From NCBI GenBank assembly GCA_963833225.1, contig CAWHXD010000007.1, positions 1 to 64,000 of the forward strand: a stretch of 64,000 nt of DNA, written 5' to 3'. The notes below the pieces were generated by a model that ran no database searches, had not been told where the DNA came from, and was given only the letters and a program-made list of their open reading frames with translations. Numbering within the stretch: the stretch's first letter is position 1; each line of letters starts with the position of its first letter. The stretch is from an uncultured Chloroflexia bacterium (GTDB lineage: Bacteria > Chloroflexota > Limnocylindria > Limnocylindrales > CSP1-4). The translations under genes and the position numbers were made by a program. Of the stretch, positions 1 through 64,000 are shown in pieces.

Positions 1-569
1 CCGCGCCACGTCGTCGGCGTTCGTCGTGTCGCCGCACAGGATCCGGTGGTCCCCCAGACGCCAAAGCTCGCCCGCCTTGACGTACGGTTCCTCGGGAGGT
101 TCGGGCACCTCGTCGGGGTCGGTCAGTCCGGCCTTGGGCTGGCTGCCGCCGAGGTCGCCGAGCAGGCGAGGAGCCCGGCGTCGTCGACCGTGACGTCAGC
201 CAGGAGCGCCTTGAGCTTCTCGTCGTCGCGCCGGCCATCGCGCCGATCGGGTCGAGGGTCGCGAGGACCAGCGCCTCCTCGTCGGCGCGAGGTCGACGTA
301 CAGGACGGGGACGGTCGGCTCGCCGGGGACAGCGCGAGGGCGATCCGGCGTGGCCGTCGACGACGAAGCCCGTGCGCCGGTTGACGAGCATCTGCTGGAC
401 CCAGCCAACCGCGTCGAGCGCGCCGGCGAGGGCGTCGGCTGCGCCTTCGGGTGATCCGCCAGTTCGCGGGGTTGGCCAGGAGCTGGTCAGGCGCATCCTC
501 GCCGGGCCCGGTGATCCGGTTGCGCCAGCCCGTCGTCGGGGCGACCGCCGCGGGGGCCTTCGCGGTCAC
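1..569 (-). pseudogene. Phage-type ParB-like/DNA methylase, N-terminal part (frameshifted, runs off the window)
   Basis: Joining frames gives WRNRITG..APDQLLANPANWRI, VNRRTGFVVDGH, EPTVPVLYVDL and PDEVPEPPEEPYVKAGELWRLGDHRILCGD, typical of phage ParB-MTase fusions. Confidence 0.75.
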
Positions 570-669
570 CGGTCGGCCTCCGATCGACGGCCTCGCCTTG
601 TCGGGAGGTCAATGCCTGTTGACACGTGCCCGCGCGACAGCGAGCATCTCGCTATTCGGAGGTTTGACC

Positions 670-894
670 TTGGATCCGTTTGTCATGCTCTTGGGCGTGC
701 TCGTCGGCGTGGCGATCATCCTCGGGGTGGTCTTCACACTTTTCTTCGTGATCACGAGAGGCGCGCGACTGGCGTTCGGCCCACGCCGCCGACTCGAAGC
801 CGACCTCGGTCTCGATGCGTTGAAGGCACGGCTCGCGCGAGGCGAGATCACGACGCAGGAGTTTGAGCAGGCCAAGCGCGCACTCGGGGTCTGA
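670..894 (+). CDS. SHOCT domain membrane protein
   Basis: GGAGG RBS then TTG; one TM helix; C-terminal LKARLARGEITTQEFEQAK. Confidence 0.8.
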   Translation: MDPFVMLLGVLVGVAIILGVVFTLFFVITRGARLAFGPRRRLEADLGLDALKARLARGEITTQEFEQAKRALGV

Positions 895-1197
895 TTCGCG
901 CACGTTCCTTTCGCGCCGCTTGGCACAACAGGCCGACCGCGTCCATCTCGCCGATAACCCGCTCGCCTCGTCACACATCCCTCCGTCGGCGTAGCGGGCG
1001 CGAGCCCGCGCTCCTCCCTCGCCGCGGTGGTGCTGGTGGCCACTCGCCGGCTCACCGCGGCACGTGGCCCAACGTGGGCGCCCACGGGCCAACCTGAACG
1101 GGCCTCCGATCGACGCCCAGTGACATTTCTGGCGAAACCCGGCCGCGTGCACACAGTCGCCGGGCGCAGTCAGCGTTCAGCCGTGGCCCCATATGGG

Positions 1198-1536
1198 CTA
1201 CCCCACCCCCGTCCGGTCGACTGACGAACCCTTCGTCGAGTTGCACGAACGGCAGAGCACCGCGGTGTTGCCGATGTCGAACGGCGCACCGCCAGCCGCG
1301 AGCGGGACGACGTGGTCGACGGTCAGGTCGGCGGCGGGGTGGGCGTCGCGCTGGTAGCCAGGGCACCAGTTGCCGTGCTCGCCACGCCAGGCGCGGAGCA
1401 CGCGGGCGCTGAGTCGCTGCCAAGCCCGCGTGCTGTACAGGGCGTTGTGCCGGCTGCGGTTGGACTGCCGCGCGTGCTCGGTGCAGCGGCTACCTGCGCG
1501 GCTGGTGACGACACCGCAGACCGTGCAGAGCTTCAT
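1198..1536 (-). CDS. Phage HNH endonuclease (gp74-like)
   Basis: N-terminal CxxC; TVDHVVPLAAGG...N...LCRSCNSTK. Confidence 0.85.
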   Translation of the reverse strand: MKLCTVCGVVTSRAGSRCTEHARQSNRSRHNALYSTRAWQRLSARVLRAWRGEHGNWCPGYQRDAHPAADLTVDHVVPLAAGGAPFDIGNTAVLCRSCNSTKGSSVDRTGVG

Positions 1537-1719
1537 CAGCAGGAAGCGTGCTCGATGCGGGCCCAGCCGACCATTCGCCTGCGGTGCTACGCCTTCGGGA
1601 CCAAGGCGAGACGGCTCATCACGCTCACGGGAAGGCGGTCGGCAGACTAGAGTCGGGGCACATGAGAGCCGCGCCGCCACCATTCAGCGAGACCGACCTC
1701 GCCGCCGCATTTCCCGGAA

Positions 1720-2538
1720 ATGCAGATCGTGCTGCCGGAGCTTGGCTATGGGTCGTTCAAGGCGGCGTATCGCGTTGTGACACCGGCTGGTGACGCTGTC
1801 CTCAAGGTGGTCAAAGAGCCAGCCTCGTTGCCGCAGAACCCTGGCGACGACGCTCTGCCGCCGCGGCTGGACCGCGAGATCGCGGCGATGCAGCGCGTCA
1901 ACAGCAGGCGAGTCGTCAAGGTGCTCGGTGGGCCCGACATCAGGGAGATCGGCGGGGCTCCGTATGTCTGGTATCTCGAGCCCTTCTACAGTGGGGGGAC
2001 CCTCGAGGCGCTTGCTGGCCAGCGACTCTCGGAACTAGACGGGCTGCTACTCGCCGATGCCCTGCTGGAAGGAATCGACGACCTCTGGCGACAGGCAAGG
2101 CTGGTCCACCGCGACATCAAACCCGGGAACGTGGTCTTCGGACCCGATGGTCCCGTACTCCTTGACCTCGGGATCGCACTCCACGTGGATCTGACGCCGT
2201 TGACGAATGCCTTCGCGTTCTCGCCACGCACAAACAGGTATGCGGCACCTGAGCAGTTTGAGGTTCGACTGTCAGCTCCAATCGACTCTCGAACCGACCA
2301 ATTCCTGGTGGGGATTGTGGTCTTTGAGGCAGTCATTGGGTCTCACCCGTTTGACCCGGATGAGCCGAGCGGCTACCTGAACCGCCTGATGCAGGGCCAG
2401 CTCGACGACGCGGCCCTGCAGACGCTCGCGAGCGTGCCCATGCAGCAGGTCCTCCGCCGCCTCCTTCGCGCCAAGCCGCACGAGCGCTATCGCACGGCCG
2501 CCCAGGCCAGGCGAGCCGTCCAGGGGTGTCTTCCTTGA
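1720..2538 (+). CDS. Hanks-type Ser/Thr protein kinase
   Basis: LGYGSFK Gly loop, VLK, HRDIKPGN, DLG, APE. The true start may be ATG 1662 with a 1-nt frameshift near 1715. Confidence 0.9.
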   Translation: MQIVLPELGYGSFKAAYRVVTPAGDAVLKVVKEPASLPQNPGDDALPPRLDREIAAMQRVNSRRVVKVLGGPDIREIGGAPYVWYLEPFYSGGTLEALAGQRLSELDGLLLADALLEGIDDLWRQARLVHRDIKPGNVVFGPDGPVLLDLGIALHVDLTPLTNAFAFSPRTNRYAAPEQFEVRLSAPIDSRTDQFLVGIVVFEAVIGSHPFDPDEPSGYLNRLMQGQLDDAALQTLASVPMQQVLRRLLRAKPHERYRTAAQARRAVQGCLP

Positions 2539-3695
2539 GCTTCTACGCACAGCATGGCTACGGCAAGTCGGACAAGCTCGAGGTGCTTGCCGACCGGGGA
2601 GTCCTCGGCGGCGTGATCCTGAGCGCAGCCGACGAGTCGATCGACGCCCTCCGAGGAACGGCTCGGTCCATGGCGACCAGGAACATCGAGACGCTGCTGG
2701 ATCCCCAGACGTATGTCTACACGATCCCGAACGCCGTCGGTCGGTGCCATGGAGAACTCGGCCTGGACTTCGGAACCATCTACTGGGGATCGATCACACC
2801 CGCGGACATCGAGGCGCAAGTTGAGGCCGTGATTGCGGCCAATGTCGCCATCGCCACAACCGGACCCGTGATCGCGCCCGCACCGCGGCAGGGCACGTTC
2901 AACGATCTATGGCTGCCGGTGTCGCTCCAGTACGCGCGGACCACCAGCGCGCGAGCTGACGGGCGGGCCGTCCTGGCGTCGGTTGTGGTCGAGGAGGCGG
3001 CACTCGGCGACTGGACTGGGATCGAGCGCTGGCTTGACGTGGCCACGACGCTCGAAGTGGAGGGCTTCTACTTCGTGATCGGTAGGCGGACCCCGTACCC
3101 CGGCGCATGGGACCGCGTGACCCTCTGCAACCTCCTGCGGATCATCTACCGCCTCGGGATCCTCAATGAATACCGCATGGTGGTCGGATACGCGGACACG
3201 GGAGGCTTGGCAGCCATCGCCATGGGCGCTGATGCCGTGGCTTCGGGGTGGAACTACCGGCAGCGCCACTTCCTGTCCGAGCGATGGGTCCCGCGGGCGG
3301 GTGGTCAGGCCCCCGTGCCGCGGGTCACCTCAGGTCCGCTGATCTCCGCGCTGCTCGGCCTTGGCGAGATGGACGGGGCTGCCCGGTCTCCCGTAGGGCC
3401 CCAAGTCTTGCCTGATGACGTCCTGCGTGAGCGCATGGCGAGACGGCCAGAGTCGTGGACCAACCCACAGGCCGTGGTGCAGCACCTCACCGTGCTCGGG
3501 GAACTTGTGGCGAGCATGGAGGCAGCTGGGCCTGTCCCATCTCGCCTCGACTTCCTAGCCGCGGCAGCGAGCGAGGCCCGCCGACTGTTGGTCGAGCTCG
3601 CGCGGAATGGTGCACGTGTCGATCCAGTGCACACGACCGCGATCCTCAATCTCGCCGCGGCCGCGGCCGATGCCAGGGCCGCGGAGGGCCTCTAG
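2535..3695 (+). CDS. Uncharacterised protein coupled to the kinase
   Basis: TTGA overlap with the kinase stop; about 386 aa globular ORF starting FYAQHGYGKSDK..GGVILS. Confidence 0.75.
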   Translation: MSFYAQHGYGKSDKLEVLADRGVLGGVILSAADESIDALRGTARSMATRNIETLLDPQTYVYTIPNAVGRCHGELGLDFGTIYWGSITPADIEAQVEAVIAANVAIATTGPVIAPAPRQGTFNDLWLPVSLQYARTTSARADGRAVLASVVVEEAALGDWTGIERWLDVATTLEVEGFYFVIGRRTPYPGAWDRVTLCNLLRIIYRLGILNEYRMVVGYADTGGLAAIAMGADAVASGWNYRQRHFLSERWVPRAGGQAPVPRVTSGPLISALLGLGEMDGAARSPVGPQVLPDDVLRERMARRPESWTNPQAVVQHLTVLGELVASMEAAGPVPSRLDFLAAAASEARRLLVELARNGARVDPVHTTAILNLAAAAADARAAEGL

Positions 3696-4459
3696 GCCGC
3701 TTCTAGGGATCGAAGGACCAGCTCACCGAGCCAAGCGTCGAGGTGCATCGGGAGGTCTCTCCGCGGTGGCAGTTCCTGCCACTCCAGGCACCCGGCCTCG
3801 TCGGTCAGCAGTCCGATCTCGTTGAACCGCAGCATCTGCTCCGGAATGCGCTCTGCCAGCGCACCGGGCACAAGTAGGGCGGCGTGGTTCGCTGCCCACC
3901 GGACTCGCGCGAGCTGGCCAATCCCGAGACCCCAGTGCTCAACCTTGGCTTCGATGAGGACGGAGTCGCGCACGACGCGAGAGAGGGGCTCAGGATCGAG
4001 CCATCCCCGGGCCTCCAGCCCGTGGATGACGCGGGTCGTGTGCCTCGGGGACACACCCGACATCTCCGGGTCGCCTTCGATGGCGGCGCCGAGAGCCCGC
4101 GCCTCCGTGAGGTTCTTGAGTCGGAGTCGGGCATGCCGCCGCAGCGCGAGCGCAGCGAGGTCGACCCGCAGTACGACAACATCCGGGCGCCCGACGCCGA
4201 GCTCGACCTCGTGCAGAACGACGATCGTGGACGAATCGGGGTCGCCAGGAAGGACGCGGTCAGTCTGGCCCTGAATGAGCGCCGTCAGGGCAGCCTCCTC
4301 GATCGGCACGCCCACTCGGACGGGCGAAGCGCCCCTCGCGGCGTCGATACCGGATAGCACCACTTGCCTCCCTGAACGTGCTCCGTCCGTGTCGGATCCG
4401 AACCATATGCTACGAGCCGAGCCCGGATCCGGCCGATTCGCAACTTCGCGATCGCCCAT
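3692..4459 (-). CDS. Putative PD-(D/E)xK nuclease-like protein
   Basis: HEVELGVGRPDVV ... LIEAKVEHW..GIGQL; stop overlaps the previous gene's stop (CTAG). Confidence 0.6.
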   Translation of the reverse strand: MGDREVANRPDPGSARSIWFGSDTDGARSGRQVVLSGIDAARGASPVRVGVPIEEAALTALIQGQTDRVLPGDPDSSTIVVLHEVELGVGRPDVVVLRVDLAALALRRHARLRLKNLTEARALGAAIEGDPEMSGVSPRHTTRVIHGLEARGWLDPEPLSRVVRDSVLIEAKVEHWGLGIGQLARVRWAANHAALLVPGALAERIPEQMLRFNEIGLLTDEAGCLEWQELPPRRDLPMHLDAWLGELVLRSLEAA

Positions 4460-4590
4460 GGAGGCCCGGCCGGACCTCGGCTAGATCGGCACCGGAGCCC
4501 GGGCGGATGCCTGCACGCAGCATCTACCAACAGTGCCGCGGGCTCACTCGGCCTGCGGGTGTAGAAGCCCGGTGCCGCTCGTCTCCAGTG

Positions 4591-4839
4591 TCAGCTGGGC
4601 TCCAAGCTTGGAATGAGGAGCCGACCGGATGCACGCCCAGCGTATATCAGCTGCTCGGTGGTGAGGCCTGACCGCGCACGCAGGTCCGCGAGGTGACGCT
4701 TCACGGTGCTGGGCCGGATACCCACGAGCTCGGCCGCGTCCTGGACAGATCCGCCAGCCGCGACGTAGGCGGCGAGCACGTCCATCTGGCGAGCGGTCGG
4801 CGTCCGCGGGAGCGAGCCTCGCAGGTACCCGTCCCTCAT
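4591..4839 (-). CDS. Small LuxR/sigma-r4-like HTH protein, family 2
   Basis: AAELVGIRPSTVKRHLADLRARSG; paralogues at 30799 and 58750. Confidence 0.75.
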   Translation of the reverse strand: MRDGYLRGSLPRTPTARQMDVLAAYVAAGGSVQDAAELVGIRPSTVKRHLADLRARSGLTTEQLIYAGRASGRLLIPSLEPS

Positions 4840-4849
4840 GGTGAGTGGT

Positions 4850-5035
4850 TCACGCCGGACTCACCCGGCTGCGCGTGATCAGCCCGAGGATCACCGCGGT
4901 CACCGCGAGGATCGCGCCGACCTGGTCGGGGGCGAGGGAAAGGCCGAACGCCACGACCAGGGCGATCACCGCCTGCACGAGGGCGAGCACCATCGCGGGC
5001 TCGCGGCCAAGGAAAGTGCCGGGCTGGCTGTCCAT
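4850..5035 (-). CDS. Putative holin
   Basis: 61 aa, two TM helices (REPAMVLALVQAVIALVVAFG), directly downstream of the endolysin. Confidence 0.65.
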   Translation of the reverse strand: MDSQPGTFLGREPAMVLALVQAVIALVVAFGLSLAPDQVGAILAVTAVILGLITRSRVSPA

Positions 5036-5763
5036 CACTTCACGCGGACCACGTCGCCCGGGTGGATGAGCCCAGGCTTGGCGCGGTACTTCGCATTCTC
5101 CGGGAAGGCGAGGAGGGCCTTGAGCGTCAGCTTGTGCGCCAAGGCGATCTCGCTGAGGGTGTCGCCCGCCTTCACGGTGACCGTCACGATCGGCGGCCGC
5201 AGGATCGCGTTCGCCCGGGCGATGACGCGCTTGACCCGGGCTTCCCTTGTGGCCGGCGGCCACGGGTCGCTGCGGCGGCTCACGCTGTTGATGTCAGCGT
5301 GCACGACGACGGTGCTGCGGTTGATCGGGATGCCGAGCGCCCTCGACGCCGCGGCGACGAGCTGGGCTGTGCTCTCGAACTGGGCGTCGGTGTAGGGCTC
5401 AGGCCCTGCGCCCGAGCACTCGATCGACTCGTACACCCACTCGTTCATGTTCACCCCCGAGGCCACCGCGGCGGCGATCGTCGGGAGCTTCGTGTTGGGA
5501 TGGGCAACGTCGCCCTGACTCCAGGCGGCGTACTTGGCGGGGTCGATCGCCCGCACGATCGTGCCGGCGCGGGCGATGTACGCGGTGGCGGAGGGACCAT
5601 GGGATCCGGCCCGGTTGGCGTAGTTGCGCTCCTGCATCGCGGTGGCCTTGGCGTTGGCGGTCTGGTGGAGGCAGGCAAGGATCGTCGGCTTCCGGCGCCG
5701 CCGGGCACCCCGTGTCGGGTAGCCGTAGGCCTTGTTCGTCAGGAGGGCGGTGACCGTCGTCAT
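5035..5763 (-). CDS. Endolysin: amidase_2-like domain plus LysM
   Basis: CLHQTAN, SIECSG, VVHADIN..SDP; C-terminal TVKAGDTLSEIA...IHPGDVVRV. Confidence 0.85.
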   Translation of the reverse strand: MTTVTALLTNKAYGYPTRGARRRRKPTILACLHQTANAKATAMQERNYANRAGSHGPSATAYIARAGTIVRAIDPAKYAAWSQGDVAHPNTKLPTIAAAVASGVNMNEWVYESIECSGAGPEPYTDAQFESTAQLVAAASRALGIPINRSTVVVHADINSVSRRSDPWPPATREARVKRVIARANAILRPPIVTVTVKAGDTLSEIALAHKLTLKALLAFPENAKYRAKPGLIHPGDVVRVK

Positions 5764-5993
5764 CTCACGCCCCGCCAGAAGGCCGAAGCCTCGAGCCCCA
5801 GGAGCGCGAGGATCGCGCCCAGAAGTGGGAGGAGGGTCCCGGGCGAGACGTCGTAGCCTGGGACGACGACATCGAGGACGAGGAGCACGACCAGGACGAG
5901 CGTGAACGCAGCAGCGGCACCGATCCGGGCCGAGCTGTAGGCGTCGGCCCGGACGCGCTCCGGTGCAGCGTCGTCGCGATGCTCATCGCCCAT
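5760..5993 (-). CDS. Small membrane protein in the lysis cassette
   Basis: Two hydrophobic helices; stop overlaps the endolysin start. Confidence 0.6.
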   Translation of the reverse strand: MGDEHRDDAAPERVRADAYSSARIGAAAAFTLVLVVLLVLDVVVPGYDVSPGTLLPLLGAILALLGLEASAFWRGVR

Positions 5994-6108
5994 GCCGGCG
6001 CAGTCGGTCGATCCAGGCATCGACGAGGGACGGCAGGAGCCAGCGGTCGAGGGCGATGCCCATGGCGACGCCGGCGAGGAAGGCCAGGACGAGCTCGACC
6101 CCGCTCAT
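5983..6108 (-). CDS. Small membrane protein (41 aa)
   Basis: Manual translation MSGVELVLAFLAGVAMGIALDRWLLPSLVDAWIDRLRRHGR; overlaps the next gene. Confidence 0.5.
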   Translation of the reverse strand: MSGVELVLAFLAGVAMGIALDRWLLPSLVDAWIDRLRRHGR

Positions 6109-6295
6109 CGACCGGCAACAGGGTTGACGGCGCGGACGTACCCGGTGGGGGGAACCGGGAGTCGGTGTGGATCGGACCAGCGCGCCGTCATGCCCTCAAG
6201 GGTGGCGGCGGACGACTCCAGTTTCTAGTTGGCCGATTGGGCCATCCTCCCGGGTTCGGGACTCGGCGCGGTTCGGTCTCGAACGGTGGACTGTC

Positions 6296-7270
6296 TCACG
6301 GGGCGCTGAAAGCGAACTCCCACGGACCCTCGAGCCGAAGCTGCGTACCGTCGGGCCGCTGACCCACGAGCTCGGTGATCACGAGCGTCCATTCACCCGC
6401 CGGATCACCGGTCCCGGAGTAGGTGCCGGCCGTCTGGTCCAGGTCGCTCGGTCCGCGGTTGACCCCCCAGTCGATGGCGATGGTCTGGTCGCCGTGCTTG
6501 AAGGAGCCGATCGCAGACCAGCCGGAGGCCTCTCGGTCCGTCGGCTCGAGGTGGATCGCGGCACTGATCATCGTGGGGCTCAGCCGCACATCGTCCACCG
6601 TGATCGAAGCCTCACCGGTCGTCTGGGTCTGGGCGACGTGGACGACAGCCCCGGCGGGAGCCGGCAGCGCGAACTTGAACGTCCAGGCCATGTCCTGCTG
6701 CTCGCCCTCCCCGGCCATCCCGAGCCGCAGCGTGTATTCGCCATCGTTCGAGGTCGTGGGTCCGAAGGTGAGCATCTCCGCCAGGCCCTTCGTGTCGTTT
6801 GCGCCGAACCTCATGGCGCCGACCGAGCCGAGGACGACCCCAGCGGGATCGCGGAGCTCAGTCACGAATTCCCGATCGAGGCGCTGACTATCGCCAGCCC
6901 GCTCGACCGACACGCCCAGAACCACCTGGTTGATGTCCGCGTAGCCGCGGGCGAGCGTGACCGCGTAGCCGTCGTGCACCTGACGCTGGTTGATCTCGAC
7001 GCCCTGGTCCCACGCAACGGCCGTCCCCGGGGTGGCGGTCGCGACGAGGTCGAGCAGGCGCATCGCGCCGGCCGCGGCGCCCGCGAGCACGAGCAGTGCC
7101 GCCGCCAGGACGAGGGCAACACGCAGCGTGCGCCAGCGCCTGGGCGCTCGTGCCGCCTCCTGGTGCGCCAGGAGCGCGGCGATCCGACGGTCGGTGGACG
7201 CGAACCCGTCGGCCGGCGCCAATGCCCACGCCGAGGCGAGGCGATGTTCGAGGGTCTCGTTGCCGTTCAT
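6296..7270 (-). CDS. DUF4179-like membrane-anchored protein (putative anti-sigma factor)
   Basis: One TM helix then a beta-rich domain; ATGA overlap with the ECF sigma gene. Confidence 0.65.
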   Translation of the reverse strand: MNGNETLEHRLASAWALAPADGFASTDRRIAALLAHQEAARAPRRWRTLRVALVLAAALLVLAGAAAGAMRLLDLVATATPGTAVAWDQGVEINQRQVHDGYAVTLARGYADINQVVLGVSVERAGDSQRLDREFVTELRDPAGVVLGSVGAMRFGANDTKGLAEMLTFGPTTSNDGEYTLRLGMAGEGEQQDMAWTFKFALPAPAGAVVHVAQTQTTGEASITVDDVRLSPTMISAAIHLEPTDREASGWSAIGSFKHGDQTIAIDWGVNRGPSDLDQTAGTYSGTGDPAGEWTLVITELVGQRPDGTQLRLEGPWEFAFSAP

Positions 7271-7857
7271 TCGAGCACCTCCCGCAGCGCGTCGAGAGCG
7301 CGCTGGATCTGCTTTTGGATGGCCGCCTCGGACTTGCCAAGGACGAGCCCGATCTCCCGGGCGCTGAGGCCGCCCACGTAGCGAAGCCAGATTGCGTCGC
7401 GCTGCACGTCCGGAAGGCCCGACACGGCGTCGACGATTTCCTGGCGTTCGCGCTCCGCGTGGTCGGCGGCGACGGCCAGCCCCACGTCATCGCCATCAGT
7501 CAGGGGGCCGTCGGGCCGGCGCCCGCTTCGGCGGTGGGCGTCAACGGCGGCGTTCCGGGCGATGCGGAACAGCCACGCGCCGAGGCCGCCGCCCCGCGCC
7601 CGAAAGGCGTCGCGCCCGGCGAAGGCGCGCTCGAACGTGATGGCCGTGAGGTCCAGCGCGTCGGCGTCGGCTGCGCCTCGTGCACGGAGGTACCGGTAGA
7701 CGGGGAGGCGGTATCGCTCGTATGCGCGGGAGAACGCCTCGACGTCGCTGATCCCGGCGTCGTCGAGCGCCCGGCCCTCTCCGGCCTCATCGGCGGCTGT
7801 CGCGATCTCCACCTCGCCTCCCGGTGCTCGCTCCGAAGTGTCCACTACACGAGACAA
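7267..7857 (-). CDS. ECF sigma-70 factor
   Basis: VYRYL..DALDLTAITF, AWLFRIARNAAVD, LPDVQRDAIWLRYVGGLSAREIG. Confidence 0.9.
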   Translation of the reverse strand: MSRVVDTSERAPGGEVEIATAADEAGEGRALDDAGISDVEAFSRAYERYRLPVYRYLRARGAADADALDLTAITFERAFAGRDAFRARGGGLGAWLFRIARNAAVDAHRRSGRRPDGPLTDGDDVGLAVAADHAERERQEIVDAVSGLPDVQRDAIWLRYVGGLSAREIGLVLGKSEAAIQKQIQRALDALREVLE

Positions 7858-7924
7858 CGCCTTGGAGCGAGCGAACTGGACACGGCATCTTGAAGTTCGG
7901 GCCTACTCGGCGTCGAGCACTTCG

Positions 7925-8063
7925 CTACTCGTCCGTTCGCGCCACATCCTCCGGCTCCGGCAGCCGCGGGGCCAGGATCCACACCAGCTGCGCCGTCGTC
8001 TCAGCCCCCACCTTGGACCGCGCGTTCGCCAGGTGGTGCTTGACGGTCGAGTGGGACAGGCCG
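7925..8063 (-). pseudogene. Truncated copy of small HTH family 1
   Basis: GLSHSTVKHHLANARSKVGAETTAQLVWILAPRLPEPE; 5' half missing. Confidence 0.75.
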
Positions 8064-8127
8064 GGTAGCCGAATCTGGCCATACCGACGGGCCGTACATG
8101 AGTTCGGTACCCCTTCGCCGCGTCTGA

Positions 8128-8547
8128 TCAGGACGCATCGAATGCGTCAGGTCCGACCGGCTTGGTGAGCGACAGGAGGACGGCGCGGAGGATCCCGACA
8201 GCCGAGCAGCCCATAGCCGAGGACCGGTTCTCTACGGTTGCTCGGTAGCGATCGCCCGCCTGCTCGATGGTGATGACGGCGCGGTCGTCGCAATCTCCCC
8301 CCATCCAGGCCAGCACCACCGCATCGTCTCGGCCGCCAACAGCCTGCACGGTCGTCTCACCGGAGAACCCCGCCGGGATCGTGGCGGGTGTGGCCTCGCG
8401 GACGATCCCTGCGTTGTCCACGACGGTCACGGGAAGGGCGCGCACGTCCTGCCCCGCCGGAATCGTGAGCTGGATCCCCGCCGGCGGCGGGAGCATTGAG
8501 CAACCAGCGAGGAGCACAGCCACGAGCGCGACGCCGAGACTCCGCAT
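8128..8547 (-). CDS. Lipoprotein
   Basis: Signal peptide with LLAGC lipobox. Confidence 0.75.
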   Translation of the reverse strand: MRSLGVALVAVLLAGCSMLPPPAGIQLTIPAGQDVRALPVTVVDNAGIVREATPATIPAGFSGETTVQAVGGRDDAVVLAWMGGDCDDRAVITIEQAGDRYRATVENRSSAMGCSAVGILRAVLLSLTKPVGPDAFDAS

Positions 8548-8687
8548 GGTCCACCCCTTCTGGCCGGAACACGAACACGGGCCCGATCGTGGCTTGGGTG
8601 CGGCGGTGCGTCAAGGGTCTGGCGACGACCGGAGCGCCGCGAACGTGCGTCGCAATTGGGAACAGGCTCTCTACTTGGTCGGCAGCG

Positions 8688-8936
8688 CTATTCGCTTCCT
8701 TGCGCCACGCCTTCCGGCTCGGGGAGGCGGTGGGCCAGGATCCACACGAGCTGCGCCGTCGTCGCCGCGCCGACCTTGGACCGCGCGTTCGCCAGGTGGT
8801 GCTTGACGGTCGAGTGCGACAGGCCGAGGCGGTGGGCGGCGGCCTTCTCCGACCCGGCCTCGAGGACCGCGGCAACCACGACGACCTCACGCTCTGTCGC
8901 GCGCTCGGCGGGGCGGCGGGACGACCGTCGCGTCAT
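8688..8936 (-). CDS. Small LuxR-like HTH protein, family 1
   Basis: ATEREVVVVAAVLEAGSEKAAAHRLGLSHSTVKHHLANARSK; ATGA overlap with the LSR-tail reading frame. Confidence 0.8.
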   Translation of the reverse strand: MTRRSSRRPAERATEREVVVVAAVLEAGSEKAAAHRLGLSHSTVKHHLANARSKVGAATTAQLVWILAHRLPEPEGVAQGSE

Positions 8937-10521
8937 GCGCTCGCGGACCAGTCGCAAGGCTCGGGCGGCTCGGCGAGGCGCATCGTGATCGGAAGGTCGT
9001 TGGTGGCGGGGCTATCCCTCTCGCCCCGACCATTTCGACCTCATGAGGTCCAAAAGCCTCGGCGAGGCCGTGGTCCAGCGCTTCCTGTGTGGGTTCGAGC
9101 TTCGCCACGCTGACCCCGAGCACGCGCATGCGCTCGAAGAGCGTCGTTGCGAGGGCCCGACGATCGTCGGGGTCCGCGTCGGCCCACCACGCCGGAAGGT
9201 TCTCGAGATAGCGGCGGACCTCGTCGGGTGGCAAGGTCGGCCGCTCCGAACCGCCCGCAGCCTCGGCCTCCGCGGCGTCGAGCTCGCGCATCGTCTGCTC
9301 GAGGGCCAGGGGATCGCGATCGCGCCGGTACGTCGCAACCGCTCGCTCGCGCTCCTCCTCGATCCGGGCCAGGCGCAGCTGGTTGGGCTCTGTCCCAGCC
9401 CCTCGGCGATACGCACCCGCAGCGGCCTCGACGTCGCGCGCGCCCAGGCGGACCCGCTCCAATACGAACGGCACCATCGCCTCGTACTCGTCGCGCCCGT
9501 AGCTCTGGCCCGGGATCCGGGTGTGGCGCCCGCGGACCGAGCCGCCCGCTGGTCGGGCAGCCATGAACGCTGTACACGCGTCGAGGTGGCGGTAGCGGTC
9601 CTTGTCGCCCACGAGCCGGCGGCCGCAGGCGGCGCACGCGAGCATCGGCAGGGCATAGGTCCGGCGCGTCTCGGGCCGGCCCGGCGAGCGGCGGTTGCGG
9701 GCGGCCCGCAGGTCCGCCACGCGGCGCCAGGTTTCCTCGTCGACGACCGGGTCCCAGTTCGCCGCCGATCCGTCGCGCAGCCGGCCCCGGTACAGGGGCG
9801 AGGTGAGGATGCCCCGGATCGTGTGGAGGCCGATCCCGAGCCGGCCCGCCACCTCGCGGTCGGTCAGCCCGGCGGCGGCCAGCGCGTAGGCGCGGACGGC
9901 CGTGGCGATGCGCTCGGGATCGATCTCGACGACCCTGGCGTCGCCTGCCCGACGGAAGCCGAAGGGCGGATGGCCGCCCGGGTCGCCCCGCGTCTCGCGC
10001 TTGGCGGCGTAGCCCGCCCGCACGTTGCGGCTCTGCTCGCGCGAGTTGATCTCGGCCGCCTTGGCCTTGTCGACCAGGCGCTCCCAGTCCGCGGCGTTGG
10101 AGGAGAGGATCCGGTCGTCGCAGATGTAGACGACGACACCCTGGCGGTGGAACCAGCGCCGGTACGAGAGCGCGAGGGCGAGATCGCGCATGTAGCGCGC
10201 GGTGTAGCCGACGAGGAGGACATCGAACGCGCCCGCCTCGGCCGCGGCGAGCATGGCCCGGAACTCGGGCGTCCGCGTTGCCGGCGGATCATCCATCGAG
10301 TCGGGGCCCGACCAGCCCGACCGCCCGACCGTCCAGGCGAGCCCGGTGTCGGCGAGCCCGAGCGCCGTGATCGCGGTGTCCTGCATCCGGCGCTGCGACG
10401 GCGGTCCCCATCGATCGAGCTGGCCCGGCGTGCTCTCGCGGATCCAGCGCGCCGCCCGGAGGCCGCGCAACTCCGAGGCATCGCGCGCGAGGCGCAGGTC
10501 GGCGGCGCGGAGCGCGCTCAC
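8887..10521 (-). CDS. Large serine recombinase (the only apparently full-length copy)
   Basis: ARWIREST catalytic Ser; LLVGYTARYMRD; GGHPPFGF recombinase domain; CAACG zinc ribbon. GTG start overlaps the upstream stop; the ORF reads through the core at 9017. Confidence 0.9.
   Translation of the reverse strand: MSALRAADLRLARDASELRGLRAARWIRESTPGQLDRWGPPSQRRMQDTAITALGLADTGLAWTVGRSGWSGPDSMDDPPATRTPEFRAMLAAAEAGAFDVLLVGYTARYMRDLALALSYRRWFHRQGVVVYICDDRILSSNAADWERLVDKAKAAEINSREQSRNVRAGYAAKRETRGDPGGHPPFGFRRAGDARVVEIDPERIATAVRAYALAAAGLTDREVAGRLGIGLHTIRGILTSPLYRGRLRDGSAANWDPVVDEETWRRVADLRAARNRRSPGRPETRRTYALPMLACAACGRRLVGDKDRYRHLDACTAFMAARPAGGSVRGRHTRIPGQSYGRDEYEAMVPFVLERVRLGARDVEAAAGAYRRGAGTEPNQLRLARIEEERERAVATYRRDRDPLALEQTMRELDAAEAEAAGGSERPTLPPDEVRRYLENLPAWWADADPDDRRALATTLFERMRVLGVSVAKLEPTQEALDHGLAEAFGPHEVEMVGARGIAPPPTTFRSRCASPSRPSLATGPRAHDATVVPPPRRARDRA
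9017..9032 (+). repeat. att core 1 (tRNA-Pro 3' end)
   Basis: Exact CCTCTCGCCCCGACCA; left arm type C. Confidence 0.9.
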
Positions 10522-10820
10522 CGGGCCGAGGTGCCGGTGCGGCGGCGGACGCGGCGACGGGTGCGGGTGCGGGCCGGGGCTTGGGGGTCTGGCATCGGTC
10601 GTACGGTCATTCGGGTAGGTCGGCGGACGCGCATCGTACCCTGTCGTGACCCAGCCTTCGCGCGCCGCTCGGCGATGTGGCGGAGCCCCTCGGCGAGGAC
10701 GAAGACGAGCCGGCAGGTTCCGGGATCGTCGCCGTGCAGCGACCCCTCGAGGGGCCGTGTCTCGGGCGCCGAGGCCGCGCCGGCCTGCCGACGCCGGACG
10801 GTGCCGTGTCGCACCGTCAC
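10518..10820 (-). CDS. Small hypothetical protein between Replic_Relax and LSR
   Basis: GTGA overlaps at both ends. Confidence 0.45.
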   Translation of the reverse strand: MTVRHGTVRRRQAGAASAPETRPLEGSLHGDDPGTCRLVFVLAEGLRHIAERRAKAGSRQGTMRVRRPTRMTVRPMPDPQAPARTRTRRRVRRRTGTSAR

Positions 10821-11752
10821 GCGAGCGCCTCGTCATGGAGTTCGAGTCCACCCTCACCGAGGAGGCGGAGCCACGCGTCGGATCCGACCGGGGTCGGGCA
10901 ACGCCTCGGCTGCGGGTCGGTCAGGAGACCCCGCAGGACCGATCGCTTGGGATCGGCCGTGAGCCCGCGGATCGGCGCGTCGTAGCCGTTGGCCCAAAGA
11001 TCGGGCAGCAGGGTGACCCAGGCCTTGCCCGAGAGCCCGGGACGCCCGAGCCGGCGCCCGATGGCCGCGAGGCGCGCCGCCCGCTCGGGCGAGCCCGTTA
11101 CGAACAGGACGCACCAGGTCCTCGACCACAATGCCTTCTCGTAGCGCGCGAGCTTGTCCTCGATGACCGGGCCATGCTCGGTCGCCTCGTCGATCTCGAG
11201 GCACAGGATGGTCGAGCCGGTCGGTCCGGCCACGGCGAGGATCCCGTCGGGATAGACGCCGCGGAGGGTGTCGTGGCACATCGACTCGGTGAGCCAGGCG
11301 GTCATGACGGGACCGGTGTCGGGCTCGCCGTGCTGCGCCGCGAGCAGGGCGCAGACGGTCTCGACCCCGTTGAGGCTGTGGCGGAGCTGGGTCCCTGCCC
11401 GGCCGCGGGTGAGCGGGCCGTAGTGGAGGCGGCGACGGCCGCGGGGACTGATCCGGAAGGCGAACGGGGCACCGCCGCGGGTGACCGGGGGCAGGACGGC
11501 CCGTTCGAGGTAGCCCGCCCGGTAGAGGCGGGCGAGGCGTTCCTGCGCCGTCTGGCGGCGGTGGTAGACGAGGGCGGTCAGCTGGGTGGTCGTGGCGACA
11601 TCGGCGCGATACAGGATGCGCAGGGCTGCGCGGTCACGGTAGGTCAGCAGACCCGGGTCCACGATGGCCCGGGCGGGAGGCGCCGGCGCGGCAGCGAAGG
11701 CACCGATCATGGGTGTGTGGGGTCCCGGGTCGCGGCCGTCGCGATCGAGCAC
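10817..11752 (-). CDS. Replication-relaxation (Replic_Relax) family protein
   Basis: N-terminal wHTH, QLRHSL, YPDG..LCLEIDEATE..IEDKLARY. Confidence 0.8.
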   Translation of the reverse strand: MLDRDGRDPGPHTPMIGAFAAAPAPPARAIVDPGLLTYRDRAALRILYRADVATTTQLTALVYHRRQTAQERLARLYRAGYLERAVLPPVTRGGAPFAFRISPRGRRRLHYGPLTRGRAGTQLRHSLNGVETVCALLAAQHGEPDTGPVMTAWLTESMCHDTLRGVYPDGILAVAGPTGSTILCLEIDEATEHGPVIEDKLARYEKALWSRTWCVLFVTGSPERAARLAAIGRRLGRPGLSGKAWVTLLPDLWANGYDAPIRGLTADPKRSVLRGLLTDPQPRRCPTPVGSDAWLRLLGEGGLELHDEALA

Positions 11753-12349
11753 GAAACCCCGTGCACCGAAGGCGTGCCCGGAACGCGGGCCGCTGCCCCC
11801 ATCCCTGCCAGACGGGCGGCGTCGGAGCGACCGGTATTGCTGGCGTTGACTGTGCGGACCACGGTGATCATGGCGTGGGCGACCTCATAGAAGGACTGTG
11901 CGTACCTCGATTTCGACGAAGCTGGCCGCGTTCCAAGGTCCGGCGATCGGGTTGACCCCGCAGGTGCTCGCGCATGGGAGCTCCGACGGGGTCGACACCG
12001 GGTCCGCCTGACCAGCCGCAGCGCAGGCGTCAGGCCGCTCGTCACGCGGGACCGTCTCCGGCCGCCGGGGCGTGACCCCTGGCGCGGTCGCGATGGGTGG
12101 CGACTCGACGGGACGAGGTGCGCCACCGGGACGGGTACCCGCGGACGACCGACGCGACGTCAGCCGCCGAGCTCCAACCGTACGCCGCTGTCCGGCTCGG
12201 CTCAAGGGGGGCTTGTGTACCGGCGTGCGTCACGAGGTTCCACCTGCGGAGCTGTCAGCCGGTACTGAGGAGCGGCACGGATCTGGACCTCGCCGCCCGC
12301 AGCGCCGCCGATCGATCGGGTCCTGCTCGCTGGCGGCCAGTCGGGTGGT

Positions 12350-12608
12350 CCCGCGTGATCGCTGGGACGCTTTCCTCGCGCAGCGCGGCGACGCGTTCCG
12401 CGCGGCCACCGGCGCCGAGATGAGCCTCGAGGCGGCCATCCACCAGTACGGCGGCTTCCGCTACCGCGAGCACTGGGACGTCGGCGATGTCGTCACCGTG
12501 CGCAACGCGGAGCGAGCCATCAGCTAGGCCGCCCGTGTCGTCGAGGCCAAGGAGCCACAGGTCGCCCGGCTTGACGTACGGCTCGTCGGACGGCTCGGGC
12601 AAGGTCAC
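12350..12608. pseudogene. Phage gene scraps: tail-protein-like C-terminus (+) and ParB-MTase piece (-)
   Basis: YREHWDVGDVVTV on +; LPEPSDEPYVKPGDLWLLG on -, homologous to the gene at 1-569. Confidence 0.5.
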
Positions 12609-12682
12609 TTGACTGATGTGTCCGGGGGGGCGATCCTGCCCTTCGCGTCCCGGTGGACTGGCTGTCGCAAGGGGAGGAGTCC

Positions 12683-13945
12683 ATGAGACGCTCCAGCACA
12701 GGGTCGGTGCCTCGGTGGGCGAGTAGCATCCGCATCGTGGCGTTCGTGCCTTTCCTCCTGGGAGGCTGCATCCAGCCGGTGGGGGAGGTCACCTCTCCCG
12801 GGTCCTCTGAAGTTGTGGCGGAGTCGCACTCGCCCACTGCTTCCTTCTTGGCAGCAACACCTTCCGCTGTCGCGTCGTCTCCTACCCTGACGGTCGAGCC
12901 GTCTCCTACTCCTACCGCCGTCGTCCCTTCCGACCGCAGCGTGGCGATCGTGCGGGCTGCGACGGCAGATCACGCGCCGGCTGCGCTGGCTGGTCGTTCC
13001 TGGGTGGCCGCGTTGTCGGGCTCGACCTTGGCAAGGTCGTCGGGCTCGACCCTGGTCGGTCGCATCGGCGACCGGGACCGCATGCGGCTGAAAGGGCCGG
13101 TCCTCGCTGTCACCCCGTCGCTCGTCATCGCCGCGACGGTCGCCTCCGACGGGAGCTCGACGAGGATCGACGTCCTGAGCCGCGTCGACGGCGATCCGGC
13201 CCTCGAGTCGGTCGCACTGCACGGGCAGATGAGCGTTGGCGCTGTCGCGGGCGATCGACTCTACGTGACGGGTTATGCCGCCGACTTGTATGGGGACCCG
13301 GGCGTATTCGCGATCTCATTGCTGGACGGCACGGTCACTTCGGTGATCGAGTCTCGTGAAGTCCCCGAGCGTTCCGCTCCGATAGCGCGCAGCATGCTCG
13401 TTTCGCGATCGGGCAACACCCTGATCTCGAGTGTCTGCACGATCGGAGGCGGTTGCAGCGGTGGCAGCGTGATCGACGCCGCGTCCGGCCGCCTCGTGGC
13501 CGAGCTGGCCACGGGCGATGGGCCGTCGGCGCTCAACGACGCCTATGCGCTCGTTCGAAGCGGCGGCGACGTCACGACGAGCCTGGCGCTGTTTGACTGG
13601 CGGAACAACCGGGAGTTGTGGCGCTTGACTGGAGATGAGTTCGGCTGGGCCTACGTGACCGACGCTGGCGTCGTGGTCGCCGGGGTTGGCGACCGACTGG
13701 GCAAGATCAGCCTGGACGGCCGTGTCGACTACTCGGCGGAACTGCCTGGCCGGTCACCGACGCTCTGGCCGGCGCTGTCGACCGATGCCCTGGTGGTCGT
13801 GGGCACCAACGGCCCGTTCCCTGGGAACCCCCGTGAGGATGGGGTGCTTGGAGAACATGGGGTGGTGCAGGCCACGGTGGTCGACCTGCGTGATCTGAGC
13901 GTCGAGGCCGATGCAATCACGATCGACCTCAATACCCAGTCCTGA
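12683..13945 (+). CDS. Secreted lipoprotein, beta-propeller-like
   Basis: GGAGGAG RBS; LLGGC lipobox; S/P/T linker; repeated beta-blade motifs (IDAASGRLV, LFDWRNNRELWR). Confidence 0.65.
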   Translation: MRRSSTGSVPRWASSIRIVAFVPFLLGGCIQPVGEVTSPGSSEVVAESHSPTASFLAATPSAVASSPTLTVEPSPTPTAVVPSDRSVAIVRAATADHAPAALAGRSWVAALSGSTLARSSGSTLVGRIGDRDRMRLKGPVLAVTPSLVIAATVASDGSSTRIDVLSRVDGDPALESVALHGQMSVGAVAGDRLYVTGYAADLYGDPGVFAISLLDGTVTSVIESREVPERSAPIARSMLVSRSGNTLISSVCTIGGGCSGGSVIDAASGRLVAELATGDGPSALNDAYALVRSGGDVTTSLALFDWRNNRELWRLTGDEFGWAYVTDAGVVVAGVGDRLGKISLDGRVDYSAELPGRSPTLWPALSTDALVVVGTNGPFPGNPREDGVLGEHGVVQATVVDLRDLSVEADAITIDLNTQS

Positions 13946-13974
13946 TCGTTTCCGTTCCGGTGAGGTCCGTCGAA

Positions 13975-15042
13975 ATGCAGCACACTCGGCTGGCGGTAGC
14001 TATGGGCGTCCTTCTCGCAATCTCAGCCGCCGGCTCGGCGCTGGCTCGGTCCCCAATCACGACTGGTGCCAAGCGCAACTTCCACGGCCACGATCCAGTG
14101 ACGTACCAGCGAGCTGGTGCGGGCGGCGCGGCATGGTGGGCGGATACGGTAGATATCGAACTTGAGGACAACTTCCATAGCCTCAACAAGAACAACACTG
14201 GCCTCCCGTGGTTGGATCATGACGGCTCCGGAACGGCAACGGTCATCTATCGCGACCAGACATACTCCCCCTGTGGCACAGAAAGCAGCGGTTGGCTGGC
14301 GTGCGCGGACAACCCGCAGAAGAACGAGAACTGGATCGTCTACGTTCGCGACCTAAGTCCGGGCGCAGAACACCCTATCGTAGGCGGGGTCTGGAAGGAG
14401 GAAACGGACAGTTGCAGTGGAAGCAGCGCCTGCTGGTACCTCAAGCGCGCGCTAATTCATGAGTTGGGGCACGCGATGGCGGCCCTCAATCACGCGGACA
14501 ACCGACCTGAGAGCGACACTGTCATGAATCCCAATGACCCTCCGATCGGCGCGTCTCAAGGAGGCTACGACCACTACAGGTTCCAGCCATGTGATGAAGC
14601 AGCCGTGCAGCTCGTATGGGACCTGTACGACAAAGGCGAACACTACGCCGACTGCTTCACCTCGGGCATTGACAATCTCGGGCCCACAGGACTGAAGACG
14701 CGGTTGACGACTGCCTACAGTACCTTCTACGCCTGTCCGGGGGAGACAGTGGGGGTCACAGGCAGGCTCGACGTCTGGGACTATGACTCCTACAAGAAAC
14801 TCGGAGGCAACGGGCTGTGGGATCGGAAGGTGTGGTTTGACCGCTTTTCGACGACGCACTATGCGTCCGCCGTCGTAGCCTCAGGCGGTGGCGACAACTG
14901 GGCAAAGAACCTCCCCACCGGCAACTACGAGGTCTACTTCGACCAAACTGATGCCGGTGCTGCCGACGCCGGGAATGGACTAAGCGATTCCGCCAGCATT
15001 GGGTTCACCGTGGTTCAGCTGAACCCAGGCGCCTGCCAGTAG
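13975..15042 (+). CDS. Secreted metzincin-like zinc metalloprotease
   Basis: Signal peptide; HELGHAMAALNH followed by a Met-turn (TVMNP). Confidence 0.75.
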   Translation: MQHTRLAVAMGVLLAISAAGSALARSPITTGAKRNFHGHDPVTYQRAGAGGAAWWADTVDIELEDNFHSLNKNNTGLPWLDHDGSGTATVIYRDQTYSPCGTESSGWLACADNPQKNENWIVYVRDLSPGAEHPIVGGVWKEETDSCSGSSACWYLKRALIHELGHAMAALNHADNRPESDTVMNPNDPPIGASQGGYDHYRFQPCDEAAVQLVWDLYDKGEHYADCFTSGIDNLGPTGLKTRLTTAYSTFYACPGETVGVTGRLDVWDYDSYKKLGGNGLWDRKVWFDRFSTTHYASAVVASGGGDNWAKNLPTGNYEVYFDQTDAGAADAGNGLSDSASIGFTVVQLNPGACQ

Positions 15043-15169
15043 TAGCTGCGCATCGCCTCGCGCCGCGCGGCTGCCCCCGGTCGTTGGTGAACGCCTCACG
15101 CCGCTGTGCGGACTGGAGTTGCCCCGGTTTCATGGACGGTGAACTCTTTGCATGATCAGGCGACCAGGG

Positions 15170-15250
15170 GCCTCGGAACCGGACGCTCTTCTCGCTGGCC
15201 GAGGCGAACGCGGCGATCCGCGAGCGCCTCGTCTGGCTCAACGAGCAGAC
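15170..15250 (+). pseudogene. IS21 istA fragment
   Basis: RNRTLFSLAEANAAIRERLVWLNE. Confidence 0.55.
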
Positions 15251-15259
15251 GAGGTACCG

Positions 15260-15347
15260 CGTAGGGGTCGGAAACCCCGATTCGCGCTCAGATCAGCCCG
15301 GTACGATCGGCTGATGTGGTTCCTCGTCTACCTGCTCACCCGCACCC
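15260..15347 (+). repeat. Left end of an integrase-core IS; inverted partner at 16503-16597
   Basis: GGGGTCGGAAACCCCGATTCGCGCTCAGATCAGCCCGGTACGATCGGCTGA is mirrored at about 16543-16593. Confidence 0.8.
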
Positions 15348-16502
15348 TGAAGGGTTCAACAATCAGGATCACGCTGCCCGGCGGTACTCGTGGATCAGCC
15401 CGCCGAGCACGTCTCTTCGTTCGACCAGGGTTGGGGTGGCACCCGTAACCTGGGCTGGTCGGATGCCGGCCGGCACGGCAAGACCCAGGCCCCGGTGCGG
15501 TCTCTCGTCGACGTAGTGCGTCGACGTACGCCCCGAGCACGTGCTCGAGATGGCGAGGGCCGTAGACCAGGACGTGGTCGAGGCACTCCCGGCGCACGGT
15601 CCGCACAAACCGCTCCGCGAAGGCGTTCGCCCGAGGTGCCCGGACCGGGGTTCGGATGACGCGGACGCCCTCGGCGCGGAGCACCGCATCGAACGGTCCC
15701 GTGAACTTGGTGTCCCGGTCGCGCACGAGGAACCGCACATCCGACAGCCGCTCCTCGATGGCGAGGTTCCGCGCCTGCTGGGTGACCCAGGCCGAGTCAG
15801 GGTGTGCGGTCACGCCGGCCAGGTGCACCCGTCGCGTGGAGAGCTCGATGAAGAACAAGGCGTAGAGGGTCCTGAGACCGATCGTCTCGACGGTGAAGAA
15901 GTCGGTCGCCCAGATCCCCGCTGCCTGTGACCGCAGGAACTCGGCCCACGTCGGGCCACCCCGGCGTGGAGCAGGGTTCATGCCGTTGCGCAGGAGGATC
16001 GTCCGGACCGTCGTCGCAGAGATCCTGATCCCGAGCTTGCGGAGCTCCCCGCGGATCCGCTGGTATCCCCAGCGCGGGTTCTCCCGGCCGAGTCGGACGA
16101 CGAGGTCCCGGACATCGGGCCCGATCGGCGGGCGTCCGGGGTGCCCTGTCCGCCGATACGTCCACTTCCTCCGGGCGAGTTCCCGGTGCCAGCGCAGCAG
16201 GGTCTCCGGCCGCACGATGAACGACGACCAGCTGCCTCTCGGCAACCCGGTGCTCGCGGCCGCGAGCAGGACCCGGTCGAGACGGTTGAGCCTGGGACGC
16301 TTGACCTGCCGCTGGAGCACCTTCACCTGGTGGCGGAGCACGAGGAGCTCGATGTCCCTCGCAGCGTGTTGGCGACCTCCGGCTCCGAGGAGACGGCGGA
16401 CCAGGAAGTAGAGGAGCGAGAACAGCATGGAGCTCCTTCGGCCGTGGGAAACCGCATGCTACAGGTGCAGTTGACACCAGAATCGGGAAACTGAACCCTT
16501 CA
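15348..16502 (-). mobile_element. IS with rve integrase-core transposase (IS3/IS481-like), copy 1, frameshifted near the 3' end
   Basis: TIR TGAAGGGTTCA/TGAACCCTTCA; DFF, RDRD and NAFAER motifs; one extra base near 15519 relative to copy 2. Confidence 0.85.
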
Positions 16503-16851
16503 GGGCGACAAGGGTGCGGATGAGCAGGTAGACGAGCGACACTCAGCCGATCGTACCGGGCTGATCTGAGCGCGAATCGGGGTTTCCGACCCCCACGGGG
16601 CCACATGCCGCTGCGGAGCGATCACTGCCAACGTCGCTCTGCTGGCGCTGGACGAGCTCGACGCCTGACGCGCACGCGTCTACGGTGAGGCCGTCGCAGG
16701 GACCGAGCGTGAGCACGATGGCTTCCCAAACTGCACGGTATGACAGCCACGAGCATCGAGGCTTAGGGTGTTTTCTGGAGAGCGACCCAACCGCGAGTAG
16801 GCGGCAAGGGTAGTAATAGGTGGAATGGTGGGCCTTCCCAATCTTCACGCG

Positions 16852-17340
16852 ATGTTGCGACCGTCCTCGCGGACGGCGCGACTCGATGCTGCGGCGTTCG
16901 CAGAAGCCGTGCTACCGCGCATGCCGGCGATGCTTCGGTTAGCAGCCCGCCTGGGCCCCCAAGACGCATTCGAAGACGTTGTCCAGGATGCGCTGATCCG
17001 GGCCTGGCGCCATCGTTCAAGCTACGACGAACGTCGGGGCACCCTCTCCGCTTGGTTGATGACCATCGTGGCGAACGAGGCGCGGCGTGCGCACTCGCGG
17101 AAGAGGCGGCCGCTGGCTGTCTCCCCCTTTGCGGCGCCTGCAAGCGAGGACGGGAGCATCGACCTCGAAGCAGCCCTCGGGGATCTGGCACCACGGCAGC
17201 GCCTGGCGGTCGACTGCCACTACTTCGCCGGTTTGTCAATTGGCGAGACCGCGGCCGTCATGAGGTGCAGTGAGGGGACGGTCAAGTCGACATTGTCTGA
17301 TGCCCGAGCTCGACTACGCGATTACCTGGAGGAACGCTAG
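16852..17340 (+). CDS. ECF sigma-70 factor
   Basis: EDVVQDALIRAWR, AWLMTIVANEAR, GLSIGETAAVMRCSEGTVKSTLSDAR. Confidence 0.9.
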   Translation: MLRPSSRTARLDAAAFAEAVLPRMPAMLRLAARLGPQDAFEDVVQDALIRAWRHRSSYDERRGTLSAWLMTIVANEARRAHSRKRRPLAVSPFAAPASEDGSIDLEAALGDLAPRQRLAVDCHYFAGLSIGETAAVMRCSEGTVKSTLSDARARLRDYLEER

Positions 17341-18345
17341 ATGGCAAGCGATGCTGATATCGATCGGATGCTGTTGGAGCACGCAGCGCGATGGCAGGCA
17401 ACCATCCGCACTAACGCCTCCATCGATGTGGGGACATTTCGTGGCGGTGCGTCACGTGGACCGTTTGCGGTCGCCATGATCACCGTTGCAGCCTTCGGAG
17501 TCGTCGCAGCAGCGGTCGCGGTGAATTCAGTTGGCCCCTTGACACCCGTCGCCGAACCCGGGTCGAGCCGTTTCCCGGCGCGAACCGACGCAACGTTGTC
17601 GGCAAGCACGGCGCCGCCGAATGGCCTCCAGGACGATGTCGTCGGCATCGGCGATGTCGTTGTCGCAACCGGGACTCTGGTCGCGACCGGACCCACGGAG
17701 GGGTTCATTTGCACGGAACTTGCTTGGGCAGGAGAGTGGCCCGTTTGCGCGAGCTCGACGGGTGTGCCGGTCCGCCTGAACGACGACGCCTTGGGTGGGC
17801 AATACGTCAAGGTCCGAGGGGTCTGGGATGGCACGTCGATCGAAGCTCGCGAAATCACCCCGGTCGACGAACCTCCGCCGGAGCCGCTTCCCCGGATCGC
17901 TTGCCGCGCCCCCGCCGATGGCTGGCCTGGTCAACCCAGGGGCGATGATGGGGAGTCGGTGGTTCGAGCTCTTGAAACAGAGTTGCTGCGTCACCCGGCC
18001 CTCTATGTCGGTATGTGGTCGGGTGTCGCCGACTCGGGAGGCGCGGCTGGCGACGTGCGCGTGCTCGTCGTCGGCACTGTCGGGAGCGTCGACGCAGCAA
18101 CCGATGAACTAGCCAAGGTCTACCCCTTCAACTTCTGTGTCGTCCCGGTTGAGTTCAGTGCCGATGATCTCACTGTCGTGGTGTCTAGCCTGTCGTCGTT
18201 CGAGTTCCCATGGAAGCTTCAACTTGATCCTGCGATTGACCGAGTGGTCATCACGACCAACGCCCTGAGCCAGGCAATGGCTGACGCTCTGGCGAGCCTC
18301 GCTGACCGGATCGAGCTGCGGACGCATGTAAGGAGGGACGGGTAG
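17341..18345 (+). CDS. Membrane-anchored hypothetical protein (putative anti-sigma factor)
   Basis: Abuts the ECF stop; one TM helix plus an extracellular domain. Confidence 0.6.
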   Translation: MASDADIDRMLLEHAARWQATIRTNASIDVGTFRGGASRGPFAVAMITVAAFGVVAAAVAVNSVGPLTPVAEPGSSRFPARTDATLSASTAPPNGLQDDVVGIGDVVVATGTLVATGPTEGFICTELAWAGEWPVCASSTGVPVRLNDDALGGQYVKVRGVWDGTSIEAREITPVDEPPPEPLPRIACRAPADGWPGQPRGDDGESVVRALETELLRHPALYVGMWSGVADSGGAAGDVRVLVVGTVGSVDAATDELAKVYPFNFCVVPVEFSADDLTVVVSSLSSFEFPWKLQLDPAIDRVVITTNALSQAMADALASLADRIELRTHVRRDG

Positions 18346-18522
18346 GGCGACGCCGCACGCGGTGGCTTCGCTGGGCGGATGCTGGCGGTGGTCCGAACGG
18401 GAGTGCACCTCGGCCCTCGCGCCGGGAATCAGGGCCTGGCCACAGCGCGACGCACGGTTTCGCAAGCGCCCGCTAACCGTGCGCTCGCGGAAACCCACTG
18501 TGCGTATCCGACGAAGGTCACC

Positions 18523-19015
18523 GGTCGCGTCCTGAGACCGCTGTAAAAGTGAAGACGGCGTAGGCTCCGAAGCGGACCTTGGAAGTTCGCATCAGGAGAC
18601 CACGCCGTGGATCGAAGAATAGCCCGAAGCGTCCAGATCGAGGCCGCCATCGAGGCGGCCCTGCTCAACGGGACCGGTGGTCCCGACCAGCTCTCCGAGC
18701 TCGGCCGCCTGGGTGCCCAGCTCATCCTCCAGCGGGCGGTCGAGGACGAGCTCGAAGCCTTCCTCGGACGCGCCCGGTATGCCCGGAACCCCGATGCCGC
18801 AGGCTCCCGCAACGGCACCCGCCCGCGGCGGGTCCAGACCGCCGAGGGCGAGATCACGGTCGCCATGCCCCAGGTCCGCGACACGCTGACCCGGTTCGTG
18901 AGCTCGGTCATCCCCGACACCCGGGCGGTCGTGCGGACCCGGCCCCTCGAAGCGCTGGTCATCGGCGCCTACGTCCGGGGCCTGAGTGACCGGGACATCG
19001 AGAGCCTCGCCCGGG
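18523..19015 (+). mobile_element. IS256-family element, 3'-truncated
   Basis: End GGTCGCGTCCTGAGACCGCTGTAAAAGT resembles the IS256 IR; transposase from 18607 with SRNGTRPRRVQTAEG and AYVRGLSDRDI. Confidence 0.8.
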
Positions 19016-19027
19016 TGGGAATGATCA

Positions 19028-19657
19028 CGTCAAGCGGCCCCACCGTGATCACGAGTTTTGGCCCCACCCCCGACCGATTGGTGGGTCTCTGACGGGCTGC
19101 TGATCAGGCGGCTGGCGACCCCTCCTTCCGCTTGCCCTGGCTCGTCCGAAGCCGGTACGACGAGGTTCCGGTCTCGAGGATGTGGGCCCGGAAGGTGAGC
19201 CGGTCGACGACCGCGGCAGCGAGCCGTGGGTCGGTGAATGTCTGGCCCCACTCGCTGAAGGGGGCGTTGCTGGCGACGGCGATGCTGGCCCGCTCGTCGC
19301 GTTCGGTGAGCACCTGGAACAGGAGCTCGGCACCCCGCCGGTCAAGGTGCAGGTACCCCAGCTCATCGAGGCAGAGGAGGTCGATGCGGCCGTACCTCCC
19401 GATCACCTTGGACAGCTCGCGCTCGTCCTCGGCCTCGACGAGCTCGTTGACGAGAGCGGCCGCCGTCACGTAGCGGACCCGCAGGCCCGCCTCGCAGGCG
19501 GCGATCCCGAGCCCGATGAGCAGGTGCGTCTTGCCGGTCCCCGAGTCGCCCAGGAGCACGACCGGTTCGCCGGCGCTGATCCAGGCACCCTGGGCGAGGG
19601 TCGCCAGGGCAGCCGGTTCGATCGAGGGCGTGGCGCCGAGGTCGAACTCCGACAGCC
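19028..19657 (-). mobile_element. istB: IS21 right end with 5'-truncated istB (CDS 19104-19657)
   Basis: GDSGTGKTHL Walker A, LLCLDELGY Walker B, AVVDRL, SSYR; terminal GGCCCCAC repeats. Confidence 0.85.
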
Positions 19658-20811
19658 TGAAGGGTTCAACAATCAGGATCACGCCGCCCGGCGGTACTCG
19701 TGGATCAGCCCGCCGAGCACGTCTCTTCGTTCGACCAGGGTTGGGGTGGCACCCGTAACCTGCGGTGCTCGGTGACCTGCCGGCACGGCCAGGCCCAGTC
19801 CCCGGTGCGGTCTCTCGTCGACGTAGTGGTCGACGTACGCCCCGAGCACGTGCTCGAGATGGCGAGGACCGTAGACCAGGACCTGGTCGAGGCACTCCCG
19901 GCGCACGGTCCGCACGAACCGCTCCGCGAAGGCATTCGCCCGAGGTGCCCGGACCGGGGTCCGGATGACGCGGACGCCCTCGGCCCGAAGCACCGCATCG
20001 AAGGGCCCCGAGTACTTGGTGTCCCGGTCGCGCACGAGGAACCGCACACCCGACAGGCGCTCCTCGATGGCGAGGTTCCTGGCCTGCTGGGTCACCCAGG
20101 CCGAGTCAGGGTGTGCGGTCACGCCGGCCAGGTGCACCCGTCGCGTGGAGAGCTCGATGAAGAACAAGGCGTAGAGGGTCCTGAGACCGATCGTCTCGAC
20201 GGTGAAGAAGTCGGTCGCCCAGATCCCCGCTGCCTGTGACCGCAGGAACTCGGCCCACGTCGGGCCACCCCGGCGTGGAGCAGGGTTCATGCCGTTGCGC
20301 CGGAGGATCGTCCGGACCGTCGTCGCAGAGATCCTGATCCCGAGCTTGCGGAGCTCCCCGCGGATCCGCTGGTATCCCCAGCGCGGGTTCTCCCGGCCGA
20401 GTCGGACGACGAGGTCCCGGACATCGGGCCCGATCGGCGGGCGTCCGGGGTGCCCTGTCCGCCGATACGTCCACTTCCTCCGGGCGAGTTCCCGGTGCCA
20501 GCGCAGCAGGGTCTCCGGCCGCACGATGAACGACGACCAGCTGCCTCTCGGCAACCCGGTGCTCGCGGCCGCGAGCAGGACCCGGTCGAGACGGTTGAGC
20601 CTGGGACGCTTGACCTGCCGCTGGAGCACCTTCACCTGGTGGCGGAGCACGAGGAGCTCGATGTCCCTCGCAGCGTGTTGGCGACCTCCGGCTCCGAGGA
20701 GACGGCGGACCAGGAAGTAGAGGAGCGAGAACAGCATGGAGCTCCTTCGGCCGTGGGAAACCGCATGCTACAGGTGCAGTTGACACCAGAATCGGGAAAC
20801 TGAACCCTTCA
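19658..20811 (-). mobile_element. IS with integrase-core transposase, copy 2 (intact CDS 19679-20737)
   Basis: Same TIR as copy 1; 352-aa ORF. Confidence 0.9.
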
Positions 20812-21398
20812 AGGTCGAGGACGACCCCCGCCTTGCGTTCGAAGTCGGGGTCGCGCGGAAAGAGCCAGCTCCGGTACGTCCACGGCCGCAGGGCGTCCTC
20901 GCGCAGCCAGCGCCAGACGGTCGTCAGGCTGATCGTCGCCACGATCTCGCGGCGGACCGCCTCGCGGGTGATGTCGGCGACGGACAGGCGCGCGAGCGGC
21001 AGACCCGCATCGCGCGGGCGCTCACAGGCGAGGGCCTTGATCTCGACCACCACCCGAGGGGGAAAAGGTCCGCGGCCGGCCGGACCGCGGGCGATCGGCG
21101 AGACCCGCCGCGCGATCCTCGAAGAACCGCTTGCGCCAGCGGCTCACGGTCGTGCGCACCGTGCCCAGGCGCTCGGCGATCTCATCGTTGCGCAGCCCGT
21201 CGGCCGCGAGCACGACGATCTGGGCCCGGAAGACCTCGCGCCGGCTCGCCGTCTGGCGGCGCGCCCGGCGCTCCAGGTCGGCTCGCTCCTCGGGTGTCAG
21301 CTCGATCCGGTACGGGCTCCGTCTCGACATCGGCTCCTCATCTCGGAGGAATCGTAGCTGCCGCCATTACGTCGCGCAACTTAGGAGTCGGTGTACTA
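20812..21398 (-). mobile_element. IS630-family element, truncated by IS copy 2
   Basis: HTH ORF 21022-21330 (RTTVSRWRKRF..DRPRSGRPRTF); TTTTCCCCC slippery site; second frame RSWLFPRDPDF; end TAGTACACCGACTCCTAAG. Confidence 0.8.
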
Positions 21399-21444
21399 GC
21401 CATGCTCACCATCTCCGCTTGCGCTGCGCACCGTCCTGAGCAAG

Positions 21445-21466
21445 ACTACTCAACATGGTGAGTAGT
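21445..21466. promoter_or_regulatory. Palindromic operator over the ATPase start codon
   Basis: ACTACTCA-6nt-TGAGTAGT. Confidence 0.45.
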
Positions 21467-22674
21467 GAAGATCCAGGCTCGGAGTACCGGCGCCCCCAGG
21501 CAGCCGAGCTCGCTCGCCGGCTGATGGAGCCCAGGCGGTTCATCCAGGTGGTGGCCGGACCCCGCCAGACCGGCAAGTCCACGCTCGTCGTCCAGGCGGT
21601 CGAGGCGCTCCCGGTGCCGGTCCGCGTCGTGAGCGCCGACGAGCCCGCGCTCCGGGGCCCGGAGTGGATCGCGACCCAGTGGGAGGCGGCGCGGCTCGAG
21701 ACCGGCCCCGCCGGCGCCGTCCTCGTGATCGACGAGGTCCAGAAGGCCGCCGGCTGGTCGGAATCGGTCAAGCGCCTTTGGGACGAGGACACGCGCACGG
21801 GGCTGCCGCTCCGGGTGGTCCTGCTCGGATCGGCTCCCCTGCTCGTGGAGCAAGGGCTGACCGAGAGTGTCGCCGGACGGTTCGAGGTCATCCGGGTCCC
21901 GCACTGGTCCCTTGCAGAGATGCGGGCCGCCTTCGGGGTCACCCTCGACGAGTACATCTACTTCGGCGGCTACCCGGGTGCGGCCCCGCTCATCGGCGAC
22001 GAGCCCCGCTGGCGCCGCTACATCCTCGACGCGCTGGTCGAGACCACGATCAGCCGCGACGTGCTCCTGCTCACGCGGGTCGACAAGCCAGCGCTCCTGC
22101 GGCGGCTGTTCGAGCTTGGCTGCCGGTACAGCGGTCAGGAGCTGAGCTACACCAAGATGCTGGGCCAGCTCCACGACGCGGGGAACACGACGACGCTCGC
22201 CCACTACCTCGAGCTGCTCGCGGGAGCGGGGCTCATCGCGGGCCTGCCCAAGTTCTCGGGCAACGCCGTCCGCCGGCGGGCGTCAAGCCCCAAGCTCCAG
22301 GTCCTCAACACCGCGCTCGCGACGGCACAATCGGGTCGCTCGTTCGCCGACACGCGAGCTGACGGCGAGGCCTGGGGCCATCTCGTGGAGTCGGCGGTGG
22401 GCGCGCACCTCGCGAACGCGGCGGCCACAGGCGAGCCCGAGCTCTCGTGGTGGCGCGAGGGGGACCGCGAGGTGGACTTCGTGCTCTCGGGAGCCGGCGG
22501 CCTCGCCGCGATCGAGGTCAAGAGCGGGCGGGCCCCAGCCGCGCATCCCGGAACCGCCGCGTTCACGGCCGCGTTCGCGGGCTGGGCCCGATCCGGCCGC
22601 TCCTCGTCGGCGGCGACGGGATCGCGCTCGAGCGGTTCCTGCTCGAGCCGGCGGAGCGCTGGGTGGCGCGATAG
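21455..22674 (+). CDS. AAA_14 ATPase with DUF4143 (frameshift near 22580)
   Basis: GPRQTGKST, IDEVQ, LLGSA, GGYP, EVDFV..IEVKSG; natural C-terminus LLVGGDGIALERFL lies in the shifted frame. Confidence 0.85.
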
Positions 22675-22764
22675 GGAGCCGGACCCGATGGTCAGGGTCC
22701 CCGTCAGTGCGGGCCGGGGCGGTTCGGTTCGATGGCCGCCGTCATCGAAATCGTCGTCGCGACT

Positions 22765-22780
22765 CCTCTCGCCCCGACCA
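22765..22780 (+). repeat. att core 2
   Basis: Exact; left arm B; right arm is an LSR stub (AHGWDAAFGSGDQSISIGRSGRGE). Confidence 0.9.
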
Positions 22781-22869
22781 GATCGACCAATCGAGATTGA
22801 TTGGTCGCCAGAGCCGAAGGCCGCATCCCATCCGTGCGCCTCCTCCCGCGGCCGTCAGCCGAGTCTTGC

Positions 22870-23289
22870 TCAGGCAGACACAAGTCCATGGCGCGCGCGG
22901 CGAAGCAGTACCTCACGCAATCCGGTGGTGACGACCCACACCACGAGCAGCCAGGCGAGTGCCTGGTTGCCGAGGTCAAAGCGCATATCCACCAGCAGTA
23001 CTGCGCCAGTGAAGACTGCGGTGATGAGCAGGTAGGTGCCCACGGCCACGCGCTCCTTACCCTTCATGACCGTGGAGTTCTTGTGAAACTCCGCCCCGAG
23101 GTCGGAGGGGGCACCAAAGGATCCCAGCGCCGCTGCGAAGGCGTCCTCGACGGCGGTACCAGCGTCGATGCGGTCCTGCGCGCTGGAGCGCACGTGGTCC
23201 GCCAGCTCGTCGAGGTGGGGGAGCAGTTCGGGGTGAGTGGCGCGCAGTTGGTCGGTCCACTGGCTGATGAGTGCGTCAAGCGAGGGCAT
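22870..23289 (-). CDS. Permease-prefix-domain membrane protein
   Basis: LDELADHV..AFAAALGSFGAPSDLGAEF plus two TM helices; coupled to PadR. Confidence 0.7.
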   Translation of the reverse strand: MPSLDALISQWTDQLRATHPELLPHLDELADHVRSSAQDRIDAGTAVEDAFAAALGSFGAPSDLGAEFHKNSTVMKGKERVAVGTYLLITAVFTGAVLLVDMRFDLGNQALAWLLVVWVVTTGLREVLLRRARHGLVSA

Positions 23290-23629
23290 GAGTGCCTCCA
23301 GTTGTCGGGCCGCGCAAGGCGGCGAGAGTTGATGAGATCAGGTCGAAGTCGCGCGTCTGGGCGTCGAGGTGGTCGCCTCCGGCCGGGAGGAGGCGGTAGT
23401 ACTTTCTGAGCCGGCCGGCGTCAGACGTTGCCTGATAGCTCTCGATGAATCTCCGGGATTCGAGGCGATGCAACAGCGGGTAGAGCATCCCCTCGGTCCA
23501 TTCGAACTGTCCTTCCGACGCCGCCTTGATGTCCTGCAGAATGGCGTAGCCGTAGCTGTCCCCCCTGTGAAGAACGGCGAGCACGAGTGGCGTGGCAGAG
23601 GCGGCCACGAGATCCTTTGCAAGTTTCAC
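23276..23629 (-). CDS. PadR family regulator
   Basis: DSYGYAI..EGMLYPLLHRLE..RKYYRL; upstream palindrome TACCTAG-5nt-CTAGGTA. Confidence 0.9.
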   Translation of the reverse strand: MKLAKDLVAASATPLVLAVLHRGDSYGYAILQDIKAASEGQFEWTEGMLYPLLHRLESRRFIESYQATSDAGRLRKYYRLLPAGGDHLDAQTRDFDLISSTLAALRGPTTGGTHALA

Positions 23630-24024
23630 TTGGTCTCACATTTGTCGGTGTCGGATACCTAGAACTACTAGGTAGTATACCCAACAGTGCAAGGTATGCA
23701 AGACCCTGGCGAAGAGGGGCGCCCATGGCGGGCCGTGTCGAGGTGGTCGCCTCCATCTCCCGCCGGCGCAGGGACCCGCTCGCACGGGCTGCAACCGTGC
23801 CCAACGAGCTCGGTGGAGGTCGTCATCCCTTCGGGTGATTTGGTTCAACCTGGCGTCGGATCCGCAACCGGGGCTTCGAAGGTGCCGGGTAGACAGTTTT
23901 GGTCGGCGGGCCCACCCTTTCACTCGACAAGCGTCAACCGGCTCTGGAGCCACCGACTGGGCCCTATTGAGCTTGAGCCTCAGTCGCAGTGCAACCGGGA
24001 CGTCAGGTCGATCGTGGAGGTCGG

Positions 24025-24039
24025 TCTCTCGCCCGACCA
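24025..24039 (+). repeat. att core 3 (degenerate)
   Basis: TCTCTCGCCC-GACCA preceded by an arm-A-like CCGGGACGTCAGGTCGATCGTGGAGG. Confidence 0.7.
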
Positions 24040-24075
24040 AACCCACGTCATCGTCGAGCACCGGATGATGCGCAA

Positions 24076-25056
24076 CTACGTCGCCGTGACGAAGCGCACG
24101 ATCGCGTCGACGAGACCATCGGCAAGCGCGTGGTCGTCGTCCGCGTAGCCAGCGACGATCTCACCCTGGCTGATCGCCGACGGCGCCCGCATCTCCGACT
24201 TGTAGACGTGGTTGGCGTTGGCGATCGTCACCCGCGTCTTGTTCTTCACGTCGCTCCCCAGGGCCGCGAAGACGTTGTCCGCATCGGACCCGGGCACCTG
24301 GGCGTCGTTGGCAGCCGAGACCACGAGGGCGCGACCGCGATAGGCGTGCAGCGCCGCGAGCGGCTCCGCGAGGATCAGCTCGCGCGCGACCTCTTGCTGC
24401 CCCGGGGCGTGGGTCGCCTGCCACAGGCCCGCGGCCTCGGGGAGCGCGGACAGATCGGGCGCCGGTGCGTCCGGCTTCAGCATGGCCGCGCGAAAGTCCT
24501 CGAGCGCGTCGTCCACGACGGCCGCGTCGGCCCCCGCCTTGATGCGCATCGCACGGATCTGCTCGATCGCCGTGTCCAGGAGCGAGCGCGAGGGCCCGGA
24601 CAGGCTGATGAAGCCGCCGAAGCGCGGGTCCGCCTGCTTCGCGATGGCCGCCGACGAGGCGTGGATCGATCCCTCGCTGTGGCCGAGGAGAAAGATCTGG
24701 CCGCACCGGTCCCGCTTCGCGAGCTCGTCGAACGCGGCGACGGCCTCGTCGACGTAGTGGGCCAGCGACAGCACGTCGAGCATCTTCAGGTCCGCCGGCG
24801 CAGGGCTCTTCGGCATGTTGACGCCGGAGCCGACCTTGTCGAAGCGGATCGATCCGACACCGCGCGCCTGTAGCTCGAGCGCGAGCTGCGCTCCGCTGCC
24901 GTTCGTGCCAGGCAGGAGCGGCGACGTCCAGTTACGGTCGGTCGGCCCGCTCCCTGCGAAGAACACGACGCACGGCGCGGCGCCGTCGCTCGCCGGCAAA
25001 GAAACGGTCGAGGGCAACGTGTAGCCGGGCCGGCTGAGAACCACGTCCTCGTTCAT
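24076..25056 (-). CDS. Alpha/beta hydrolase
   Basis: GSGPTDRN, RFDK, GHSEG, D-QV, ANH. Confidence 0.85.
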   Translation of the reverse strand: MNEDVVLSRPGYTLPSTVSLPASDGAAPCVVFFAGSGPTDRNWTSPLLPGTNGSGAQLALELQARGVGSIRFDKVGSGVNMPKSPAPADLKMLDVLSLAHYVDEAVAAFDELAKRDRCGQIFLLGHSEGSIHASSAAIAKQADPRFGGFISLSGPSRSLLDTAIEQIRAMRIKAGADAAVVDDALEDFRAAMLKPDAPAPDLSALPEAAGLWQATHAPGQQEVARELILAEPLAALHAYRGRALVVSAANDAQVPGSDADNVFAALGSDVKNKTRVTIANANHVYKSEMRAPSAISQGEIVAGYADDDHALADGLVDAIVRFVTAT

Positions 25057-25327
25057 CACGACGCCTTCATGCTTGATCCCGCGAGCGAGCGGGGCCGAGA
25101 AGCGACACAGGCAACATGATCAAGACGATACAGCACGCGACGCGGGAGACGAGACGCCAGGGCAGGGCTGACGAGTCCACGGCGACTCGCTCGCAAGCGA
25201 GCAGACAAGCACCTTCCGGGGTGGCGTGCGACCTCGCCATCGCGGGGACGCGATCGAGAGCCTGGGAGCCGACCGTCCCGGAGAAGTCGGCTCCATCGGG
25301 GCAACGCCTCCCCCGATCAGGTCCCGG

Positions 25328-26314
25328 TCACGCGATGGCGCCGCCGATCGACCGCGCCCCACCCGTCAACGCGATCTCCAGCGACAGTCGGACCGGGACA
25401 TTAGGGTCGGTCGTGGAGGTTTGTCTCCTCTCGCCCCGACCAGATCGACCTTCCTTCACGCGGACGACGCCGGCCCCGAAGGCCGCGTCCCATCCCCGGG
25501 CTTTCGGTTGGGCGGTCAGCGTGAATGTGTAGTCGGTCACTCCCGGGACGTCGATCCGCTCGAACGCGGCCTCGGCGATCGCGTGGCGGCCGGCGTCCGA
25601 GGTCTTCGCCAACAGCGCCGGCAGCGACTCCAGGTAGGCGCGTACCTCGGCGGCCGTTGGGATGCGTGACGGTCGGACCACCGCCGCTGCGGCCTCGGCG
25701 TCGAGCCGCACCATCGTCGCCTCGAACCGACCCAGGTCGCGATCCTTCGCGAACCGCAGCGCCGCCTGGTCGCGCTCCCGGTTGATCCGTGCGGTGGCGA
25801 GGTCGTCGCCACCGTCCGGTTCCGGTCGCCTGGCCAGGGCAACGGTGTCGACCTTGAGCCTGCTCGACACCGCGACGTGCTCGAACGCCTTCCCGATCGC
25901 GTCCTCGTACACCTCGGCGATGTACGACTCGCCCCGCACCCGCGGGTCGAGCGTCTCGCCGTCGCGCTGGAGGCGGCGCGGGGCAGCGGCCGTGAACGGC
26001 TCGCAGGCGTCGGTATGGCGGTACCGCCCGACATGCCCGGTGAGCCGGCGGCCGCAGGCCGCGCAGGCCAGGAGCCCGGCGAGCCCGTACTGCCGTCGGT
26101 TCACCCCGCCGCGGTGTCGGCGACTGTACCGGGCGCGCATCACCTGGACGTGCTCCCAGGTCCCGACATCCACGAGCGCGCCCAGGGCGGACGGCTCGCC
26201 GGTCCGGAGGCGCCCCACGTAGAACGGGTTGGTCAGCACCTCCGCGACATACGTCGGTGCGAGCCCCGTCCCAACTGCGACCTCGCGGTCGGTCCGCCCG
26301 CCTGCCGCGAGCTC
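25328..26314 (-). pseudogene. LSR, 3' half only
   Basis: VLTNPFYVG, LACAACGRRL; reads through the core as GRSGRGER. Confidence 0.85.
25427..25442 (+). repeat. att core 4
   Basis: Exact; left arm A. Confidence 0.9.
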
Positions 26315-26370
26315 TCCGTTAGCGAGTCGACCACTTCGACAGGCCGGCCCCGGAGTACTGTGCTCTCACC

Positions 26371-28671
26371 ATGGCCAGGCCCATACGCCGCCCGGGCAAC
26401 CTGCCGGCTGAGGCGACGAGCTTCATCGGCCGCCGCCGTGAGCTTGCTGAACTCAGGAAGAAGCTCGCCACAGCGCGCCTGGTCAGCCTCGTCGGCCCGG
26501 GCGGTGTCGGCAAGACCCGACTCGCGATCCGGATCGGGACCGGTCTCACACGCAGCTTCCGGGACGGCGCATGGCTGGTGGAGCTCGCCGAGGTTCGGGA
26601 TCCCGCGCTGATCTGCAACGCCATGCTGGCGGCCCTGGACCTGCGCGACCAGACGGCGACCGAGCCGCGGGCCCTCCTGCTCTCGTACCTGCGCGACAGG
26701 GAGCTTCTGCTCGTGGTGGACAACTGCGAGCACCTGCTGGGGGCGGCCGCGGTGCTCGTAGCCGATGTCCTCACGGCTGCGCCCGGCGTGCGGGTGATCG
26801 CCACCAGCCGCGAGCCGCTGTCGATCCCGGGTGAGCACGTGCTGCCGATCCCACCACTCGAGCTGCCTCGAGCCCAGGCCGACGAGTCCCTCGATCAGCT
26901 CCGCCAGAACGAGTCGGTCGAGCTCTTTGTCGAGCGGGCTGCAGCCGCATCGGGCAGCTTCGAGCTGACCGCATCCAACCGGGCGGCGGTCGTGGAGCTG
27001 TGCCGCCGGCTCGACGGGCTGCCGCTCGCAATCGAGCTCGCGGCGGTCAGGACGCGGGTCCTCTCCGTGGAGCAGATCCTCGATCGCCTGGCCGACCGGT
27101 TCGGCCTGCTCACGGGAGGAAGTCGCGCAGCCCTGCCGCGTCACCAGACGCTGCGAACCACGATCGAGTGGAGCCACGACCTGTTGGGGTCGGGCGAGCG
27201 GACGCTCCTGCGGCGGCTGTGCGTGTTTGCGGGCAGGTTCACGCTGGAGGACGTCGAGTCGGTGTGTACGTCCGACGACGTGCCGGCAGCCCGCGCCCTG
27301 GACCTGCTGTCATCACTGCTCGACAAGTCGCTGGTGATGAAGCAAGACGTACCGGGTCCCGCATGCTATCGACTGCACGAGACGATGCGCGAGTTCGCCG
27401 CCCTCAGGCTGAGGGAGGCGGACGAGGAGAAGGTCGTCGAGCTGCGGTGCGCCGAGTACTACGCCTCGAGGTGCCGGCCACCTGCAGTCGGAGCTCGGTA
27501 CGGGCTGGTCGAGTGGCTCGAATGGACCGACGTGGAGATCGACAACATCCGGTCGGTCCTTCGGAGATGCCTCGTTCACGGCGGTATCTCGCGCGGAATG
27601 GACCTCGCCGCATCCCTCCAGCTGTATTGGGCCACGCGGGCGACGACTGAAGGCGTGCGGTGGCTGGACGAGCTCCTCGCGACCGGCGGCGGTGATCCAG
27701 AGCCCCGGGCTCGGGCCTGGTACCTGCGTGGGTTCATGGCCGTGTTGCTGGTCGATCCGACCGCTGCCACACCGGCGCTCGAGCGAGCGGCGGCGGCCGA
27801 TCGAGAGGCCGGTCGTCTCCCACCGCTGGCGTCAGCGCTGTCCCTGGCCTCGATCGCTGCCAATATGGCCGGGGATCGAACTTCCGCCAGGCGATTGCTC
27901 GGTGAGGCCAAGGCCGTGACAGCGGGCGTTGATGACGTCACGGCTGCGCTCACGTTGCTGCTGGCTCGATCGTTCCATGGCTTCTTCGAGGGCGACCTCG
28001 AGGCCGCGAGCTCCGCGTCCTCGGAGGGCGTGCGTCTCAGTCGAGAGGTGGGAGACCTCTACACGCTCAAGGTCTGGCTGCTGAACCTGGGCACGGTCGC
28101 CTTGATCGCCGGTGACTTGGCCAAAGCGAAGCCCCTGCTGACCGAGGCTATGCGAATCGCCCACCAGATCGACGACCGGGTGCAGCTGGCGTACCTGCTC
28201 GACGCATTGGGCTGCCATGCTGCCGGATCCGGGCAGGCACGGCTCGCCGCGCAGCTGTTCGGAGCCGCGGATACCGTCCGCAGGGGGGCCGGCGCCAGCA
28301 TCATGCCATTCCTCGGTCCACCGATGGCACGCGCCGAAGCGTCGGCGATCGCCGCGCTTGGCGCATCCAGGTTCGAGGCCGAATGCAAGGCCGGAGGCCG
28401 CTTGAGCCGGGACGCCGCGGTGCGGCTCGCACTCGGTGAACCCGGCCATGTTGCCGCTGCGGCATCGACCAGTGCGGGCGCGGGGTTGCTCGCGAAGCGA
28501 GAGGCGGAGGTCGCACGGCTGGTCGCTGACGGCCTGAGCAACAAGGAGATCGGAGCACGCCTGTTCATCTCCGAGCACACCGTCGACAGCCACGTCCGCA
28601 GCATCCTGAACAAGCTCGGATGCAACTCACGTGCCCAGATCGCCGCCTGGATGGCGTCGCCGAGCGAGTAG
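26371..28671 (+). CDS. NB-ARC-type ATPase/TPR/LuxR transcriptional regulator
   Basis: GPGGVGKT, LLVVDNCEH, LDGLPLAIELAA; C-terminal GLSNKEIGARLFISEHTV. Confidence 0.9.
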   Translation: MARPIRRPGNLPAEATSFIGRRRELAELRKKLATARLVSLVGPGGVGKTRLAIRIGTGLTRSFRDGAWLVELAEVRDPALICNAMLAALDLRDQTATEPRALLLSYLRDRELLLVVDNCEHLLGAAAVLVADVLTAAPGVRVIATSREPLSIPGEHVLPIPPLELPRAQADESLDQLRQNESVELFVERAAAASGSFELTASNRAAVVELCRRLDGLPLAIELAAVRTRVLSVEQILDRLADRFGLLTGGSRAALPRHQTLRTTIEWSHDLLGSGERTLLRRLCVFAGRFTLEDVESVCTSDDVPAARALDLLSSLLDKSLVMKQDVPGPACYRLHETMREFAALRLREADEEKVVELRCAEYYASRCRPPAVGARYGLVEWLEWTDVEIDNIRSVLRRCLVHGGISRGMDLAASLQLYWATRATTEGVRWLDELLATGGGDPEPRARAWYLRGFMAVLLVDPTAATPALERAAAADREAGRLPPLASALSLASIAANMAGDRTSARRLLGEAKAVTAGVDDVTAALTLLLARSFHGFFEGDLEAASSASSEGVRLSREVGDLYTLKVWLLNLGTVALIAGDLAKAKPLLTEAMRIAHQIDDRVQLAYLLDALGCHAAGSGQARLAAQLFGAADTVRRGAGASIMPFLGPPMARAEASAIAALGASRFEAECKAGGRLSRDAAVRLALGEPGHVAAAASTSAGAGLLAKREAEVARLVADGLSNKEIGARLFISEHTVDSHVRSILNKLGCNSRAQIAAWMASPSE

Positions 28672-28833
28672 GGACGCCGAAGGCGAAGTCCACGAAACGG
28701 GCCGTGGGCGGGTGGGCCCGAGCATCGTGAACAGGAAGTTACCGCCGGCAAGGACTCCGCTGCCGGTCGACTAGTCACCCGATCACGAATCCCATCGATG
28801 GCGGCTCCCGTGTGCCCCCCTAGGCTGGCGAGC

Positions 28834-29085
28834 ATGACTAGGGAGCTACCGACCCAACGAGTGCAAGTCAGCTTCGTCGGCACACCTCCGGCCCAGCAGA
28901 TAGAGCGGGCGTCCGGGGTCAGCCAGGTGGAGGTTGACGGTCCCATCCTGCGCTGCCTGGTGTGCGGCAGCTTCCAGCCCTTTCTCGAGGCGCTGCGCGG
29001 TCACGAGGTCGTGAGCCTCAGTGCCTCCCCCATCGAAGTCCGTGCCCCACGTCAACGTCAACCACACCAGGGAGATCGAGCATGA
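28834..29085 (+). CDS. Small hypothetical protein
   Basis: Resembles the C-terminal domain of ABC ATPases; ATGA overlap with the next gene. Confidence 0.45.
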   Translation: MTRELPTQRVQVSFVGTPPAQQIERASGVSQVEVDGPILRCLVCGSFQPFLEALRGHEVVSLSASPIEVRAPRQRQPHQGDRA

Positions 29086-29834
29086 ATACGGCAGGCGATC
29101 ACAGGTCGCTGGACAAGGTCGCCCGGATCACGGGCGGCATCTACCTCGCCTACATCGTGGCTTCGGTGCTCGCCACCATGCTGGGTCAGATCGGGCTGGG
29201 CGCAGCGCCACAGGTCTACCAGGCGATCACCACGAACGAGGGATCGTTTCGCCTGGGTCTCGTCGTCGCGCTGACAACCGGGTTCCTGTTCCTCACGGTC
29301 GCCTGGGGGCTCTACGTCCTCCTGCGACGGGTCAACCAGAACCTGGCGCTGCTCTTCCTGCTGCTCAACGCCGTCGGCGTCGCCATCCAGGGCGCGAGCA
29401 TGTTGTCGCTGGTCTCCGCGCTGCTGCAGGGAGACGAGGCCAGCCACATGCAGGCGTATTCGGCGGCACAGCTGGAGGGGCTCGCGTACCTGTCCATCAA
29501 CGTCTACAAGGCGGGCTGGGTCACGGCGCAGCTGTTCTTCGGCACGTGGCTGTTCCCGCTCGGCTATCTCGTCTACAAGTCCGGGTACCTTCCCCGGTTC
29601 CTGGGCGTCCTCCTGGTGCTCGACGGAGTCGCCGTCCTGGTCTGGTTCCTCCAGATCCTGCTCCTGCCGGACTACAACGCGATCCACTACCCCGGCCTCG
29701 CGTTGAGCTTCGTCGCCGAGCTCGGGCTCGGGTTGTGGCTCCTCGTCATGGGCGTGAAGGCCGTCGACTCCGGAGCGGGCCTGCCGGGCAAGGAGGGGCT
29801 CGCGGATCCGCTGGCCGAGGGCGCTCGCGCATGA
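29082..29834 (+). CDS. DUF4386 membrane protein
   Basis: ARITGGIYL, FFGTWLFPLGYLVYKSGYLPRFLG. Confidence 0.85.
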   Translation: MNTAGDHRSLDKVARITGGIYLAYIVASVLATMLGQIGLGAAPQVYQAITTNEGSFRLGLVVALTTGFLFLTVAWGLYVLLRRVNQNLALLFLLLNAVGVAIQGASMLSLVSALLQGDEASHMQAYSAAQLEGLAYLSINVYKAGWVTAQLFFGTWLFPLGYLVYKSGYLPRFLGVLLVLDGVAVLVWFLQILLLPDYNAIHYPGLALSFVAELGLGLWLLVMGVKAVDSGAGLPGKEGLADPLAEGARA

Positions 29835-30751
29835 AGGCGGTCGTCTGCACGCGGTACGGTCCGCCGGAGGTCCTCCGGGTGGAGGAGCGCGCTACCCCGG
29901 TTCCCCGGCAGAACGAGGTGCGCATCCGCATCCGGGCGACCGCCGTGACGTCGAGCGACTGCTACGTCCGGGGGCTCAACCTGAGTCTCGCGTACCGGCT
30001 GATGGCCCGACTCGCACTCGGGTGGAAGGCGCCCAGGCAACCGGTGCTCGGGATGGTGCTCTCGGGGGAGGTGGACTCGGTCGGGCCGGACGCCCGGTCA
30101 TTCGACGTCGGCCAGCCGGTAGTCGGATTCGATCGACACCGCTTTGGGACGTATGCGCAGTACGTGTGCTGGCCCGAAGACGGACTTCTTGCGACGCGAC
30201 CGGCGAACCTCACGGATGTAGAGGCCGCGGCCATCCCATACGGCGGGTTGCTCGCGCTCCACTTCCTGCGCGAGGCCGGCATTCGAGCGGGACAAAAGGT
30301 CCTCGTCTACGGCGCCTCTGGGGCAGTGGGCACGTCCGCCGTGCAGCTTGCGCGACACCTCGGCGCCCAGGTCACCGGTGTCTGCAGTACCGCGAATGTG
30401 GACCTTGTGGCATCCCTCGGCGCGTCCTCGGTGATCGACTACACCGTCGAGGACTTCGCCCACAGGGCCGAGCGCTACGACCTGATCCTCGACGCCGTGG
30501 GCAAGAGGAAGAGCGCGGCGGCGCTCCGGCGGTGCCGGCAAGTGCTGGTTCCGGGCGGCGCCTGCGTCTCGGTCGACGACGGGAGGCCGAAGGTTCGCCG
30601 CGAGGACCTTGTGCTGCTCAGCGAGCTGGCCACGAAGGGTGAGATCAGGCCCGTGATCGACCGCACCTATGCCCTGGACGACCTTCTCGAGGCGCACCGG
30701 TACGTCGACAACGGACACAAGCGGGGCAACGTGGTCGTCGCCGTGACGTAG
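29831..30751 (+). CDS. NAD(P)-dependent MDR family oxidoreductase
   Basis: MKAVVCTRYGPPEVL, GASGAVGT, AHRYVDNGHKRGNVV. Confidence 0.9.
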   Translation: MKAVVCTRYGPPEVLRVEERATPVPRQNEVRIRIRATAVTSSDCYVRGLNLSLAYRLMARLALGWKAPRQPVLGMVLSGEVDSVGPDARSFDVGQPVVGFDRHRFGTYAQYVCWPEDGLLATRPANLTDVEAAAIPYGGLLALHFLREAGIRAGQKVLVYGASGAVGTSAVQLARHLGAQVTGVCSTANVDLVASLGASSVIDYTVEDFAHRAERYDLILDAVGKRKSAAALRRCRQVLVPGGACVSVDDGRPKVRREDLVLLSELATKGEIRPVIDRTYALDDLLEAHRYVDNGHKRGNVVVAVT

Positions 30752-30798
30752 GGCCGCGAACGGCCCTCCCGTCGAACCCGCCGGTTACCTGCCCGCGT

Positions 30799-31047
30799 TC
30801 AGTGAGGCTCCAGGCTCGGGACGACCAGCCAGCCCTCCGCCCGGCCCCGGTAGATCAGCTGCTCGGTAGATAGACCCGACCGCGCACGGAGGTCGGCGAG
30901 GTGGCGCTTCACGGTGCTCGGCCGAATGCCCATGAGTTCGGCCGCGTCCAGGACGGACCCGCCAACTGCGACATACGCGGCGAGGACGTCTGTCTGGCGC
31001 TGCGTTGCCTTGGGCGAGAGGGCCCCGCGTAGGTAGCCGACCCTCAT
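30799..31047 (-). CDS. Small HTH protein, family 2
   Basis: Paralogue of 4591-4839; ATGA-coupled to the LSR-tail frame crossing core 5. Confidence 0.8.
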   Translation of the reverse strand: MRVGYLRGALSPKATQRQTDVLAAYVAVGGSVLDAAELMGIRPSTVKRHLADLRARSGLSTEQLIYRGRAEGWLVVPSLEPH

Positions 31048-31136
31048 GCGCTTCGTGCCGTCGCCGGGAGGAGATCCCGGGGTGTCCTGTTGATCATCAC
31101 GAAGCGCAGCGATTGCTGAGTTAAGGAGGCCCTAGC

Positions 31137-31152
31137 CCTCTCGCCCCGACCA
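31137..31152 (+). repeat. att core 5
   Basis: Exact. Confidence 0.9.
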
Positions 31153-31171
31153 AATCTCAAGACACACCGAA

Positions 31172-31204
31172 AGCCGGGCCTAGATTGGTCCGGCTCTCTG
31201 TCTT
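31172..31204 (+). terminator. Terminator-like hairpin after the core
   Basis: AGCCGGGCC-TAGATT-GGTCCGGCT then CTCTGTCTT. Confidence 0.5.
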
Positions 31205-31332
31205 GCCAGGTCTGCCCATCCGTCCCGAGTCTTCCGGACAGTACGAGATCCCGCCCAGCCGCAGCAACGGCGGTGTGTGCCGTCAGGCGTCCGGGAGTGT
31301 GGCCATTGCCTGCGCCTTCAGCGCTGCCGGCC

Positions 31333-32746
31333 GGAAGCATCCCTTCTTCTGTGCCGGACCGTCAGGACGCTGACGGCCAGGGCCGGAGGAGCGCAGCGAA
31401 GCGCCCGGCCCCGTAGCGCTGCCAGGTCCCGTTGAGCCGCAGGAGCCGCAGACGGACGAGGGCGGACACGCCGCGCCGGAACCAGCTCATGCCACGGGCC
31501 TTGAAACGGCGGGCGACAACGATGTCGACCGCCTTCTCCATCGGACCCGAGGAGGCGAGCGGCACGATCGCGTAGTTCTCGATCGCCCGGCGGTTGGTGG
31601 CGACGTAGCCCCAGACCGCGGTGAGCTTGTCCGAGCGGGCGAGGTCGGCCCCCGCCTCCTCGTACGCCCAGCCGGCGAGCAGCTCGAGCAGGCCGTCGGC
31701 GTCCCCCGGCGCCGCGACCGCGAGAGCCTGCTCGAGGCGGTCGGGCCGCTCGTCGCCGATGGCCCGCCGGAGGGCCTCGACGAGGTGGTACCAGTCGAGC
31801 AGCTCGATCGCGTCCGGGAAGCTGCGCTCCCGGATCCAGCGGATGCTGGCCGCGCCGTCGGACACGAAGTAGATCCGGTCGGCCTCGAACACCCCGAGTC
31901 CCGTGCACAGGGCGGTGAACCGCTCGGCGAAGCCGGTCCAGGTCTCGGTGCCGGCGTCGAGGGTGCGGCCCGTCAGGGCTCGCCGGTTGCGTCCGGTCCG
32001 CCTCGCCCCATCGAACACGAGGCCGATCTTGACCTCGAGCTCGGTCCCGCTCGCGCGGTCGTGGACCATCGTGCCGTCGACGCTGACCCAGGCGGTGCCG
32101 CCGCGTCTTGGCCGGTCGCGTCGGTCGGGATGGGCGCCCAGCAGGGCCTCCGTCTCGGCGGCCCTCGCTGCCTCGAGCGCCGCACCCTCGCTCGCCACCC
32201 AGCGGTGGAGCTCGCTGCGCCCGATCGACCAGCCGCGCAGCTCGCCCGCGGTCTCGGCGGCTTTCGCATAGCTCATCTCGGTCACCAGCCACAGACCGCG
32301 CTCGCGGACACCGAGGGTGTGCTGGGTCCGGGACTCGAGCCCGAGGGCGACATCGAGCGGCACGGTCTCGGTCCCGCACCCGGTGCAGCGGTACCGGCGG
32401 CGCCGGAGCTCGACCTCACCCGTGAGCGTCACCAGCCGCCGCGGCGCCCGACCGTTCGCCTTCACGGCCCCGCCACAGCCCTCGCATGCGGCGGGTGTCG
32501 GCAGAGACGCCTCGAGCTGGGTCACGAGGGCCCGCCACAGGGCGGTCCCGACCTCGGCCAGGGCCGCGCTCACGGTGCGCTCCAGCGAGCCGACGTCCGC
32601 GTGGTCCGTCGCGAGATGCACCTGCACCGGGACCGTACACTCCATCGCGAGCCCCTCGTCACTGCTGCTGATGTCAGAACCAACAGCGTGACCGAAGGGG
32701 CTCATCTCGTTCCGGCCGGCCCAGCACAGACGTTGGGATGCTTACC
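31333..32746 (-). mobile_element. ISKra4/ISLre2 (UPF0236)-like IS, transposase 31362-32705
   Basis: SVDGT, SDGAASI, LDWYH, SSGPME motifs; imperfect TIR (AAGCATCCC..TCTGTGC); near-identical 8-bp flanks TGCCGGCC/TGCCCGCC. Confidence 0.85.
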
Positions 32747-32818
32747 TGCCCGCCGGACAGGCTTGACGCACCAGGCACAGACACGTACGCTAGGACGTAC
32801 GTACAAGGGAGGCCGACC

Positions 32819-33061
32819 ATCACCACCGTCACCGCAACCGAAGCGCGCAAGCAGCTCTACAAGCTCCTTGACGACGTGTCCAACTCGCATGAGCCGGTCC
32901 AGATCACCGGCAAGCGCGGCAACGCAGTGCTGGTCGGTGAGGATGACTGGCGCGCCGTCCAGGAGACCCTGTACCTCGTGTCCATCCCGGGCATGCGCGA
33001 GTCGATCATCGAGGGCATCGGGACGCCCGTGGAGGAACTCGACGGCGAACTCCGCTGGTGA
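32819..33061 (+). CDS. yefM: Phd/YefM antitoxin (apparent ATC start)
   Basis: TEARKQLYKLLDDV..PVQITGKRGNAVLV..ETLYL; GGAGG RBS. Confidence 0.85.
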   Translation: MTTVTATEARKQLYKLLDDVSNSHEPVQITGKRGNAVLVGEDDWRAVQETLYLVSIPGMRESIIEGIGTPVEELDGELRW

Positions 33062-33321
33062 GCTGGAGCCTTGTCTACACCAGGCAGGCCCAGAAGGACG
33101 CCGAGAAGCTCGCCGCAGCCGGCCTGAAGCCCAAGGCCGAAGCCCTGCTGGCGATCCTCGCCGGGAACCCCTACCAGACGCCGCCCACCTTCGAGAAGCT
33201 CGTGGGCGACCTGTCGGGAGCGTACTCCCGGCGCATCAGCCTTCAGCACCGCCTGGTCTACCAGGTCCTCGACGATGCCAAGACCGTGAAGGTGCTCCGG
33301 ATGTGGACGCACTACCAGTAG
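33058..33321 (+). CDS. yoeB: Txe/YoeB toxin
   Basis: EKLVGDLSGAYSRRISLQHRLVY..MWTHY. Confidence 0.9.
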   Translation: MSWSLVYTRQAQKDAEKLAAAGLKPKAEALLAILAGNPYQTPPTFEKLVGDLSGAYSRRISLQHRLVYQVLDDAKTVKVLRMWTHYQ

Positions 33322-33400
33322 GCCAGCCGCGGAGTCACCCGAGGCGCACCGGCAGCGGCCAAGCGACCGGGACAAAGAGGTCGGTGCCGGTGGTTTGAGA

Positions 33401-33416
33401 CCTCTCGCCCCGACCA
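33401..33416 (+). repeat. att core 6
   Basis: Exact; arm A variant. Confidence 0.9.
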
Positions 33417-33579
33417 GATCGACCTTCTTCGTGCTCAGAACAGCCCGTCTCGAGGCCCTCGGCCAACGCCCCTGGTCACCCCAATGGTCTGGGCGCGCCG
33501 CCATGGCCAATCCCCCACGATCCATGCCAACCTCGGCCTTGGCTCAGCGGCGCGAATGCTCAGTCGGGCCTGACGCTTA

Positions 33580-33870
33580 TCACCACATTGCCCTTCTTAT
33601 GCCCCTTCTCGACGTACTCGTGCGCCTCGCGAACGGCCTCGAGCGGATAGGTCCGATCGACCACCGCCCGAAGCGAGCCCGCCTCGAGCATGTCGCGGAG
33701 GTACCAGAGGTCGGCGAGCTTCTCGGTGGTGCTCGAGCGAACCGACCAGCGTCCGCGGCGACATCGTCACGTGTGTAGTCGATCACTCGCTCCGCGCCCA
33801 ATGACCGCACGAGGTCCAGGTCGGCCGTGCTGGACACCCCGGTGACGCGGGCACCGACAAGCCCCACAAC
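33580..33870 (-). pseudogene. Fragments of an MDR oxidoreductase
   Basis: GARVTGVSSTADLDLVRSLGAERVIDYT. Confidence 0.65.
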
Positions 33871-34020
33871 CTCCATTCGATCGTTGACAATGAAGACATA
33901 GGGGGACACGATCAACCTAAACCTTCAATCTCTTGGGGAGAATGAAGGCCTGCGAGGAGTGATTGCGGGCGGGGACGGCTCGGATCGATGGCCGCCGCCG
34001 TCGAAATCGTCGTCCTGAGT

Positions 34021-34035
34021 CGTGTCGCCCTGACA
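34021..34035 (+). repeat. att core 7 (degenerate)
   Basis: CGTGTCGCCCTGACA after a long arm-B match to about 22705-22764. Confidence 0.65.
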
Positions 34036-34067
34036 GATTGCGGATCTGAGTATGCGCCGCTGGCTGT

Positions 34068-35610
34068 TCACGGATGGCTCGCCGTGACCTCAAAGAGTTG
34101 CCATTCGCCCGGCACCCCGCGCAGTGCATGTTGTCCCGCGTCCTGCATTGGCACATCGGGAAGTGCGGAGGCCAGGTCTGCGGAGACGAGGATGTCCCCC
34201 GCCCCGGCTGTTCCCATCACCCGCGCGGCCGCGTGGACAGCCAGCCCGCTCACCTGTTCGCCACGCATCTCCACGTCGCCCAGGTGCAGGCCCGTTCGGA
34301 CGCGAAGACCGAGCCTCCCCACGCTTCCACGCATCGCCACCGCGCAGCGGATCGCGTTGCCCGGTCGATCGAAGACGGCGAAGAAGGCGTCGCCGGCCGT
34401 ATTGACCTCGCGGCCACGATACCGCGCCAGCTCCTGGCGCACCGCTGCCCTGTAGGCGTCAAGGACCTCCCGCCAGCGCTCGTCGCCCAGCGTGACGATC
34501 GCCTGGGTGGATTCCACGATGTCGGTGAACAGGAGGGTCAACCGGCTGCGCGCGGGCAGTGCTCGGTCGACGATCGGCCGCAGTCGATGACGCACCGGGG
34601 CGAAGGCGAGCCCGGCGGCCAAGCCCACTGCGGCCGCCATCAGATTGGAGCCCGACCGAACCTTGCCTGCAGTACGTTTTGCGCCACCACGTTTGCCGCG
34701 CCGAACACCACGAGCAGCACCAGGCTGACGGCCCCGTAGAGGGCAGTCCGGTTCAGGAACAGGTCAAGGTCGTAGAGTCGATAGCGAAGCATTGCGACCG
34801 CGAAACCGAGTGGCATGGCGATCCCGAAGCCGGCAACCGTGGTGACCGTCACCAACACGTTGACCTGGTCGAGTGGGACGATCAGCAGCGCGCCGACGTT
34901 GAGGCCAACGTTCAGGAACACCGCGAATGCCGTCGACCATGCGATCCAGCGCAGCTGCAACGCCTCCTCGCCCTGCGACCGCCTCAGCCGGAGCACGATG
35001 GCCACGCCGGCAGCCGCCACGATGCCCAGACCGGCCAGGTACAGGACGATGCCAAGCGGCGAGAGCGCCAGGCCCTCGAGCTCCGGCACGCCGGTCGGGT
35101 TGGGGGCGCCGGGCAGGGTACGGAGCTCGAGCCCGCGCGGGTCCAGCACCGTTGCGATCACCAGGAGCACGGTGACGGCCACCGCCGACCGCGCCACCCA
35201 CCGCCAGCGGCGCGACAGCAGCCGGCCATTCGGAACAAGCAGGAGGACGATCGGCGCCAGCCCAGCGGGGTACACCAGCGTGAGGGCAACGCTGCCGAAC
35301 CACGGGATCCATGACGTGAAGGGTGCCTGCGGGTTGGTATCGAGGGCGTAGCGCGTGAACTGCGTGGCTGCGCCGTTCAAACCCATGACCAGCGCCATCG
35401 CCAGGAAGATCCAGCTGTGGCGTTCCCGGTCTGGCGCGACGCGACCAGGGCGCCGAGGATGCCGAAGCTGACGGGCAGCACGATCTCGGCCGCGCTTGTC
35501 TGATCGAGCGTCTGGATCGACGCGCGATTGACGAACGCGAGCAGGGCGGTGCCGGCCGCGGCCAGCAGCGTAGCGACGCAGATCGACCACGCGAGGAGAC
35601 GGGCGCTCAC
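34068..35610 (-). pseudogene. Membrane-bound class III adenylate/guanylate cyclase, two frameshifts
   Basis: Multi-TM N-terminus; LFTDIVEST, NTAGDAF, GLHLGDVE, AVHAAARVM. Confidence 0.85.
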
Positions 35611-35830
35611 ACGGGGATGCTAACGGACGCGCTCCGCGCAGAGGAACCCGAAGATGACTGGTTCTGGCTGGTCTTCAGGGCGCCACATTCCGCGAGCATG
35701 TGAGCCGGCACGACGGGTACGAGGCGTCTGGGGCCGCAGCCGGCGTGTGCTAGGCAAACCGCTCGACGCGACCGCCGCCTGAGCCACCGCCCACGATCCT
35801 GATGGTCAGTTGGGAATTGCCGCAATGACT

Positions 35831-35846
35831 CCTCTCGCCCAGACCA
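35831..35846 (+). repeat. att core 8
   Basis: One mismatch (CCTCTCGCCCAGACCA). Confidence 0.8.
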
Positions 35847-35888
35847 GCTCGCTTCAGCACCGGATTCGTGCGTGGATTCATGCCCAGG

Positions 35889-37265
35889 TCAGGCAGTGGC
35901 GCTGCTGACCCACCGCTCCGTGCCCGTCAGAGCGAGCTCCAGCGGCCATGAGACCGGGACACTAGGGTCGGTACTGGTGGTTTGTCTCCTCTCGCCCCGA
36001 CCAGATCGACCAATCGAGATTGATTGGTCCCCAGCCCCGAAGGCTGCATCCCATCCGTGGGCCTTCGCGCTGGCGGTCAGCGTGAACGAGAAGTCGGTCG
36101 CCCCCAGCACGTCGATCCGCTCGAACACGGCTTCCGCGATCGCGTGCCGCCCGGCATCCGAGGTCTTCGCCCACAGCTCTGGCAGCGACTCCAGGTACTC
36201 CCGCGCCTCGGCGGCGGTCGGGATGCGTGACGGGCGGACCACCGCAGCCTGAGCCTCGGCGTCGAGCCGCGCCATCGTCGCCTCCAGCCGACCGAGGTCG
36301 CGATCCTTCGCGAACCGCAGGGCCGCCTGGTCACGCTCCCTGGTGATGCGGGCCTGGGCCAGGACGTCTCCGTTGTCGGGCTCCGGTCGCCTGGCCAGGG
36401 CGACCGTGCTGGCCTTGAGCGTCGACGAGACGGCCACGTGCTTGAATGCGAGGCCGATCGCGTCCTCGTACACCTCGACCTTGTAGGACTCGCCCTTGAC
36501 GCGGTGGTCGAGGTTCGTCTTCGCATTGCGCCGGTGGCGGCGCGGGGCAGCCGCCCGAAACGCCTCGCAGGCGTCCAGATGGCGGTACCGCCCGACGTGG
36601 CCGGTCAGGCGGCGGCCGCAGGCCGCGCAGGCCAGGAGCCCGGCAAGGCCGTACTGGCGGCGGTTGACCCCGCCGCGGTGCCGGCGGCTGTACCGGGCGC
36701 GCATCGCCTGGACGTGCTCCCAGGTGCCGGCGTCGACGAGCGCGCCCAGGGCTGACGGCTCGCCGGTCCGGAGGCGCCCCACATAGAAGGGGTTGGTCAG
36801 CACCTCCGCGACGTGCGTCGGCGCGAGGCCCGTGGCCTTCCCGACCTCGCGGTCGGTTCGCCCGCCTGCCGCGAGCTCGTAGGCGCGGCGGACGAGGCAA
36901 GCGCTCCTCGTCGACGGTAATCGTCCGGCCATCCCGCACCGTCCCCAACGGCGCCTTGTTGCCGCCCGGGACGCCGAGCCGCCGGCGCTTCGCCGCATAG
37001 CCCTCCCGGATCCGCTTCGCCAGCCGCCGGCTGTACGCCTCGGCCTCGACCGCCTCTCGGGCCCAGCGCTCCCACTCGTCCTCGTCGGTCGAGAGGACCC
37101 GCTCGTCGGCGAACAGGATCACCGCGCCTCGGGCGTGGAGGTCGTGGCGGGCGTTGACCGCGGTCCGCAGGTCCCGGGCGAAGCGGCTGACATAGCCGAC
37201 GACGAGGACCTCCCAGTCCTCGCCCGCGCCGGCGAGCATCTCCGCCCACTGGCCGGTCGCCGCGA
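35889..37265 (-). pseudogene. LSR, 5'-truncated, frameshift near 36900
   Basis: VLVVGYVSRFARD, zinc ribbon; reads through core 9. Confidence 0.85.
35988..36003 (+). repeat. att core 9
   Basis: Exact; arm A; right arm homologous to that of core 2. Confidence 0.9.
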
Positions 37266-37289
37266 TCGTCCGCCCCGAGTGGGCAACCT

Positions 37290-37360
37290 CGTGGGGGTCA
37301 GAAACCCCGATTCGATCACGCAGCGACTCGGTCGTGCTCGTGGATCAGGCCGCCGAGTGC
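37290..37360 (-). mobile_element. Right-end remnant of an integrase-core IS
   Basis: GTGGGGGTCAGAAACCCCGATTCG plus LGGLIHEHDRVAA*. Confidence 0.6.
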
Positions 37361-37531
37361 GGACTTCATGGGTTTTGGCCACCCGGTTTCACGGCGGGTT
37401 CCACCCGAGCGCCGAAGCACTGCGAGATGGTTAGGCACTTCTCTTTGGCCTGACCCTCACGGGTACGACTTGCACAATAGGGAGAGGCAGCCTACTATAG
37501 CGTCATTACTGGCACTATTGTAGGAGCAGCC

Positions 37532-38167
37532 ATGGACCTGGGTCGGCCGATCCGAGCCGTCGTTCCGTCGCTCGACGGGCCCGTGCTCGAGGTGCTCGCG
37601 GGCACGTCGCGACCGCTGACCATCTTCGAGGTCCAGCGTCTCGCGGGCGTCGGGAGCCCTTCGGGGATCCGTAAGGTCCTCGAGCGCCTCACGCGCGAGG
37701 GCGTGGTCGAGGTCGACCGTCGCGCCAATGCCGCCTACTACACGGCCAACCGGGAGCACCTTGCGTGGCCCGCGGTCGAGATCCTCGTCGGGCTGCGGAG
37801 CGCGCTGTTCCGGTTGCTGGCGTCAGAGATCCACGCCTTCGCGGTCCCTCCCGTCCATGCCTCGCTCTTCGGCTCCGCCGCTCGGGCCGACGGAGACGCG
37901 GAGAGCGACATCGACGTCCTTCTTGTCAAGCCCACCCTCGATGACGTCGCCGAGGAAGCCTGGGCCTCGCAGCTCGACACGCTCCGTGCGCGCGTCCTCA
38001 CGCGCACCGGCAACCGCTGTCAGGCGTTCGACCTCTCGCTCTCCCGGCTGGCCGAGCACGTCGGCGCCGACGACGCACTCCTCCGGTCCTGGCTTGCCGA
38101 TGGCGTCCTCCTGTTCGGGCAGCCGCTCTCGGACCTCGTCGATCAGGCAAAGGCGGTGGTCGCCTGA
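37532..38167 (+). CDS. HTH plus minimal nucleotidyltransferase (MNT antitoxin-like)
   Basis: LFGSAARADGDAESDIDVLLV. Confidence 0.85.
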   Translation: MDLGRPIRAVVPSLDGPVLEVLAGTSRPLTIFEVQRLAGVGSPSGIRKVLERLTREGVVEVDRRANAAYYTANREHLAWPAVEILVGLRSALFRLLASEIHAFAVPPVHASLFGSAARADGDAESDIDVLLVKPTLDDVAEEAWASQLDTLRARVLTRTGNRCQAFDLSLSRLAEHVGADDALLRSWLADGVLLFGQPLSDLVDQAKAVVA

Positions 38168-38586
38168 TGGCGCGGGCGAGCGGACGGACCGCGACGTGCG
38201 GGCGGGCCGAGGCGATCGCGCGCCTGCGCCAGGCGCGCGCATTCGTCGAGGTCGCCGAGCTCTGTCTCGCCGACGTGGACAACCCGGACCTGCCGCTCCG
38301 TGGGGTCGCGGGTGCGCTCGCCGCGCTCGGCGGGATCGCCGCGTCGGACGCCGCATGCTGCGCACGACTCGGGCGACGCTCGAGGGGCCAGGATCACGCC
38401 CAGGCGATCACGCTCGTCGCCACCGTCCGCCCCGATGGCGAGCGGTTGGCGCGTGACCTCGGTCGACTCATCGCGATCAAGGACAACGTCCACTACGACG
38501 CGATCATGATCTCGATGACCGATGCGAAGGCTGCGGTCGCTCAGGCAAAGCGCATGGTCGGGATCGTCGACGAGCTCCTTCGCTGA
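38167..38586 (+). CDS. HEPN-like toxin partner
   Basis: All-helical 139 aa with GIAASDA..GQDH and K..VHY; coupled to the MNT gene. Confidence 0.7.
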   Translation: MARASGRTATCGRAEAIARLRQARAFVEVAELCLADVDNPDLPLRGVAGALAALGGIAASDAACCARLGRRSRGQDHAQAITLVATVRPDGERLARDLGRLIAIKDNVHYDAIMISMTDAKAAVAQAKRMVGIVDELLR

Positions 38587-38843
38587 CGACCGCGCGAACG
38601 CAGTCAGGCCTGCGGCTGCACCACCACCGGGAGCGCGCGTGTGCGCGCATGGAAGGCTTGGCGATTTCCTGCCGATTCCAACGGGGCCGGGACAGGCTCC
38701 GCGTCGGCACGAAGCTGGATCGATACCACAGCGCCGCGCTCGGCGAGTCACGCCGCGGCGGACGGCAGGGCTTTGGGCCCGCCGACGCGGATCGGCAAAG
38801 GCCACGTGATCGGGACGTCAAGGTCGGTCGTGGAGGTTTGTCT

Positions 38844-38859
38844 CCTCTCGCCCCGACCA
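38844..38859 (+). repeat. att core 10
   Basis: Exact; arm A. Confidence 0.9.
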
Positions 38860-38869
38860 GAACATCCGT

Positions 38870-39300
38870 TCGACGGATCCGGCCGTGCCCCCTGTCAGCA
38901 ACAAAGACGACGCAGGCGGGCCTGATCCGGATCGTGCCCGTGCCGCCGCCGACACCAGCGATGGTCGTGCTGCTATCCACAACGACGGCCGTCGGTCCCC
39001 AGTCGGGTCCCGATGGACGGTCGGATCCTGCTGGACGCGTGCAGCCTCCGATCATCAGCGCCAGAGCGGCAGCGAGGACCAGCCGGGAACCGGTCAATTC
39101 AGGAGCACCTGGTACTGAGCTCCAAGCCCATCGTCGGCCCAGACCAGCTTGCTGAAGACGGGATGGTTGTTGGCAACAAGATAGCCATGTGTCACGCCAA
39201 CGCCCTTGTGGTCAATGAACCACGGGCTTCCGCTGTCACCACCTTGGACCTGGCCGGGCGTGTCCATCTCGACCATCTCCATCTGGAGACCACCGTTGAG
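38870..39300 (-). pseudogene. S1 peptidase C-terminal fragment followed by a truncated lipoprotein
   Basis: QGGDSGSPW ending at 39094; MTGSRLVLAAALALMIGGC starting at 39097. Confidence 0.5.
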
Positions 39301-39494
39301 GATCAGTACCGCCGGCCGGCGCTGTCGTCGGGCCGGCTCCGGTTCTTCCCCGGCCGGGCGACGCCGAAGCCGTGTCGGTTGCCATCTGTTGTGCGACCAA
39401 CCGCCCGCGACGGGGGATCGACCGGCACTTGATCGCTCGGCGCCATTGTTCATAATTTGGATGTACAACATGAGATTAGTTCCGAGGCAACCCG

Positions 39495-40058
39495 GTGACA
39501 ACGGCTCAGCAGCATCCAATCCACAGGTCCGACGCCGTGCGGCGCCCGCCGCCGGATCGCTGGCGACGGCTGAGCATCGTCGTGGCCGGCATCGCACTGG
39601 TCGTGTTCGGTGCGGCCTGGATGCACGTCGGGGCAGGGGCGGGCACCGGGATCATCGCGGCCGCGAACGGTGGCATCGATCCGCTTTCGTACCTTGACTG
39701 CAAGTTCGACGAGACCGGGTGTGTCCGGACGCCGCTCGCGGTCGGGGACGGCTTCCTCGTCATCTGCGAGAACTTCACCGCGAACACGTCCCCGGGGGGC
39801 ATTGCGCGCGTCGTCTCCGTGTACGGGCCTGGTAACCCGGTCCTGGAGGAGTACACGGGCGCCCTGCCCATGGCCCTCAAGTGGGGCGACAAGCTCGAGG
39901 CCGTGATCAAGGCGATGGGTCGGCCGAGCCGGATCTCCGACCTGTACGGCCCTCCGACGTTCGTCTACACGTTCACCGGCGAACGATATGGATCGCTCGA
40001 GCTCCAGTTCGACGCCGAGGACCATCTCGTCCGGATCAACGCGGGCCTGACCCGCTGA
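39495..40058 (+). CDS. Membrane-anchored hypothetical protein
   Basis: One TM helix then a globular domain. Confidence 0.6.
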   Translation: MTTAQQHPIHRSDAVRRPPPDRWRRLSIVVAGIALVVFGAAWMHVGAGAGTGIIAAANGGIDPLSYLDCKFDETGCVRTPLAVGDGFLVICENFTANTSPGGIARVVSVYGPGNPVLEEYTGALPMALKWGDKLEAVIKAMGRPSRISDLYGPPTFVYTFTGERYGSLELQFDAEDHLVRINAGLTR

Positions 40059-40149
40059 CCAGCTGGGGTTCCCACGGGCCCCGGCGCGTCTTCTCTCGTG
40101 TGCCGGCCAGCGGTTGAACGGTCAGGTGTGACTCTGTCTGCGCCGCCTG

Positions 40150-40740
40150 GCGGCACGTCTGTCGGGTGGCGAGCGGCGCCCGCGGTTGTAGTGCTCAGCG
40201 TAGATGCGGAGCGTGCCGTCGAGGTGCCGCCGACCGAGGATGAGGGTCCAGTCGAGGCACTCGGTTCGCATCGTCTCGATGACCCGTTCCGCGTAGGCGT
40301 TCGCGTTCGGAGCCCGGACCGGGGTGCGGATGACCCGGATCCTCTCCGAGCGCAGCACCGCGTCGAACGGGCCGCTGAACTTCGCGTCCCGGTCCCGGAT
40401 GAGAAACTGGAAAGCCGGTGACCGACCGTCGAGCCCGAGCGCGAGGTTGCGGGCCTGCTGGGTGACCCACGCCGCGTCGGGGTGCGCCGTCGCGGGGCTG
40501 AGGTGGATCCTCCGGCTGCCGAGCTCGATGAACACGAGGACGTAGAGGGTCCGGAGCCAGGCCGTCTCGACGGTGAAGAAGTCGCACGCGATGATGCCCT
40601 CCGCCTCTGCCCGCAGGAACTCGGTCCACGTCGGGCCTCTGCGCCGGCGGGCAGTACCCAGTCGCGCCGACCGGAGCAGGGTGCGGATCGTCGTCGCACC
40701 CACTCTGAAGCCGAGTTTGCGGAGCTCGCCCCCGATCCGT
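40150..40740 (-). mobile_element. Integrase-core transposase fragment
   Basis: ACDFFTVET, IRDRDAKF, ANAYAER. Confidence 0.8.
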
Positions 40741-40900
40741 GCAGATCTGGCTCCGGTGATCGGTGCCGTGGTGGACGACCTGCGCGAGTCGGAAGCCAAG
40801 CGGCGAGTGGAAGTCCCAGCCGTCGCCGTGCTCGACGATGTCGGCATCGCCGTCGGGTCTCGCCGCGAGCAGGCCTCGGCAAGCACGTGGCACAGCTTCT
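40740..40900 (-). pseudogene. DinB-like fragment
   Basis: RLAQVVHHGTDHRSQICT. Confidence 0.5.
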
Positions 40901-40970
40901 CGTAGAGGATAACGGCTTGGGGAAACGCTTCGAGCCCGTCCCCGAGAGGGCGAGATCAGTCTCCATTGTG

Positions 40971-41639
40971 CTAGCTGTCGTCGTCCTCGAAATCCGGCCA
41001 GGCCGCGATGTCGACGCCGTGGTTCTCGGGCGAAGCAAGCGTCCACCATTGGGGCGCGTGTGTTTCATCGGCCAGGCGCCCGCCCGCGGCGAGAGCCGCC
41101 GCGACTCGTGCCTCTGCCTGATCCGCGGGCACGCTGACGTCGATGTGCGTGCGGCCGCGGCCAGGCTTGGGAGGGCGCAGGCGTTGGAACGAGACGTGTG
41201 GATTGCGCCTGTGTCGATCGACAACGTCCTCATCCGCGCCGAGGCTCTTGTACCCGAGTACGGCGGCCCAGAACGGACCAACATCGCTGCCGGCATCCTG
41301 CGCCACGGCGATGCCGATGACCTGGACCTGGGAGGGGTCTGGCTCGACCTGCAACCGCCGAGCCTCGACCGAGATCCGGCGGGCCAGATCAACATCGCGC
41401 TGGCTCAAGGCCCCGTACTCTCCGGAGGCTGTGCGGACAGTCACTCCCTCCGGCCGCAGGTCAACGTCGGGGAAGTGGCCAACGGCCTCGGCAACCTCGG
41501 CGATTGCCGCCACGAACCTGGCGCCGTGCTCGAACGACCTGACACGGAAGTAGGCGTGTGCGCCCGAGAACAGGACCCGCCAGTCCTCGACTCCGTCAGC
41601 GTCGTGGAAGGCTCGGGCCGTCGTTCTCCTCTCGCTCAT
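40971..41639 (-). CDS. Pterin-4a-carbinolamine dehydratase/VOC fusion
   Basis: GHFPDVDLRP..LSQRDVDLARRIS; FWAAVLGY, THIDVSV. Confidence 0.85.
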   Translation of the reverse strand: MSERRTTARAFHDADGVEDWRVLFSGAHAYFRVRSFEHGARFVAAIAEVAEAVGHFPDVDLRPEGVTVRTASGEYGALSQRDVDLARRISVEARRLQVEPDPSQVQVIGIAVAQDAGSDVGPFWAAVLGYKSLGADEDVVDRHRRNPHVSFQRLRPPKPGRGRTHIDVSVPADQAEARVAAALAAGGRLADETHAPQWWTLASPENHGVDIAAWPDFEDDDS

Positions 41640-41846
41640 CCAGGAACCATAGACCTCGCGGACCCGGGAGGTTCACCAGGAACCGAGAGCTGCGTATACG
41701 AGTGCGTCTTGCGCTCCGCGCGATCCTGAGCAAGACTGCTGACCGTCTTTCACGGGGACGACGCTCGCCCCGAAGGCCGCGTCCCAGCCCTGGCGCCCAT
41801 CGCCGAGCGGCACCAGGTCCGCTCATCGTGATGCTATGATGCGCAG

Positions 41847-42068
41847 ATGACGAAGGTGCGGACGACCCTGACCATCGACCCCGAGGTGCTGCGCGCGGTC
41901 AAGGTGCGTGCCGCGCGTCTGGGCAAGGGCGACAGCGACGTGATCGAGGAGGCCCTCCGCCGGGATCTCGGGCTTGACCTGCTCGACCGGCTGTGGGCGG
42001 CCAATGACCTCGATGAGGCCGAGGCGCTCGCGCTCGCGAGCGAAGCCCAGCACCGAACGCGCGCCTGA
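41847..42068 (+). CDS. RHH antitoxin
   Basis: VRTTLTID..SDVIEEALRR, upstream of a PIN gene. Confidence 0.8.
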   Translation: MTKVRTTLTIDPEVLRAVKVRAARLGKGDSDVIEEALRRDLGLDLLDRLWAANDLDEAEALALASEAQHRTRA

Positions 42069-42080
42069 CCACGCCGCCGC

Positions 42081-42488
42081 GTGCGCGCCGTCCTCGACAC
42101 CAACGTCCTCATCTCGGCGATTCTCTCACCGCGCGGGACACCCGCCCGGCTTCTGCTGGCCTGGCAAGCCGGAGCGTTCGACCTCGTCGTTTCGCCGGCC
42201 CTCCTGGCGGAGCTGCGCCGGGCGCTCGCGTATCCGAAGCTCGAGCGGCTCGTCTCGCGGTCGGATGCCGATTCGTTTGTCGCCTGGATCGGCCATTCGG
42301 CGGTGCTCGCCACGGATCCGGAGGGTGAGCCGCCCGTCCACGCGGCAGATCCGGCGGACGACTACCTGCTCGCCCTCGCGGCCTCGGAGCGGGCGGTGCT
42401 CGTGTCTGGTGACGCCCACCTCACCGTCCTGGGCAACCGGTTCCCGGTCCGGACGCCGGCCGACTTCCTGGCGTCGCTGGAGACGTAG
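42081..42488 (+). CDS. PIN family toxin
   Basis: VLDTNVLISA, DPADDYLL, LVSGDAHL. Confidence 0.9.
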   Translation: MRAVLDTNVLISAILSPRGTPARLLLAWQAGAFDLVVSPALLAELRRALAYPKLERLVSRSDADSFVAWIGHSAVLATDPEGEPPVHAADPADDYLLALAASERAVLVSGDAHLTVLGNRFPVRTPADFLASLET

Positions 42489-42523
42489 GGCCGCCAGCAC
42501 GTATCGAAATCGTCGTCGCCAAT

Positions 42524-42539
42524 CCTCTCGCCCCGACCA
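42524..42539 (+). repeat. att core 11
   Basis: Exact; arm B. Confidence 0.9.
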
Positions 42540-42556
42540 GATCTCATGACATGTCG

Positions 42557-42588
42557 AAGCCGGACCCCTGCGGTCCGGCTTTCTTGTT
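42557..42588 (+). terminator. Rho-independent terminator after the core
   Basis: AAGCCGGACC-CCTGC-GGTCCGGCTT then TCTTGTT. Confidence 0.65.
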
Positions 42589-42804
42589 GCCGGGCGGGTG
42601 GTCCTCCGAGCAGTCGCAACCGTAGGTCATCCGCGACCGGGAGGGCAACGCAGATGTGTACGGTCCTGATGAACCCGCACCCGGACCGCCGGCGTGGTCC
42701 GCCGCACCGTTCATTCTGTGGTTGACATTGAAGGGTTAGCGGACCAATCTTCAGCTATCCCTTCATTCTCGGCGGCCGAATGAAGCAATACGACTGGAGA
42801 CGGC

Positions 42805-44115
42805 ATGCCACGGTACGTCGAGCGGACTTGGGCGGGCGACCCGGGCGCGATGGGGGGACGCCGGGCACGAACGTCGTTCCGCTTCCGAGCATTCGTGCCG
42901 GACGACATCGCCGGACTGGCGCCCGTCGTCCCCTTCGAGGTGGCCGGCCTGGCGGCGGATGCTGAGGCCACGATCCGGGCCCTCAACGAGCGTGCCTCGG
43001 TCGGCGGCCTTGAGGCGATCGGCCCGTTGCTCCTCCGGGCGGAGGCGGTCGCCTCGTCGCGCATCGAGGGCTACGAAGTCTCGTCGCTCAACCTCGCCCG
43101 GGCGCTCGTGGATCCCCGAGCCGCGCGCGGGAGCGCCCGAACGGTGGCCGCCAACGTGTCGGCGATGGAGGAGGCGATCGCCATCGCTGACGGCGACCGG
43201 CCGATCGCGATCGACGACCTGCTAGCGATCCACGCGATCCTGATGTCCGGCGACGAGCGGGCACGGCCCGGTAACCTCCGCGACGAGCAGAACTGGATCG
43301 GCGGCCGGCTGGACAGCCCGCGCGACGCCGCATTCGTGCCCCCGCCGGAAGACCTGGTGCCCGCGTTGCTCGAGGACCTCGTCGCCTTCATCGCGCGGGA
43401 CGAGCTGCCCGCCGTCGCCCAAGCCGCGATCGTCCACGCGCAGTTCGAGACGATCCACCCGTTCATCGACGGCAACGGGCGCGTCGGCCGCGCGCTGGTC
43501 CACGTGGTCCTGCGCCGGCGGGGGGTTGCCAGTCGGTTCGTGCCCCCGGTCTCCATCGTGCTCGCGGCTCGTCCGGCGTCGTACATCGATGGGCTCACCG
43601 CCTTCCGCGAGGGACGGCTCTCCGACTGGATCGCCTCGTTCTCCGGGGCGGCGGCCATGGCTGCCACGGTCTCGATCGACCTCGCCGACCAGGTGGCCGG
43701 GCTGCAGGCGGCGTGGCGCGAACGGGCCGGCCGACCGAGGGCCGGTTCGGCGGCGGCGAAGCTCATCACCCTGCTGCCGGCACTCCCCGTCCTCTCGGCG
43801 CCGACGGCCCGCGTTGCCATCGGTGTGAGCCAGCAACAGACGCTCGCTGCGCTCAAGGCGCTTGCGGACGCAGCTGTGGTGCACCAGATCAGCGGCGGCT
43901 CGTACGACCGGCAGTACGCGGCATCCGAGCTGTTTGACCTGCTCACGGCATACGAGGCCCGGGTCGTCAGCAGGATCGGCCAACGGGGATGGGGTAAGGA
44001 CGGGGCGACAGACGGGGCGACAGGTCAGATGACACCGCAGCCGCCAGCGAGCCGGGATATTGAGGTCGATCGTGGAGGTTTGTCTCCTCTCGCCCCGACC
44101 AGATACGCCAGTTGA
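42805..44115 (+). CDS. Fic family protein
   Basis: SSRIEG and HPFIDGNGRVGR. Confidence 0.9.
   Translation: MPRYVERTWAGDPGAMGGRRARTSFRFRAFVPDDIAGLAPVVPFEVAGLAADAEATIRALNERASVGGLEAIGPLLLRAEAVASSRIEGYEVSSLNLARALVDPRAARGSARTVAANVSAMEEAIAIADGDRPIAIDDLLAIHAILMSGDERARPGNLRDEQNWIGGRLDSPRDAAFVPPPEDLVPALLEDLVAFIARDELPAVAQAAIVHAQFETIHPFIDGNGRVGRALVHVVLRRRGVASRFVPPVSIVLAARPASYIDGLTAFREGRLSDWIASFSGAAAMAATVSIDLADQVAGLQAAWRERAGRPRAGSAAAKLITLLPALPVLSAPTARVAIGVSQQQTLAALKALADAAVVHQISGGSYDRQYAASELFDLLTAYEARVVSRIGQRGWGKDGATDGATGQMTPQPPASRDIEVDRGGLSPLAPTRYAS
44086..44101 (+). repeat. att core 12
   Basis: Exact; arm A. Confidence 0.9.
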
Positions 44116-44266
44116 TGCGCTTCGTGCTCAGAATCGCCACGCCGGGCTCTCACAGGCCAGTCCCATCTTGCCCCGCCGTACCTGAATGTCCCGCTGCCTG
44201 GTTCTGAGCCCCCCGATCTTGCAAGTCTGGCGACCCCGAAGCCCTGCCATCTCGTAAACTGACGGC

Positions 44267-45667
44267 ATGTTGACGCGCGACCAGGTCAATGCGCTGAACC
44301 CCTGGTGGAGTGATGCGGGCTGGCGTCCGGCGGACGACCTGCACCTCGCCGCCGCTGACGAGGCCCCGTTCCGCTGGGATCCGCGCCCGTTCGATCCAGA
44401 CGACCTTGCCTCAGGCGCCGTGTTCACCCTGCGCGGCCTCCGCCAGAGCGGCAAGACGACGCTCGCCAAGCGTCTCATCGCCGATCGCGTCGCCGCGGGC
44501 CACGGCCGCCGCACCTGCTTCCTCACACTCCAGACCGTCACCACCGCCGACGAGCTGCGCGAGGCCATTGAGCTCGTCCTGCGCCTCTGGCCGGACGCTC
44601 CCGGCGAGTGGCTGTTCGTCCTCGACGAGCTGACGTTCGTCCCGGACTGGGCGCGCCCGATCGTCTACCTGCGCGAGCACGACCGCGCGTTCCGCGCCGC
44701 GACCGTGCTCCTCATGGGATCGTCCGCGTATGATCTCGCGTCGTCGGCCGACCTCCTCCACGGCCGGCGCGGACGCTGGCACCGCCCGCTCGACCGGCTG
44801 CACATGCCGATGAGCTTCCGCGACTACACGGCCGCCCGGAGCCTGGCCGCGGTGCCGGAGGCGAGCATCGGTCTGGCGGACCTGCTCACCCCCGACGGAC
44901 GCGCTGCGGTCGATGTCGCGAGCTTGCGCACGGCCGAGCTCGACCAGTACCTGGGCGAGTACGTCCGCTGCGGCGGCCTCCCGGCCCCGGTCACCGACAT
45001 GCTCCTCGACGGGCGCGTCGCCGATGCCACGGTGACCGAGCTCTGGAGGGGGATCTCCGCCGACGCGCGGCGCCTGTCGCGCAGCGACCTCGTGCTGCGC
45101 AAGCTCCTCGCCCGGGCGGTGGTCGCGCTCGCCTCGATGACCGACACCGGGACCCTCGCCCACGAGCTCGATGTCAGCCGCCCCACCGCGGGCGCCTATG
45201 TGGACGTCCTCGCCGCGTCGTTTGCCCTGATCGCCCTCTACCAGCGCGACGCCAAGCGCCAGGACGGGCCAGCCCTGCGCCGGCCGCGCAAGCTCTACCT
45301 CGGTGACACGGCCCTGACGGCGATCCCGGGTGTGCTCGGCGGTCCGGCTCCGGTCGAGGGCGCCCTCGTCGAGAACGCCATCGCGATCGCGCTCCTACGG
45401 GCGGACCGGGCAGCGCTCGAGGGCTTCGCGCACCCCGATCACCTGTACTACTGGCGCAGCGCCGATGGCCGGGAGGTCGACTTCCTGGTCACGGATCCCG
45501 CACTCGTCGCGGTCGAGTCCAAGTACGCGACGCACCGCACCGGCAAGGACTACGAGAGCATGACCAAAGCGTTCGGGCGGGGGATCATGGTCAGCCGACG
45601 GGACATCGAGCTGGACCGGGAGGTCGTGACCGTGCCGGCGGGCGTGCTTCTGGCTCTGCTGGGATGA
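44267..45667 (+). CDS. AAA_14 ATPase with DUF4143
   Basis: GLRQSGKTT, VLDELT, GGLP, RKLYLGD, EVDFLV..VESK. Confidence 0.85.
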   Translation: MLTRDQVNALNPWWSDAGWRPADDLHLAAADEAPFRWDPRPFDPDDLASGAVFTLRGLRQSGKTTLAKRLIADRVAAGHGRRTCFLTLQTVTTADELREAIELVLRLWPDAPGEWLFVLDELTFVPDWARPIVYLREHDRAFRAATVLLMGSSAYDLASSADLLHGRRGRWHRPLDRLHMPMSFRDYTAARSLAAVPEASIGLADLLTPDGRAAVDVASLRTAELDQYLGEYVRCGGLPAPVTDMLLDGRVADATVTELWRGISADARRLSRSDLVLRKLLARAVVALASMTDTGTLAHELDVSRPTAGAYVDVLAASFALIALYQRDAKRQDGPALRRPRKLYLGDTALTAIPGVLGGPAPVEGALVENAIAIALLRADRAALEGFAHPDHLYYWRSADGREVDFLVTDPALVAVESKYATHRTGKDYESMTKAFGRGIMVSRRDIELDREVVTVPAGVLLALLG

Positions 45668-45680
45668 GGAAGGCTTGGCG

Positions 45681-45800
45681 ATGACCGGCACCTGGCTGTC
45701 GATCCGCGTCGACCTCGTCGAGGGTCGCGGGGAGCGCCTATGGCCGCGACCCGGACGGATCTTCGCGGCGGCCCGGAGCCACACGTTCGCCACCCTCCGA
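45681..45800 (+). pseudogene. pRiA4b ORF3-like N-terminal fragment
   Basis: TWLSIRVDLVEG..PRPGRIFAAARSHTF. Confidence 0.5.
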
Positions 45801-45922
45801 TCGCACGGCGCACGGACGGAAGCGCAACTTCACGAAGCTGCTGGACAACGCACGATGGTGACGGCTCCGGCATAGATCGTGCCCGGCGAGGTCGCCAGGT
45901 GGGAGGCGTGCACGAGATCCGG

Positions 45923-46349
45923 TCAGGCGATGGAGCGGTCGCGTAGCCACCGTGCCGAACCAGTCAGAGCGATGCTCAACGGCAAGGAGACCGGGACATT
46001 AAGGTCGGTCGTGGAGGCCTGTCTCCTCTCGCCCCGACCAGATCGACCTTCCTTCACGCGGACGACGCCGGCCCCGAAGGCCGCGTCCCATCCCCGGGCT
46101 TTCGGTTGGGCGGTCAGCGTGAATGTGTAGTCGGTCACTCCCGGGACGTCGATCCGCTCGAACGCGGCCTCGGCGATCGCGTGGCGGCCGGCGTCCGAGG
46201 TCTTCGCCAACAGCGCCGGCAGCGACTCCAGGTAGGCGCGTACCTCGGCGGCCGTTGGGATGCGTGACGGTCGGACCACCGCCGCTGCGGCCTCGGCGTC
46301 GAGCCGCACCATCGTCGCCTCGAACCGACCCAGGTCGCGATCCTTCGCG
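45923..46349 (-). pseudogene. LSR 3' stub
   Basis: 46025-46349 is identical by eye to 25427-25751. Confidence 0.85.
46025..46040 (+). repeat. att core 13
   Basis: Exact; arm A. Confidence 0.9.
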
Positions 46350-46450
46350 TGTGCGTGGTCACGCCGGCCACGTGCACGCGCCGCGAGTTCGACGAAGATC
46401 AGGATATCGGGCGTGGTGTTAGACTAGTCGCAGACCAGATGGAGAGGCGA

Positions 46451-46690
46451 ATGCGACGGATCGGTGCGTATGAGGCGAAGACCCACCTTCCCCGGCTGCT
46501 GGACGAGGTAGCCGGCGGGCAGGCGATCACGATCACGAAGCACGGTGTCGCGGTCGCGGTGCTGGGACCTGTGTCGGCGTCCCCGACCCGGACGCCGCAC
46601 GAGGCGATCGCGGGCCTGCGGGCCTTCCGCGCCGCCCACCCCCTCGGCGGGCTGTCGATTCGGGAGCTCATCGATGAGGGCCGGCGTTGA
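46451..46690 (+). CDS. Phd family antitoxin
   Basis: IGAYEAKTHLPRLLDEV..ITITKHG. Confidence 0.9.
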   Translation: MRRIGAYEAKTHLPRLLDEVAGGQAITITKHGVAVAVLGPVSASPTRTPHEAIAGLRAFRAAHPLGGLSIRELIDEGRR

Positions 46691-47097
46691 TGTTCGTCGT
46701 GGACGCCTCCGTTGCGCTCGCCTGGTGCCTGGCCGACGAGTCATCCGAGCTCGCTGGGCGGGCCCTTGATCGGCTTGAACAGGACGAGGCGCTGGCCCCG
46801 GCGATCTGGCCGCTCGAGGTCGCGAACGGGCTGCGCACCGCGGAGCGGCGTGGACGGCTCGATCTCGCCGACATGGCGCACGTCCGCGAGTTGCTGGTGT
46901 CGCTTCCCATCGAGGTCGAGAGCGTCCCGCTGGACGTGGCGCTGGGCGAGGTGACCGAGCTCGCCCGCCAGCTCGATCTGACCGCCTACGACGCGGCCTA
47001 TCTCGCACTGGCGGCGCGACATGGGGTTGCCCTGGCCACGGTCGATGCGCGGCTCAGGCGCGCCTGCGAACGAGCCGGCGTCGAACTCGTAGGCTGA
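46687..47097 (+). CDS. vapC: VapC PIN toxin
   Basis: VVDASVALAW, LTAYDAAYLALA, LATVD. Confidence 0.9.
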   Translation: MMFVVDASVALAWCLADESSELAGRALDRLEQDEALAPAIWPLEVANGLRTAERRGRLDLADMAHVRELLVSLPIEVESVPLDVALGEVTELARQLDLTAYDAAYLALAARHGVALATVDARLRRACERAGVELVG

Positions 47098-47141
47098 GCG
47101 GGTCGGCCGTTCGCTGAGTCATCGAAATCGTCGTCGCGATT

Positions 47142-47157
47142 CCTCTCGCCCCGACCA
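47142..47157 (+). repeat. att core 14
   Basis: Exact; arm B; right arm homologous to cores 5 and 11. Confidence 0.9.
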
Positions 47158-47312
47158 GATCTCATGGCACATCGAAGCCGAACCAGGCACACCGACGTTC
47201 CTGTTCCTCGGTTGTGGCACTCGACCCGGACACAGGAGCGAAAGCCCCGGGCGTGCGGCACGGGCGCTTGTGTGCGACACGCGCCTGTCAGTTTGCAAGC
47301 CCGAGCCGGGGC

Positions 47313-47705
47313 CTAGGGTCGAACCTCGACGAAGCCCGCCGCACTGAAGTCGCCGTCGAAGGCCAGTGCCTCCCCGAGGCGCTCCCGGCGCATGACGACG
47401 AAGCTCGCGGCATCGACGAACGAGTAGACCCGCTCGTCGTGGCGCCGGAGCCAGGCCCTTGCCTCGCGCTCGATCCCCTCGTCCACATGCACGACGGTGA
47501 GCCAATCTGCGGACTCAACCGCGTCGAGGAACGCGACGGCCCCTGGGTGCCCGTCGCGCCGGCGCAGGAACGTCCAGGTCTCGCCGACGACGTGGTTGGT
47601 CGTCAGGAGCGCCTGACCGGGCGCCCAGAGGCGGACTGCGTCCGGGTGATTGGCATCACGCCGGAGCCGGAGCGCCACCCAGTAGGAGGTGTCGACGAAC
47701 CTCAC
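47313..47705 (-). CDS. vapC: VapC PIN toxin
   Basis: FVDTSYW, YSFVDAASF, AFDGDF. Confidence 0.9.
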   Translation of the reverse strand: MRFVDTSYWVALRLRRDANHPDAVRLWAPGQALLTTNHVVGETWTFLRRRDGHPGAVAFLDAVESADWLTVVHVDEGIEREARAWLRRHDERVYSFVDAASFVVMRRERLGEALAFDGDFSAAGFVEVRP

Positions 47706-47914
47706 GAGCCGTAGACGACGTCGTCGACGGGTTCCGGCGCAGCATCACTGCCGCCGATCCAGTCGCGGAATGGATCGACCGTCGGCTCTGCCTCGCCGAT
47801 CGAGCGTCGGACGGCGTCCCGGATGAGGGCCGCCTTGGACGTATGCGTTCGACGCGCCCGGGAGGCCAGCGCGTCGTCCAGCCCCTCCTCGATGTAGATC
47901 TGCAGTCGCTTCAT
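47702..47914 (-). CDS. vapB: CopG/RHH antitoxin
   Basis: MKRLQIYIEE..SKAALIRDAV. Confidence 0.85.
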   Translation of the reverse strand: MKRLQIYIEEGLDDALASRARRTHTSKAALIRDAVRRSIGEAEPTVDPFRDWIGGSDAAPEPVDDVVYGS

Positions 47915-47987
47915 TGTTGGAGTATACATCTAACGACAGCGTATACGCCACCATCCCTCGCGGCTTGCACTGTCGCGGGACTCGCGG

Positions 47988-48848
47988 TCATTCATGAAGA
48001 AAGGCGATGAGGGCTGAGGCAAGTTCGGCCGGAGCGTCCTCTTGCACAAGGTGGCCGGCCCGTGCAATGAGCCGCAGCTGTGCGCCCGGGATGCGTGAGG
48101 CGAGTTCGAGGCCCTTGGCCACCGGAATCCAGGCATCGTCCGCGCCCCAACACACCAGGACCGGGATGTCGATCGCGCCGTACCGATCTTGAATCTCGTC
48201 GGTGTGGCCTTGCTCGGCCTGGGCGATCTGACGGTAGAAGCTTGACTGGCCGCTGCCACCCAGCCAGGGTTCGACGAGCCGGTCGAGGGTCGCCGGAAGG
48301 AGTCCCCGACAGCTCGCCGAGCTGATGTATTCGCGAACCAGGGCACGATGGAGGGTTGGCGGGAGTCGACTGAACACCTCCGAGTTTTCGCGGACCAGCT
48401 GGAAGAACGGCGATCCCCACGGCGCCAGGGCGACCGCGTCGACCAACGCGAGTTTGCGGTATCGAGCGCCATGGAGCAGGTAGGCGCGGAGGGCGACAGC
48501 GCCGCCGAAGTCGTGTGCGATCACCAACGGTTCCGCCAGCCCCCAATGCGCCAGGAGCTCGGCGAACACCCGGCCCTGAGCGGCGAGCGACACATCTTGT
48601 CCATCGGCCTTTTCCGAGGCTCCATAGCCGGGCATGTCCCAGAGGAACACCTGGTGATCTCGGGCAAGCGAGCGGGCGATGCCACGCCAGACGTAGGAGG
48701 AGAAAGGAGTGCCGTGCAGGAGGACGACCGGTTCTGAGCCCGCCGTTCCTAGGGAGTCCCAGCAGACTCGGCCGGAGGCGCTGCTGTAGTTCTGGTTCAG
48801 CTGCCCATCGATCACCGTTGGCCGTCCCCCGAGTGAACGTTGACCCAT
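47988..48848 (-). CDS. Alpha/beta hydrolase
   Basis: LLHGTP, AHDFGG, AGHLVQED. Confidence 0.9.
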   Translation of the reverse strand: MGQRSLGGRPTVIDGQLNQNYSSASGRVCWDSLGTAGSEPVVLLHGTPFSSYVWRGIARSLARDHQVFLWDMPGYGASEKADGQDVSLAAQGRVFAELLAHWGLAEPLVIAHDFGGAVALRAYLLHGARYRKLALVDAVALAPWGSPFFQLVRENSEVFSRLPPTLHRALVREYISSASCRGLLPATLDRLVEPWLGGSGQSSFYRQIAQAEQGHTDEIQDRYGAIDIPVLVCWGADDAWIPVAKGLELASRIPGAQLRLIARAGHLVQEDAPAELASALIAFLHE

Positions 48849-49264
48849 GTCAGGTGCCGGTGGTCAGTCTCCGGGTTCATCAATGCGCCCTTTCTGAGGC
48901 TCCTGACACCGTGTCGACGATCCGGGACTTGGCTCACCCTACCCAGTATCACCATGAGCCGATAGTGGGTTCTGCGGCCGCGTCTGCGAGGCACGGCGCG
49001 GTGTTCGCGAGCGCTCGCGTCGATCCCCCCGTCCGGCTATGTCACGCCGGCTCGCCCACCGAATCGCTTGCCAGTTGCGCCGCCGTCAGTTGAACGATGA
49101 GGCGGTCGCGGCGATCCATCACCTCCGATACAAGGCCGCGAAGATCTCTTGTTGGCTCGAGGTCTCGGCTGGATGGGCGCATACGATCCGGCGGTAGGCG
49201 GCCGTCGGGCTGCGGCGCGTCCGGACGGCGGCTGAGCCGGCCCGACGTGAGCGCCGGTGCCCGG

Positions 49265-49320
49265 TCCGCGTCGAACGGCGCGCCGCCAGCGGCGAGCGGC
49301 ATCACGTGGTCGAGTGACAG
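49265..49320 (-). pseudogene. Phage HNH remnant
   Basis: LSLDHVMPLAAGGAPFD matches LTVDHVVPLAAGGAPFD at about 1280-1330. Confidence 0.6.
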
Positions 49321-49345
49321 CGGTTCCGCCCATCATACTCAGCCG

Positions 49346-49879
49346 ATGCCGCCGCCTCGCCCATCGCTCGCCGCACAGTTCGCCGCCTTCCTGCGCTTGG
49401 GAGCATTCGCCTTCGGTGGCCTCGGGGCTGCGCTCGGACTGATCGATCGCGATCTGGTCGAACGCCGCGGCTGGGTGGCTGCCGAGGACCTGCGGGCCGC
49501 CCTCGCATTCACCAAACCGCTGCCCGGCTCAACGGTCGTGCAGGTCGTCGCCTTCCTTGGGTGGCGACTCGGTCGCTGGCCTGGGGCCCTCATCGCGTCG
49601 GTCGCGTTCGTCCTCCCGTCGGCTGCGCTGATGATCGGCGCGGCGGTTCTGTTGACAGCTGCGCCCGGCGGGCGCGTGCTCGAAGGAGCGCTTCTCGGCG
49701 TCCAGATCGCAGTCGTCGGCCTGCTCGCCTCGGCCCTCGCCCGGCTCTCGGGCGATCTCCCCACTGCCCGGCTGCAAGGACTTGCCCTGCTGGCCATGGT
49801 CGCCGGTCTGTTCTCGATCAACGCAGCCGTGATCGTCGTCATCGCCGGCCTCGTGTGGATGGTCGTCCATGCTCCTTGA
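49346..49879 (+). CDS. chrA: Short-chain chromate transporter subunit
   Basis: FLRLGAFAFGG, PLPG, FVLPS. Confidence 0.85.
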   Translation: MPPPRPSLAAQFAAFLRLGAFAFGGLGAALGLIDRDLVERRGWVAAEDLRAALAFTKPLPGSTVVQVVAFLGWRLGRWPGALIASVAFVLPSAALMIGAAVLLTAAPGGRVLEGALLGVQIAVVGLLASALARLSGDLPTARLQGLALLAMVAGLFSINAAVIVVIAGLVWMVVHAP

Positions 49880-50396
49880 ACTGGTGCTCCGGTTCCTGGT
49901 CATCGGCGCCGTCGCCTTCGGAGGTGGCCAGGCGGCGCTGCCCCTGGTGGAGCGGCTGGCTGTTGGCGAGATGGGCTGGCTCAGCCCGTCTCGCTTCGCG
50001 GTCGGTGTCGGGCTCGCCTATGCGACCCCGGGACCGGTGCTCATCCTCGCCGCGTACGTCGGCTATGCCGTTGCGGGGATCGCCGGAGCGCTGGCGGCCA
50101 CCGTCGCGGTCTTCGCCGTCCCGGTGGCGCTGGCAGCGAGCGCCGCGGCAGTCGTCACGCGGCTCGAAGCATCGCCACGCTTCCGTCGGTTCGCGGCGGG
50201 CGCATCGGCCGGGGCTGTCGGGCTTCTCGGGGTCACCCTCCTGGCGTTGGCCCGACCCGTCGGCGTCGTCTCCCCGGTCCTACTGCTGATCTCAGCGATC
50301 GTCTTCCTCGCGGCCCGACGAGTCTCGCCCGTCGCACTGCTGGCCGTGGCCGTCGTGGCCGGCGGCCTCATTGGAGCCGCCACGGGAACGCCTTGA
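49869..50396 (+). CDS. chrA: Short-chain chromate transporter subunit
   Basis: AVAFGGG, ATPGP..AAYVGY. Confidence 0.85.
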   Translation: MLLELVLRFLVIGAVAFGGGQAALPLVERLAVGEMGWLSPSRFAVGVGLAYATPGPVLILAAYVGYAVAGIAGALAATVAVFAVPVALAASAAAVVTRLEASPRFRRFAAGASAGAVGLLGVTLLALARPVGVVSPVLLLISAIVFLAARRVSPVALLAVAVVAGGLIGAATGTP

Positions 50397-50627
50397 GGCC
50401 CGCGAGTCGTCGATGTCCCGCCAGGGCAGAGACGCCTTCACCGCTGTGTATGCCCTTGCGGGTTGGAGGGCATCGCTCAGAATGGCTCGAGACTCGGGAC
50501 CAGGAGCCAGCCACCGGCCCGTCCTGCCGCCCGGTCCCCGCGGGCAGTCGCAGGGTGCGGGACTTGATCGTCATGGACGGCCTCCGGTTCGTGGAGCGGT
50601 GGCCCACGATGCGGGCAGTGGACGCCC

Positions 50628-51062
50628 TCAGTGCTCGGCGGGTGCGGGCGTCAGCAAGACGAGGGCGATCGGTCGCGCGGTGAGCTTCTGGTAGCCGTCG
50701 TATCGCCCGTGGTTGACCTCATTGACGAGGCGCCAGAGTCGCGGATAGTCGACGTCGCCAGACTCGACGATCCGGGCCCCGGCCGCGGCTCGCCGCCGGC
50801 CGACCTGGATAGTGACCTCGGAATTGGCGCTCACGTTGTGGAGCCATGCTGGAGGCCGGTCCTGCCCGCCGTTCGAGGCGACAACGACGTACCGGCCCTC
50901 ATCGATCCCGTACACGAGCACAGCCACCCGCGTCTTGCCCGTGCGGCGTCCGGTCGTGCGGAGGATGAGCGATGGCACGCCGATCATCCGGTGCCCCAGC
51001 CTCCCGTCGCTGCGCACGTAGACGGCCTGGTGGAGTCGGAGGAAGGGGTCGGAGATGGACAT
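50628..51062 (-). CDS. Deazaflavin (F420)-dependent nitroreductase family
   Basis: LRTTGRRTGK, VVASNGG..PAWLHN. Confidence 0.85.
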   Translation of the reverse strand: MSISDPFLRLHQAVYVRSDGRLGHRMIGVPSLILRTTGRRTGKTRVAVLVYGIDEGRYVVVASNGGQDRPPAWLHNVSANSEVTIQVGRRRAAAGARIVESGDVDYPRLWRLVNEVNHGRYDGYQKLTARPIALVLLTPAPAEH

Positions 51063-51217
51063 GGCCGACAGGGTACGCTCGGATCCCGTAGGCACGTTGA
51101 CGACGGCGGTACCCGGCTCGGGCAGCGCGATCTTGACAGGAGAGCCCGAGAGGGTTATATATCGCTCCACGATATATCGCCTGTCGCTATTGCTCGCCGG
51201 CGGACGCGCTGGCAGGC

Positions 51218-51574
51218 ATGCCACTGGAGGACACCGTGACGTCCGGCCTACTCGACCTCGGCCGCTTCGCAGAGCCGTCCATCGCCATCCTCATCTCGCT
51301 GAGCGAAGGCCCCAAGCACGGCTACGCGATCATGGCCGATGCCGAGGCGACAACCGGCCAACCCCTGGGCCCGGGCACCCTGTACGCGGCGCTCGGGCGG
51401 CTCGAGCGGCGGGGGCTGATCGAGGCGCTCCCGCCCGAGGACCGGCGGAGGCCGTATCGCCTGACAGGGCTCGGCGCCGCGACCCTCCGCGCCCATCTCG
51501 CCCAGCTGGAGCGACTTGTTCAGACGGGCTTCGTCCGCCTGAACGGGTTGGCCGGCGCTGCAGACGGGTCCTGA
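51218..51574 (+). CDS. PadR family regulator
   Basis: PKHGYAI, GPGTLYAALGRLE, RRPYRLT; upstream palindrome ATATATCG-5nt-CGATATAT. Confidence 0.9.
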   Translation: MPLEDTVTSGLLDLGRFAEPSIAILISLSEGPKHGYAIMADAEATTGQPLGPGTLYAALGRLERRGLIEALPPEDRRRPYRLTGLGAATLRAHLAQLERLVQTGFVRLNGLAGAADGS

Positions 51575-51578
51575 CCCG

Positions 51579-52406
51579 ATGGCTGCGTCCCCGAGTCCGA
51601 TCTCCCGCCTGATCCCAATCCTGGTGCGCCTGTATCCGCCGGACTGGCGAGCTCGCTACGAAGAGGAGCTCGCATCCCTCCTGGCGGACACGGTGCTCAC
51701 GCCGTCGGCCGTCCTCGACATCGCGCTCGGTGCGCTCGACGCGCGCATGAGCCGCGACTACCCGTCCGAGGCGGGTGCCGGCAGAAAGGTCCGCCGTCCC
51801 ATGCTTGACCGTCTCGCGCCGCTCGCCATCGTCCTCGGTGGCGTGTTCCTGGCCATGTTCATCGCTGTCTTCCTCGCCGCCGGGTCGCCCGAGGGTTACC
51901 CCAGCAGCGGACTCATGCTGCTCCTTTTCTACATCGTGCCGATCGCGGTGGGCATCTTGGCGATCGGCATCGCCGGGATCTCCCTCAGGCGGCTGAGCGA
52001 CGACCCGGTCGCGCGCGGACTTGGCCTCCTGGCGTCCGCGTTCGGGCTCGCCCTCGCAGGGGCCATCCTCGCCCTGTTCTTCGTGGGCGGTGTCGCGTGG
52101 GCCTCGCTGTCGCTGCTGATGCCGACCTTCGCGCTGGCTAGCGGCCTGCTCGGCCTGCGGATGCTCGTCGCCAGCCCGGGGGCGCGTCTGAAGGGCCTGC
52201 TCCTGACCGCTGGCCTAGTCGCTGCCTTCGCCTGGACGGTCGGCTGGTACCTGGAAGGTTCCTCGGTCACGCGCAGCGCCCAGGAGATGGCATCGCTCCT
52301 CCAGACCCTCGGGTTCGGCGTGCTGTTCGTCGGCTGGCTCGCCGTCGGCTTGCTCGATCTCCGGGGCGACAGGGTGCCCACGGCCGGGCGGGTCTCCGCG
52401 ACCTAG
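51579..52406 (+). CDS. Membrane protein, PadR partner
   Basis: LYPPDWRARYEEEL N-terminus plus multiple TM helices. Confidence 0.75.
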   Translation: MAASPSPISRLIPILVRLYPPDWRARYEEELASLLADTVLTPSAVLDIALGALDARMSRDYPSEAGAGRKVRRPMLDRLAPLAIVLGGVFLAMFIAVFLAAGSPEGYPSSGLMLLLFYIVPIAVGILAIGIAGISLRRLSDDPVARGLGLLASAFGLALAGAILALFFVGGVAWASLSLLMPTFALASGLLGLRMLVASPGARLKGLLLTAGLVAAFAWTVGWYLEGSSVTRSAQEMASLLQTLGFGVLFVGWLAVGLLDLRGDRVPTAGRVSAT

Positions 52407-52487
52407 CGCGAACCAGCCGGGCCGGCGACCAGACGTCGCGGACCCTGTGCGATCCGGGCGGCGGGTGATGGAGACGGGAGGGCTGTG

Positions 52488-52925
52488 ATGTTCCGCGTGA
52501 GCGAGACGGTATCGGTCAGCAGGTCGCCCTCCGACGTGTTCCAGTTCGTCGCGGACCTGCGCAACTTCCCGGAGTGGCGGGCGAACCTCGCGTCCTCAGC
52601 GGTCGTGTCCGAGATCTTCACGGACGTCGGGGCCCGGTGCGACGAGCAGATCCAGATGGGCCCGCTAACCATCCCGGCCTCGTGCGAGATCACCGCCTTC
52701 TCGGCAGGGCGGAGTCTCTCGTTTCGGGCGCTGTCCTCCGGGCTCGTGTACGACGGGAACGTGGTCGTCGAGCCGGAACCCGGCGGGAGCACCTTCACCC
52801 TGTCGGGGGAGGTCCGCCTCAGTGGGCCCCTGCGACTGCTGCAGCCCGTCATCAGGGCACGCATGCAGGACGGCGTGCGCCGGGAGGCAGCCGCAGTCAA
52901 GGCCCGGTTTGAGGCGCTCGCCTGA
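52488..52925 (+). CDS. SRPBCC family protein
   Basis: SPSDVFQFVADLRNFPEW. Confidence 0.85.
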   Translation: MFRVSETVSVSRSPSDVFQFVADLRNFPEWRANLASSAVVSEIFTDVGARCDEQIQMGPLTIPASCEITAFSAGRSLSFRALSSGLVYDGNVVVEPEPGGSTFTLSGEVRLSGPLRLLQPVIRARMQDGVRREAAAVKARFEALA

Positions 52926-52930
52926 ACGCG

Positions 52931-53176
52931 TCAATCGTCCGAGTACTCCCCGCGCTCGGGCTCGGGCAGCCGCGGCGCGAGAATCCACACCTGCTGCGCC
53001 GTCGTCGTCACCCCCACCTTGGACCGGGCGTTCGCCAGGTGGTGCTTGACGGTCGAGTGCGAGATGCCGAGCCGGGCGGCGGCCGCCTTCTCGGATCCGG
53101 CAACGAGGACCGCGGCGACCACGACGACCTCGCGGTCCGTGGCGCGCTCGGCGGGGCGGGACGGCCGTCTGGTCAT
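52931..53176 (-). CDS. Small HTH protein, family 1
   Basis: Paralogue of 8688-8936 with the same ATGA coupling to the arm-C tail. Confidence 0.8.
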   Translation of the reverse strand: MTRRPSRPAERATDREVVVVAAVLVAGSEKAAAARLGISHSTVKHHLANARSKVGVTTTAQQVWILAPRLPEPERGEYSDD

Positions 53177-53256
53177 GCGCTCTGGAGCCATTCGGAATGC
53201 TCAGGAGGCTCGGCGAGACGCATGGTGATCGGAAGGTCGTTGGCGGCGGGCCTATG

Positions 53257-53272
53257 CCTCTCGCCCTGACCA
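53257..53272 (+). repeat. att core 15
   Basis: One mismatch; arm C. Confidence 0.85.
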
Positions 53273-53518
53273 GTCCCTTGGTCGCAGACACGCGTTCAGC
53301 CGACTCGGGCCAGCGCCGGCAGGTGATCGCGATCTCTGCCACTGGCTCTAACCTTCCGACCGCTGGACACTCCCGCGCGCGAACGATGCGTTCCATGCGT
53401 GGGAGGTGCCGGGAAATGCAGGACCCCGATCCGCTATGGAGCTGGCCGGCATCGCCGGCGCGTTCGTGGGCTTCGGGGCGCTCATCGCCGTGCGGGGTGG
53501 TGTGGTCGCCTGGCTATG

Positions 53519-53534
53519 CCCCTCGCCCCGACGT
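53519..53534 (+). repeat. att core 16 (degenerate)
   Basis: GGCTATG-CCCCTCGCCCCGACGT. Confidence 0.5.
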
Positions 53535-54301
53535 CGACGGCAGGGGTTGCCAGGCCGACGGAGGCAGTCCGTGACCAGTGCCTCTGGCGGGGGTGGTATA
53601 ACGCAACGAGACTCCGCACCCCACGGGAGGCTCTGGCGCGGCTCGAACCCTGGCCGCCGGAGCCGCGCCGAACCACTGGGAGGGACCAAGTGACGGGCTC
53701 CATGTCATCCGGGTCAGTCCAGGTCCAGTCATGACGGCAGGCACGCCAGACGCGTCGCGGGGCGAGGCGTTAGCCAGTAAGGGGCGGTCGATCTGCCAGC
53801 GCGCCTTGGCCGCGGCGTTGCGCGTCCTCTGCGATGGCACGGGCGGCATCGACGACACCAAGCTTCCCTCGGGTTACGCCGCGCCGTATCAGCGGGGTAG
53901 TCGCATGGTTCGCAACCTCTGGCACCTGCCTTTCTGACCCCAGCGGAGCGCTGCCGAGGCGGGTTGTACGTAGGCTCGAGTCTGGCAGTCAGATCGTCGA
54001 GTCCCTCCGCGCCGCCCGTGAGCCGCGTGTGATCGGCCCGTCCTACCAGGCGCAGCGCGCCGGCCGCGAGGCGCCCGATGGCTGACGCCCGAGGCGCTGG
54101 GCCGCCTTCGCCGATGCCGCGCCGGAGCTTGCTGCCCTCGAGCGCGAGGGCTTTGGCGAGCAGAACCTGACGGTGGGGAGTTGAGACCCATGGAGACTGC
54201 GCGATGCAAGTTGCGGTATGGCACGTTGGGGATCACGCGGCGAGGCGGATCGGGAGCGACCACATCGCCGGGACGTCAAGGTCGGTCGTGGAGGTTTGTC
54301 T

Positions 54302-54317
54302 CCTCTCGCCCCGACCA
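54302..54317 (+). repeat. att core 17
   Basis: Exact; arm A. Confidence 0.9.
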
Positions 54318-54421
54318 GACTGACCCCCACCACCGTGGGTCCGAGTCGCCGATCCCAGCGCAGCCATTGGTGTCGAGTCGCGCCCGTTGCCATGCCCGGT
54401 CGGCTGCTCTATGCTTGACTC

Positions 54422-54670
54422 ATGACAGCAAGAGTCAAGCATCGTCGACGCGGCTATACCCGGGTCAGCGCGAAGCACCAGGTGACGCTCCCGGTGGAGG
54501 CCCTGCAGCGGGCTGGCATCCGGACGGGTGACACCCTGCGTGCCGAGGTTCGAGGCCCGGGAGAGGTCCTCCTGGTCCGGGACGTCGATCCCGTGACCCA
54601 GTTCGCCGGCGTGCTGACCGGTGTCTACACGCCCGCCGAGCTCGACAACCTGCGCGACGAGTGGGACTGA
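54422..54670 (+). CDS. AbrB/MazE antitoxin
   Basis: TRVSAKHQVTLP..GIRTGD. Confidence 0.85.
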   Translation: MTARVKHRRRGYTRVSAKHQVTLPVEALQRAGIRTGDTLRAEVRGPGEVLLVRDVDPVTQFAGVLTGVYTPAELDNLRDEWD

Positions 54671-55074
54671 CCGTCCTCGACGCGGGCGTCGTGATCGCGG
54701 TCCTCGATGCCGGCGACACGCACCACGCGGTCGCCGCGATGGCGCTGACGGACGCGCGCGATCGGGGCGACGAGCTCGTCATCCCGGTGTCCGCCTACGC
54801 CGAGTGCCTCGTCTCGCCCAGTCGGACTGGGCAAGCGGCCGTCGTCACGGTGGACCGGTTCCTCGACGGCCTTCCCGCGCGTGTCGAGCCTGCGACCCGC
54901 GTCATCGGCGCCGCCGCGGCCGCCCTTCGGGGCGCGCATGGACCTTCTCTGCGCCTGCCGGACGCCCTGGTCGTCGCCACGGCCATCGTGCTCGACGCAA
55001 ATCGCATCATCACGACGGACGCGCGCTGGCCGGCACTCGCCGTCAGTGTCGAGGTGCTCAGCAAGGACGGCTAG
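54661..55074 (+). CDS. vapC: PIN toxin
   Basis: VLDAGVVIA, LRLPDALVVATA, ITTD. Confidence 0.85.
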   Translation: MGLTVLDAGVVIAVLDAGDTHHAVAAMALTDARDRGDELVIPVSAYAECLVSPSRTGQAAVVTVDRFLDGLPARVEPATRVIGAAAAALRGAHGPSLRLPDALVVATAIVLDANRIITTDARWPALAVSVEVLSKDG

Positions 55075-55084
55075 AGCCCGGGCA

Positions 55085-55366
55085 TCGATGGGCTCGGTTC
55101 TGCGGGGACGACTCGTTCGGCTGCGGGTGCACCGCGAGCAGCTGGGACCCCTGGACGTCGACCCGAGTGAAGATCTCGTGCAGCGCCTCCTCGCGCAGCC
55201 GGTCCGGGACTGCCGGGTTCCGCCAGAGGGTGCCGAACTCGGCCAAACGCTTGCGGGCGCGACGCAGCCGGGGCTCGTCGGGAAGCGCCGGACCCGAGAC
55301 CACAGGGCGCTCCGTGCGACGCCAGGCGCGACTGCACGCCTCGATCGTGAGCTTGCCGGCCGCCAC
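55085..55366 (-). pseudogene. Degraded LSR C-terminal fragment
   Basis: LAEFGTLWRNPAVPDRLREEALHEIFTRVDVQG resembles LPELW..AIAEAVFERIDV in the other LSRs. Confidence 0.5.
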
Positions 55367-55376
55367 TTCCCGCTAG

Positions 55377-56806
55377 ATCCCATAGGGTCTTGTCAAGCCT
55401 CGGCCCCCCAGTCCGGGTCGAAGTCCGCTCCGTTGCGCCAGACGCCCCAGACGATGCTCAGAGCCTTGCGCATGCAGTGGCCGAGCGCGTTCATCTTGCT
55501 CTTGCCGGCGGCCCGCTTCCGGGCGTAGTGGGCAGCGATGACCGGGTTGTGCTGGACCCCGACGACCGCCATCCGGTACGCCGCTGCCCGGAGGTTGGCG
55601 TTGCCGGCCTTGCTCATGTGCCAGGAGGTCTCGGGGTTCGCCCCCTTGCGGCCCGAGCTCCGCTCGGCCGGGTGGACGCCGGCATAGGCGAGGAGCTGGT
55701 CGAAGTCGGTGAAGCGCCCGATGTCGCCGATCTCAGCGAGCAGGGTGGCGGCGATCGAGGGCCCGACACCCGGGATGGTCTGGAGCCGGCTGGCCGTCTC
55801 GCCGTCGAGGAGTCCCGCGACCCGCCGGTCGGCGTCGCCGATCTGGCGTTCGAGCAGGTCGTACTGGTCGAGCAGGAGGTCGACCTCGAAGGCGATCTCG
55901 GCGTCAAGCCCGGGCACCGCGATCGAGTCGGCCGCAGCCGCCTGGAGCCACTCCGCCTTCGCCGTCCCGAGGCGTCGGTGACCCGGACCGGCATTGGCGT
56001 TGGCCAGGGTCGACGTCCGGCGACGGGTGGCAGCGCGTGCCGTCGGCGCGATGCGCAGCACCTCCCGGGCCGTTCGGCAGGTCGGGTCGTCGAACAGCTC
56101 GCCGAGCTCCGGGAAGCCGAGCTCGACGAGGCGGATGAGGCGCTGGCAGACCCTGGCCTGCTCGGTCACCAGGGTCATCGCGAAGCGGGCCGCCTGGCGC
56201 AGCTCGGCGCCGGCGAGCGGATCGCGGGTGTCGGGCGTGTCGCGCATGGCCATCTCGGCAAGGCTCCGGGCGTCGGCCGGGTCGGACTTCGTGCGGCCCA
56301 GGCGGCTCCTCGCAAAGTACTTCGCCGCGAGCGGGTTGACCACCGCGACCGGGACATCGCGCCGCCGCAGGTGACTGGCCAGCGGCATCCAGTAGTGGCC
56401 CGACGACTCCATCGTCACGAGCGTCACGGGTTCCGGCTGCTGCTCGAGCCAGGTGTCGAGGGCAGTGAAGCCCGCTCGGTCCTGGCTGACCCGGAGGATC
56501 TCCCGGTCGGCCCGGGACTCGCCGTCCCGGCAGCGGGCTGCGACGTGCGTCCGTCCCCCGATGTCGATCCCGATCGTCGTCATCCTGGCCAGCCTCCTTC
56601 GGCGGACCTCAAGGGGGTCCCGGACGCCCCGGCCGACGTCACCTGACGGGTCCGATCACCGGTCAACTGCCGCAGGATCCCGATCACCGTTCACGGCCGA
56701 AGGTCGGGGGCCGGACACTAGCGACAACGGTCATCTGCCGGATAGGGCTGCGCCGGTCTCCCCGTGGAGGTCGATGTCATGATCGACCCACAAGGCGGTA
56801 TATCAG
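55377..56806 (-). mobile_element. IS110 family element (recombinase 55393-56583)
   Basis: IGIDIG, MESSGHYW, KSDPADA, RSSG motifs; CT core at both proposed ends. Confidence 0.85.
56600..56795 (-). ncRNA. Putative IS110 bridge RNA
   Basis: 5' hairpin, then segments matching the reconstructed target (AGCCCTA, CGCTAG) and donor (GGGATC, TCAG). Confidence 0.6.
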
Positions 56807-56919
56807 GGCTCTGCGCGGGCCGCCTCCACGTCGACCGGATGCGGACACGATCGTGCGGAACGCTGTCGACGACCCCGCCGGATTGGGCGGTTCTCCAAGC
56901 CCACTGAGCGCCCACAGGC

Positions 56920-58748
56920 CTAGGTGGCCGGTGTGAAACGCGCGTTCTGACGGGCTGACGGACAGGCTCGGGCGCAGCGACGATTCTCCCTGGCAGGAGC
57001 TGCCGGGCTGATCGCAGGAGCACACCGATGTCGCAGGGATCCGCACCCCGCCAGGCCGACCTGTTCCGCGACACCGCGAGCTTCGTCGGGCCGCTGGTCC
57101 GATCCGACTCGATCCATGCCCTGCTCGCCCGAGAGTGCCACGCGCTGTTCCCTGACGAGCTGTTCAGCGACCTGTTCGCGGCGGGCGTCGGCCGGCGCTC
57201 GGTGCCGCCCCTGGTCGTCGCGGTCGTGATGGTCCTCCAGCGCCTCGAGGGCCTGTCCGACCGCGAGGCCGTCGAGCGGTACACCTTCGACGCGCGCTGG
57301 AAGTACGCCGCCGGCGGCCAGCCCTTCGATGCCCCGGGCTTCGCCCACACGGTGCTCGTCGACATGCGGGCGAGGCTCGCCCGCTCGGAGCGGCCCAACC
57401 GGATCTTCGAGCGCACGCTCGAGGTCGCGAAGGGTGCGGGGCTCCTCGGGGTGCGCCGGGTGCTCGACTCCACGCCCCTGTACGACGCGGTCGCGACCAT
57501 GGACACGGTCACCCTGGTCCGCTCGGCGATCCGGGGCGTGCTCGCGGCATCAGGCGAGCGCGAGCCCGGCCTGCGCACCGTCCTCCGGCGCGACGACGAC
57601 TACCGCCAGGGCGGCAAGCCCGCCGCGGACTGGGATGACGCCACCGCCCGGGCGGCCCTGGTCGACGCCCTCGCCCGCGACGGGGAGGCCGTGCTCGCCG
57701 GGCTCGAGGGCGAGCCGCTCGAGGCTCCGCTTGCCGAGGCCGCGGTCCTGCTCGCCACGGTGCTCGGCCAGGACCTCGAGCCGGGTCCGGACGGCCGGGT
57801 GCGGATCGCCCGGCGGGTCGCCCCCGACCGGGTGATCAGCACGGTCGATCCCGACACCCGCCACGGCCACAAGACGCAGGCCCGCGGGTTCGACGGGTAC
57901 AAGGGCCACGTCGCGATCGACCCCGACCATGAGCTCGTCACCGCGACCGCGGTCACCCCGGGCAACGCCGGCGACGCGTCGATCGCCCTTGCGCTGCTCG
58001 CGGACGACCTGGCGGACGCCGCACCCGCCACCCCGCCCGTCGTGTACGGCGACGCGGCGTACGGGACGGGCCCGCTGCTCGCGGCCCTCGGGCAGCACGG
58101 TGCCGTCAGCCGCCTCAAGGTCCAGTCGCCGGCCGGCATCGGGGGCCACTTCACCAAGGACGACTTCACGATCGACCTCGCCGCCGGCACGATCACCTGC
58201 CCGGCGGGCCGGACCGCGCCGCTGATCCGTCATGCCCCAGGCTTCGAGGCCCGGTTCCGGTCCGCCTGCGCCACCTGCCCGCTGGTCAGCCGGTGCACGA
58301 CCTCGGCTCGCGGTCGCTCGATCGCTGTCGGCCCGCACGAGGCGCTTCTCACTGCCGGCCGCGCCGACACGCGCGACCCCGCCTGGCTCGCCGACTACCG
58401 GGCAACGCGGCCGAAGGTCGAGCGCAAGCTCGCCCATCTCGTCCGCCGACGACACGGCGGGCGGCGGGCTCGTGTCCGCGGCAGGCTGAAGGTTGGCGCC
58501 GACTTCGCCCTCCTCGCCGCCGCGGTCAACCTCGCACGCCTCGCGGTCCTCCGGGTGACGGGATCTGGCGGGACCTGGGCGGTCCGGCCAGCCTGACGGA
58601 GGGCCAAGGCCCGCCTCGGGGAGCAGCCGGAGCACGCTCGGGGGACGGTTGCCGCATGATCCGGGCGCCAATCACCTGATCACATCCACAGACCACACGC
58701 GGGGTCCCGTCAGCCCGTCAGAACGCGCGTTTCACACCGGCCACCTAG
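56920..58748 (+). mobile_element. IS1182 family element (transposase 57028-58596)
   Basis: About 40-bp perfect TIR bounded by CTAG; LSDREA, LDST, GYKGH, YGDAAYG, RPKVER. Confidence 0.9.
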
Positions 58749-58749
58749 G

Positions 58750-58890
58750 GGCGGCCGGATCGGCTCCAGGCCCGGCACCACCAGCCACCCCTCCGCCCGC
58801 CCCTGGTAGATCAGCTGCTCGGTCATGAGGCCCGACCGAGCCCGCAGGTCGGCCAGGCGGCGCCTCACTGTGCTGGGCCGGATGCCCACA
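58750..58890 (-). pseudogene. Small HTH family 2 remnant
   Basis: GIRPSTVRRRLADLRARSGLMTEQLIY. Confidence 0.7.
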
Positions 58891-58971
58891 CCTCGACCCG
58901 GCGTGGGGCCACAGCGGCCGACCCGGCGGTCCGGCATGTTGGCGGCGCGGGACCTGCGGCAGATCGGGGCT

Positions 58972-59700
58972 TCAGGCAGCGAGCCCGATCACCAGCCACA
59001 TGAACGCAACGCCCAGCACCGTGCAGGCAATGGTCAGCCGGCTGGGGTGGTGCGCGTGGGCCTCGGGCAGGATATCGGAGGTCGCGAGGTAGAGCAGGAT
59101 CCCGGCGAAGAACCCGAGATAGAGGCCGAGGGCCGAACGGGGAAACGTGAACAGCAGGGTGCTCGCGGCCCCGACCACTGGGGCCAGCGCGTCGAGGGCC
59201 AGCAGCGTCAGCGCACGGCGGCGGTTGTTGCCGTACAGGGACGTGATCGTGTAGGTGTTGAACCCGTCGGCGAAGTCATGGGCGATGACGGCCACCGCAA
59301 CCGTAACCCCGACGGTCGCGCTTGCCTGGAATGCCACGCCGATCGCGAAGCCGTCCATCACGCTGTGCCCCACGAGCGCCGATCCGGCAAACAGCCCGAT
59401 CCCGGGCCTGTGCTGGTGGGCCGACCACTCGTCCTCGTGCGCGCGGTGGACCCCCATCCAGCGCTCGATCAAGTGCAGCACGAGGAAGCCCGCCACCAGC
59501 ATGATGAACGGAGCCTGGACGTGGAACCACAGAGCGGGTTCCTGGTCCAGGGCCTCGGGCAGCAGATCGAAGCCCACCACGCCCAACATCAACCCGGCGG
59601 CCAGGCCCAGCACGAGGTGCTGGTGGTCGCGGATCCGAAGCGCCGCCCATCCCCCGAGGAGCGTGGTGGCGAACGAGCCAAGTGAGACGAAGACCGGCAC
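58972..59700 (-). CDS. ZIP family metal transporter
   Basis: GLAAGLML..DLLPEA, HSVMDG, AHDFADG, DILPEAH. Confidence 0.9.
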   Translation of the reverse strand: MPVFVSLGSFATTLLGGWAALRIRDHQHLVLGLAAGLMLGVVGFDLLPEALDQEPALWFHVQAPFIMLVAGFLVLHLIERWMGVHRAHEDEWSAHQHRPGIGLFAGSALVGHSVMDGFAIGVAFQASATVGVTVAVAVIAHDFADGFNTYTITSLYGNNRRRALTLLALDALAPVVGAASTLLFTFPRSALGLYLGFFAGILLYLATSDILPEAHAHHPSRLTIACTVLGVAFMWLVIGLAA

Positions 59701-60220
59701 GGCGATCTAGCCTGCCGACGGGCGGCGGGGCCGGAGATGCGGCGATGCCCGATTCGCTGGCGCGACCGCGCCACGAGGAAGCCGACGGTGCACGGTTCCA
59801 TTCTGCGCAATTCGGCGGGCGTCAGCGGCCGCCCGCCCGAACGAAACCACGAATGGACCGCTGCGCCAGTGCCCCCCGACCCGCGCAGGCTGATGACGAG
59901 CTCGGTGTCCTCGGCCACGAGCTCCACGCGCTGGCCGCGGATGCCCGCCGACGCGGTGTGCCGGGCGCTGGCGAAGCGGACCGTCGAGAGCATGTCGATC
60001 TCCCACGAGGTGCTCGACGACGCCCTCGGACTCGGGACGGGCGGCCTCGCAGGAGTCGGGCCTGCGGCCGCACCCCGACCCGACCTCTGCTCCGTCGCGG
60101 GGTCGCCTACGACCCGACGGCCTCGGTGGACTGGCTGGAAGCTGCCTTCATCCGCTATCCCCGTGGTGACACAACTTCTCAGAGTCGGAAGCCTGACCAA
60201 TCGATATCGTCGTCGCGACT

Positions 60221-60236
60221 CCTCTCCCCCCGACCA
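60221..60236 (+). repeat. att core 18
   Basis: One mismatch; arm B. Confidence 0.85.
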
Positions 60237-60516
60237 TGAACAGCCGCCGAATCGCGTCACGAACCGGTTCCTGCGCGGGGCATCCGATCGCGCGGGGTTC
60301 AACCCCCACGGGATCTGTGATGCGGCTGCGCCCGCTGCGCCGCAGGCGGAGACCCGCGGGCTCCCGATGATGCGGCGATCGCCGACCCTGCTGGCCCGAG
60401 GTGGGGCCGTATGAGGCCGTGATCGCCGGATATGCGGGTGGCCTCATCGAGATGGCAGTCGAACTCCGGCGGTTCGGCCCTGAGCCACCGATGGTGCGGG
60501 GGCGCATCATGACCTC

Positions 60517-60819
60517 ATGACGAACCTCCAGGATCGGCGACGACCGAGGACCCAGGATGGACGGATCCTCGGCTGGATCTCTGGGCTCAGCCTGCTCCTC
60601 GCCCCATGGATCGTTGCCGGCGTCATCAGCACCTTGACGCCGGATCCGGAAGCGGCCTTTCCGTGGGGCTATGCATTTGGCCTTGTCGCCATGGCGGCCT
60701 GGATCGGCTTCGGAAGCTGGCGCATCCCCGGCTTCAGGAAGGGCGGTCTGATGGGCTCGGTGATGGCGCTTGGGGTCTTCGCCGTCTTGTTGGGCGTTCT
60801 GTTGCTGATGCAGCCCTGA
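60517..60819 (+). CDS. Small membrane protein
   Basis: Three TM helices. Confidence 0.6.
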   Translation: MTNLQDRRRPRTQDGRILGWISGLSLLLAPWIVAGVISTLTPDPEAAFPWGYAFGLVAMAAWIGFGSWRIPGFRKGGLMGSVMALGVFAVLLGVLLLMQP

Positions 60820-60933
60820 GTCGTCGTCACCCGGTTTGGATGGGCGTTCAGCCGAATCGGTATGCGCCCGGGCGGCGAGCGCTCTCTGGGTCCCCGGTCG
60901 AGACCCACCGGGCAGTCAGGCGAGCGGCGCCAC

Positions 60934-60968
60934 TGGCAAGTACTTGACAACTAGGACAGTACTTGCCA
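60934..60968. promoter_or_regulatory. Operator palindrome overlapping a TTGACA
   Basis: TGGCAAGTACT...AGTACTTGCCA. Confidence 0.55.
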
Positions 60969-61005
60969 CACTCGCGCCAACAGGTCGCAGAAGAGGTACG
61001 AGACC

Positions 61006-61482
61006 ATGACGAATGCCCTGGAACCGGCCGAGGCCCGGGAGGCACTCGCCGAGATGGAGCGGCGCCAAGAGCAGGTCATCGAAGGGACGCTCGTTCCAGG
61101 TTGGTATTGGTGGGCCGTGGCGCTCCTGACCGTGGGCCTTGGTGTCGGCGTCGATACGCGCGACCCGGCTGCCATCGCAGCGACCGCCGGCATCTTCGGG
61201 GTGGCCATCCCGCTGCTCACCGTGTGGATCGCGTTTGGCGGTCGCCGCCACGTGAAGGTCCATGAGCGGCTCCTCGGCTCACGCGGTGCGGGCCTCATCC
61301 TTGGCTTCGTGTGGCTCGTGGTTGGTGGCACCCTTGCGCTGGCGTTCGCCCTCCAGGCCGCGGACGTCCGACCCGCGGGGACGATCTCGACCCTCGCCTG
61401 TGCGGCCGTGCTCGTCGTCGGAGGTCCGGTCCTGATGCGGCGGCTTCGCGAGATGATGCGGCGCCAGGCGGGGGTCGGTTGA
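61006..61482 (+). CDS. Membrane protein
   Basis: Four TM helices; coupled to the wHTH gene. Confidence 0.75.
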   Translation: MTNALEPAEAREALAEMERRQEQVIEGTLVPGWYWWAVALLTVGLGVGVDTRDPAAIAATAGIFGVAIPLLTVWIAFGGRRHVKVHERLLGSRGAGLILGFVWLVVGGTLALAFALQAADVRPAGTISTLACAAVLVVGGPVLMRRLREMMRRQAGVG

Positions 61483-61874
61483 TGGCCACGCCACGGTTCG
61501 ACGAACTGATCCATGCCCGGACCCGGTTGTCGATCGTCTCACTCCTTGGCGCCTCGGACTGGGCGGAGTTCAGGTTTCTCCGCGAGTCCCTCGGTCTGTC
61601 CGACTCGGTGCTGTCGAAGCAGCTGACGCTGCTCGAGAACGCCGGCTACGTGAAGATCCGAAAGGCGTTCGTCGGCAAGCGACCCCGCACGTCGGTGAAG
61701 CTCAGCCCGACCGGGCGCCTCGCGTTCGAAGGCCACGTCCTCAAGCTCCAGGAGATCGCCCTGCAGGGTGGGACTTCGCTCGCCCGCGACGACAGATCGA
61801 CGATCGCGGACGATCCTCAAAGGCCCCCGGATCATGCAACAGCGTCGTCGCCCAGGGCGGACGCCAAGGCCTAG
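61482..61874 (+). CDS. Winged-helix (HTH_34-like) regulator
   Basis: FDELIHARTRLSI..SDSVLSKQL..LENAGYV. Confidence 0.85.
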   Translation: MATPRFDELIHARTRLSIVSLLGASDWAEFRFLRESLGLSDSVLSKQLTLLENAGYVKIRKAFVGKRPRTSVKLSPTGRLAFEGHVLKLQEIALQGGTSLARDDRSTIADDPQRPPDHATASSPRADAKA

Positions 61875-61948
61875 CGTTTGAAGGCCGCCGCCATCTGGCA
61901 CCACACCTGCAGGCAACTTCCCGCGGTGCGGGAAGTGTCGGTGCGACT

Positions 61949-61964
61949 CCTCTCGCCCCGACCA
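61949..61964 (+). repeat. att core 19
   Basis: Exact. Confidence 0.9.
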
Positions 61965-62165
61965 ACACCGATCTCTCGAGCGGGCCCGCTGTTCCGGAGG
62001 CCTTCTCTTCCATCGTATGCGCGAGCCAGGTGGCCGTTGATCATGCCGCCCGCTGCCCTGTCGCGTTTGGGGACCGCTTCCACGCCGCTCTCGTTTCGTC
62101 GCGACTGCATCCCGATCGCGCGCCAGACGAACCGGCGACTCGCGCCAGCGTCCGCCACCGGTCGC

Positions 62166-63374
62166 TCAGACCGGCTCGTCGGGCACCCAGCTAACGTCGT
62201 ACACCGGTGCCGGGCCGTGCGAGTCCGGTCCCCGCTCAGCCTCGGGCAGGACGGCGAAGTGGCCCCGGATGCCGAGCGCCTCGCAGCCGATCTCCCAGTT
62301 GGCGCACCAGATCCCGGCGGCGACCGGCCCGTAGTACCTCGACGTGATCGACTGGTAGAGATCGAGGCGCGTCAGGCGGCCGCCATCGGTCACGGCCACG
62401 CCGCGAGTCGTCTGCCCGTTGTACGAGGAGGGGGCCCACTGGCAGATCTCGAATGTCCGGCCGAAGCGATCGAGCGGCGGCGTGTCCACCTTCAACGGCA
62501 CGCGCATGGCCTCATCCGCGAAGAACAGCTCGTCTAGAGGCATGCGCCGGCGCGAGAACCGGGCATTGAAGACCCGGATGAACATCGGCACGAACCAGGA
62601 CCGGTAGCCAACGGCGCAGACGCAGATGACGTGGTCGCGTGCCGGGTCGAACCGGTCGCCGAGGTGCCGCTGGATGCTCCGCTGGTCGGCGCCGGGGCCG
62701 ATCCAGCACGTCCCCAGGCCCATGCGCGTCGCATCGGCGACGATCTTCTCGAGGGTCCGGCCAACATCGATCACGGCCAGCTTGTCGTACTCGAGCGGCG
62801 CGATGGCCACGAGGAACTCGCTCGCGTTGACCGTCGGCCAGACCGTGAGCTTCTCAGAGACGTACTCGAACCTGACGGCGCGCGTTCCGATTTGCCCGGC
62901 CGCGCTGTGACGCTCGACGGAGGCCAGCAGCTCGTCACGATCCGCCGCCGCCAGCTTCCGCGTCTGGAACGATCGGCAGGATCGCCGGGCCCGCATCAGG
63001 CCGAACGCCCCCAGGCCGTCGAGTCGGCTGGGCCTGGGCTCGGGGGGTCGAATGCGGAACTTGACGGTGATGAGGTCGAAGACCTCGAGGACGAGCAATG
63101 CAACGCCGGCCAGCGCAAGGGTTGCTGCCACCGGCGCCAGACCGAGCAGCTGGGCAAGCCCTGCGATCACGAGGACGGCGAGCGCCACCAGGGCCGGCGG
63201 GACGTACTGCAGCCAGCCAGTGAACTGCAGGCGCAGCTTGACCCGCCAGAGCTTCTCGAAGGCTGCCCGGAGGAAGGGAATGGGGATCCTGTCGATGACC
63301 GCCTGCTCGTTCGCCGAGAGGGGCCGTTGGGCGGGGTTGGTGCTGGTGGCCTGCGGCAGACCCTGACCGGACAT
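62166..63374 (-). CDS. Nitroreductase family protein with N-terminal TM helices
   Basis: RRSCRSF, GLGTCWIG, WAPSSYNGQ. Confidence 0.85.
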   Translation of the reverse strand: MSGQGLPQATSTNPAQRPLSANEQAVIDRIPIPFLRAAFEKLWRVKLRLQFTGWLQYVPPALVALAVLVIAGLAQLLGLAPVAATLALAGVALLVLEVFDLITVKFRIRPPEPRPSRLDGLGAFGLMRARRSCRSFQTRKLAAADRDELLASVERHSAAGQIGTRAVRFEYVSEKLTVWPTVNASEFLVAIAPLEYDKLAVIDVGRTLEKIVADATRMGLGTCWIGPGADQRSIQRHLGDRFDPARDHVICVCAVGYRSWFVPMFIRVFNARFSRRRMPLDELFFADEAMRVPLKVDTPPLDRFGRTFEICQWAPSSYNGQTTRGVAVTDGGRLTRLDLYQSITSRYYGPVAAGIWCANWEIGCEALGIRGHFAVLPEAERGPDSHGPAPVYDVSWVPDEPV

Positions 63375-63491
63375 GACAGCGGACTCCGTGTGCTGATTGC
63401 AACCTCTTGCTTGCAATCAGACTACGGCGGAGCCTATTGCAAGTCAATACTTGCATCGAGTACGCTCCGGTCGATCGAGAGCGGAGGACGC

Positions 63492-64000
63492 ATGCCGAAG
63501 GTCGTGGATGAGGCCGGGATATTCGCGGCGGCGATCGAGCGATTGATGGCCCGCGGCTACGACGGCGCGACGACGAGGGACATCGCGGACGCGGCTGGCG
63601 TCAACGAGGTCACCCTGTTCCGCCGCTACGGGAGCAAGGCGTCGCTGTTCGAGCAGGCCATTGCCAGCCGGCTCGCGGAGACGCCGCTCAGTCGACTGGC
63701 GTACACCGGCGACCTCGAGGCTGATCTCCTGTCAATCGTCCAGGCCTACCTGCTGACGAACGAGGCGCACGGCGACATCATCCCGATCATCCTCATCGAA
63801 ATGCCCCGGCATCCGGACCTTCGATCGTCGATGGGCGCGCCCTGGAAGAACCTCCAGGGCGTCATCGGGATCGTCCAGCGCTACCAGCACGACGGTCTCC
63901 TCGGCGCGGAGCACCCGCTGTCCGTCATCGGCTCATTGCTGGGACCGGTCATGATCAGCCAGATGTTCCGGCGGGCCAACCTGGCGCTGGAGGCGCCGAC
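63492..64000 (+). CDS. TetR family regulator (partial)
   Basis: GYDGATTRDIADAAGVNEVTLFRRYGSK; divergent from the nitroreductase. Confidence 0.9.
   Translation, partial: MPKVVDEAGIFAAAIERLMARGYDGATTRDIADAAGVNEVTLFRRYGSKASLFEQAIASRLAETPLSRLAYTGDLEADLLSIVQAYLLTNEAHGDIIPIILIEMPRHPDLRSSMGAPWKNLQGVIGIVQRYQHDGLLGAEHPLSVIGSLLGPVMISQMFRRANLALEAP

Follow-up and report, generated by a model that had tools for sequence, protein, structure and literature searches.

The window, meaning the whole stretch of 64,000 nucleotides that was analyzed, contains 16 copies of a 16-mer core, CCTCTCGCCCCGACCA, with at most one mismatch, found on the + strand only, so that all of them are direct. The 20-mer CTCCTCTCGCCCCGACCAGA gave 14 matches with at most three mismatches, likewise on the + strand only, versus 0.02 expected from shuffled sequences. 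The spacing of the 16 cores ranges from 157 bp to 13.7 kb. Core 1 (9017..9032) has a class C arm on its left and the 3' end of an intact recombinase gene on its right, and core 2 (22765..22780) marks the far end of this element, element 1. Cores 3 (25427..25442) and 4 (31137..31152) are followed further on by core 6 (35831..35846; one mismatch), core 7 (35988..36003) at 157 bp from it, and core 11 (46025..46040). Class A arms adjoin cores 5 (33401..33416), 8 (38844..38859), 10 (44086..44101), and 14 (54302..54317), class B arms adjoin cores 9 (42524..42539), 12 (47142..47157), and 15 (60221..60236; one mismatch), and a class C arm adjoins core 13 (53257..53272; one mismatch). Core 16 (61949..61964) is the final core on the contig.

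The core corresponds to the final 16 bases of tRNA-Pro(CGG) at C6:370221-370297 and is composed of the 3' strand of the T-stem, the 3' strand of the acceptor, and CCA. Directly after this tRNA lies a 93%-identical copy of the recombinase gene end of element 1. The direct cores at the element ends and next to the tRNA form the genomic footprint of recombination; the crossover dinucleotide would fall somewhere within the 16-20 nt of identity at the cores. We read the region as integrative elements and decayed remnants stacked head to tail, presumably laid down by a recombinase family that targets the 3' end of tRNA-Pro(CGG).

Only one intact copy of the large serine recombinase (LSR) gene is present in the window, in element 1. 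Its ORF spans 8887-10857 on the minus strand with the stop at 8887, and the conserved part (8980..10494, minus strand) spans positions 3-505 of the 515-position profile without a change of frame. The product is 92-93% identical to 516-aa homologs and is matched by Pfam Resolvase PF00239 (E = 1.7e-07). PF00239 also matches the homologs P0113 and P0080, and R-E-S does not vary in any of three alignments (A1, A2, A3). The Pfam Recombinase domain PF07508 was barely over the cut-off on P0113 and P0080 and is precomputed on several homologs; the window LSR gave no match to it at E ≤ 0.001. Three Cys and a single His never vary in the LSR alignment, the AlphaFold2 models display long paired helices at about 325-405, and Foldseek matched the SPbeta, Bxb1, phiC31, and LI integrases (E = 6e-13 to 3.5e-07), the matches of the P0113 model including 9y66, 9dxh, 9iu2, 9rah, and 4kis. 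We classify the enzyme as a large serine recombinase, with a resolvase-type catalytic domain, a recombinase domain, and a coiled coil inserted into a zinc ribbon, a domain set shared with the phage-type LSRs (SPbeta, Bxb1, phiC31, Listeria LI/A118).

Four LSR reading frames in the window cross a core and end in the adjoining arm. The initial annotation had placed the att core inside the recombinase ORF, which is true of the window and also of the family, where the core-encoded motif lies within the last 120 residues of 114 out of 120 homologs, in either the GRGER or the VGARG frame, and the core itself is found on the LSR strand, exact or near-exact, at 71 of 79 species loci. The intact ORF translates core 1 as VGARG, in a register shifted by one base, and acquires an out-of-frame tail of 42 residues (8887..9016, minus strand) by reading the class C arm in this frame, overlapping the start of an HTH gene. 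Arm classes go with different LSR frames, and class C belongs to GRGER-frame elements; the left neighbor of the intact LSR is therefore foreign, as had been proposed. The other three frames, on the minus strand with stops at 25328, 35889, and 45923, translate the core as GRSGRGER and continue into RQTSTTDPNVPVRLSLEIALTGG, RQTTSTDPSVPVSWPLELALTGT, and RQASTTDLNVPVSLPLSIALTGS, respectively, just as quoted in the annotation, but their enzymes, judged by profile coverage, are dead remnants, truncated or frameshifted, a point that the annotation did not make. The remnant at core 3 (25388..26314, minus strand) covers profile positions 205-508 of 515 only, without about the first 200 residues, the catalytic domain among them, and is read into the class A tail RQTSTTDPNVPVRLSLEIALTGGARSIGGAIA (25328..25426, minus strand). 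At core 7, the remnant (35958..37293, minus strand) is spread over two frames (profile positions 197-505 at 35958-36902 and 56-199 at 36892-37293) and lacks an N-terminal stretch of ~55 residues with the catalytic serine; its class A tail lies at 35889..35987 (minus strand). The C-terminal fragment at core 11 (45986..46381, minus strand) covers positions 379-508 of 515 only and is read into the class A tail at 45923..46024 (minus strand). In addition, an LSR 3'-end remnant right of core 2 (22783..22841, minus strand) shares 94% identity with the sequence on the right side of core 7 (family D12).

Three further tails quoted earlier proved to come from reading, in the same frame, the left arms of cores 1, 13, and 4. 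In the GRGER frame, the class C arm at core 1 encodes DSPATNDLPITMRLAEPPEPCDWSASA (8933..9016, minus strand), to which no in-frame LSR is joined here, and its stop overlaps (ATGA) the ATG of a small GerE/LuxR-type HTH gene (8688..8936, minus strand). The stop of the second class C tail, HRPAANDLPITMRLAEPPEHSEWLQSA (53173..53256, minus strand), is overlapped by the ATG of a second GerE-type HTH gene (52931..53176, minus strand), and the GRGER-frame tail ARASLTQQSLRFVMINRTPRDLLPATARSA (31044..31136, minus strand) is coupled in the same way to a small HTH gene (30799..31047, minus strand). A one-base overlap of the tail stop with the next start codon (ATGA or GTGA) was found in all seven class C and cluster 8 arms, and the genes that follow have Pfam matches to GerE-type or other HTH domains or to ParB_N. 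The tail at 31044-31136 has a homolog at L033; the next gene differs, encoding an HTH protein in the window and a ParB_N protein at L033, and both genes begin at the tail stop.

Across the family, the C-terminus is set by the DNA past the core, as had been claimed, whether this is tRNA antisense, the short ending I* (the asterisk denoting a stop), or an element arm. Next to the tRNA, GRGER-frame LSRs end as GRGER-I*, the stop being supplied by the T loop, and VGARG-frame LSRs run antisense through the tRNA (VGARG-FEPPTSSSRTMRATKLRHAPTE...); among the species loci and the window, tRNA-Pro antisense adjoins 16 GRGER-frame and 15 VGARG-frame LSRs. Next to element arms, the tails have about 20-40 residues. 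Both states occur in the same lineage: P0080 has a 29-aa tail, and P0071, P0073, P0093, and P0104, 79-81% identical to it, end in GRGERI*. VGARG-frame LSRs (P0038, P0042, L059) and a GRGER-frame LSR (P0103) both lead into the peptide ...LVTMGGA.PPL..VRSA*. A terminal Ala closes 25 of 32 long GRGER-frame tails versus 1 of 25 tRNA-antisense or short VGARG-frame tails, and in the DNA set it is encoded by all four GCN codons. About ten VGARG-frame LSRs adjoining class D arms have 7-aa tails. As two frames cross one core, there is no protein-level conservation of the residues that it encodes. With the crossover point inside the end of the LSR gene, insertion of an element swaps the last 20 to 40 residues, and at the level of the reading frame the excised and integrated forms differ in their C-termini, the variants observed in closely related enzymes being the I* or antisense endings beside the tRNA and the element-borne tails.

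Circles were reconstructed in silico, with the nearest upstream core taken as the far end of the element. In the circle of element 1, the intact LSR gains the class B arm (22704..22763, minus strand) and reads VGARG-VATTISMTAAIEPNRPGPH*, a tail like those of P0011, P0029, and P0036, in agreement with the idea that excision restores a cognate tail. Each of the four VGARG-frame circles (window element 1, L021, L022, L028) regained a V(A/R/K)TTI(S/T)(M/I)... tail, and each of the six GRGER-frame circles (L045, L060, L073, L076, L082, L089) regained an open tail of 29-32 codons from the core. Neither a circular junction nor a cassette circle turned up in public runs, an uninformative result.

The pN/pS values, summed over non-independent pairs from three to five short sequences per class, were lower in the LSR frame than in the +1 and +2 frames for the whole class C tail (0.59 versus 1.18 and 1.18), the L052-type tails (0.50 versus 2.07 and 0.97), and the cluster 6 tails (0.32 versus 1.45 and 1.67). 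In a 17-codon block of class C, picked post hoc, pN/pS was 0.04, with 24 synonymous versus 3 nonsynonymous pairwise differences. Class A, the tails carried by the remnants of the window, showed no frame-specific constraint (0.87 versus 0.80 and 1.13 in the shifted frames). Class D gave a weak signal (0.75 versus 0.92 and 1.19 in the shifted frames). In class B, the first ~8 codons are invariant as DNA and the sequence past them is neutral (~1.0), as expected for a recombinase-binding half-site and not for a peptide. Open runs of 25-46 codons, a range set post hoc, were found at 16% of random positions on the same strands, where the median open run is 57 codons; in the non-class-B arm clusters, such runs occurred in 16 of 25 cases when the GRGER frame was read, and in 6 and 3 cases when the remaining two were. 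In the AlphaFold2 models, for which the alignments are shallow across the tail, the tail of P0113 contains a strand at 494-500 (LPITMRL; block pLDDT 71) and that of P0080 a hairpin (488-492 and 495-499; block pLDDT 85), and in both models the GRGER residues encoded by the core fall within a low-confidence segment (pLDDT < 50). Taken as a whole, some tail classes look like genuine protein.

We consider it reasonably probable that, in an LSR gene split at attP, the element-borne tail is the native C-terminus, and that integration consequently yields a truncated or mis-tailed isoform. The crossover core would lie about 20-40 codons ahead of the natural stop of the LSR, leaving the post-core codons at the opposite end of the integrated element; in the circle, or when the element is stacked beside a like element, the LSR frame continues through the core into the element-borne arm. 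In this view, the core would encode a disordered linker, and the native tail beyond it would form a short beta strand or hairpin. By analogy with what is reported for Mx8 IntX, the integrated isoform would most likely have altered activity or stability, favoring the integrated state, and in some arm classes integration may also uncouple the LSR from a small HTH/ParB-like gene. Besides the absent or weak frame-specific constraint in classes A, B, and D, two points count against this reading: excision from the tRNA site requires an enzyme that works without its native tail, and foreign combinations of LSR and arm are common.

A tentative extension, for which the chances are modest, is that a widespread serine integrase family senses its own integration state through a full enzyme with a C-terminal beta hairpin and a truncated isoform. 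With the gene split at attP, the full enzyme would be made only from the excised circle or beside a like element. If this were so, the tRNA-integrated copy would produce the truncated isoform with changed directionality or stability, the direction of recombination could be set without a separate directionality factor, and the same split would turn the downstream regulator on or off.

Alternatively, the tails could be meaningless read-through, with the functional LSR ending approximately at the core and the conservation stemming from the recombinase-binding P arm and shared descent. Tails can be open by chance in DNA of 70% G+C, as the long median of random open runs illustrates, and those antisense to the tRNA are plainly accidental; further, classes A, B, and D have no or weak frame-specific constraint, one core is crossed in two frames without conservation of its residues, and all three cited window tails sit on pseudogenes. 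However, this account is unlikely in view of the three arm classes with frame-specific pN/pS below 1, the excess of 25-46-codon tails in the GRGER frame, the use of all four codons for the terminal Ala, the tail peptide reached from both frames, and the ordered tail strands predicted by AlphaFold2. The stop-start overlap in seven of seven class C and cluster 8 arms, each with a Pfam-matched next gene, and the homologous tails (31044-31136, L033) that precede different genes starting at the tail stop could instead mean that the open frame across the core serves expression. Ribosomes would pass attP and reach the downstream HTH/ParB-like gene through the overlap, so that this gene would be expressed together with the LSR only in the circle and integration would uncouple both. 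Coupling alone would not keep the amino acids, as the 24 synonymous versus 3 nonsynonymous differences of the class C block indicate, and most other arms contain no credible coupled ORF; we therefore regard it as very unlikely, although it is compatible with a gene split at attP and not exclusive of it.

An integron-like capture platform, in which one resident LSR would insert and shuffle recombinase-less cassettes and the tails would be cassette-side site halves, might account for the 16 direct cores, the many units of one or two genes, and the single intact LSR. It is nevertheless quite improbable: four units hold LSR remnants that share one position and orientation, a pattern indicative of decay of once-autonomous elements, the arm classes track different LSR frames, and a promoter-and-platform layout was not found in the window. 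An integron proper, defined by attC-bounded cassettes, attI, a promoter, and the tyrosine integrase IntI, was ruled out, as no tyrosine integrase was identified in the 63 window ORFs scanned and the repeats are tRNA-derived LSR cores.

A gene split at attP has partial counterparts in known systems. In phage-type LSRs, directionality is described as depending on a separate RDF protein on the coiled coils, and in phiC31 the extreme C-terminus is described as giving an acidic patch at the RDF interface, so that a tail effect on directionality is conceivable here purely by analogy. A literature search on phage-type LSRs found no report of attP inside the gene or of integration-linked tail exchange. 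The nearest known parallel is Mx8 IntP/IntX, in which the crossover site likewise lies within the integrase ORF and the C-terminus is swapped; the primary papers on this integrase are reportedly Tojo 1996 and Magrini 1999. According to PMC6070905, the coding region of the Mx8 integrase contains attP, and the gene recombined by integration acquires a different 3' end; the enzyme made from it behaves differently but is not inactivated. Unlike the LSR, Mx8 Int is a tyrosine recombinase of an unrelated family with a different mechanism; moreover, what is exchanged here is predicted to form a short beta strand or hairpin and is preceded by a disordered linker, and one core is read in two frames by different lineages. 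A relative of the Mx8-type tyrosine integrases was ruled out, the enzyme being a serine recombinase by Pfam and Foldseek. The SSV-type "suicidal" tyrosine integrases of archaeal viruses and plasmids are also described as having the recombination site in the integrase ORF (PMC7253208, PMC4383910), but there integration yields two inactive pseudogenes, whereas here the last ~20-40 codons of a serine recombinase are exchanged and all recognizable domains stay intact.

An ssrA-like degradation tag on the tails was rejected: they end mostly in RSA, RTA, or xxA and not in LAA, and no tail resembles the tmRNA tag of this genome, ANKQPALALAA. In BPs-type immunity, it is the repressor gene that is split, with loss of an ssrA-like degradation tag, whereas here the recombinase itself is split. 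For mycobacteriophage BPs and its relatives, PMC4557955 describes an attachment site inside a gene, so that the encoded protein changes between the integrated and the free state. Integration of serine recombinases into tRNA genes is described as rare, with Mycobacterium AICEs at tRNA-Leu and phage phiRSM at tRNA-Ser as examples (PMC3218068), and is called unknown in PMC4383910. Tandem accretion and CIMEs at tRNA genes, with elements and recombinase-less remnants between direct att repeats (PMC5704250), give the same stacked picture at a tRNA 3' end as observed here, although the described cases involve tyrosine integrases. In the present stack, the small units of one or two genes hold four toxin-antitoxin pairs, a lone PIN gene, a Fic gene, and two AAA_14/DUF4143 genes.

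The core sequence CCTCTCGCCCCGACCA occurs 16 times in the window, the first 64 kb of contig C7 of this Chloroflexota MAG (G+C 70%). All copies lie on the plus strand between 9017 and 61964, at spacings of 157 bp to 13.7 kb, and none is found elsewhere on C7. For a 20-mer form of the core, 14 matches were obtained against 0.02 expected by chance. The closest pair, cores 6 and 7 (35831-36003), is 157 bp apart and encloses little beyond one arm, i.e., the DNA left of a core. The only other exact copy in the genome is the 3′ end of a tRNA-Pro(CGG) gene on contig C6, of which the core comprises the T-stem 3′ strand, the acceptor 3′ strand, the discriminator base and CCA; within the window, no tRNA genes were detected by ARAGORN. 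The tRNA on C6 is directly followed by a 3.4-kb stretch with 93% identity to the large serine recombinase (LSR) end of element 1, the unit between cores 1 and 2 of the window, and the LSR copy there has a frameshift near its end. As a copy of the LSR end of element 1 directly follows this tRNA, the stack of the window probably starts at the C6 tRNA-Pro, with a putative join between C6 and C7; contig C6 stops 4.5 kb beyond the LSR-like stretch, in IS-like sequence. The locus (L001, C6:370221-374845 of the window's genome G000) consists of the tRNA-Pro(CGG) followed by the frameshifted LSR copy and its Replic_Relax neighbour. The stack may also extend leftwards as older, eroded units, as suggested by a weakly aligning, decayed core candidate left of core 1, near 4935-4950 (CGCCACGACCAG).

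Directly right of four cores lies an LSR gene or fragment on the minus strand that reads leftwards across the core, and a 59-nt trace of a fifth LSR end is located right of core 2. Completeness was scored with a profile built from 22 homologs (515 positions). The sole complete copy in the window is the intact LSR at 8980-10494 (minus strand), covering profile positions 3-505. The remaining three minus-strand copies are remnants: the one at 25388-26314 covers only positions 205-508 and that at 45986-46381 only positions 379-508, while the remnant at 35958-37293 is split over two frames, its first ~55 residues, with the catalytic serine, being missing. The initial annotation had proposed that the att core lies inside the LSR open reading frame, so that integration swaps the C-terminal tail, the residues encoded beyond the core. 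All peptides quoted there were found in the window. Three frames, which end at 25328, 35889 and 45923, translate the core as GRSGRGER and add a further 32-33 residues from the left arm; in the same GRGER frame, the left arms of the cores at 9018, 53258 and 31138 stay open for 27-30 residues. The intact LSR (ORF 8887-10857) enters core 1 as VGARG, one base out of register, and its 42-residue tail is the out-of-frame reading of an arm of sequence class C belonging to a GRGER-frame element, which supports the view that its left neighbour is foreign. Judged from the sequence, the only apparently live LSR of the window thus carries a foreign tail.

Contigs from two unrelated public metagenome runs with a matching LSR start exactly at 9017, the first base of core 1, in keeping with a role of the core as a junction or as the edge of a repeat in relatives too. 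The 24 public runs that matched each contained at most 0.13 of the words sampled and were available as contigs only. When an excised circle or an empty site was sought in four of these low-coverage runs, the contigs over 8500-23500 showed no joint between 22766 and 9018.

Across the LSR family, the crossover core lies inside the recombinase gene and the C-terminus varies with context, the post-core sequence being set by the neighbour. Of 8000 candidates scored in a protein search, 305 were relatives at E ≤ 0.001, and the best 120 of these 305 were sorted by C-terminus. The core-encoded motif was present within the last 120 residues of 114 of the 120 and absent from this region in six. In the GRGER frame, 28 of these best homologs end with GRGER-I and three with GRGER-T immediately before the stop, and 32 carry a tail of 10-38 residues. 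In the VGARG frame, 13 continue as FEPPTSSSRTMRATKLRHAPTE..., the tRNA antisense, 12 have a tail of 4-7 residues and 26 a longer one. When one genome per species was scanned, 259 relatives were confirmed; the 80 that were retained represent 79 distinct loci. A core with at most two mismatches was present on the LSR strand at 71 of the 79. The LSR frame was assigned by profile search; a rule based on the longest upstream open run misplaced two loci (L060 and L076). LSRs abutting an antisense-read tRNA-Pro were found in the GRGER frame 16 times and in the VGARG frame 15 times, and ARAGORN calls a tRNA at most of these sites. Beside the tRNA, the GRGER frame meets a stop from the T loop (TTCAAAT) one codon past the core, and the VGARG-frame ORF continues through the entire tRNA. 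LSRs that are 79-81% identical occur both with a 29-residue tail and ending in GRGERI. The tail-swap principle holds generally across the family. In the window, however, the three LSRs quoted as examples are relics whose tails seem to be drifting.

At least nine other loci, in Limnocylindria-type genomes, contain several cores each (L019, L021, L022, L027, L052, L060, L065, L072 and L097). Stacks at tRNA-Pro are common in such genomes, and the two frame types are often mixed. Three of the six homologs without the tRNA-Pro core motif, the more distant P0089, P0115 and P0119 (44-45% identity), nevertheless possess a strand-like C-terminus that ends in Ala. Their target may be another site, and the split may be located elsewhere or absent. 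A Foldseek search with the P0113 model confirmed the enzyme family.

For the in silico reconstruction of circular forms, each element was taken to extend to the nearest upstream core. All four testable VGARG-frame elements (element 1 of the window, L021, L022 and L028) have a class B arm at the far end and regain V(A/R/K)TTI(S/T)(M/I)... tails like those of the homologs P0011, P0029 and P0036. The far arms of all six GRGER-frame elements (L045, L060, L073, L076, L082 and L089) are open for 29-32 codons in their own frame. Foreign pairings are also frequent outside the window, as seen for about ten VGARG-frame LSRs that adjoin class D arms and have tails of only seven residues.

Whether the tails are maintained as protein was assessed on 70 non-tRNA arms from the window and the species loci, grouped into 33 clusters. 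Tails of 25-46 codons, a range picked post hoc, were present in the GRGER frame in 16 of 25 non-class-B clusters versus 6/25 and 3/25 in the other frames; at random positions on these strands, an open run of this length occurs in 16%. The pN/pS ratios (NG86, summed over few, non-independent pairs) were compared between the LSR frame and its +1 and +2 shifts. The ratio was lower in the LSR frame for class C, represented by two window copies and two other species (0.59 versus 1.18 and 1.18), for the L052-type arms (0.50 versus 2.07 and 0.97) and for the VGARG-frame cluster 6 (0.32 versus 1.45 and 1.67). Class D gave 0.75 versus 0.92 and 1.19. Class A, which includes the three tails quoted in the initial annotation, displayed no frame-specific constraint (0.87 versus 0.80 and 1.13). 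Within class C, the 17-codon block PATNDLPITMRLAEPPE, also picked post hoc, contains 24 synonymous versus 3 nonsynonymous pairwise differences (pN/pS 0.04), and the last eight codons that precede the conserved (S/T)A end (8936-8959 and 53176-53199) show hypervariability (pN/pS 1.8). Class B DNA is invariant over ~8 codons and neutral beyond (~1.0), the pattern that would be expected of a protein-binding half-site. Over all arm classes, 204, 178 and 249 changes fell on codon positions 1, 2 and 3, respectively (p = 0.002), although such an excess is favoured by protein-guided alignment, which was of poor quality for classes B and D, and the result carries little weight.

The peptide ...LVTMGGA.PPL..VRSA, followed by a stop, is reached both from VGARG-frame LSRs (P0038, P0042 and L059) and from the GRGER-frame P0103, the versions from the two frames differing over the first ~nine post-core residues. 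This is expected if the peptide rather than the DNA is kept. Among the best 120 homologs, long GRGER-frame tails end in Ala in 25 of 32 cases and in Gly in 5 of 32, while tRNA-antisense or short VGARG-frame tails end in Ala in only 1 of 25; random ORFs end in Ala in 15%. All four Ala codons are used at this position. An ssrA-like degradation tag was considered and rejected, as the tails are unlike the tmRNA tag of the genome, ANKQPALALAA. In the AlphaFold2 model of P0113 (class C tail, mean pLDDT 84), GRGER falls within a segment below 50, and the tail forms a strand at 494-500 (LPITMRL, block pLDDT 71). In that of P0080 ('QIRGC' tail, mean pLDDT 80), GRGER lies within 476-486, again below 50, and a hairpin is formed by 488-492 and 495-499 (block pLDDT 85). 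If the core encodes a floppy linker, as these models suggest, this would explain how it can be read in two frames. These data give moderate support to our inference that, in several lineages, the LSR natively ends with the element-borne tail.

A one-base overlap (ATGA or GTGA) joins the tail stop to the start codon of the gene that follows in each of the five class C arms and the two cluster 8 arms. This gene is credible in every case and encodes a GerE-type HTH protein of 80-82 residues in four close class C arms and another HTH protein in L093; after the cluster 8 tails, it encodes an HTH protein at 30799-31047 of the window and, in L033, a ParB_N protein. Translational coupling across attP would make the LSR and the tail-following gene a single unit in the circular form; on integration, this gene moves to the opposite end of the element. 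Such coupling was rejected as a general rule: outside class C and cluster 8, no credible coupled gene was found in the arms, and the ORFs at the tail stop are Arg-rich, like wrong-frame products. Diverged, weakly aligning copies of the small HTH genes are present left of core 1, at 4573-4950 and 7942-8153, and likewise suggest that eroded older units may prolong the stack on that side.

The functional meaning of the tail swap is hypothetical. Integration of Mx8 gives int a new 3′ end and alters the behaviour of the enzyme (PMC6070905); by analogy, a truncated or mis-tailed integrated LSR could have a different activity, direction or stability. A strict requirement for the tail is disfavoured, because an LSR adjacent to the tRNA must still be capable of excision. 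An effect of the tail on direction is conceivable, since the extreme C-terminus of phiC31 integrase is located at the interface with the directionality factor, which is not in itself evidence for the LSRs described here.

Tyrosine integrases of Mx8 and the SSV family are established cases of an attP within the integrase gene (PMC6070905, PMC4383910, PMC7253208), and in mycobacteriophage BPs the attachment site lies inside the repressor gene (PMC4557955). The principle is the same as in Mx8 and SSV, here in an unrelated enzyme family. Our search, which covered mainly open-access articles and their main texts, found no report of an attP inside a serine integrase gene, nor of a large serine recombinase with tRNA-Pro. 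In earlier reports, serine-recombinase integration into tRNA genes is termed unknown (PMC4383910) or rare, with Mycobacterium AICEs in tRNA-Leu and phage phiRSM in tRNA-Ser as examples (PMC3218068), and our analysis adds a large set of such tRNA-targeting enzymes. Stacks of elements and decayed remnants at tRNA genes have been described as accretion and CIMEs, with tyrosine integrases (PMC5704250).

The one-directionality of serine integrases is under active study, including 2025-2026 work on coiled coils and directionality factors. If the reaction of an enzyme rewrites its own C-terminus, this would be a natural experiment on directionality and could serve as a design principle for self-limiting genome-engineering integrases. 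For annotation, gene callers extend LSR ORFs past the core, into tRNA antisense (13 of the best 120 homologs) or into neighbouring elements, and the database C-termini of this family are therefore context artefacts.

The 16 direct cores delimit a stack of cassette-like units, a layout similar to that of integron arrays but built on tRNA-derived serine-recombinase sites. Between the cores are four toxin-antitoxin pairs (32738-33321, 41847-42488, 46349-47097 and 54422-55074), which comprise Phd/YoeB, RHH/PIN, Phd/PIN and MazE/PIN types, a lone PIN gene (47313-47705), a Fic gene (42805-44115) and two AAA_14/DUF4143 genes, in addition to several transposases, a chromate transporter pair and various metabolic and regulatory genes. 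In element 1 (9018-22766), a Replic_Relax (replication-relaxation) gene at 10817-11752 adjoins the intact LSR, suggesting that the element may be replicable or mobilisable. Element 1 also carries an ECF sigma factor gene and two near-identical rve-type IS copies (15328-16428 and 19679-20737).

Follow-up and report, generated by a model that had tools for sequence, protein, structure and literature searches.

A probable tandem accretion array at the 3′ end of tRNA-Pro(CGG) in a soil Chloroflexota genome

What gathers 19 copies of one short sequence, all in the same orientation, into a single stretch of a bacterial chromosome? The 64-kb window considered here, i.e., the whole stretch of DNA that was analysed, begins at the start of contig C7 of a soil Chloroflexota genome (G000), a metagenome bin of 20 contigs that is 86% complete. 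The 16-nt core CCTCTCGCCCCGACCA occurs there in 13 exact and 3 one-mismatch copies (35831, 53257 and 60221), all on the + strand, and a search of the window's − strand returned 0 exact or one-mismatch copies. By chance, 0.26 such matches would be expected, and the maximum in 100 shuffles was 3. The asymmetry between + and − strands holds at up to two (16 versus 0) and up to three mismatches (19 versus 1); at up to four (28 versus 13) noise dominates. Three more degenerate cores (24025, 34021 and 53519) are backed by their flanks and bring the total to 19 sites, spaced from 157 bp to 13.7 kb. A reading of the sequence alone had placed 19 + strand sites here, and the core search, flanks and spacings agree with it. 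The cores, with the genes that help to locate them, are as follows.

1–9016: first unit, truncated at the contig start, with a class C arm at its end; SHOCT, HNH endonuclease, amidase/LysM (endolysin-like), ECF sigma and HTH genes
8688–8957, − strand: small GerE/LuxR-type HTH gene in the class-C right end; second copy at 52931–53191
9017–9032, + strand: att core 1; class C left arm, right arm C′ (LSR body)
21455–22700 (end approximate), + strand: AAA_14/DUF4143 ATPase, PADLOC defence candidate PDC-S01 (E 1.4e-163); second, diverged copy at 44267–45667
22765–22780, + strand: att core; class B left arm, right arm a ~80-bp LSR 3′ relic
24025–24040, + strand: degenerate core, 1-base deletion; class A left arm
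25427–25442, + strand: att core; class A left arm, A′ right arm
31137–31152, + strand: att core; hairpin-type right arm without LSR relic
33401–33416, + strand: att core; class A left arm, Phd-YoeB/ParE pair (32738–33321) just upstream
34021–34036, + strand: degenerate core, 5 mismatches; class B left arm
35831–35846, + strand: att core, one mismatch
35988–36003, + strand: att core; class A left arm
38844–38859, + strand: att core; class A left arm
42524–42539, + strand: att core; class B left arm, RHH-PIN pair (41847–42488) just upstream
44086–44101, + strand: att core; class A left arm, Fic gene starting at 42805 upstream
46025–46040, + strand: att core; class A left arm, A′ right arm
46349–47097, + strand: Phd-PIN toxin-antitoxin pair, cargo of the 1.1-kb unit 46041–47141
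47142–47157, + strand: att core; class B left arm
53257–53272, + strand: att core, one mismatch; class C left arm
53519–53534, + strand: degenerate core, 3 mismatches; class-C-like left arm
54302–54317, + strand: att core; class A left arm, followed by a MazE-PIN pair (54422–55074)
60221–60236, + strand: att core, one mismatch; class B left arm
61949–61964, + strand: last core that can be recognised; no synteny with relatives to its right

The arms recur along the window. A class B arm at 47118–47161 is 97.7% identical to 22741–22784, and this class is found again in another genus; the region of the degenerate core at 34021 (33964–34038) matches 22708–22783 at 83% identity, and the class C region 52948–53272 matches 8705–9032 at 83.5%. 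Between the cores at 35831 and 35988 lie 141 bp, an empty unit that consists of two arms only. Elsewhere the cargo comprises toxin-antitoxin (TA) pairs in many units, defence candidates, transporters, regulators and IS copies, with ORFs on both strands and at least 6 IS or transposase genes in the window. The core at 9017 lies in an imperfect inverted repeat of attP-like form, whose centre is the first two core bases (CC), and across 54 exact-core sites dyad symmetry is greatest between core positions 1 and 2 (11.5 of 28 pairs, against 4.6–10.6 and typically about 7 at other positions).

The core is the 3′ end (T-stem 3′ strand, acceptor stem and CCA) of tRNA-Pro(CGG), as the sequence-only reading had supposed: the sole tRNA-Pro(CGG) gene of the genome (C6:370221–370297), 4.5 kb from the end of contig C6, ends in it. 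This gene is also the 14th of the 14 exact cores found genome-wide, the other 13 all being in the window; a single one-mismatch match on contig C8 sits within unrelated sequence. After the tRNA, C6 carries a 93%-identical copy of window positions 9017–12427, including a second recombinase copy frameshifted about 35 codons before the core, and then terminates in an IS copy. The sequence at the start of C7 is present on C14 too. C6 is a putative neighbour of the array contig, which would place its intact + strand tRNA-Pro to the left of the array, as the sequence-only reading predicted. The first unit is possibly the right part of a class-C element that starts after the tRNA on C6, and the GerE/LuxR-type gene at 8688–8957 is a candidate regulator or directionality factor.

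Which enzyme recognises the core? The candidates in the window belong to one family of large serine recombinases (LSRs).

8887–10521, − strand: intact-looking LSR, 544 aa, with the motif ARWIRESTPGQ and a CxxC...H...C zinc-ribbon pattern
10817–11752, − strand: Replic_Relax / nicking-type replication initiator
25337–26413, − strand: LSR remnant, about residues 184–504 of the family; identity to the intact LSR about 40%
35805–37326, − strand: LSR remnant, nearly full length, frameshifted, without N-terminus
44023–44286: short LSR relic across and to the right of core 44086
45926–46438: LSR relic forming the A′ right arm of core 46025

The intact gene has an N-terminal serine-recombinase catalytic domain (Resolvase, PF00239, E 1.7e-7) with the catalytic serine motif, and its ORF runs across the core at 9017, which encodes MVGARG. 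It has at least 301 homologues, the best 120 of which are mostly 450–575 aa long. R28, E29, S30, Q34, C296 and C299 never vary across 43 sequences of the family, H312 and C316 hardly vary, and conservation stops at R501 and G502, both encoded by the core. In the PDB, the family profile hits the catalytic domains of LSRs (3g13, 3.8e-12; TP901-1, 1.5e-6; PhiC31, 1.8e-4). A profile search of the intact LSR gave no significant PF07508 or zinc-ribbon match; PF07508 appears in the precomputed annotation of some relatives and weakly (E 0.0053) in one remnant of the window. There is no second Resolvase-domain gene beside the LSR, which together with Replic_Relax makes up a 3.4-kb module; the copy beside the tRNA on C6 shares 93% identity with it.

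The family is tied to the core well beyond this genome. Seventeen genome loci hold an LSR relative; 16 of them have a reverse-complement core at the LSR 3′ end, and in 8 of the 17 this core is part of an intact tRNA-Pro(CGG). A core stands at that end in 16 of 28 viral contigs as well. The one viral contig inspected is a phage with terminase, portal and head genes, in which the LSR and attP are internal; the family is also carried by a small replicon-like element. Judged from these sequences, the LSR appears to be a member of a divergent, new group of serine integrases on phages and plasmid-like elements. Within the window, an intact LSR is present in just one of the 18 complete inter-core units, and LSR 3′ remnants enter the cores at 25427, 35988, 44086 and 46025, with the ~80-bp relic at 22765. 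Both observations match what had been read from the sequence, namely one intact LSR, several 3′ remnants meeting cores, and a majority of units without a functional recombinase. An LSR-derived right arm is undetectable at 12 of the 19 junctions, a proportion that simple decay of LSR-bearing elements explains poorly.

A sample of 201 genomes from the order has exact cores in 172, and as many as 22 in a single genome. We chose from this set five contiguous genomes of the same genus. All five arrays open with an intact tRNA-Pro(CGG) as their first core and continue with 4–10 further cores, none of them on the reverse strand. Between the arrays, 37 homology blocks of at least 300 bp give 74 segments and 148 endpoints. 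No fewer than 40 of these endpoints fall within 20 bp of a core (2.1 expected; maximum 8 in 2000 placements), and no segment spans a core by 100 bp on each side (0 of 74 versus 11.9 expected). Unit order differs between genomes, and the expectation that relatives would have gained, lost and reordered units at the cores is borne out. Some units are 90–97% identical between species whose rpoB regions are 83–88% identical, the rpoB baseline covering G114 and G107. The Phd-PIN unit (46041–47141) is common to G114 (95.7%; rpoB region 87% identical to G000) and G107 (90.0%; 83%), and the top unit identity with G200 is 96.6%. From these alignments, core-bounded units are the modules gained, lost and exchanged between species. 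Rearrangement is not limited to cores, since homologous units can have unlike junction-proximal arms: the first ~110 bp of the PIN unit differ between G000 and G200, as does the left arm of the Phd-PIN unit in G107.

The core repeats, the tRNA anchor, the linkage of LSR and core and the breaks at cores together lead us to read the region as a tandem accretion array of modular units at the attB of this LSR family, the 3′ end of tRNA-Pro(CGG), with a probability of about 0.8. Temperate phages and small replicon-like elements of Limnocylindrales-type Chloroflexota would bring an LSR that overlaps the attP core by its last codons. The strands would be exchanged within the 16 bp of the core; the dyad symmetry suggests the initial CC dinucleotide as the most likely position. 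The incoming element would supply an identical copy of the other 14 core bases, so the tRNA would remain intact, and only the non-conserved LSR tail past the core would be swapped. Repeated integration would pile elements up to the right of the tRNA, each internal junction consisting of the right arm of one unit, a core and the left arm of the next. Most units have lost their LSR or never carried one; LSRs may still move them, either together with an LSR-bearing neighbour or when a visiting phage provides the enzyme. Canonical LSRs recombine attP with attB only. Because no attB is left after the first integration and internal junctions are attP-like, stacking would need looser site rules.

Two of the relatives bear on how far the arrays depend on their own enzyme. 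G095 (one 4.15-Mb contig, 93% complete) has 10 cores at up to two mismatches and G200 (88% complete) has 6, and in neither assembly did we find an LSR by protein search or a PF00239 match. The proposal that such arrays are served by serine recombinases therefore stands for the tie between family and core, but not for a resident enzyme in general; present activity in G095 and G200 would need an incoming one.

Could the recombinase-less units be true cassettes, excised as circles by an LSR acting in trans and re-inserted at arm-core-arm sites, as in an integron? On that view the array would serve as a functioning store of genes instead of being a by-product of stacking. Units do behave as independent modules that break at cores and are shuffled in order, and the Phd-PIN unit, which G000 has between its ATPase and PIN units, is missing from that place in G200. 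Arm classes are well conserved beside unrelated cargo, as with the class B arm also seen in another genus, the 12 junctions free of LSR relics and the arms-only 141-bp unit fit such excision, and TA cargo is as plentiful as in chromosomal integrons. Ccr acting in trans excises SCC elements that lack ccr. Set against this, recombination between two attP-like sites is not performed by canonical LSRs, cargo on both strands means that there is no common promoter logic, and two arrays (G095 and G200) sit in genomes without any serine recombinase. The same patterns are explained if blocks move with an LSR-bearing neighbour and then suffer deletions, and we consider excision in trans rather unlikely.

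Truncated or frameshifted LSRs, degenerate cores, the IS and transposase genes, arrays without any LSR and homologous units with unlike arms would also be expected of a pure fossil record, in which past integrations decay by deletion and IS activity, nothing is mobile today, and like units across species reflect whole-element transfer followed by parallel decay. We give this little credence. The core-bounded Phd-PIN unit is shared by three species in its decayed 1.1-kb form at identities above those of rpoB, which points to movement of, or selection for, the decayed form itself. Whole-element transfer with independent decay would not predict the complete lack of core-spanning segments, and 13 of the 19 cores are exact with well-conserved arms. 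Finally, misassembly or chance matches in GC-rich DNA might be suspected in a fragmented bin whose window begins at a contig end, but 16 one-strand matches against 0.26, the same architecture in the single-contig relatives G095 and G123, and units of unique sequence, which repeats of 16–100 bp cannot collapse, leave that with a negligible chance.

Tandem accretion at the tRNA, our preferred reading, has several relatives among described systems. The sequence-only reading knew of no named system like this one, which does not hold, since ssrA islands, SCC/ECC, cis-mobilizable elements and tycheposons all come close. It also likened the array to a superintegron without IntI or attC, and the array fails on the integron's defining features (IntI, attC and cassette orientation). 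Superintegrons are long one-directional arrays of small, recombinase-less, TA-rich units with imperfect-palindrome sites between them. The array shares the single direction, the small, recombinase-less, TA-rich units and the imperfect-palindrome sites, but has no IntI, attI, Pc promoter or single-strand-folding attC, and serine recombinases recognise its repeats, which are copies of a tRNA 3′ end. We rejected an integron on the lack of any tyrosine recombinase (PF00589) match in six arrays (C6 and C7 of G000, and those of five relatives), on junctions that consist of a tRNA 3′ end and show dyad symmetry of the LSR type, and on the cargo lying on both strands.

Archaeal SSV-type integrases reportedly carry attP within the integrase gene (She et al., 2001). 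The array resembles these elements in having attP inside the recombinase ORF and in gathering at tRNA genes. The SSV tyrosine integrase gene is split and inactivated on integration, whereas the array LSR would exchange only its non-conserved tail past the core and so can stay intact. Cis-mobilizable elements and tandem accretion are said to have been described in the ICESt1/ICESt3 family (Pavlovic, 2004). Like these elements, which are flanked by att sites, lack recombination and transfer genes and are born of site-specific stacking and deletion, the window contains att-flanked units without recombination or transfer genes; ICESt1/ICESt3-type systems use tyrosine recombinases and stack two or three elements, the array about twenty.

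Prochlorococcus tycheposons, in the sections of the preprint that we cite (bioRxiv 10.1101/2020.12.28.424599), also integrate at tRNAs, push older elements deeper and leave partial tRNAs, fragmented integrases and cargo, but LSRs are a minority there: 910 of 937 elements have tyrosine recombinases, and genomes hold 1–2 elements on average. The arrays examined here contain LSRs as their only recombinases, and their repeats are much more closely spaced. SCCmec/ECC, as far as the cited part of PMC6222049 describes them, also integrate by means of an LSR into the 3′ end of a conserved gene and share direct repeats holding inverted repeats, multiple attR, composites, highly variable cargo and plentiful IS. 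Judged by the same partial description (PMC6222049), we did not assign the array to them: in place of the CcrA/CcrB pair (or ccrC) and the rlmH target it has one LSR, probably from a separate clade, and a tRNA as its target. Repeats are also far more numerous at each locus, and the carriers include phages.

The closest precedent is the ssrA islands (ssrA-GIs) of Dehalococcoides, and the array a variant on that similar known system. The relevant parts of McMurdie et al. (2011, PMC3146451) describe 15 islands without integration module, proposed to be cis-mobilizable via accretion, with all repeats within about 100 kb. Likeness to that description (PMC3146451) extends to the phylum, the tandem placement downstream of a small RNA gene, short direct repeats of that gene's 3′ end bounding each island, an insertion point in the T-arm region and a ~540-aa serine recombinase on the reverse strand beside attL, alike by description. 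In our data, a reverse-strand LSR stands beside the left repeat, and an intact RNA gene followed by same-strand repeats is present in 5 of 5 relatives; in G000 the tRNA is on C6 and the array on C7. The differences, within the same parts of PMC3146451, are the target and repeat (tmRNA and 20 bp there, tRNA-Pro(CGG) and 16 bp here), the second small serine recombinase DsiA, absent beside the array LSR, the RecF/ParB/Mom module, replaced here by Replic_Relax or phage genes, and the cargo, rdhA in the islands and 0.2–3 kb TA cassettes in many array units. Full membership was rejected, as the array has neither the six-gene module (DsiB, DsiA, RecF-like, ParB-like, Mom-like and others) nor the ssrA target, and set against the ssrA islands it holds 19 cores within the window alone.

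The 16-nt 3′-end motif of tRNA-Pro(CGG), CCTCTCGCCCCGACCA (hereafter the core, each copy being named by its start in the window), occurs in the window in 13 exact and 3 one-mismatch copies, all 16 on the + strand, against a chance expectation of 0.26 matches. The strand split is 16 (+) to 0 (−) at up to two mismatches and 19 to 1 at up to three. Three more degenerate sites are supported by their flanks, which carry left arms of recurrent sequence families: 24025 has one of class A, 34021 one of class B and 53519 one that is class-C-like. The core repeats listed in the sequence-only reading are thereby borne out. Core-to-core spacing ranges from 157 bp to 13.7 kb, and ARAGORN found no tRNA in the window. 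The best-supported interpretation is that this array is the product of tandem site-specific accretion at the attB site of large serine recombinases (LSRs) in tRNA-Pro(CGG), and that the stretches between two cores (units) are modules of gain, loss and interspecies exchange. A core-like sequence at 2285-2300 (+), with three mismatches and the T-arm-like GAGGTTCGA before it, may be an older relic within the first unit.

The window covers the opening 64 kb of contig C7. The source genome has 14 exact cores, 13 of them in the window and one on another contig, C6 (370282-370297), where it forms the 3′ end of the sole tRNA-Pro(CGG) of the genome, on the + strand and 4.5 kb short of the contig end. 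Directly after this tRNA follows a 3.4-kb copy of window 9017-12427, with the LSR and a Replic_Relax gene, at 93% identity, and the contig terminates inside a copy of an insertion sequence (IS). A tRNA-Pro had been predicted to the left of the array, and as far as the assembly allows it has been found; adjacency of the two contigs was looked for and could not be shown, and the join is unproven. In all five same-genus genomes that we picked from the sampled set for contiguous assembly, an intact tRNA-Pro(CGG) supplies the first core, and 4-10 further same-strand cores come after it, with no reversed ones. The sequence downstream of the tRNA is different in all five single-core genomes with an intact tRNA as the lone core (seven single-core genomes were fetched), and no syntenic equivalents of the genes at 62-76 kb were found close to the arrays of five relatives. 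For the hairpin-type right arms (31137, 42524, 47142), an origin as copies of the native tRNA trailer was considered and could not be confirmed.

Some repeats touch on the assembly. An rve-type IS is present in two copies at 15343-16505 and 19653-20814, 97% identical, in the same orientation and about 3 kb apart, with a Mutator-transposase fragment in between; a further copy at the end of C6 probably caused the contig break there. Window 1-600 has a 91%-identical copy on a third contig of the genome (C14:1891-2492), so that the contig start sits in a repeated element. ARAGORN also called a 93-nt tRNA-Pro(GGG) at C6:195034-195126, probably a false positive since the sequence resembles coding DNA.

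An intact LSR is contained in 1 of the 18 complete inter-core units of the window. LSR-derived right arms follow cores 9017, 22765, 25427, 33401, 35988, 44086 and 46025, and none was detected at the other 12 junctions. The recombinase and the genes classed as toxin–antitoxin (TA) or possible TA/defence are the following.

Recombinase, TA and possible TA/defence genes of the window
8887-10521, minus strand: LSR, 544 aa, Resolvase domain (E 1.7e-7), catalytic motif ARWIRESTPGQ
32738-33321: Phd-YoeB/ParE, TA pair
37532-38586: nucleotidyltransferase and small partner gene, possible TA/defence
41847-42488: RHH-PIN, TA pair
From 42805: Fic, possible TA/defence
46349-47097: Phd-PIN, TA pair
47313-47705: PIN gene, listed under TA
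54422-55074: MazE-PIN, TA pair
Two ATPases of PDC-S01 type (PADLOC): possible TA/defence

Apart from the PDC-S01 assignment of the two ATPases, PADLOC returned a short CARF-model match on the HTH end of a STAND protein and nothing else. Other cargo comprises this STAND-LuxR protein, a hydrolase, a cyclase-domain protein, a chromate transporter, an F420H2-dependent quinone reductase, PadR, an SRPBCC protein and a ZIP transporter; cargo genes lie on both strands. Unit 35847-35987 consists of two arms and no more. There are at least six transposase genes in the window; around one of them, an IS5-like DDE transposase gene (57028-58596), a perfect 43-bp inverted repeat (56919-56961 and 58707-58749) is probably the terminal-repeat pair of an intact IS.

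Homologous blocks shared with the arrays of relatives are each limited to a single unit. The Phd-PIN unit [46025..47142] is 95.7% identical to G114 [27552..28744] and 90.0% to G107 [65888..66890], the hydrolase unit 83% to G082, unit [34021..35831] 96.6% to G200 and the Fic unit 73% to G123; the rpoB-region baseline, which covers G114 (87%), G107 (83%) and G082 (88%), leaves out G200 and G123. Among the 37 inter-genome blocks of at least 300 bp (74 segments, 148 endpoints), 40 endpoints fall within 20 bp of a core, versus 2.1 expected and a maximum of 8 in 2000 random placements, and none of the segments crosses a core by 100 bp on both sides, versus 11.9 expected. Unit order differs as well: ATPase, Phd-PIN, PIN in the source genome; ATPase, PIN in G200; ATPase, Phd-PIN and an unrelated unit in G114. 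Two details count against a clean cassette picture, namely that the source genome and G200 differ over the initial ~110 bp of the PIN unit, and that the Phd-PIN unit has another left arm in G107.

The arms to the left of the core fall into several families. Class A left arms resemble the anticodon-to-T-loop part of the tRNA with a 6-nt insertion added, and class C arms are tRNA-like too; class B is not tRNA-like and, as we ourselves read the sequences, it mirrors, at 16 of 24 positions, the core together with the C′ right arm. Across seven genomes there are at least eight left-arm and at least eight right-arm families, with the 16 bp as their sole shared identity. In a set of 54 sites with an exact core, dyad symmetry is highest between the first and second core positions (11.5 of 28 complementary pairs, versus 4.6-10.6 and typically about 7 elsewhere). 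At site 9017 the pair AGGTCG/CGACCT lies at −23..−18 and +18..+23, and CGGGGC/GCCCCG at −10..−5 and +5..+10, while in the tRNA arm AGGTCG is 6 bp nearer to the centre. The LSR model that Rutherford and colleagues are said to have put forward in 2013 expects such a half-site spacing difference for attP versus attB, and on sequence grounds 9017 and the tRNA arm would fit these two roles. Strand exchange would take place at the CC of the core; restoring the tRNA on integration would then require the 14 bases to the right of the CC to be the same as in the tRNA. The minus strand repeatedly carries small HTH genes of 82-89 aa, GerE/LuxR-like, and fragments related to them (4598-4840, 8688-8957, 30806-31048, 52931-53191, 58762-58888), three of them just left of a core (8688-8957, 30799-31047, 52931-53191). 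If the DNA were circular or in tandem, their place would be directly downstream of the LSR gene, and their products may be considered candidate regulators or directionality factors.

The LSR has at least 301 homologues, and the best 120 listed are mostly 450-575 aa long; all those listed come from metagenomes or metagenome-assembled genomes, some also with PF07508. The single sequence gives weak matches (3g13 in the PDB, E 0.036; XisF in NCBIfam, 8.5e-6), and the family profile gives stronger ones to LSR catalytic domains in the PDB (3g13 3.8e-12, TP901-1 1.5e-6, PhiC31 1.8e-4). R28, E29, S30, Q34, C296 and C299 are invariant in a 43-sequence alignment, H312 and C316 nearly so, and conservation ends at R501 and G502, both encoded by the core. 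The 3′ end of the reading frame contains the core, translated there as MVGARG, and the tail beyond the core is unconserved; in the tRNA-adjacent copy on C6, which has a frameshift about 35 codons ahead of the core, the tail is encoded instead by the antisense strand of the tRNA. The reverse-complement core is found at the LSR 3′ end in 16 of 17 genome loci encoding relatives (Candidatus Limnocylindrales, Chloroflexia or Chloroflexi metagenome-assembled genomes, one labelled Actinomycetes), and in 8 of the 17 it is part of an intact tRNA-Pro(CGG).

Viral contigs encode relatives too. The exact core stands at the LSR 3′ end in 16 of 28 such contigs, these being relatives at 42-51% identity; the distant ones (32-37%) are without it, and one ends in tRNA-Arg(CCG). 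The one viral contig that we checked carries terminase, portal and head-morphogenesis proteins, with the LSR and an intact arm-core-arm site in mid-locus, and is therefore taken as a temperate phage. The window LSR adjoins a nicking-type replication initiator, so that the carriers include both phages and small replicon-like elements. LSRs of the distant branch end in or beside the 3′ terminus of a tRNA-Arg(CCG), or in look-alike sequences, and not in tRNA-Pro (viral contig L070 11433-11508; also L062, L063, L064, L066 and L067, just past the LSR end), and an N-terminal LSR fragment in the source genome (C14:12981-13515) is ~1 kb from tRNA-Arg(CCG). It may be that this clade specialises in the 3′ ends of tRNAs generally.

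Full-length LSR copies number two in the source array (one frameshifted), four in G107 (one frameshifted) and one in G114; the arrays of G082 and G123 hold LSR remnants. A resident LSR is not a general feature of these arrays, as G095, a single contig at 93% completeness, and G200, at 88%, have none in their arrays and no match genome-wide to the LSR protein or PF00239. Tyrosine recombinases can be dismissed as the agent, none being present within the six arrays examined.

Arrays of this kind occur in many species. The exact core was found in 172 of 201 sampled genomes of the order, and each of the 17 further genomes sampled from the genus has it; by hand count about 39 of 159 sampled family genomes, the source genome included, have at least five. 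The highest count is 22 per genome (G016 and G050, over several contigs), and in a sister family whose genomes are ~1 Mb, no more than three copies occur. One contig of a relative (G132:C7) has two clusters, at 15-50 kb (six cores, minus strand) and 860-886 kb (three cores, plus strand), so that a second locus or a second tRNA copy may be present in some genomes.

Canonical LSRs normally recombine strictly attP with attB, and internal attP-like junctions should be no substrate for them. The existence of the arrays in spite of this points either to relaxed site rules, as the Ccr recombinases have, or to blocks being moved along with an element that bears an LSR. A more far-reaching reading is that this LSR clade breaks the attP × attB rule, and that its arm-core-arm junctions recombine both among themselves and with the tRNA; the array would then be a serine-recombinase analogue of a chromosomal integron, from which single recombinase-less cassettes with TA pairs, defence genes or transporters are excised as circles, re-inserted in trans and circulated between species on phages. 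We regard this as rather unlikely. Among sequencing runs, the share of sampled words was never above 0.15, and each run was available only in the form of assembled contigs; a comparison of 31001-50000 with four runs gave short low-depth contigs of relatives, with joints of 21-37 matching letters on the shorter side.

Tandem accretion at tRNA-Pro(CGG) would make one tRNA gene the landing pad of a diversified phage and element LSR clade, grown into arrays in many species, and suggests that in Limnocylindrales-type Chloroflexota, known here from metagenome-assembled genomes only, this is a major route for gene flow. It also poses the mechanistic question of how LSRs build and reshuffle 20-unit arrays. 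The sites form a natural collection of attP variants, with one 16-bp core, one attB and cognate enzymes, useful for learning how LSRs recognise half-sites and for tool development.

The earlier interpretation is supported in part: tandem accretion at tRNA-Pro and an LSR family tied to the core stand, and the array fails the definition of an integron. In the literature searched, with many subscription papers outside its scope, there was no description of this system and none joining Limnocylindria with a recombinase. The closest precedent is the Dehalococcoides ssrA islands. These are tandem, bounded by a 20-bp repeated stretch from ssrA's 3′ end with insertion in the T-loop, and beside attL, on the reverse strand, they carry a CcrB-like serine recombinase of 540 aa; fifteen islands are without an integration module and are discussed by the authors as cis-mobilizable elements (PMC3146451). 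Other features are shared with SCC and ECC elements (PMC6222049) and with tycheposon islands (bioRxiv 10.1101/2020.12.28.424599). The present array differs from the known systems in its tRNA target, its single LSR with the core within the reading frame, its dense, small, TA-rich units and the phages among its carriers, and it takes the ssrA-island principle further, to a tRNA as target and phages as carriers.
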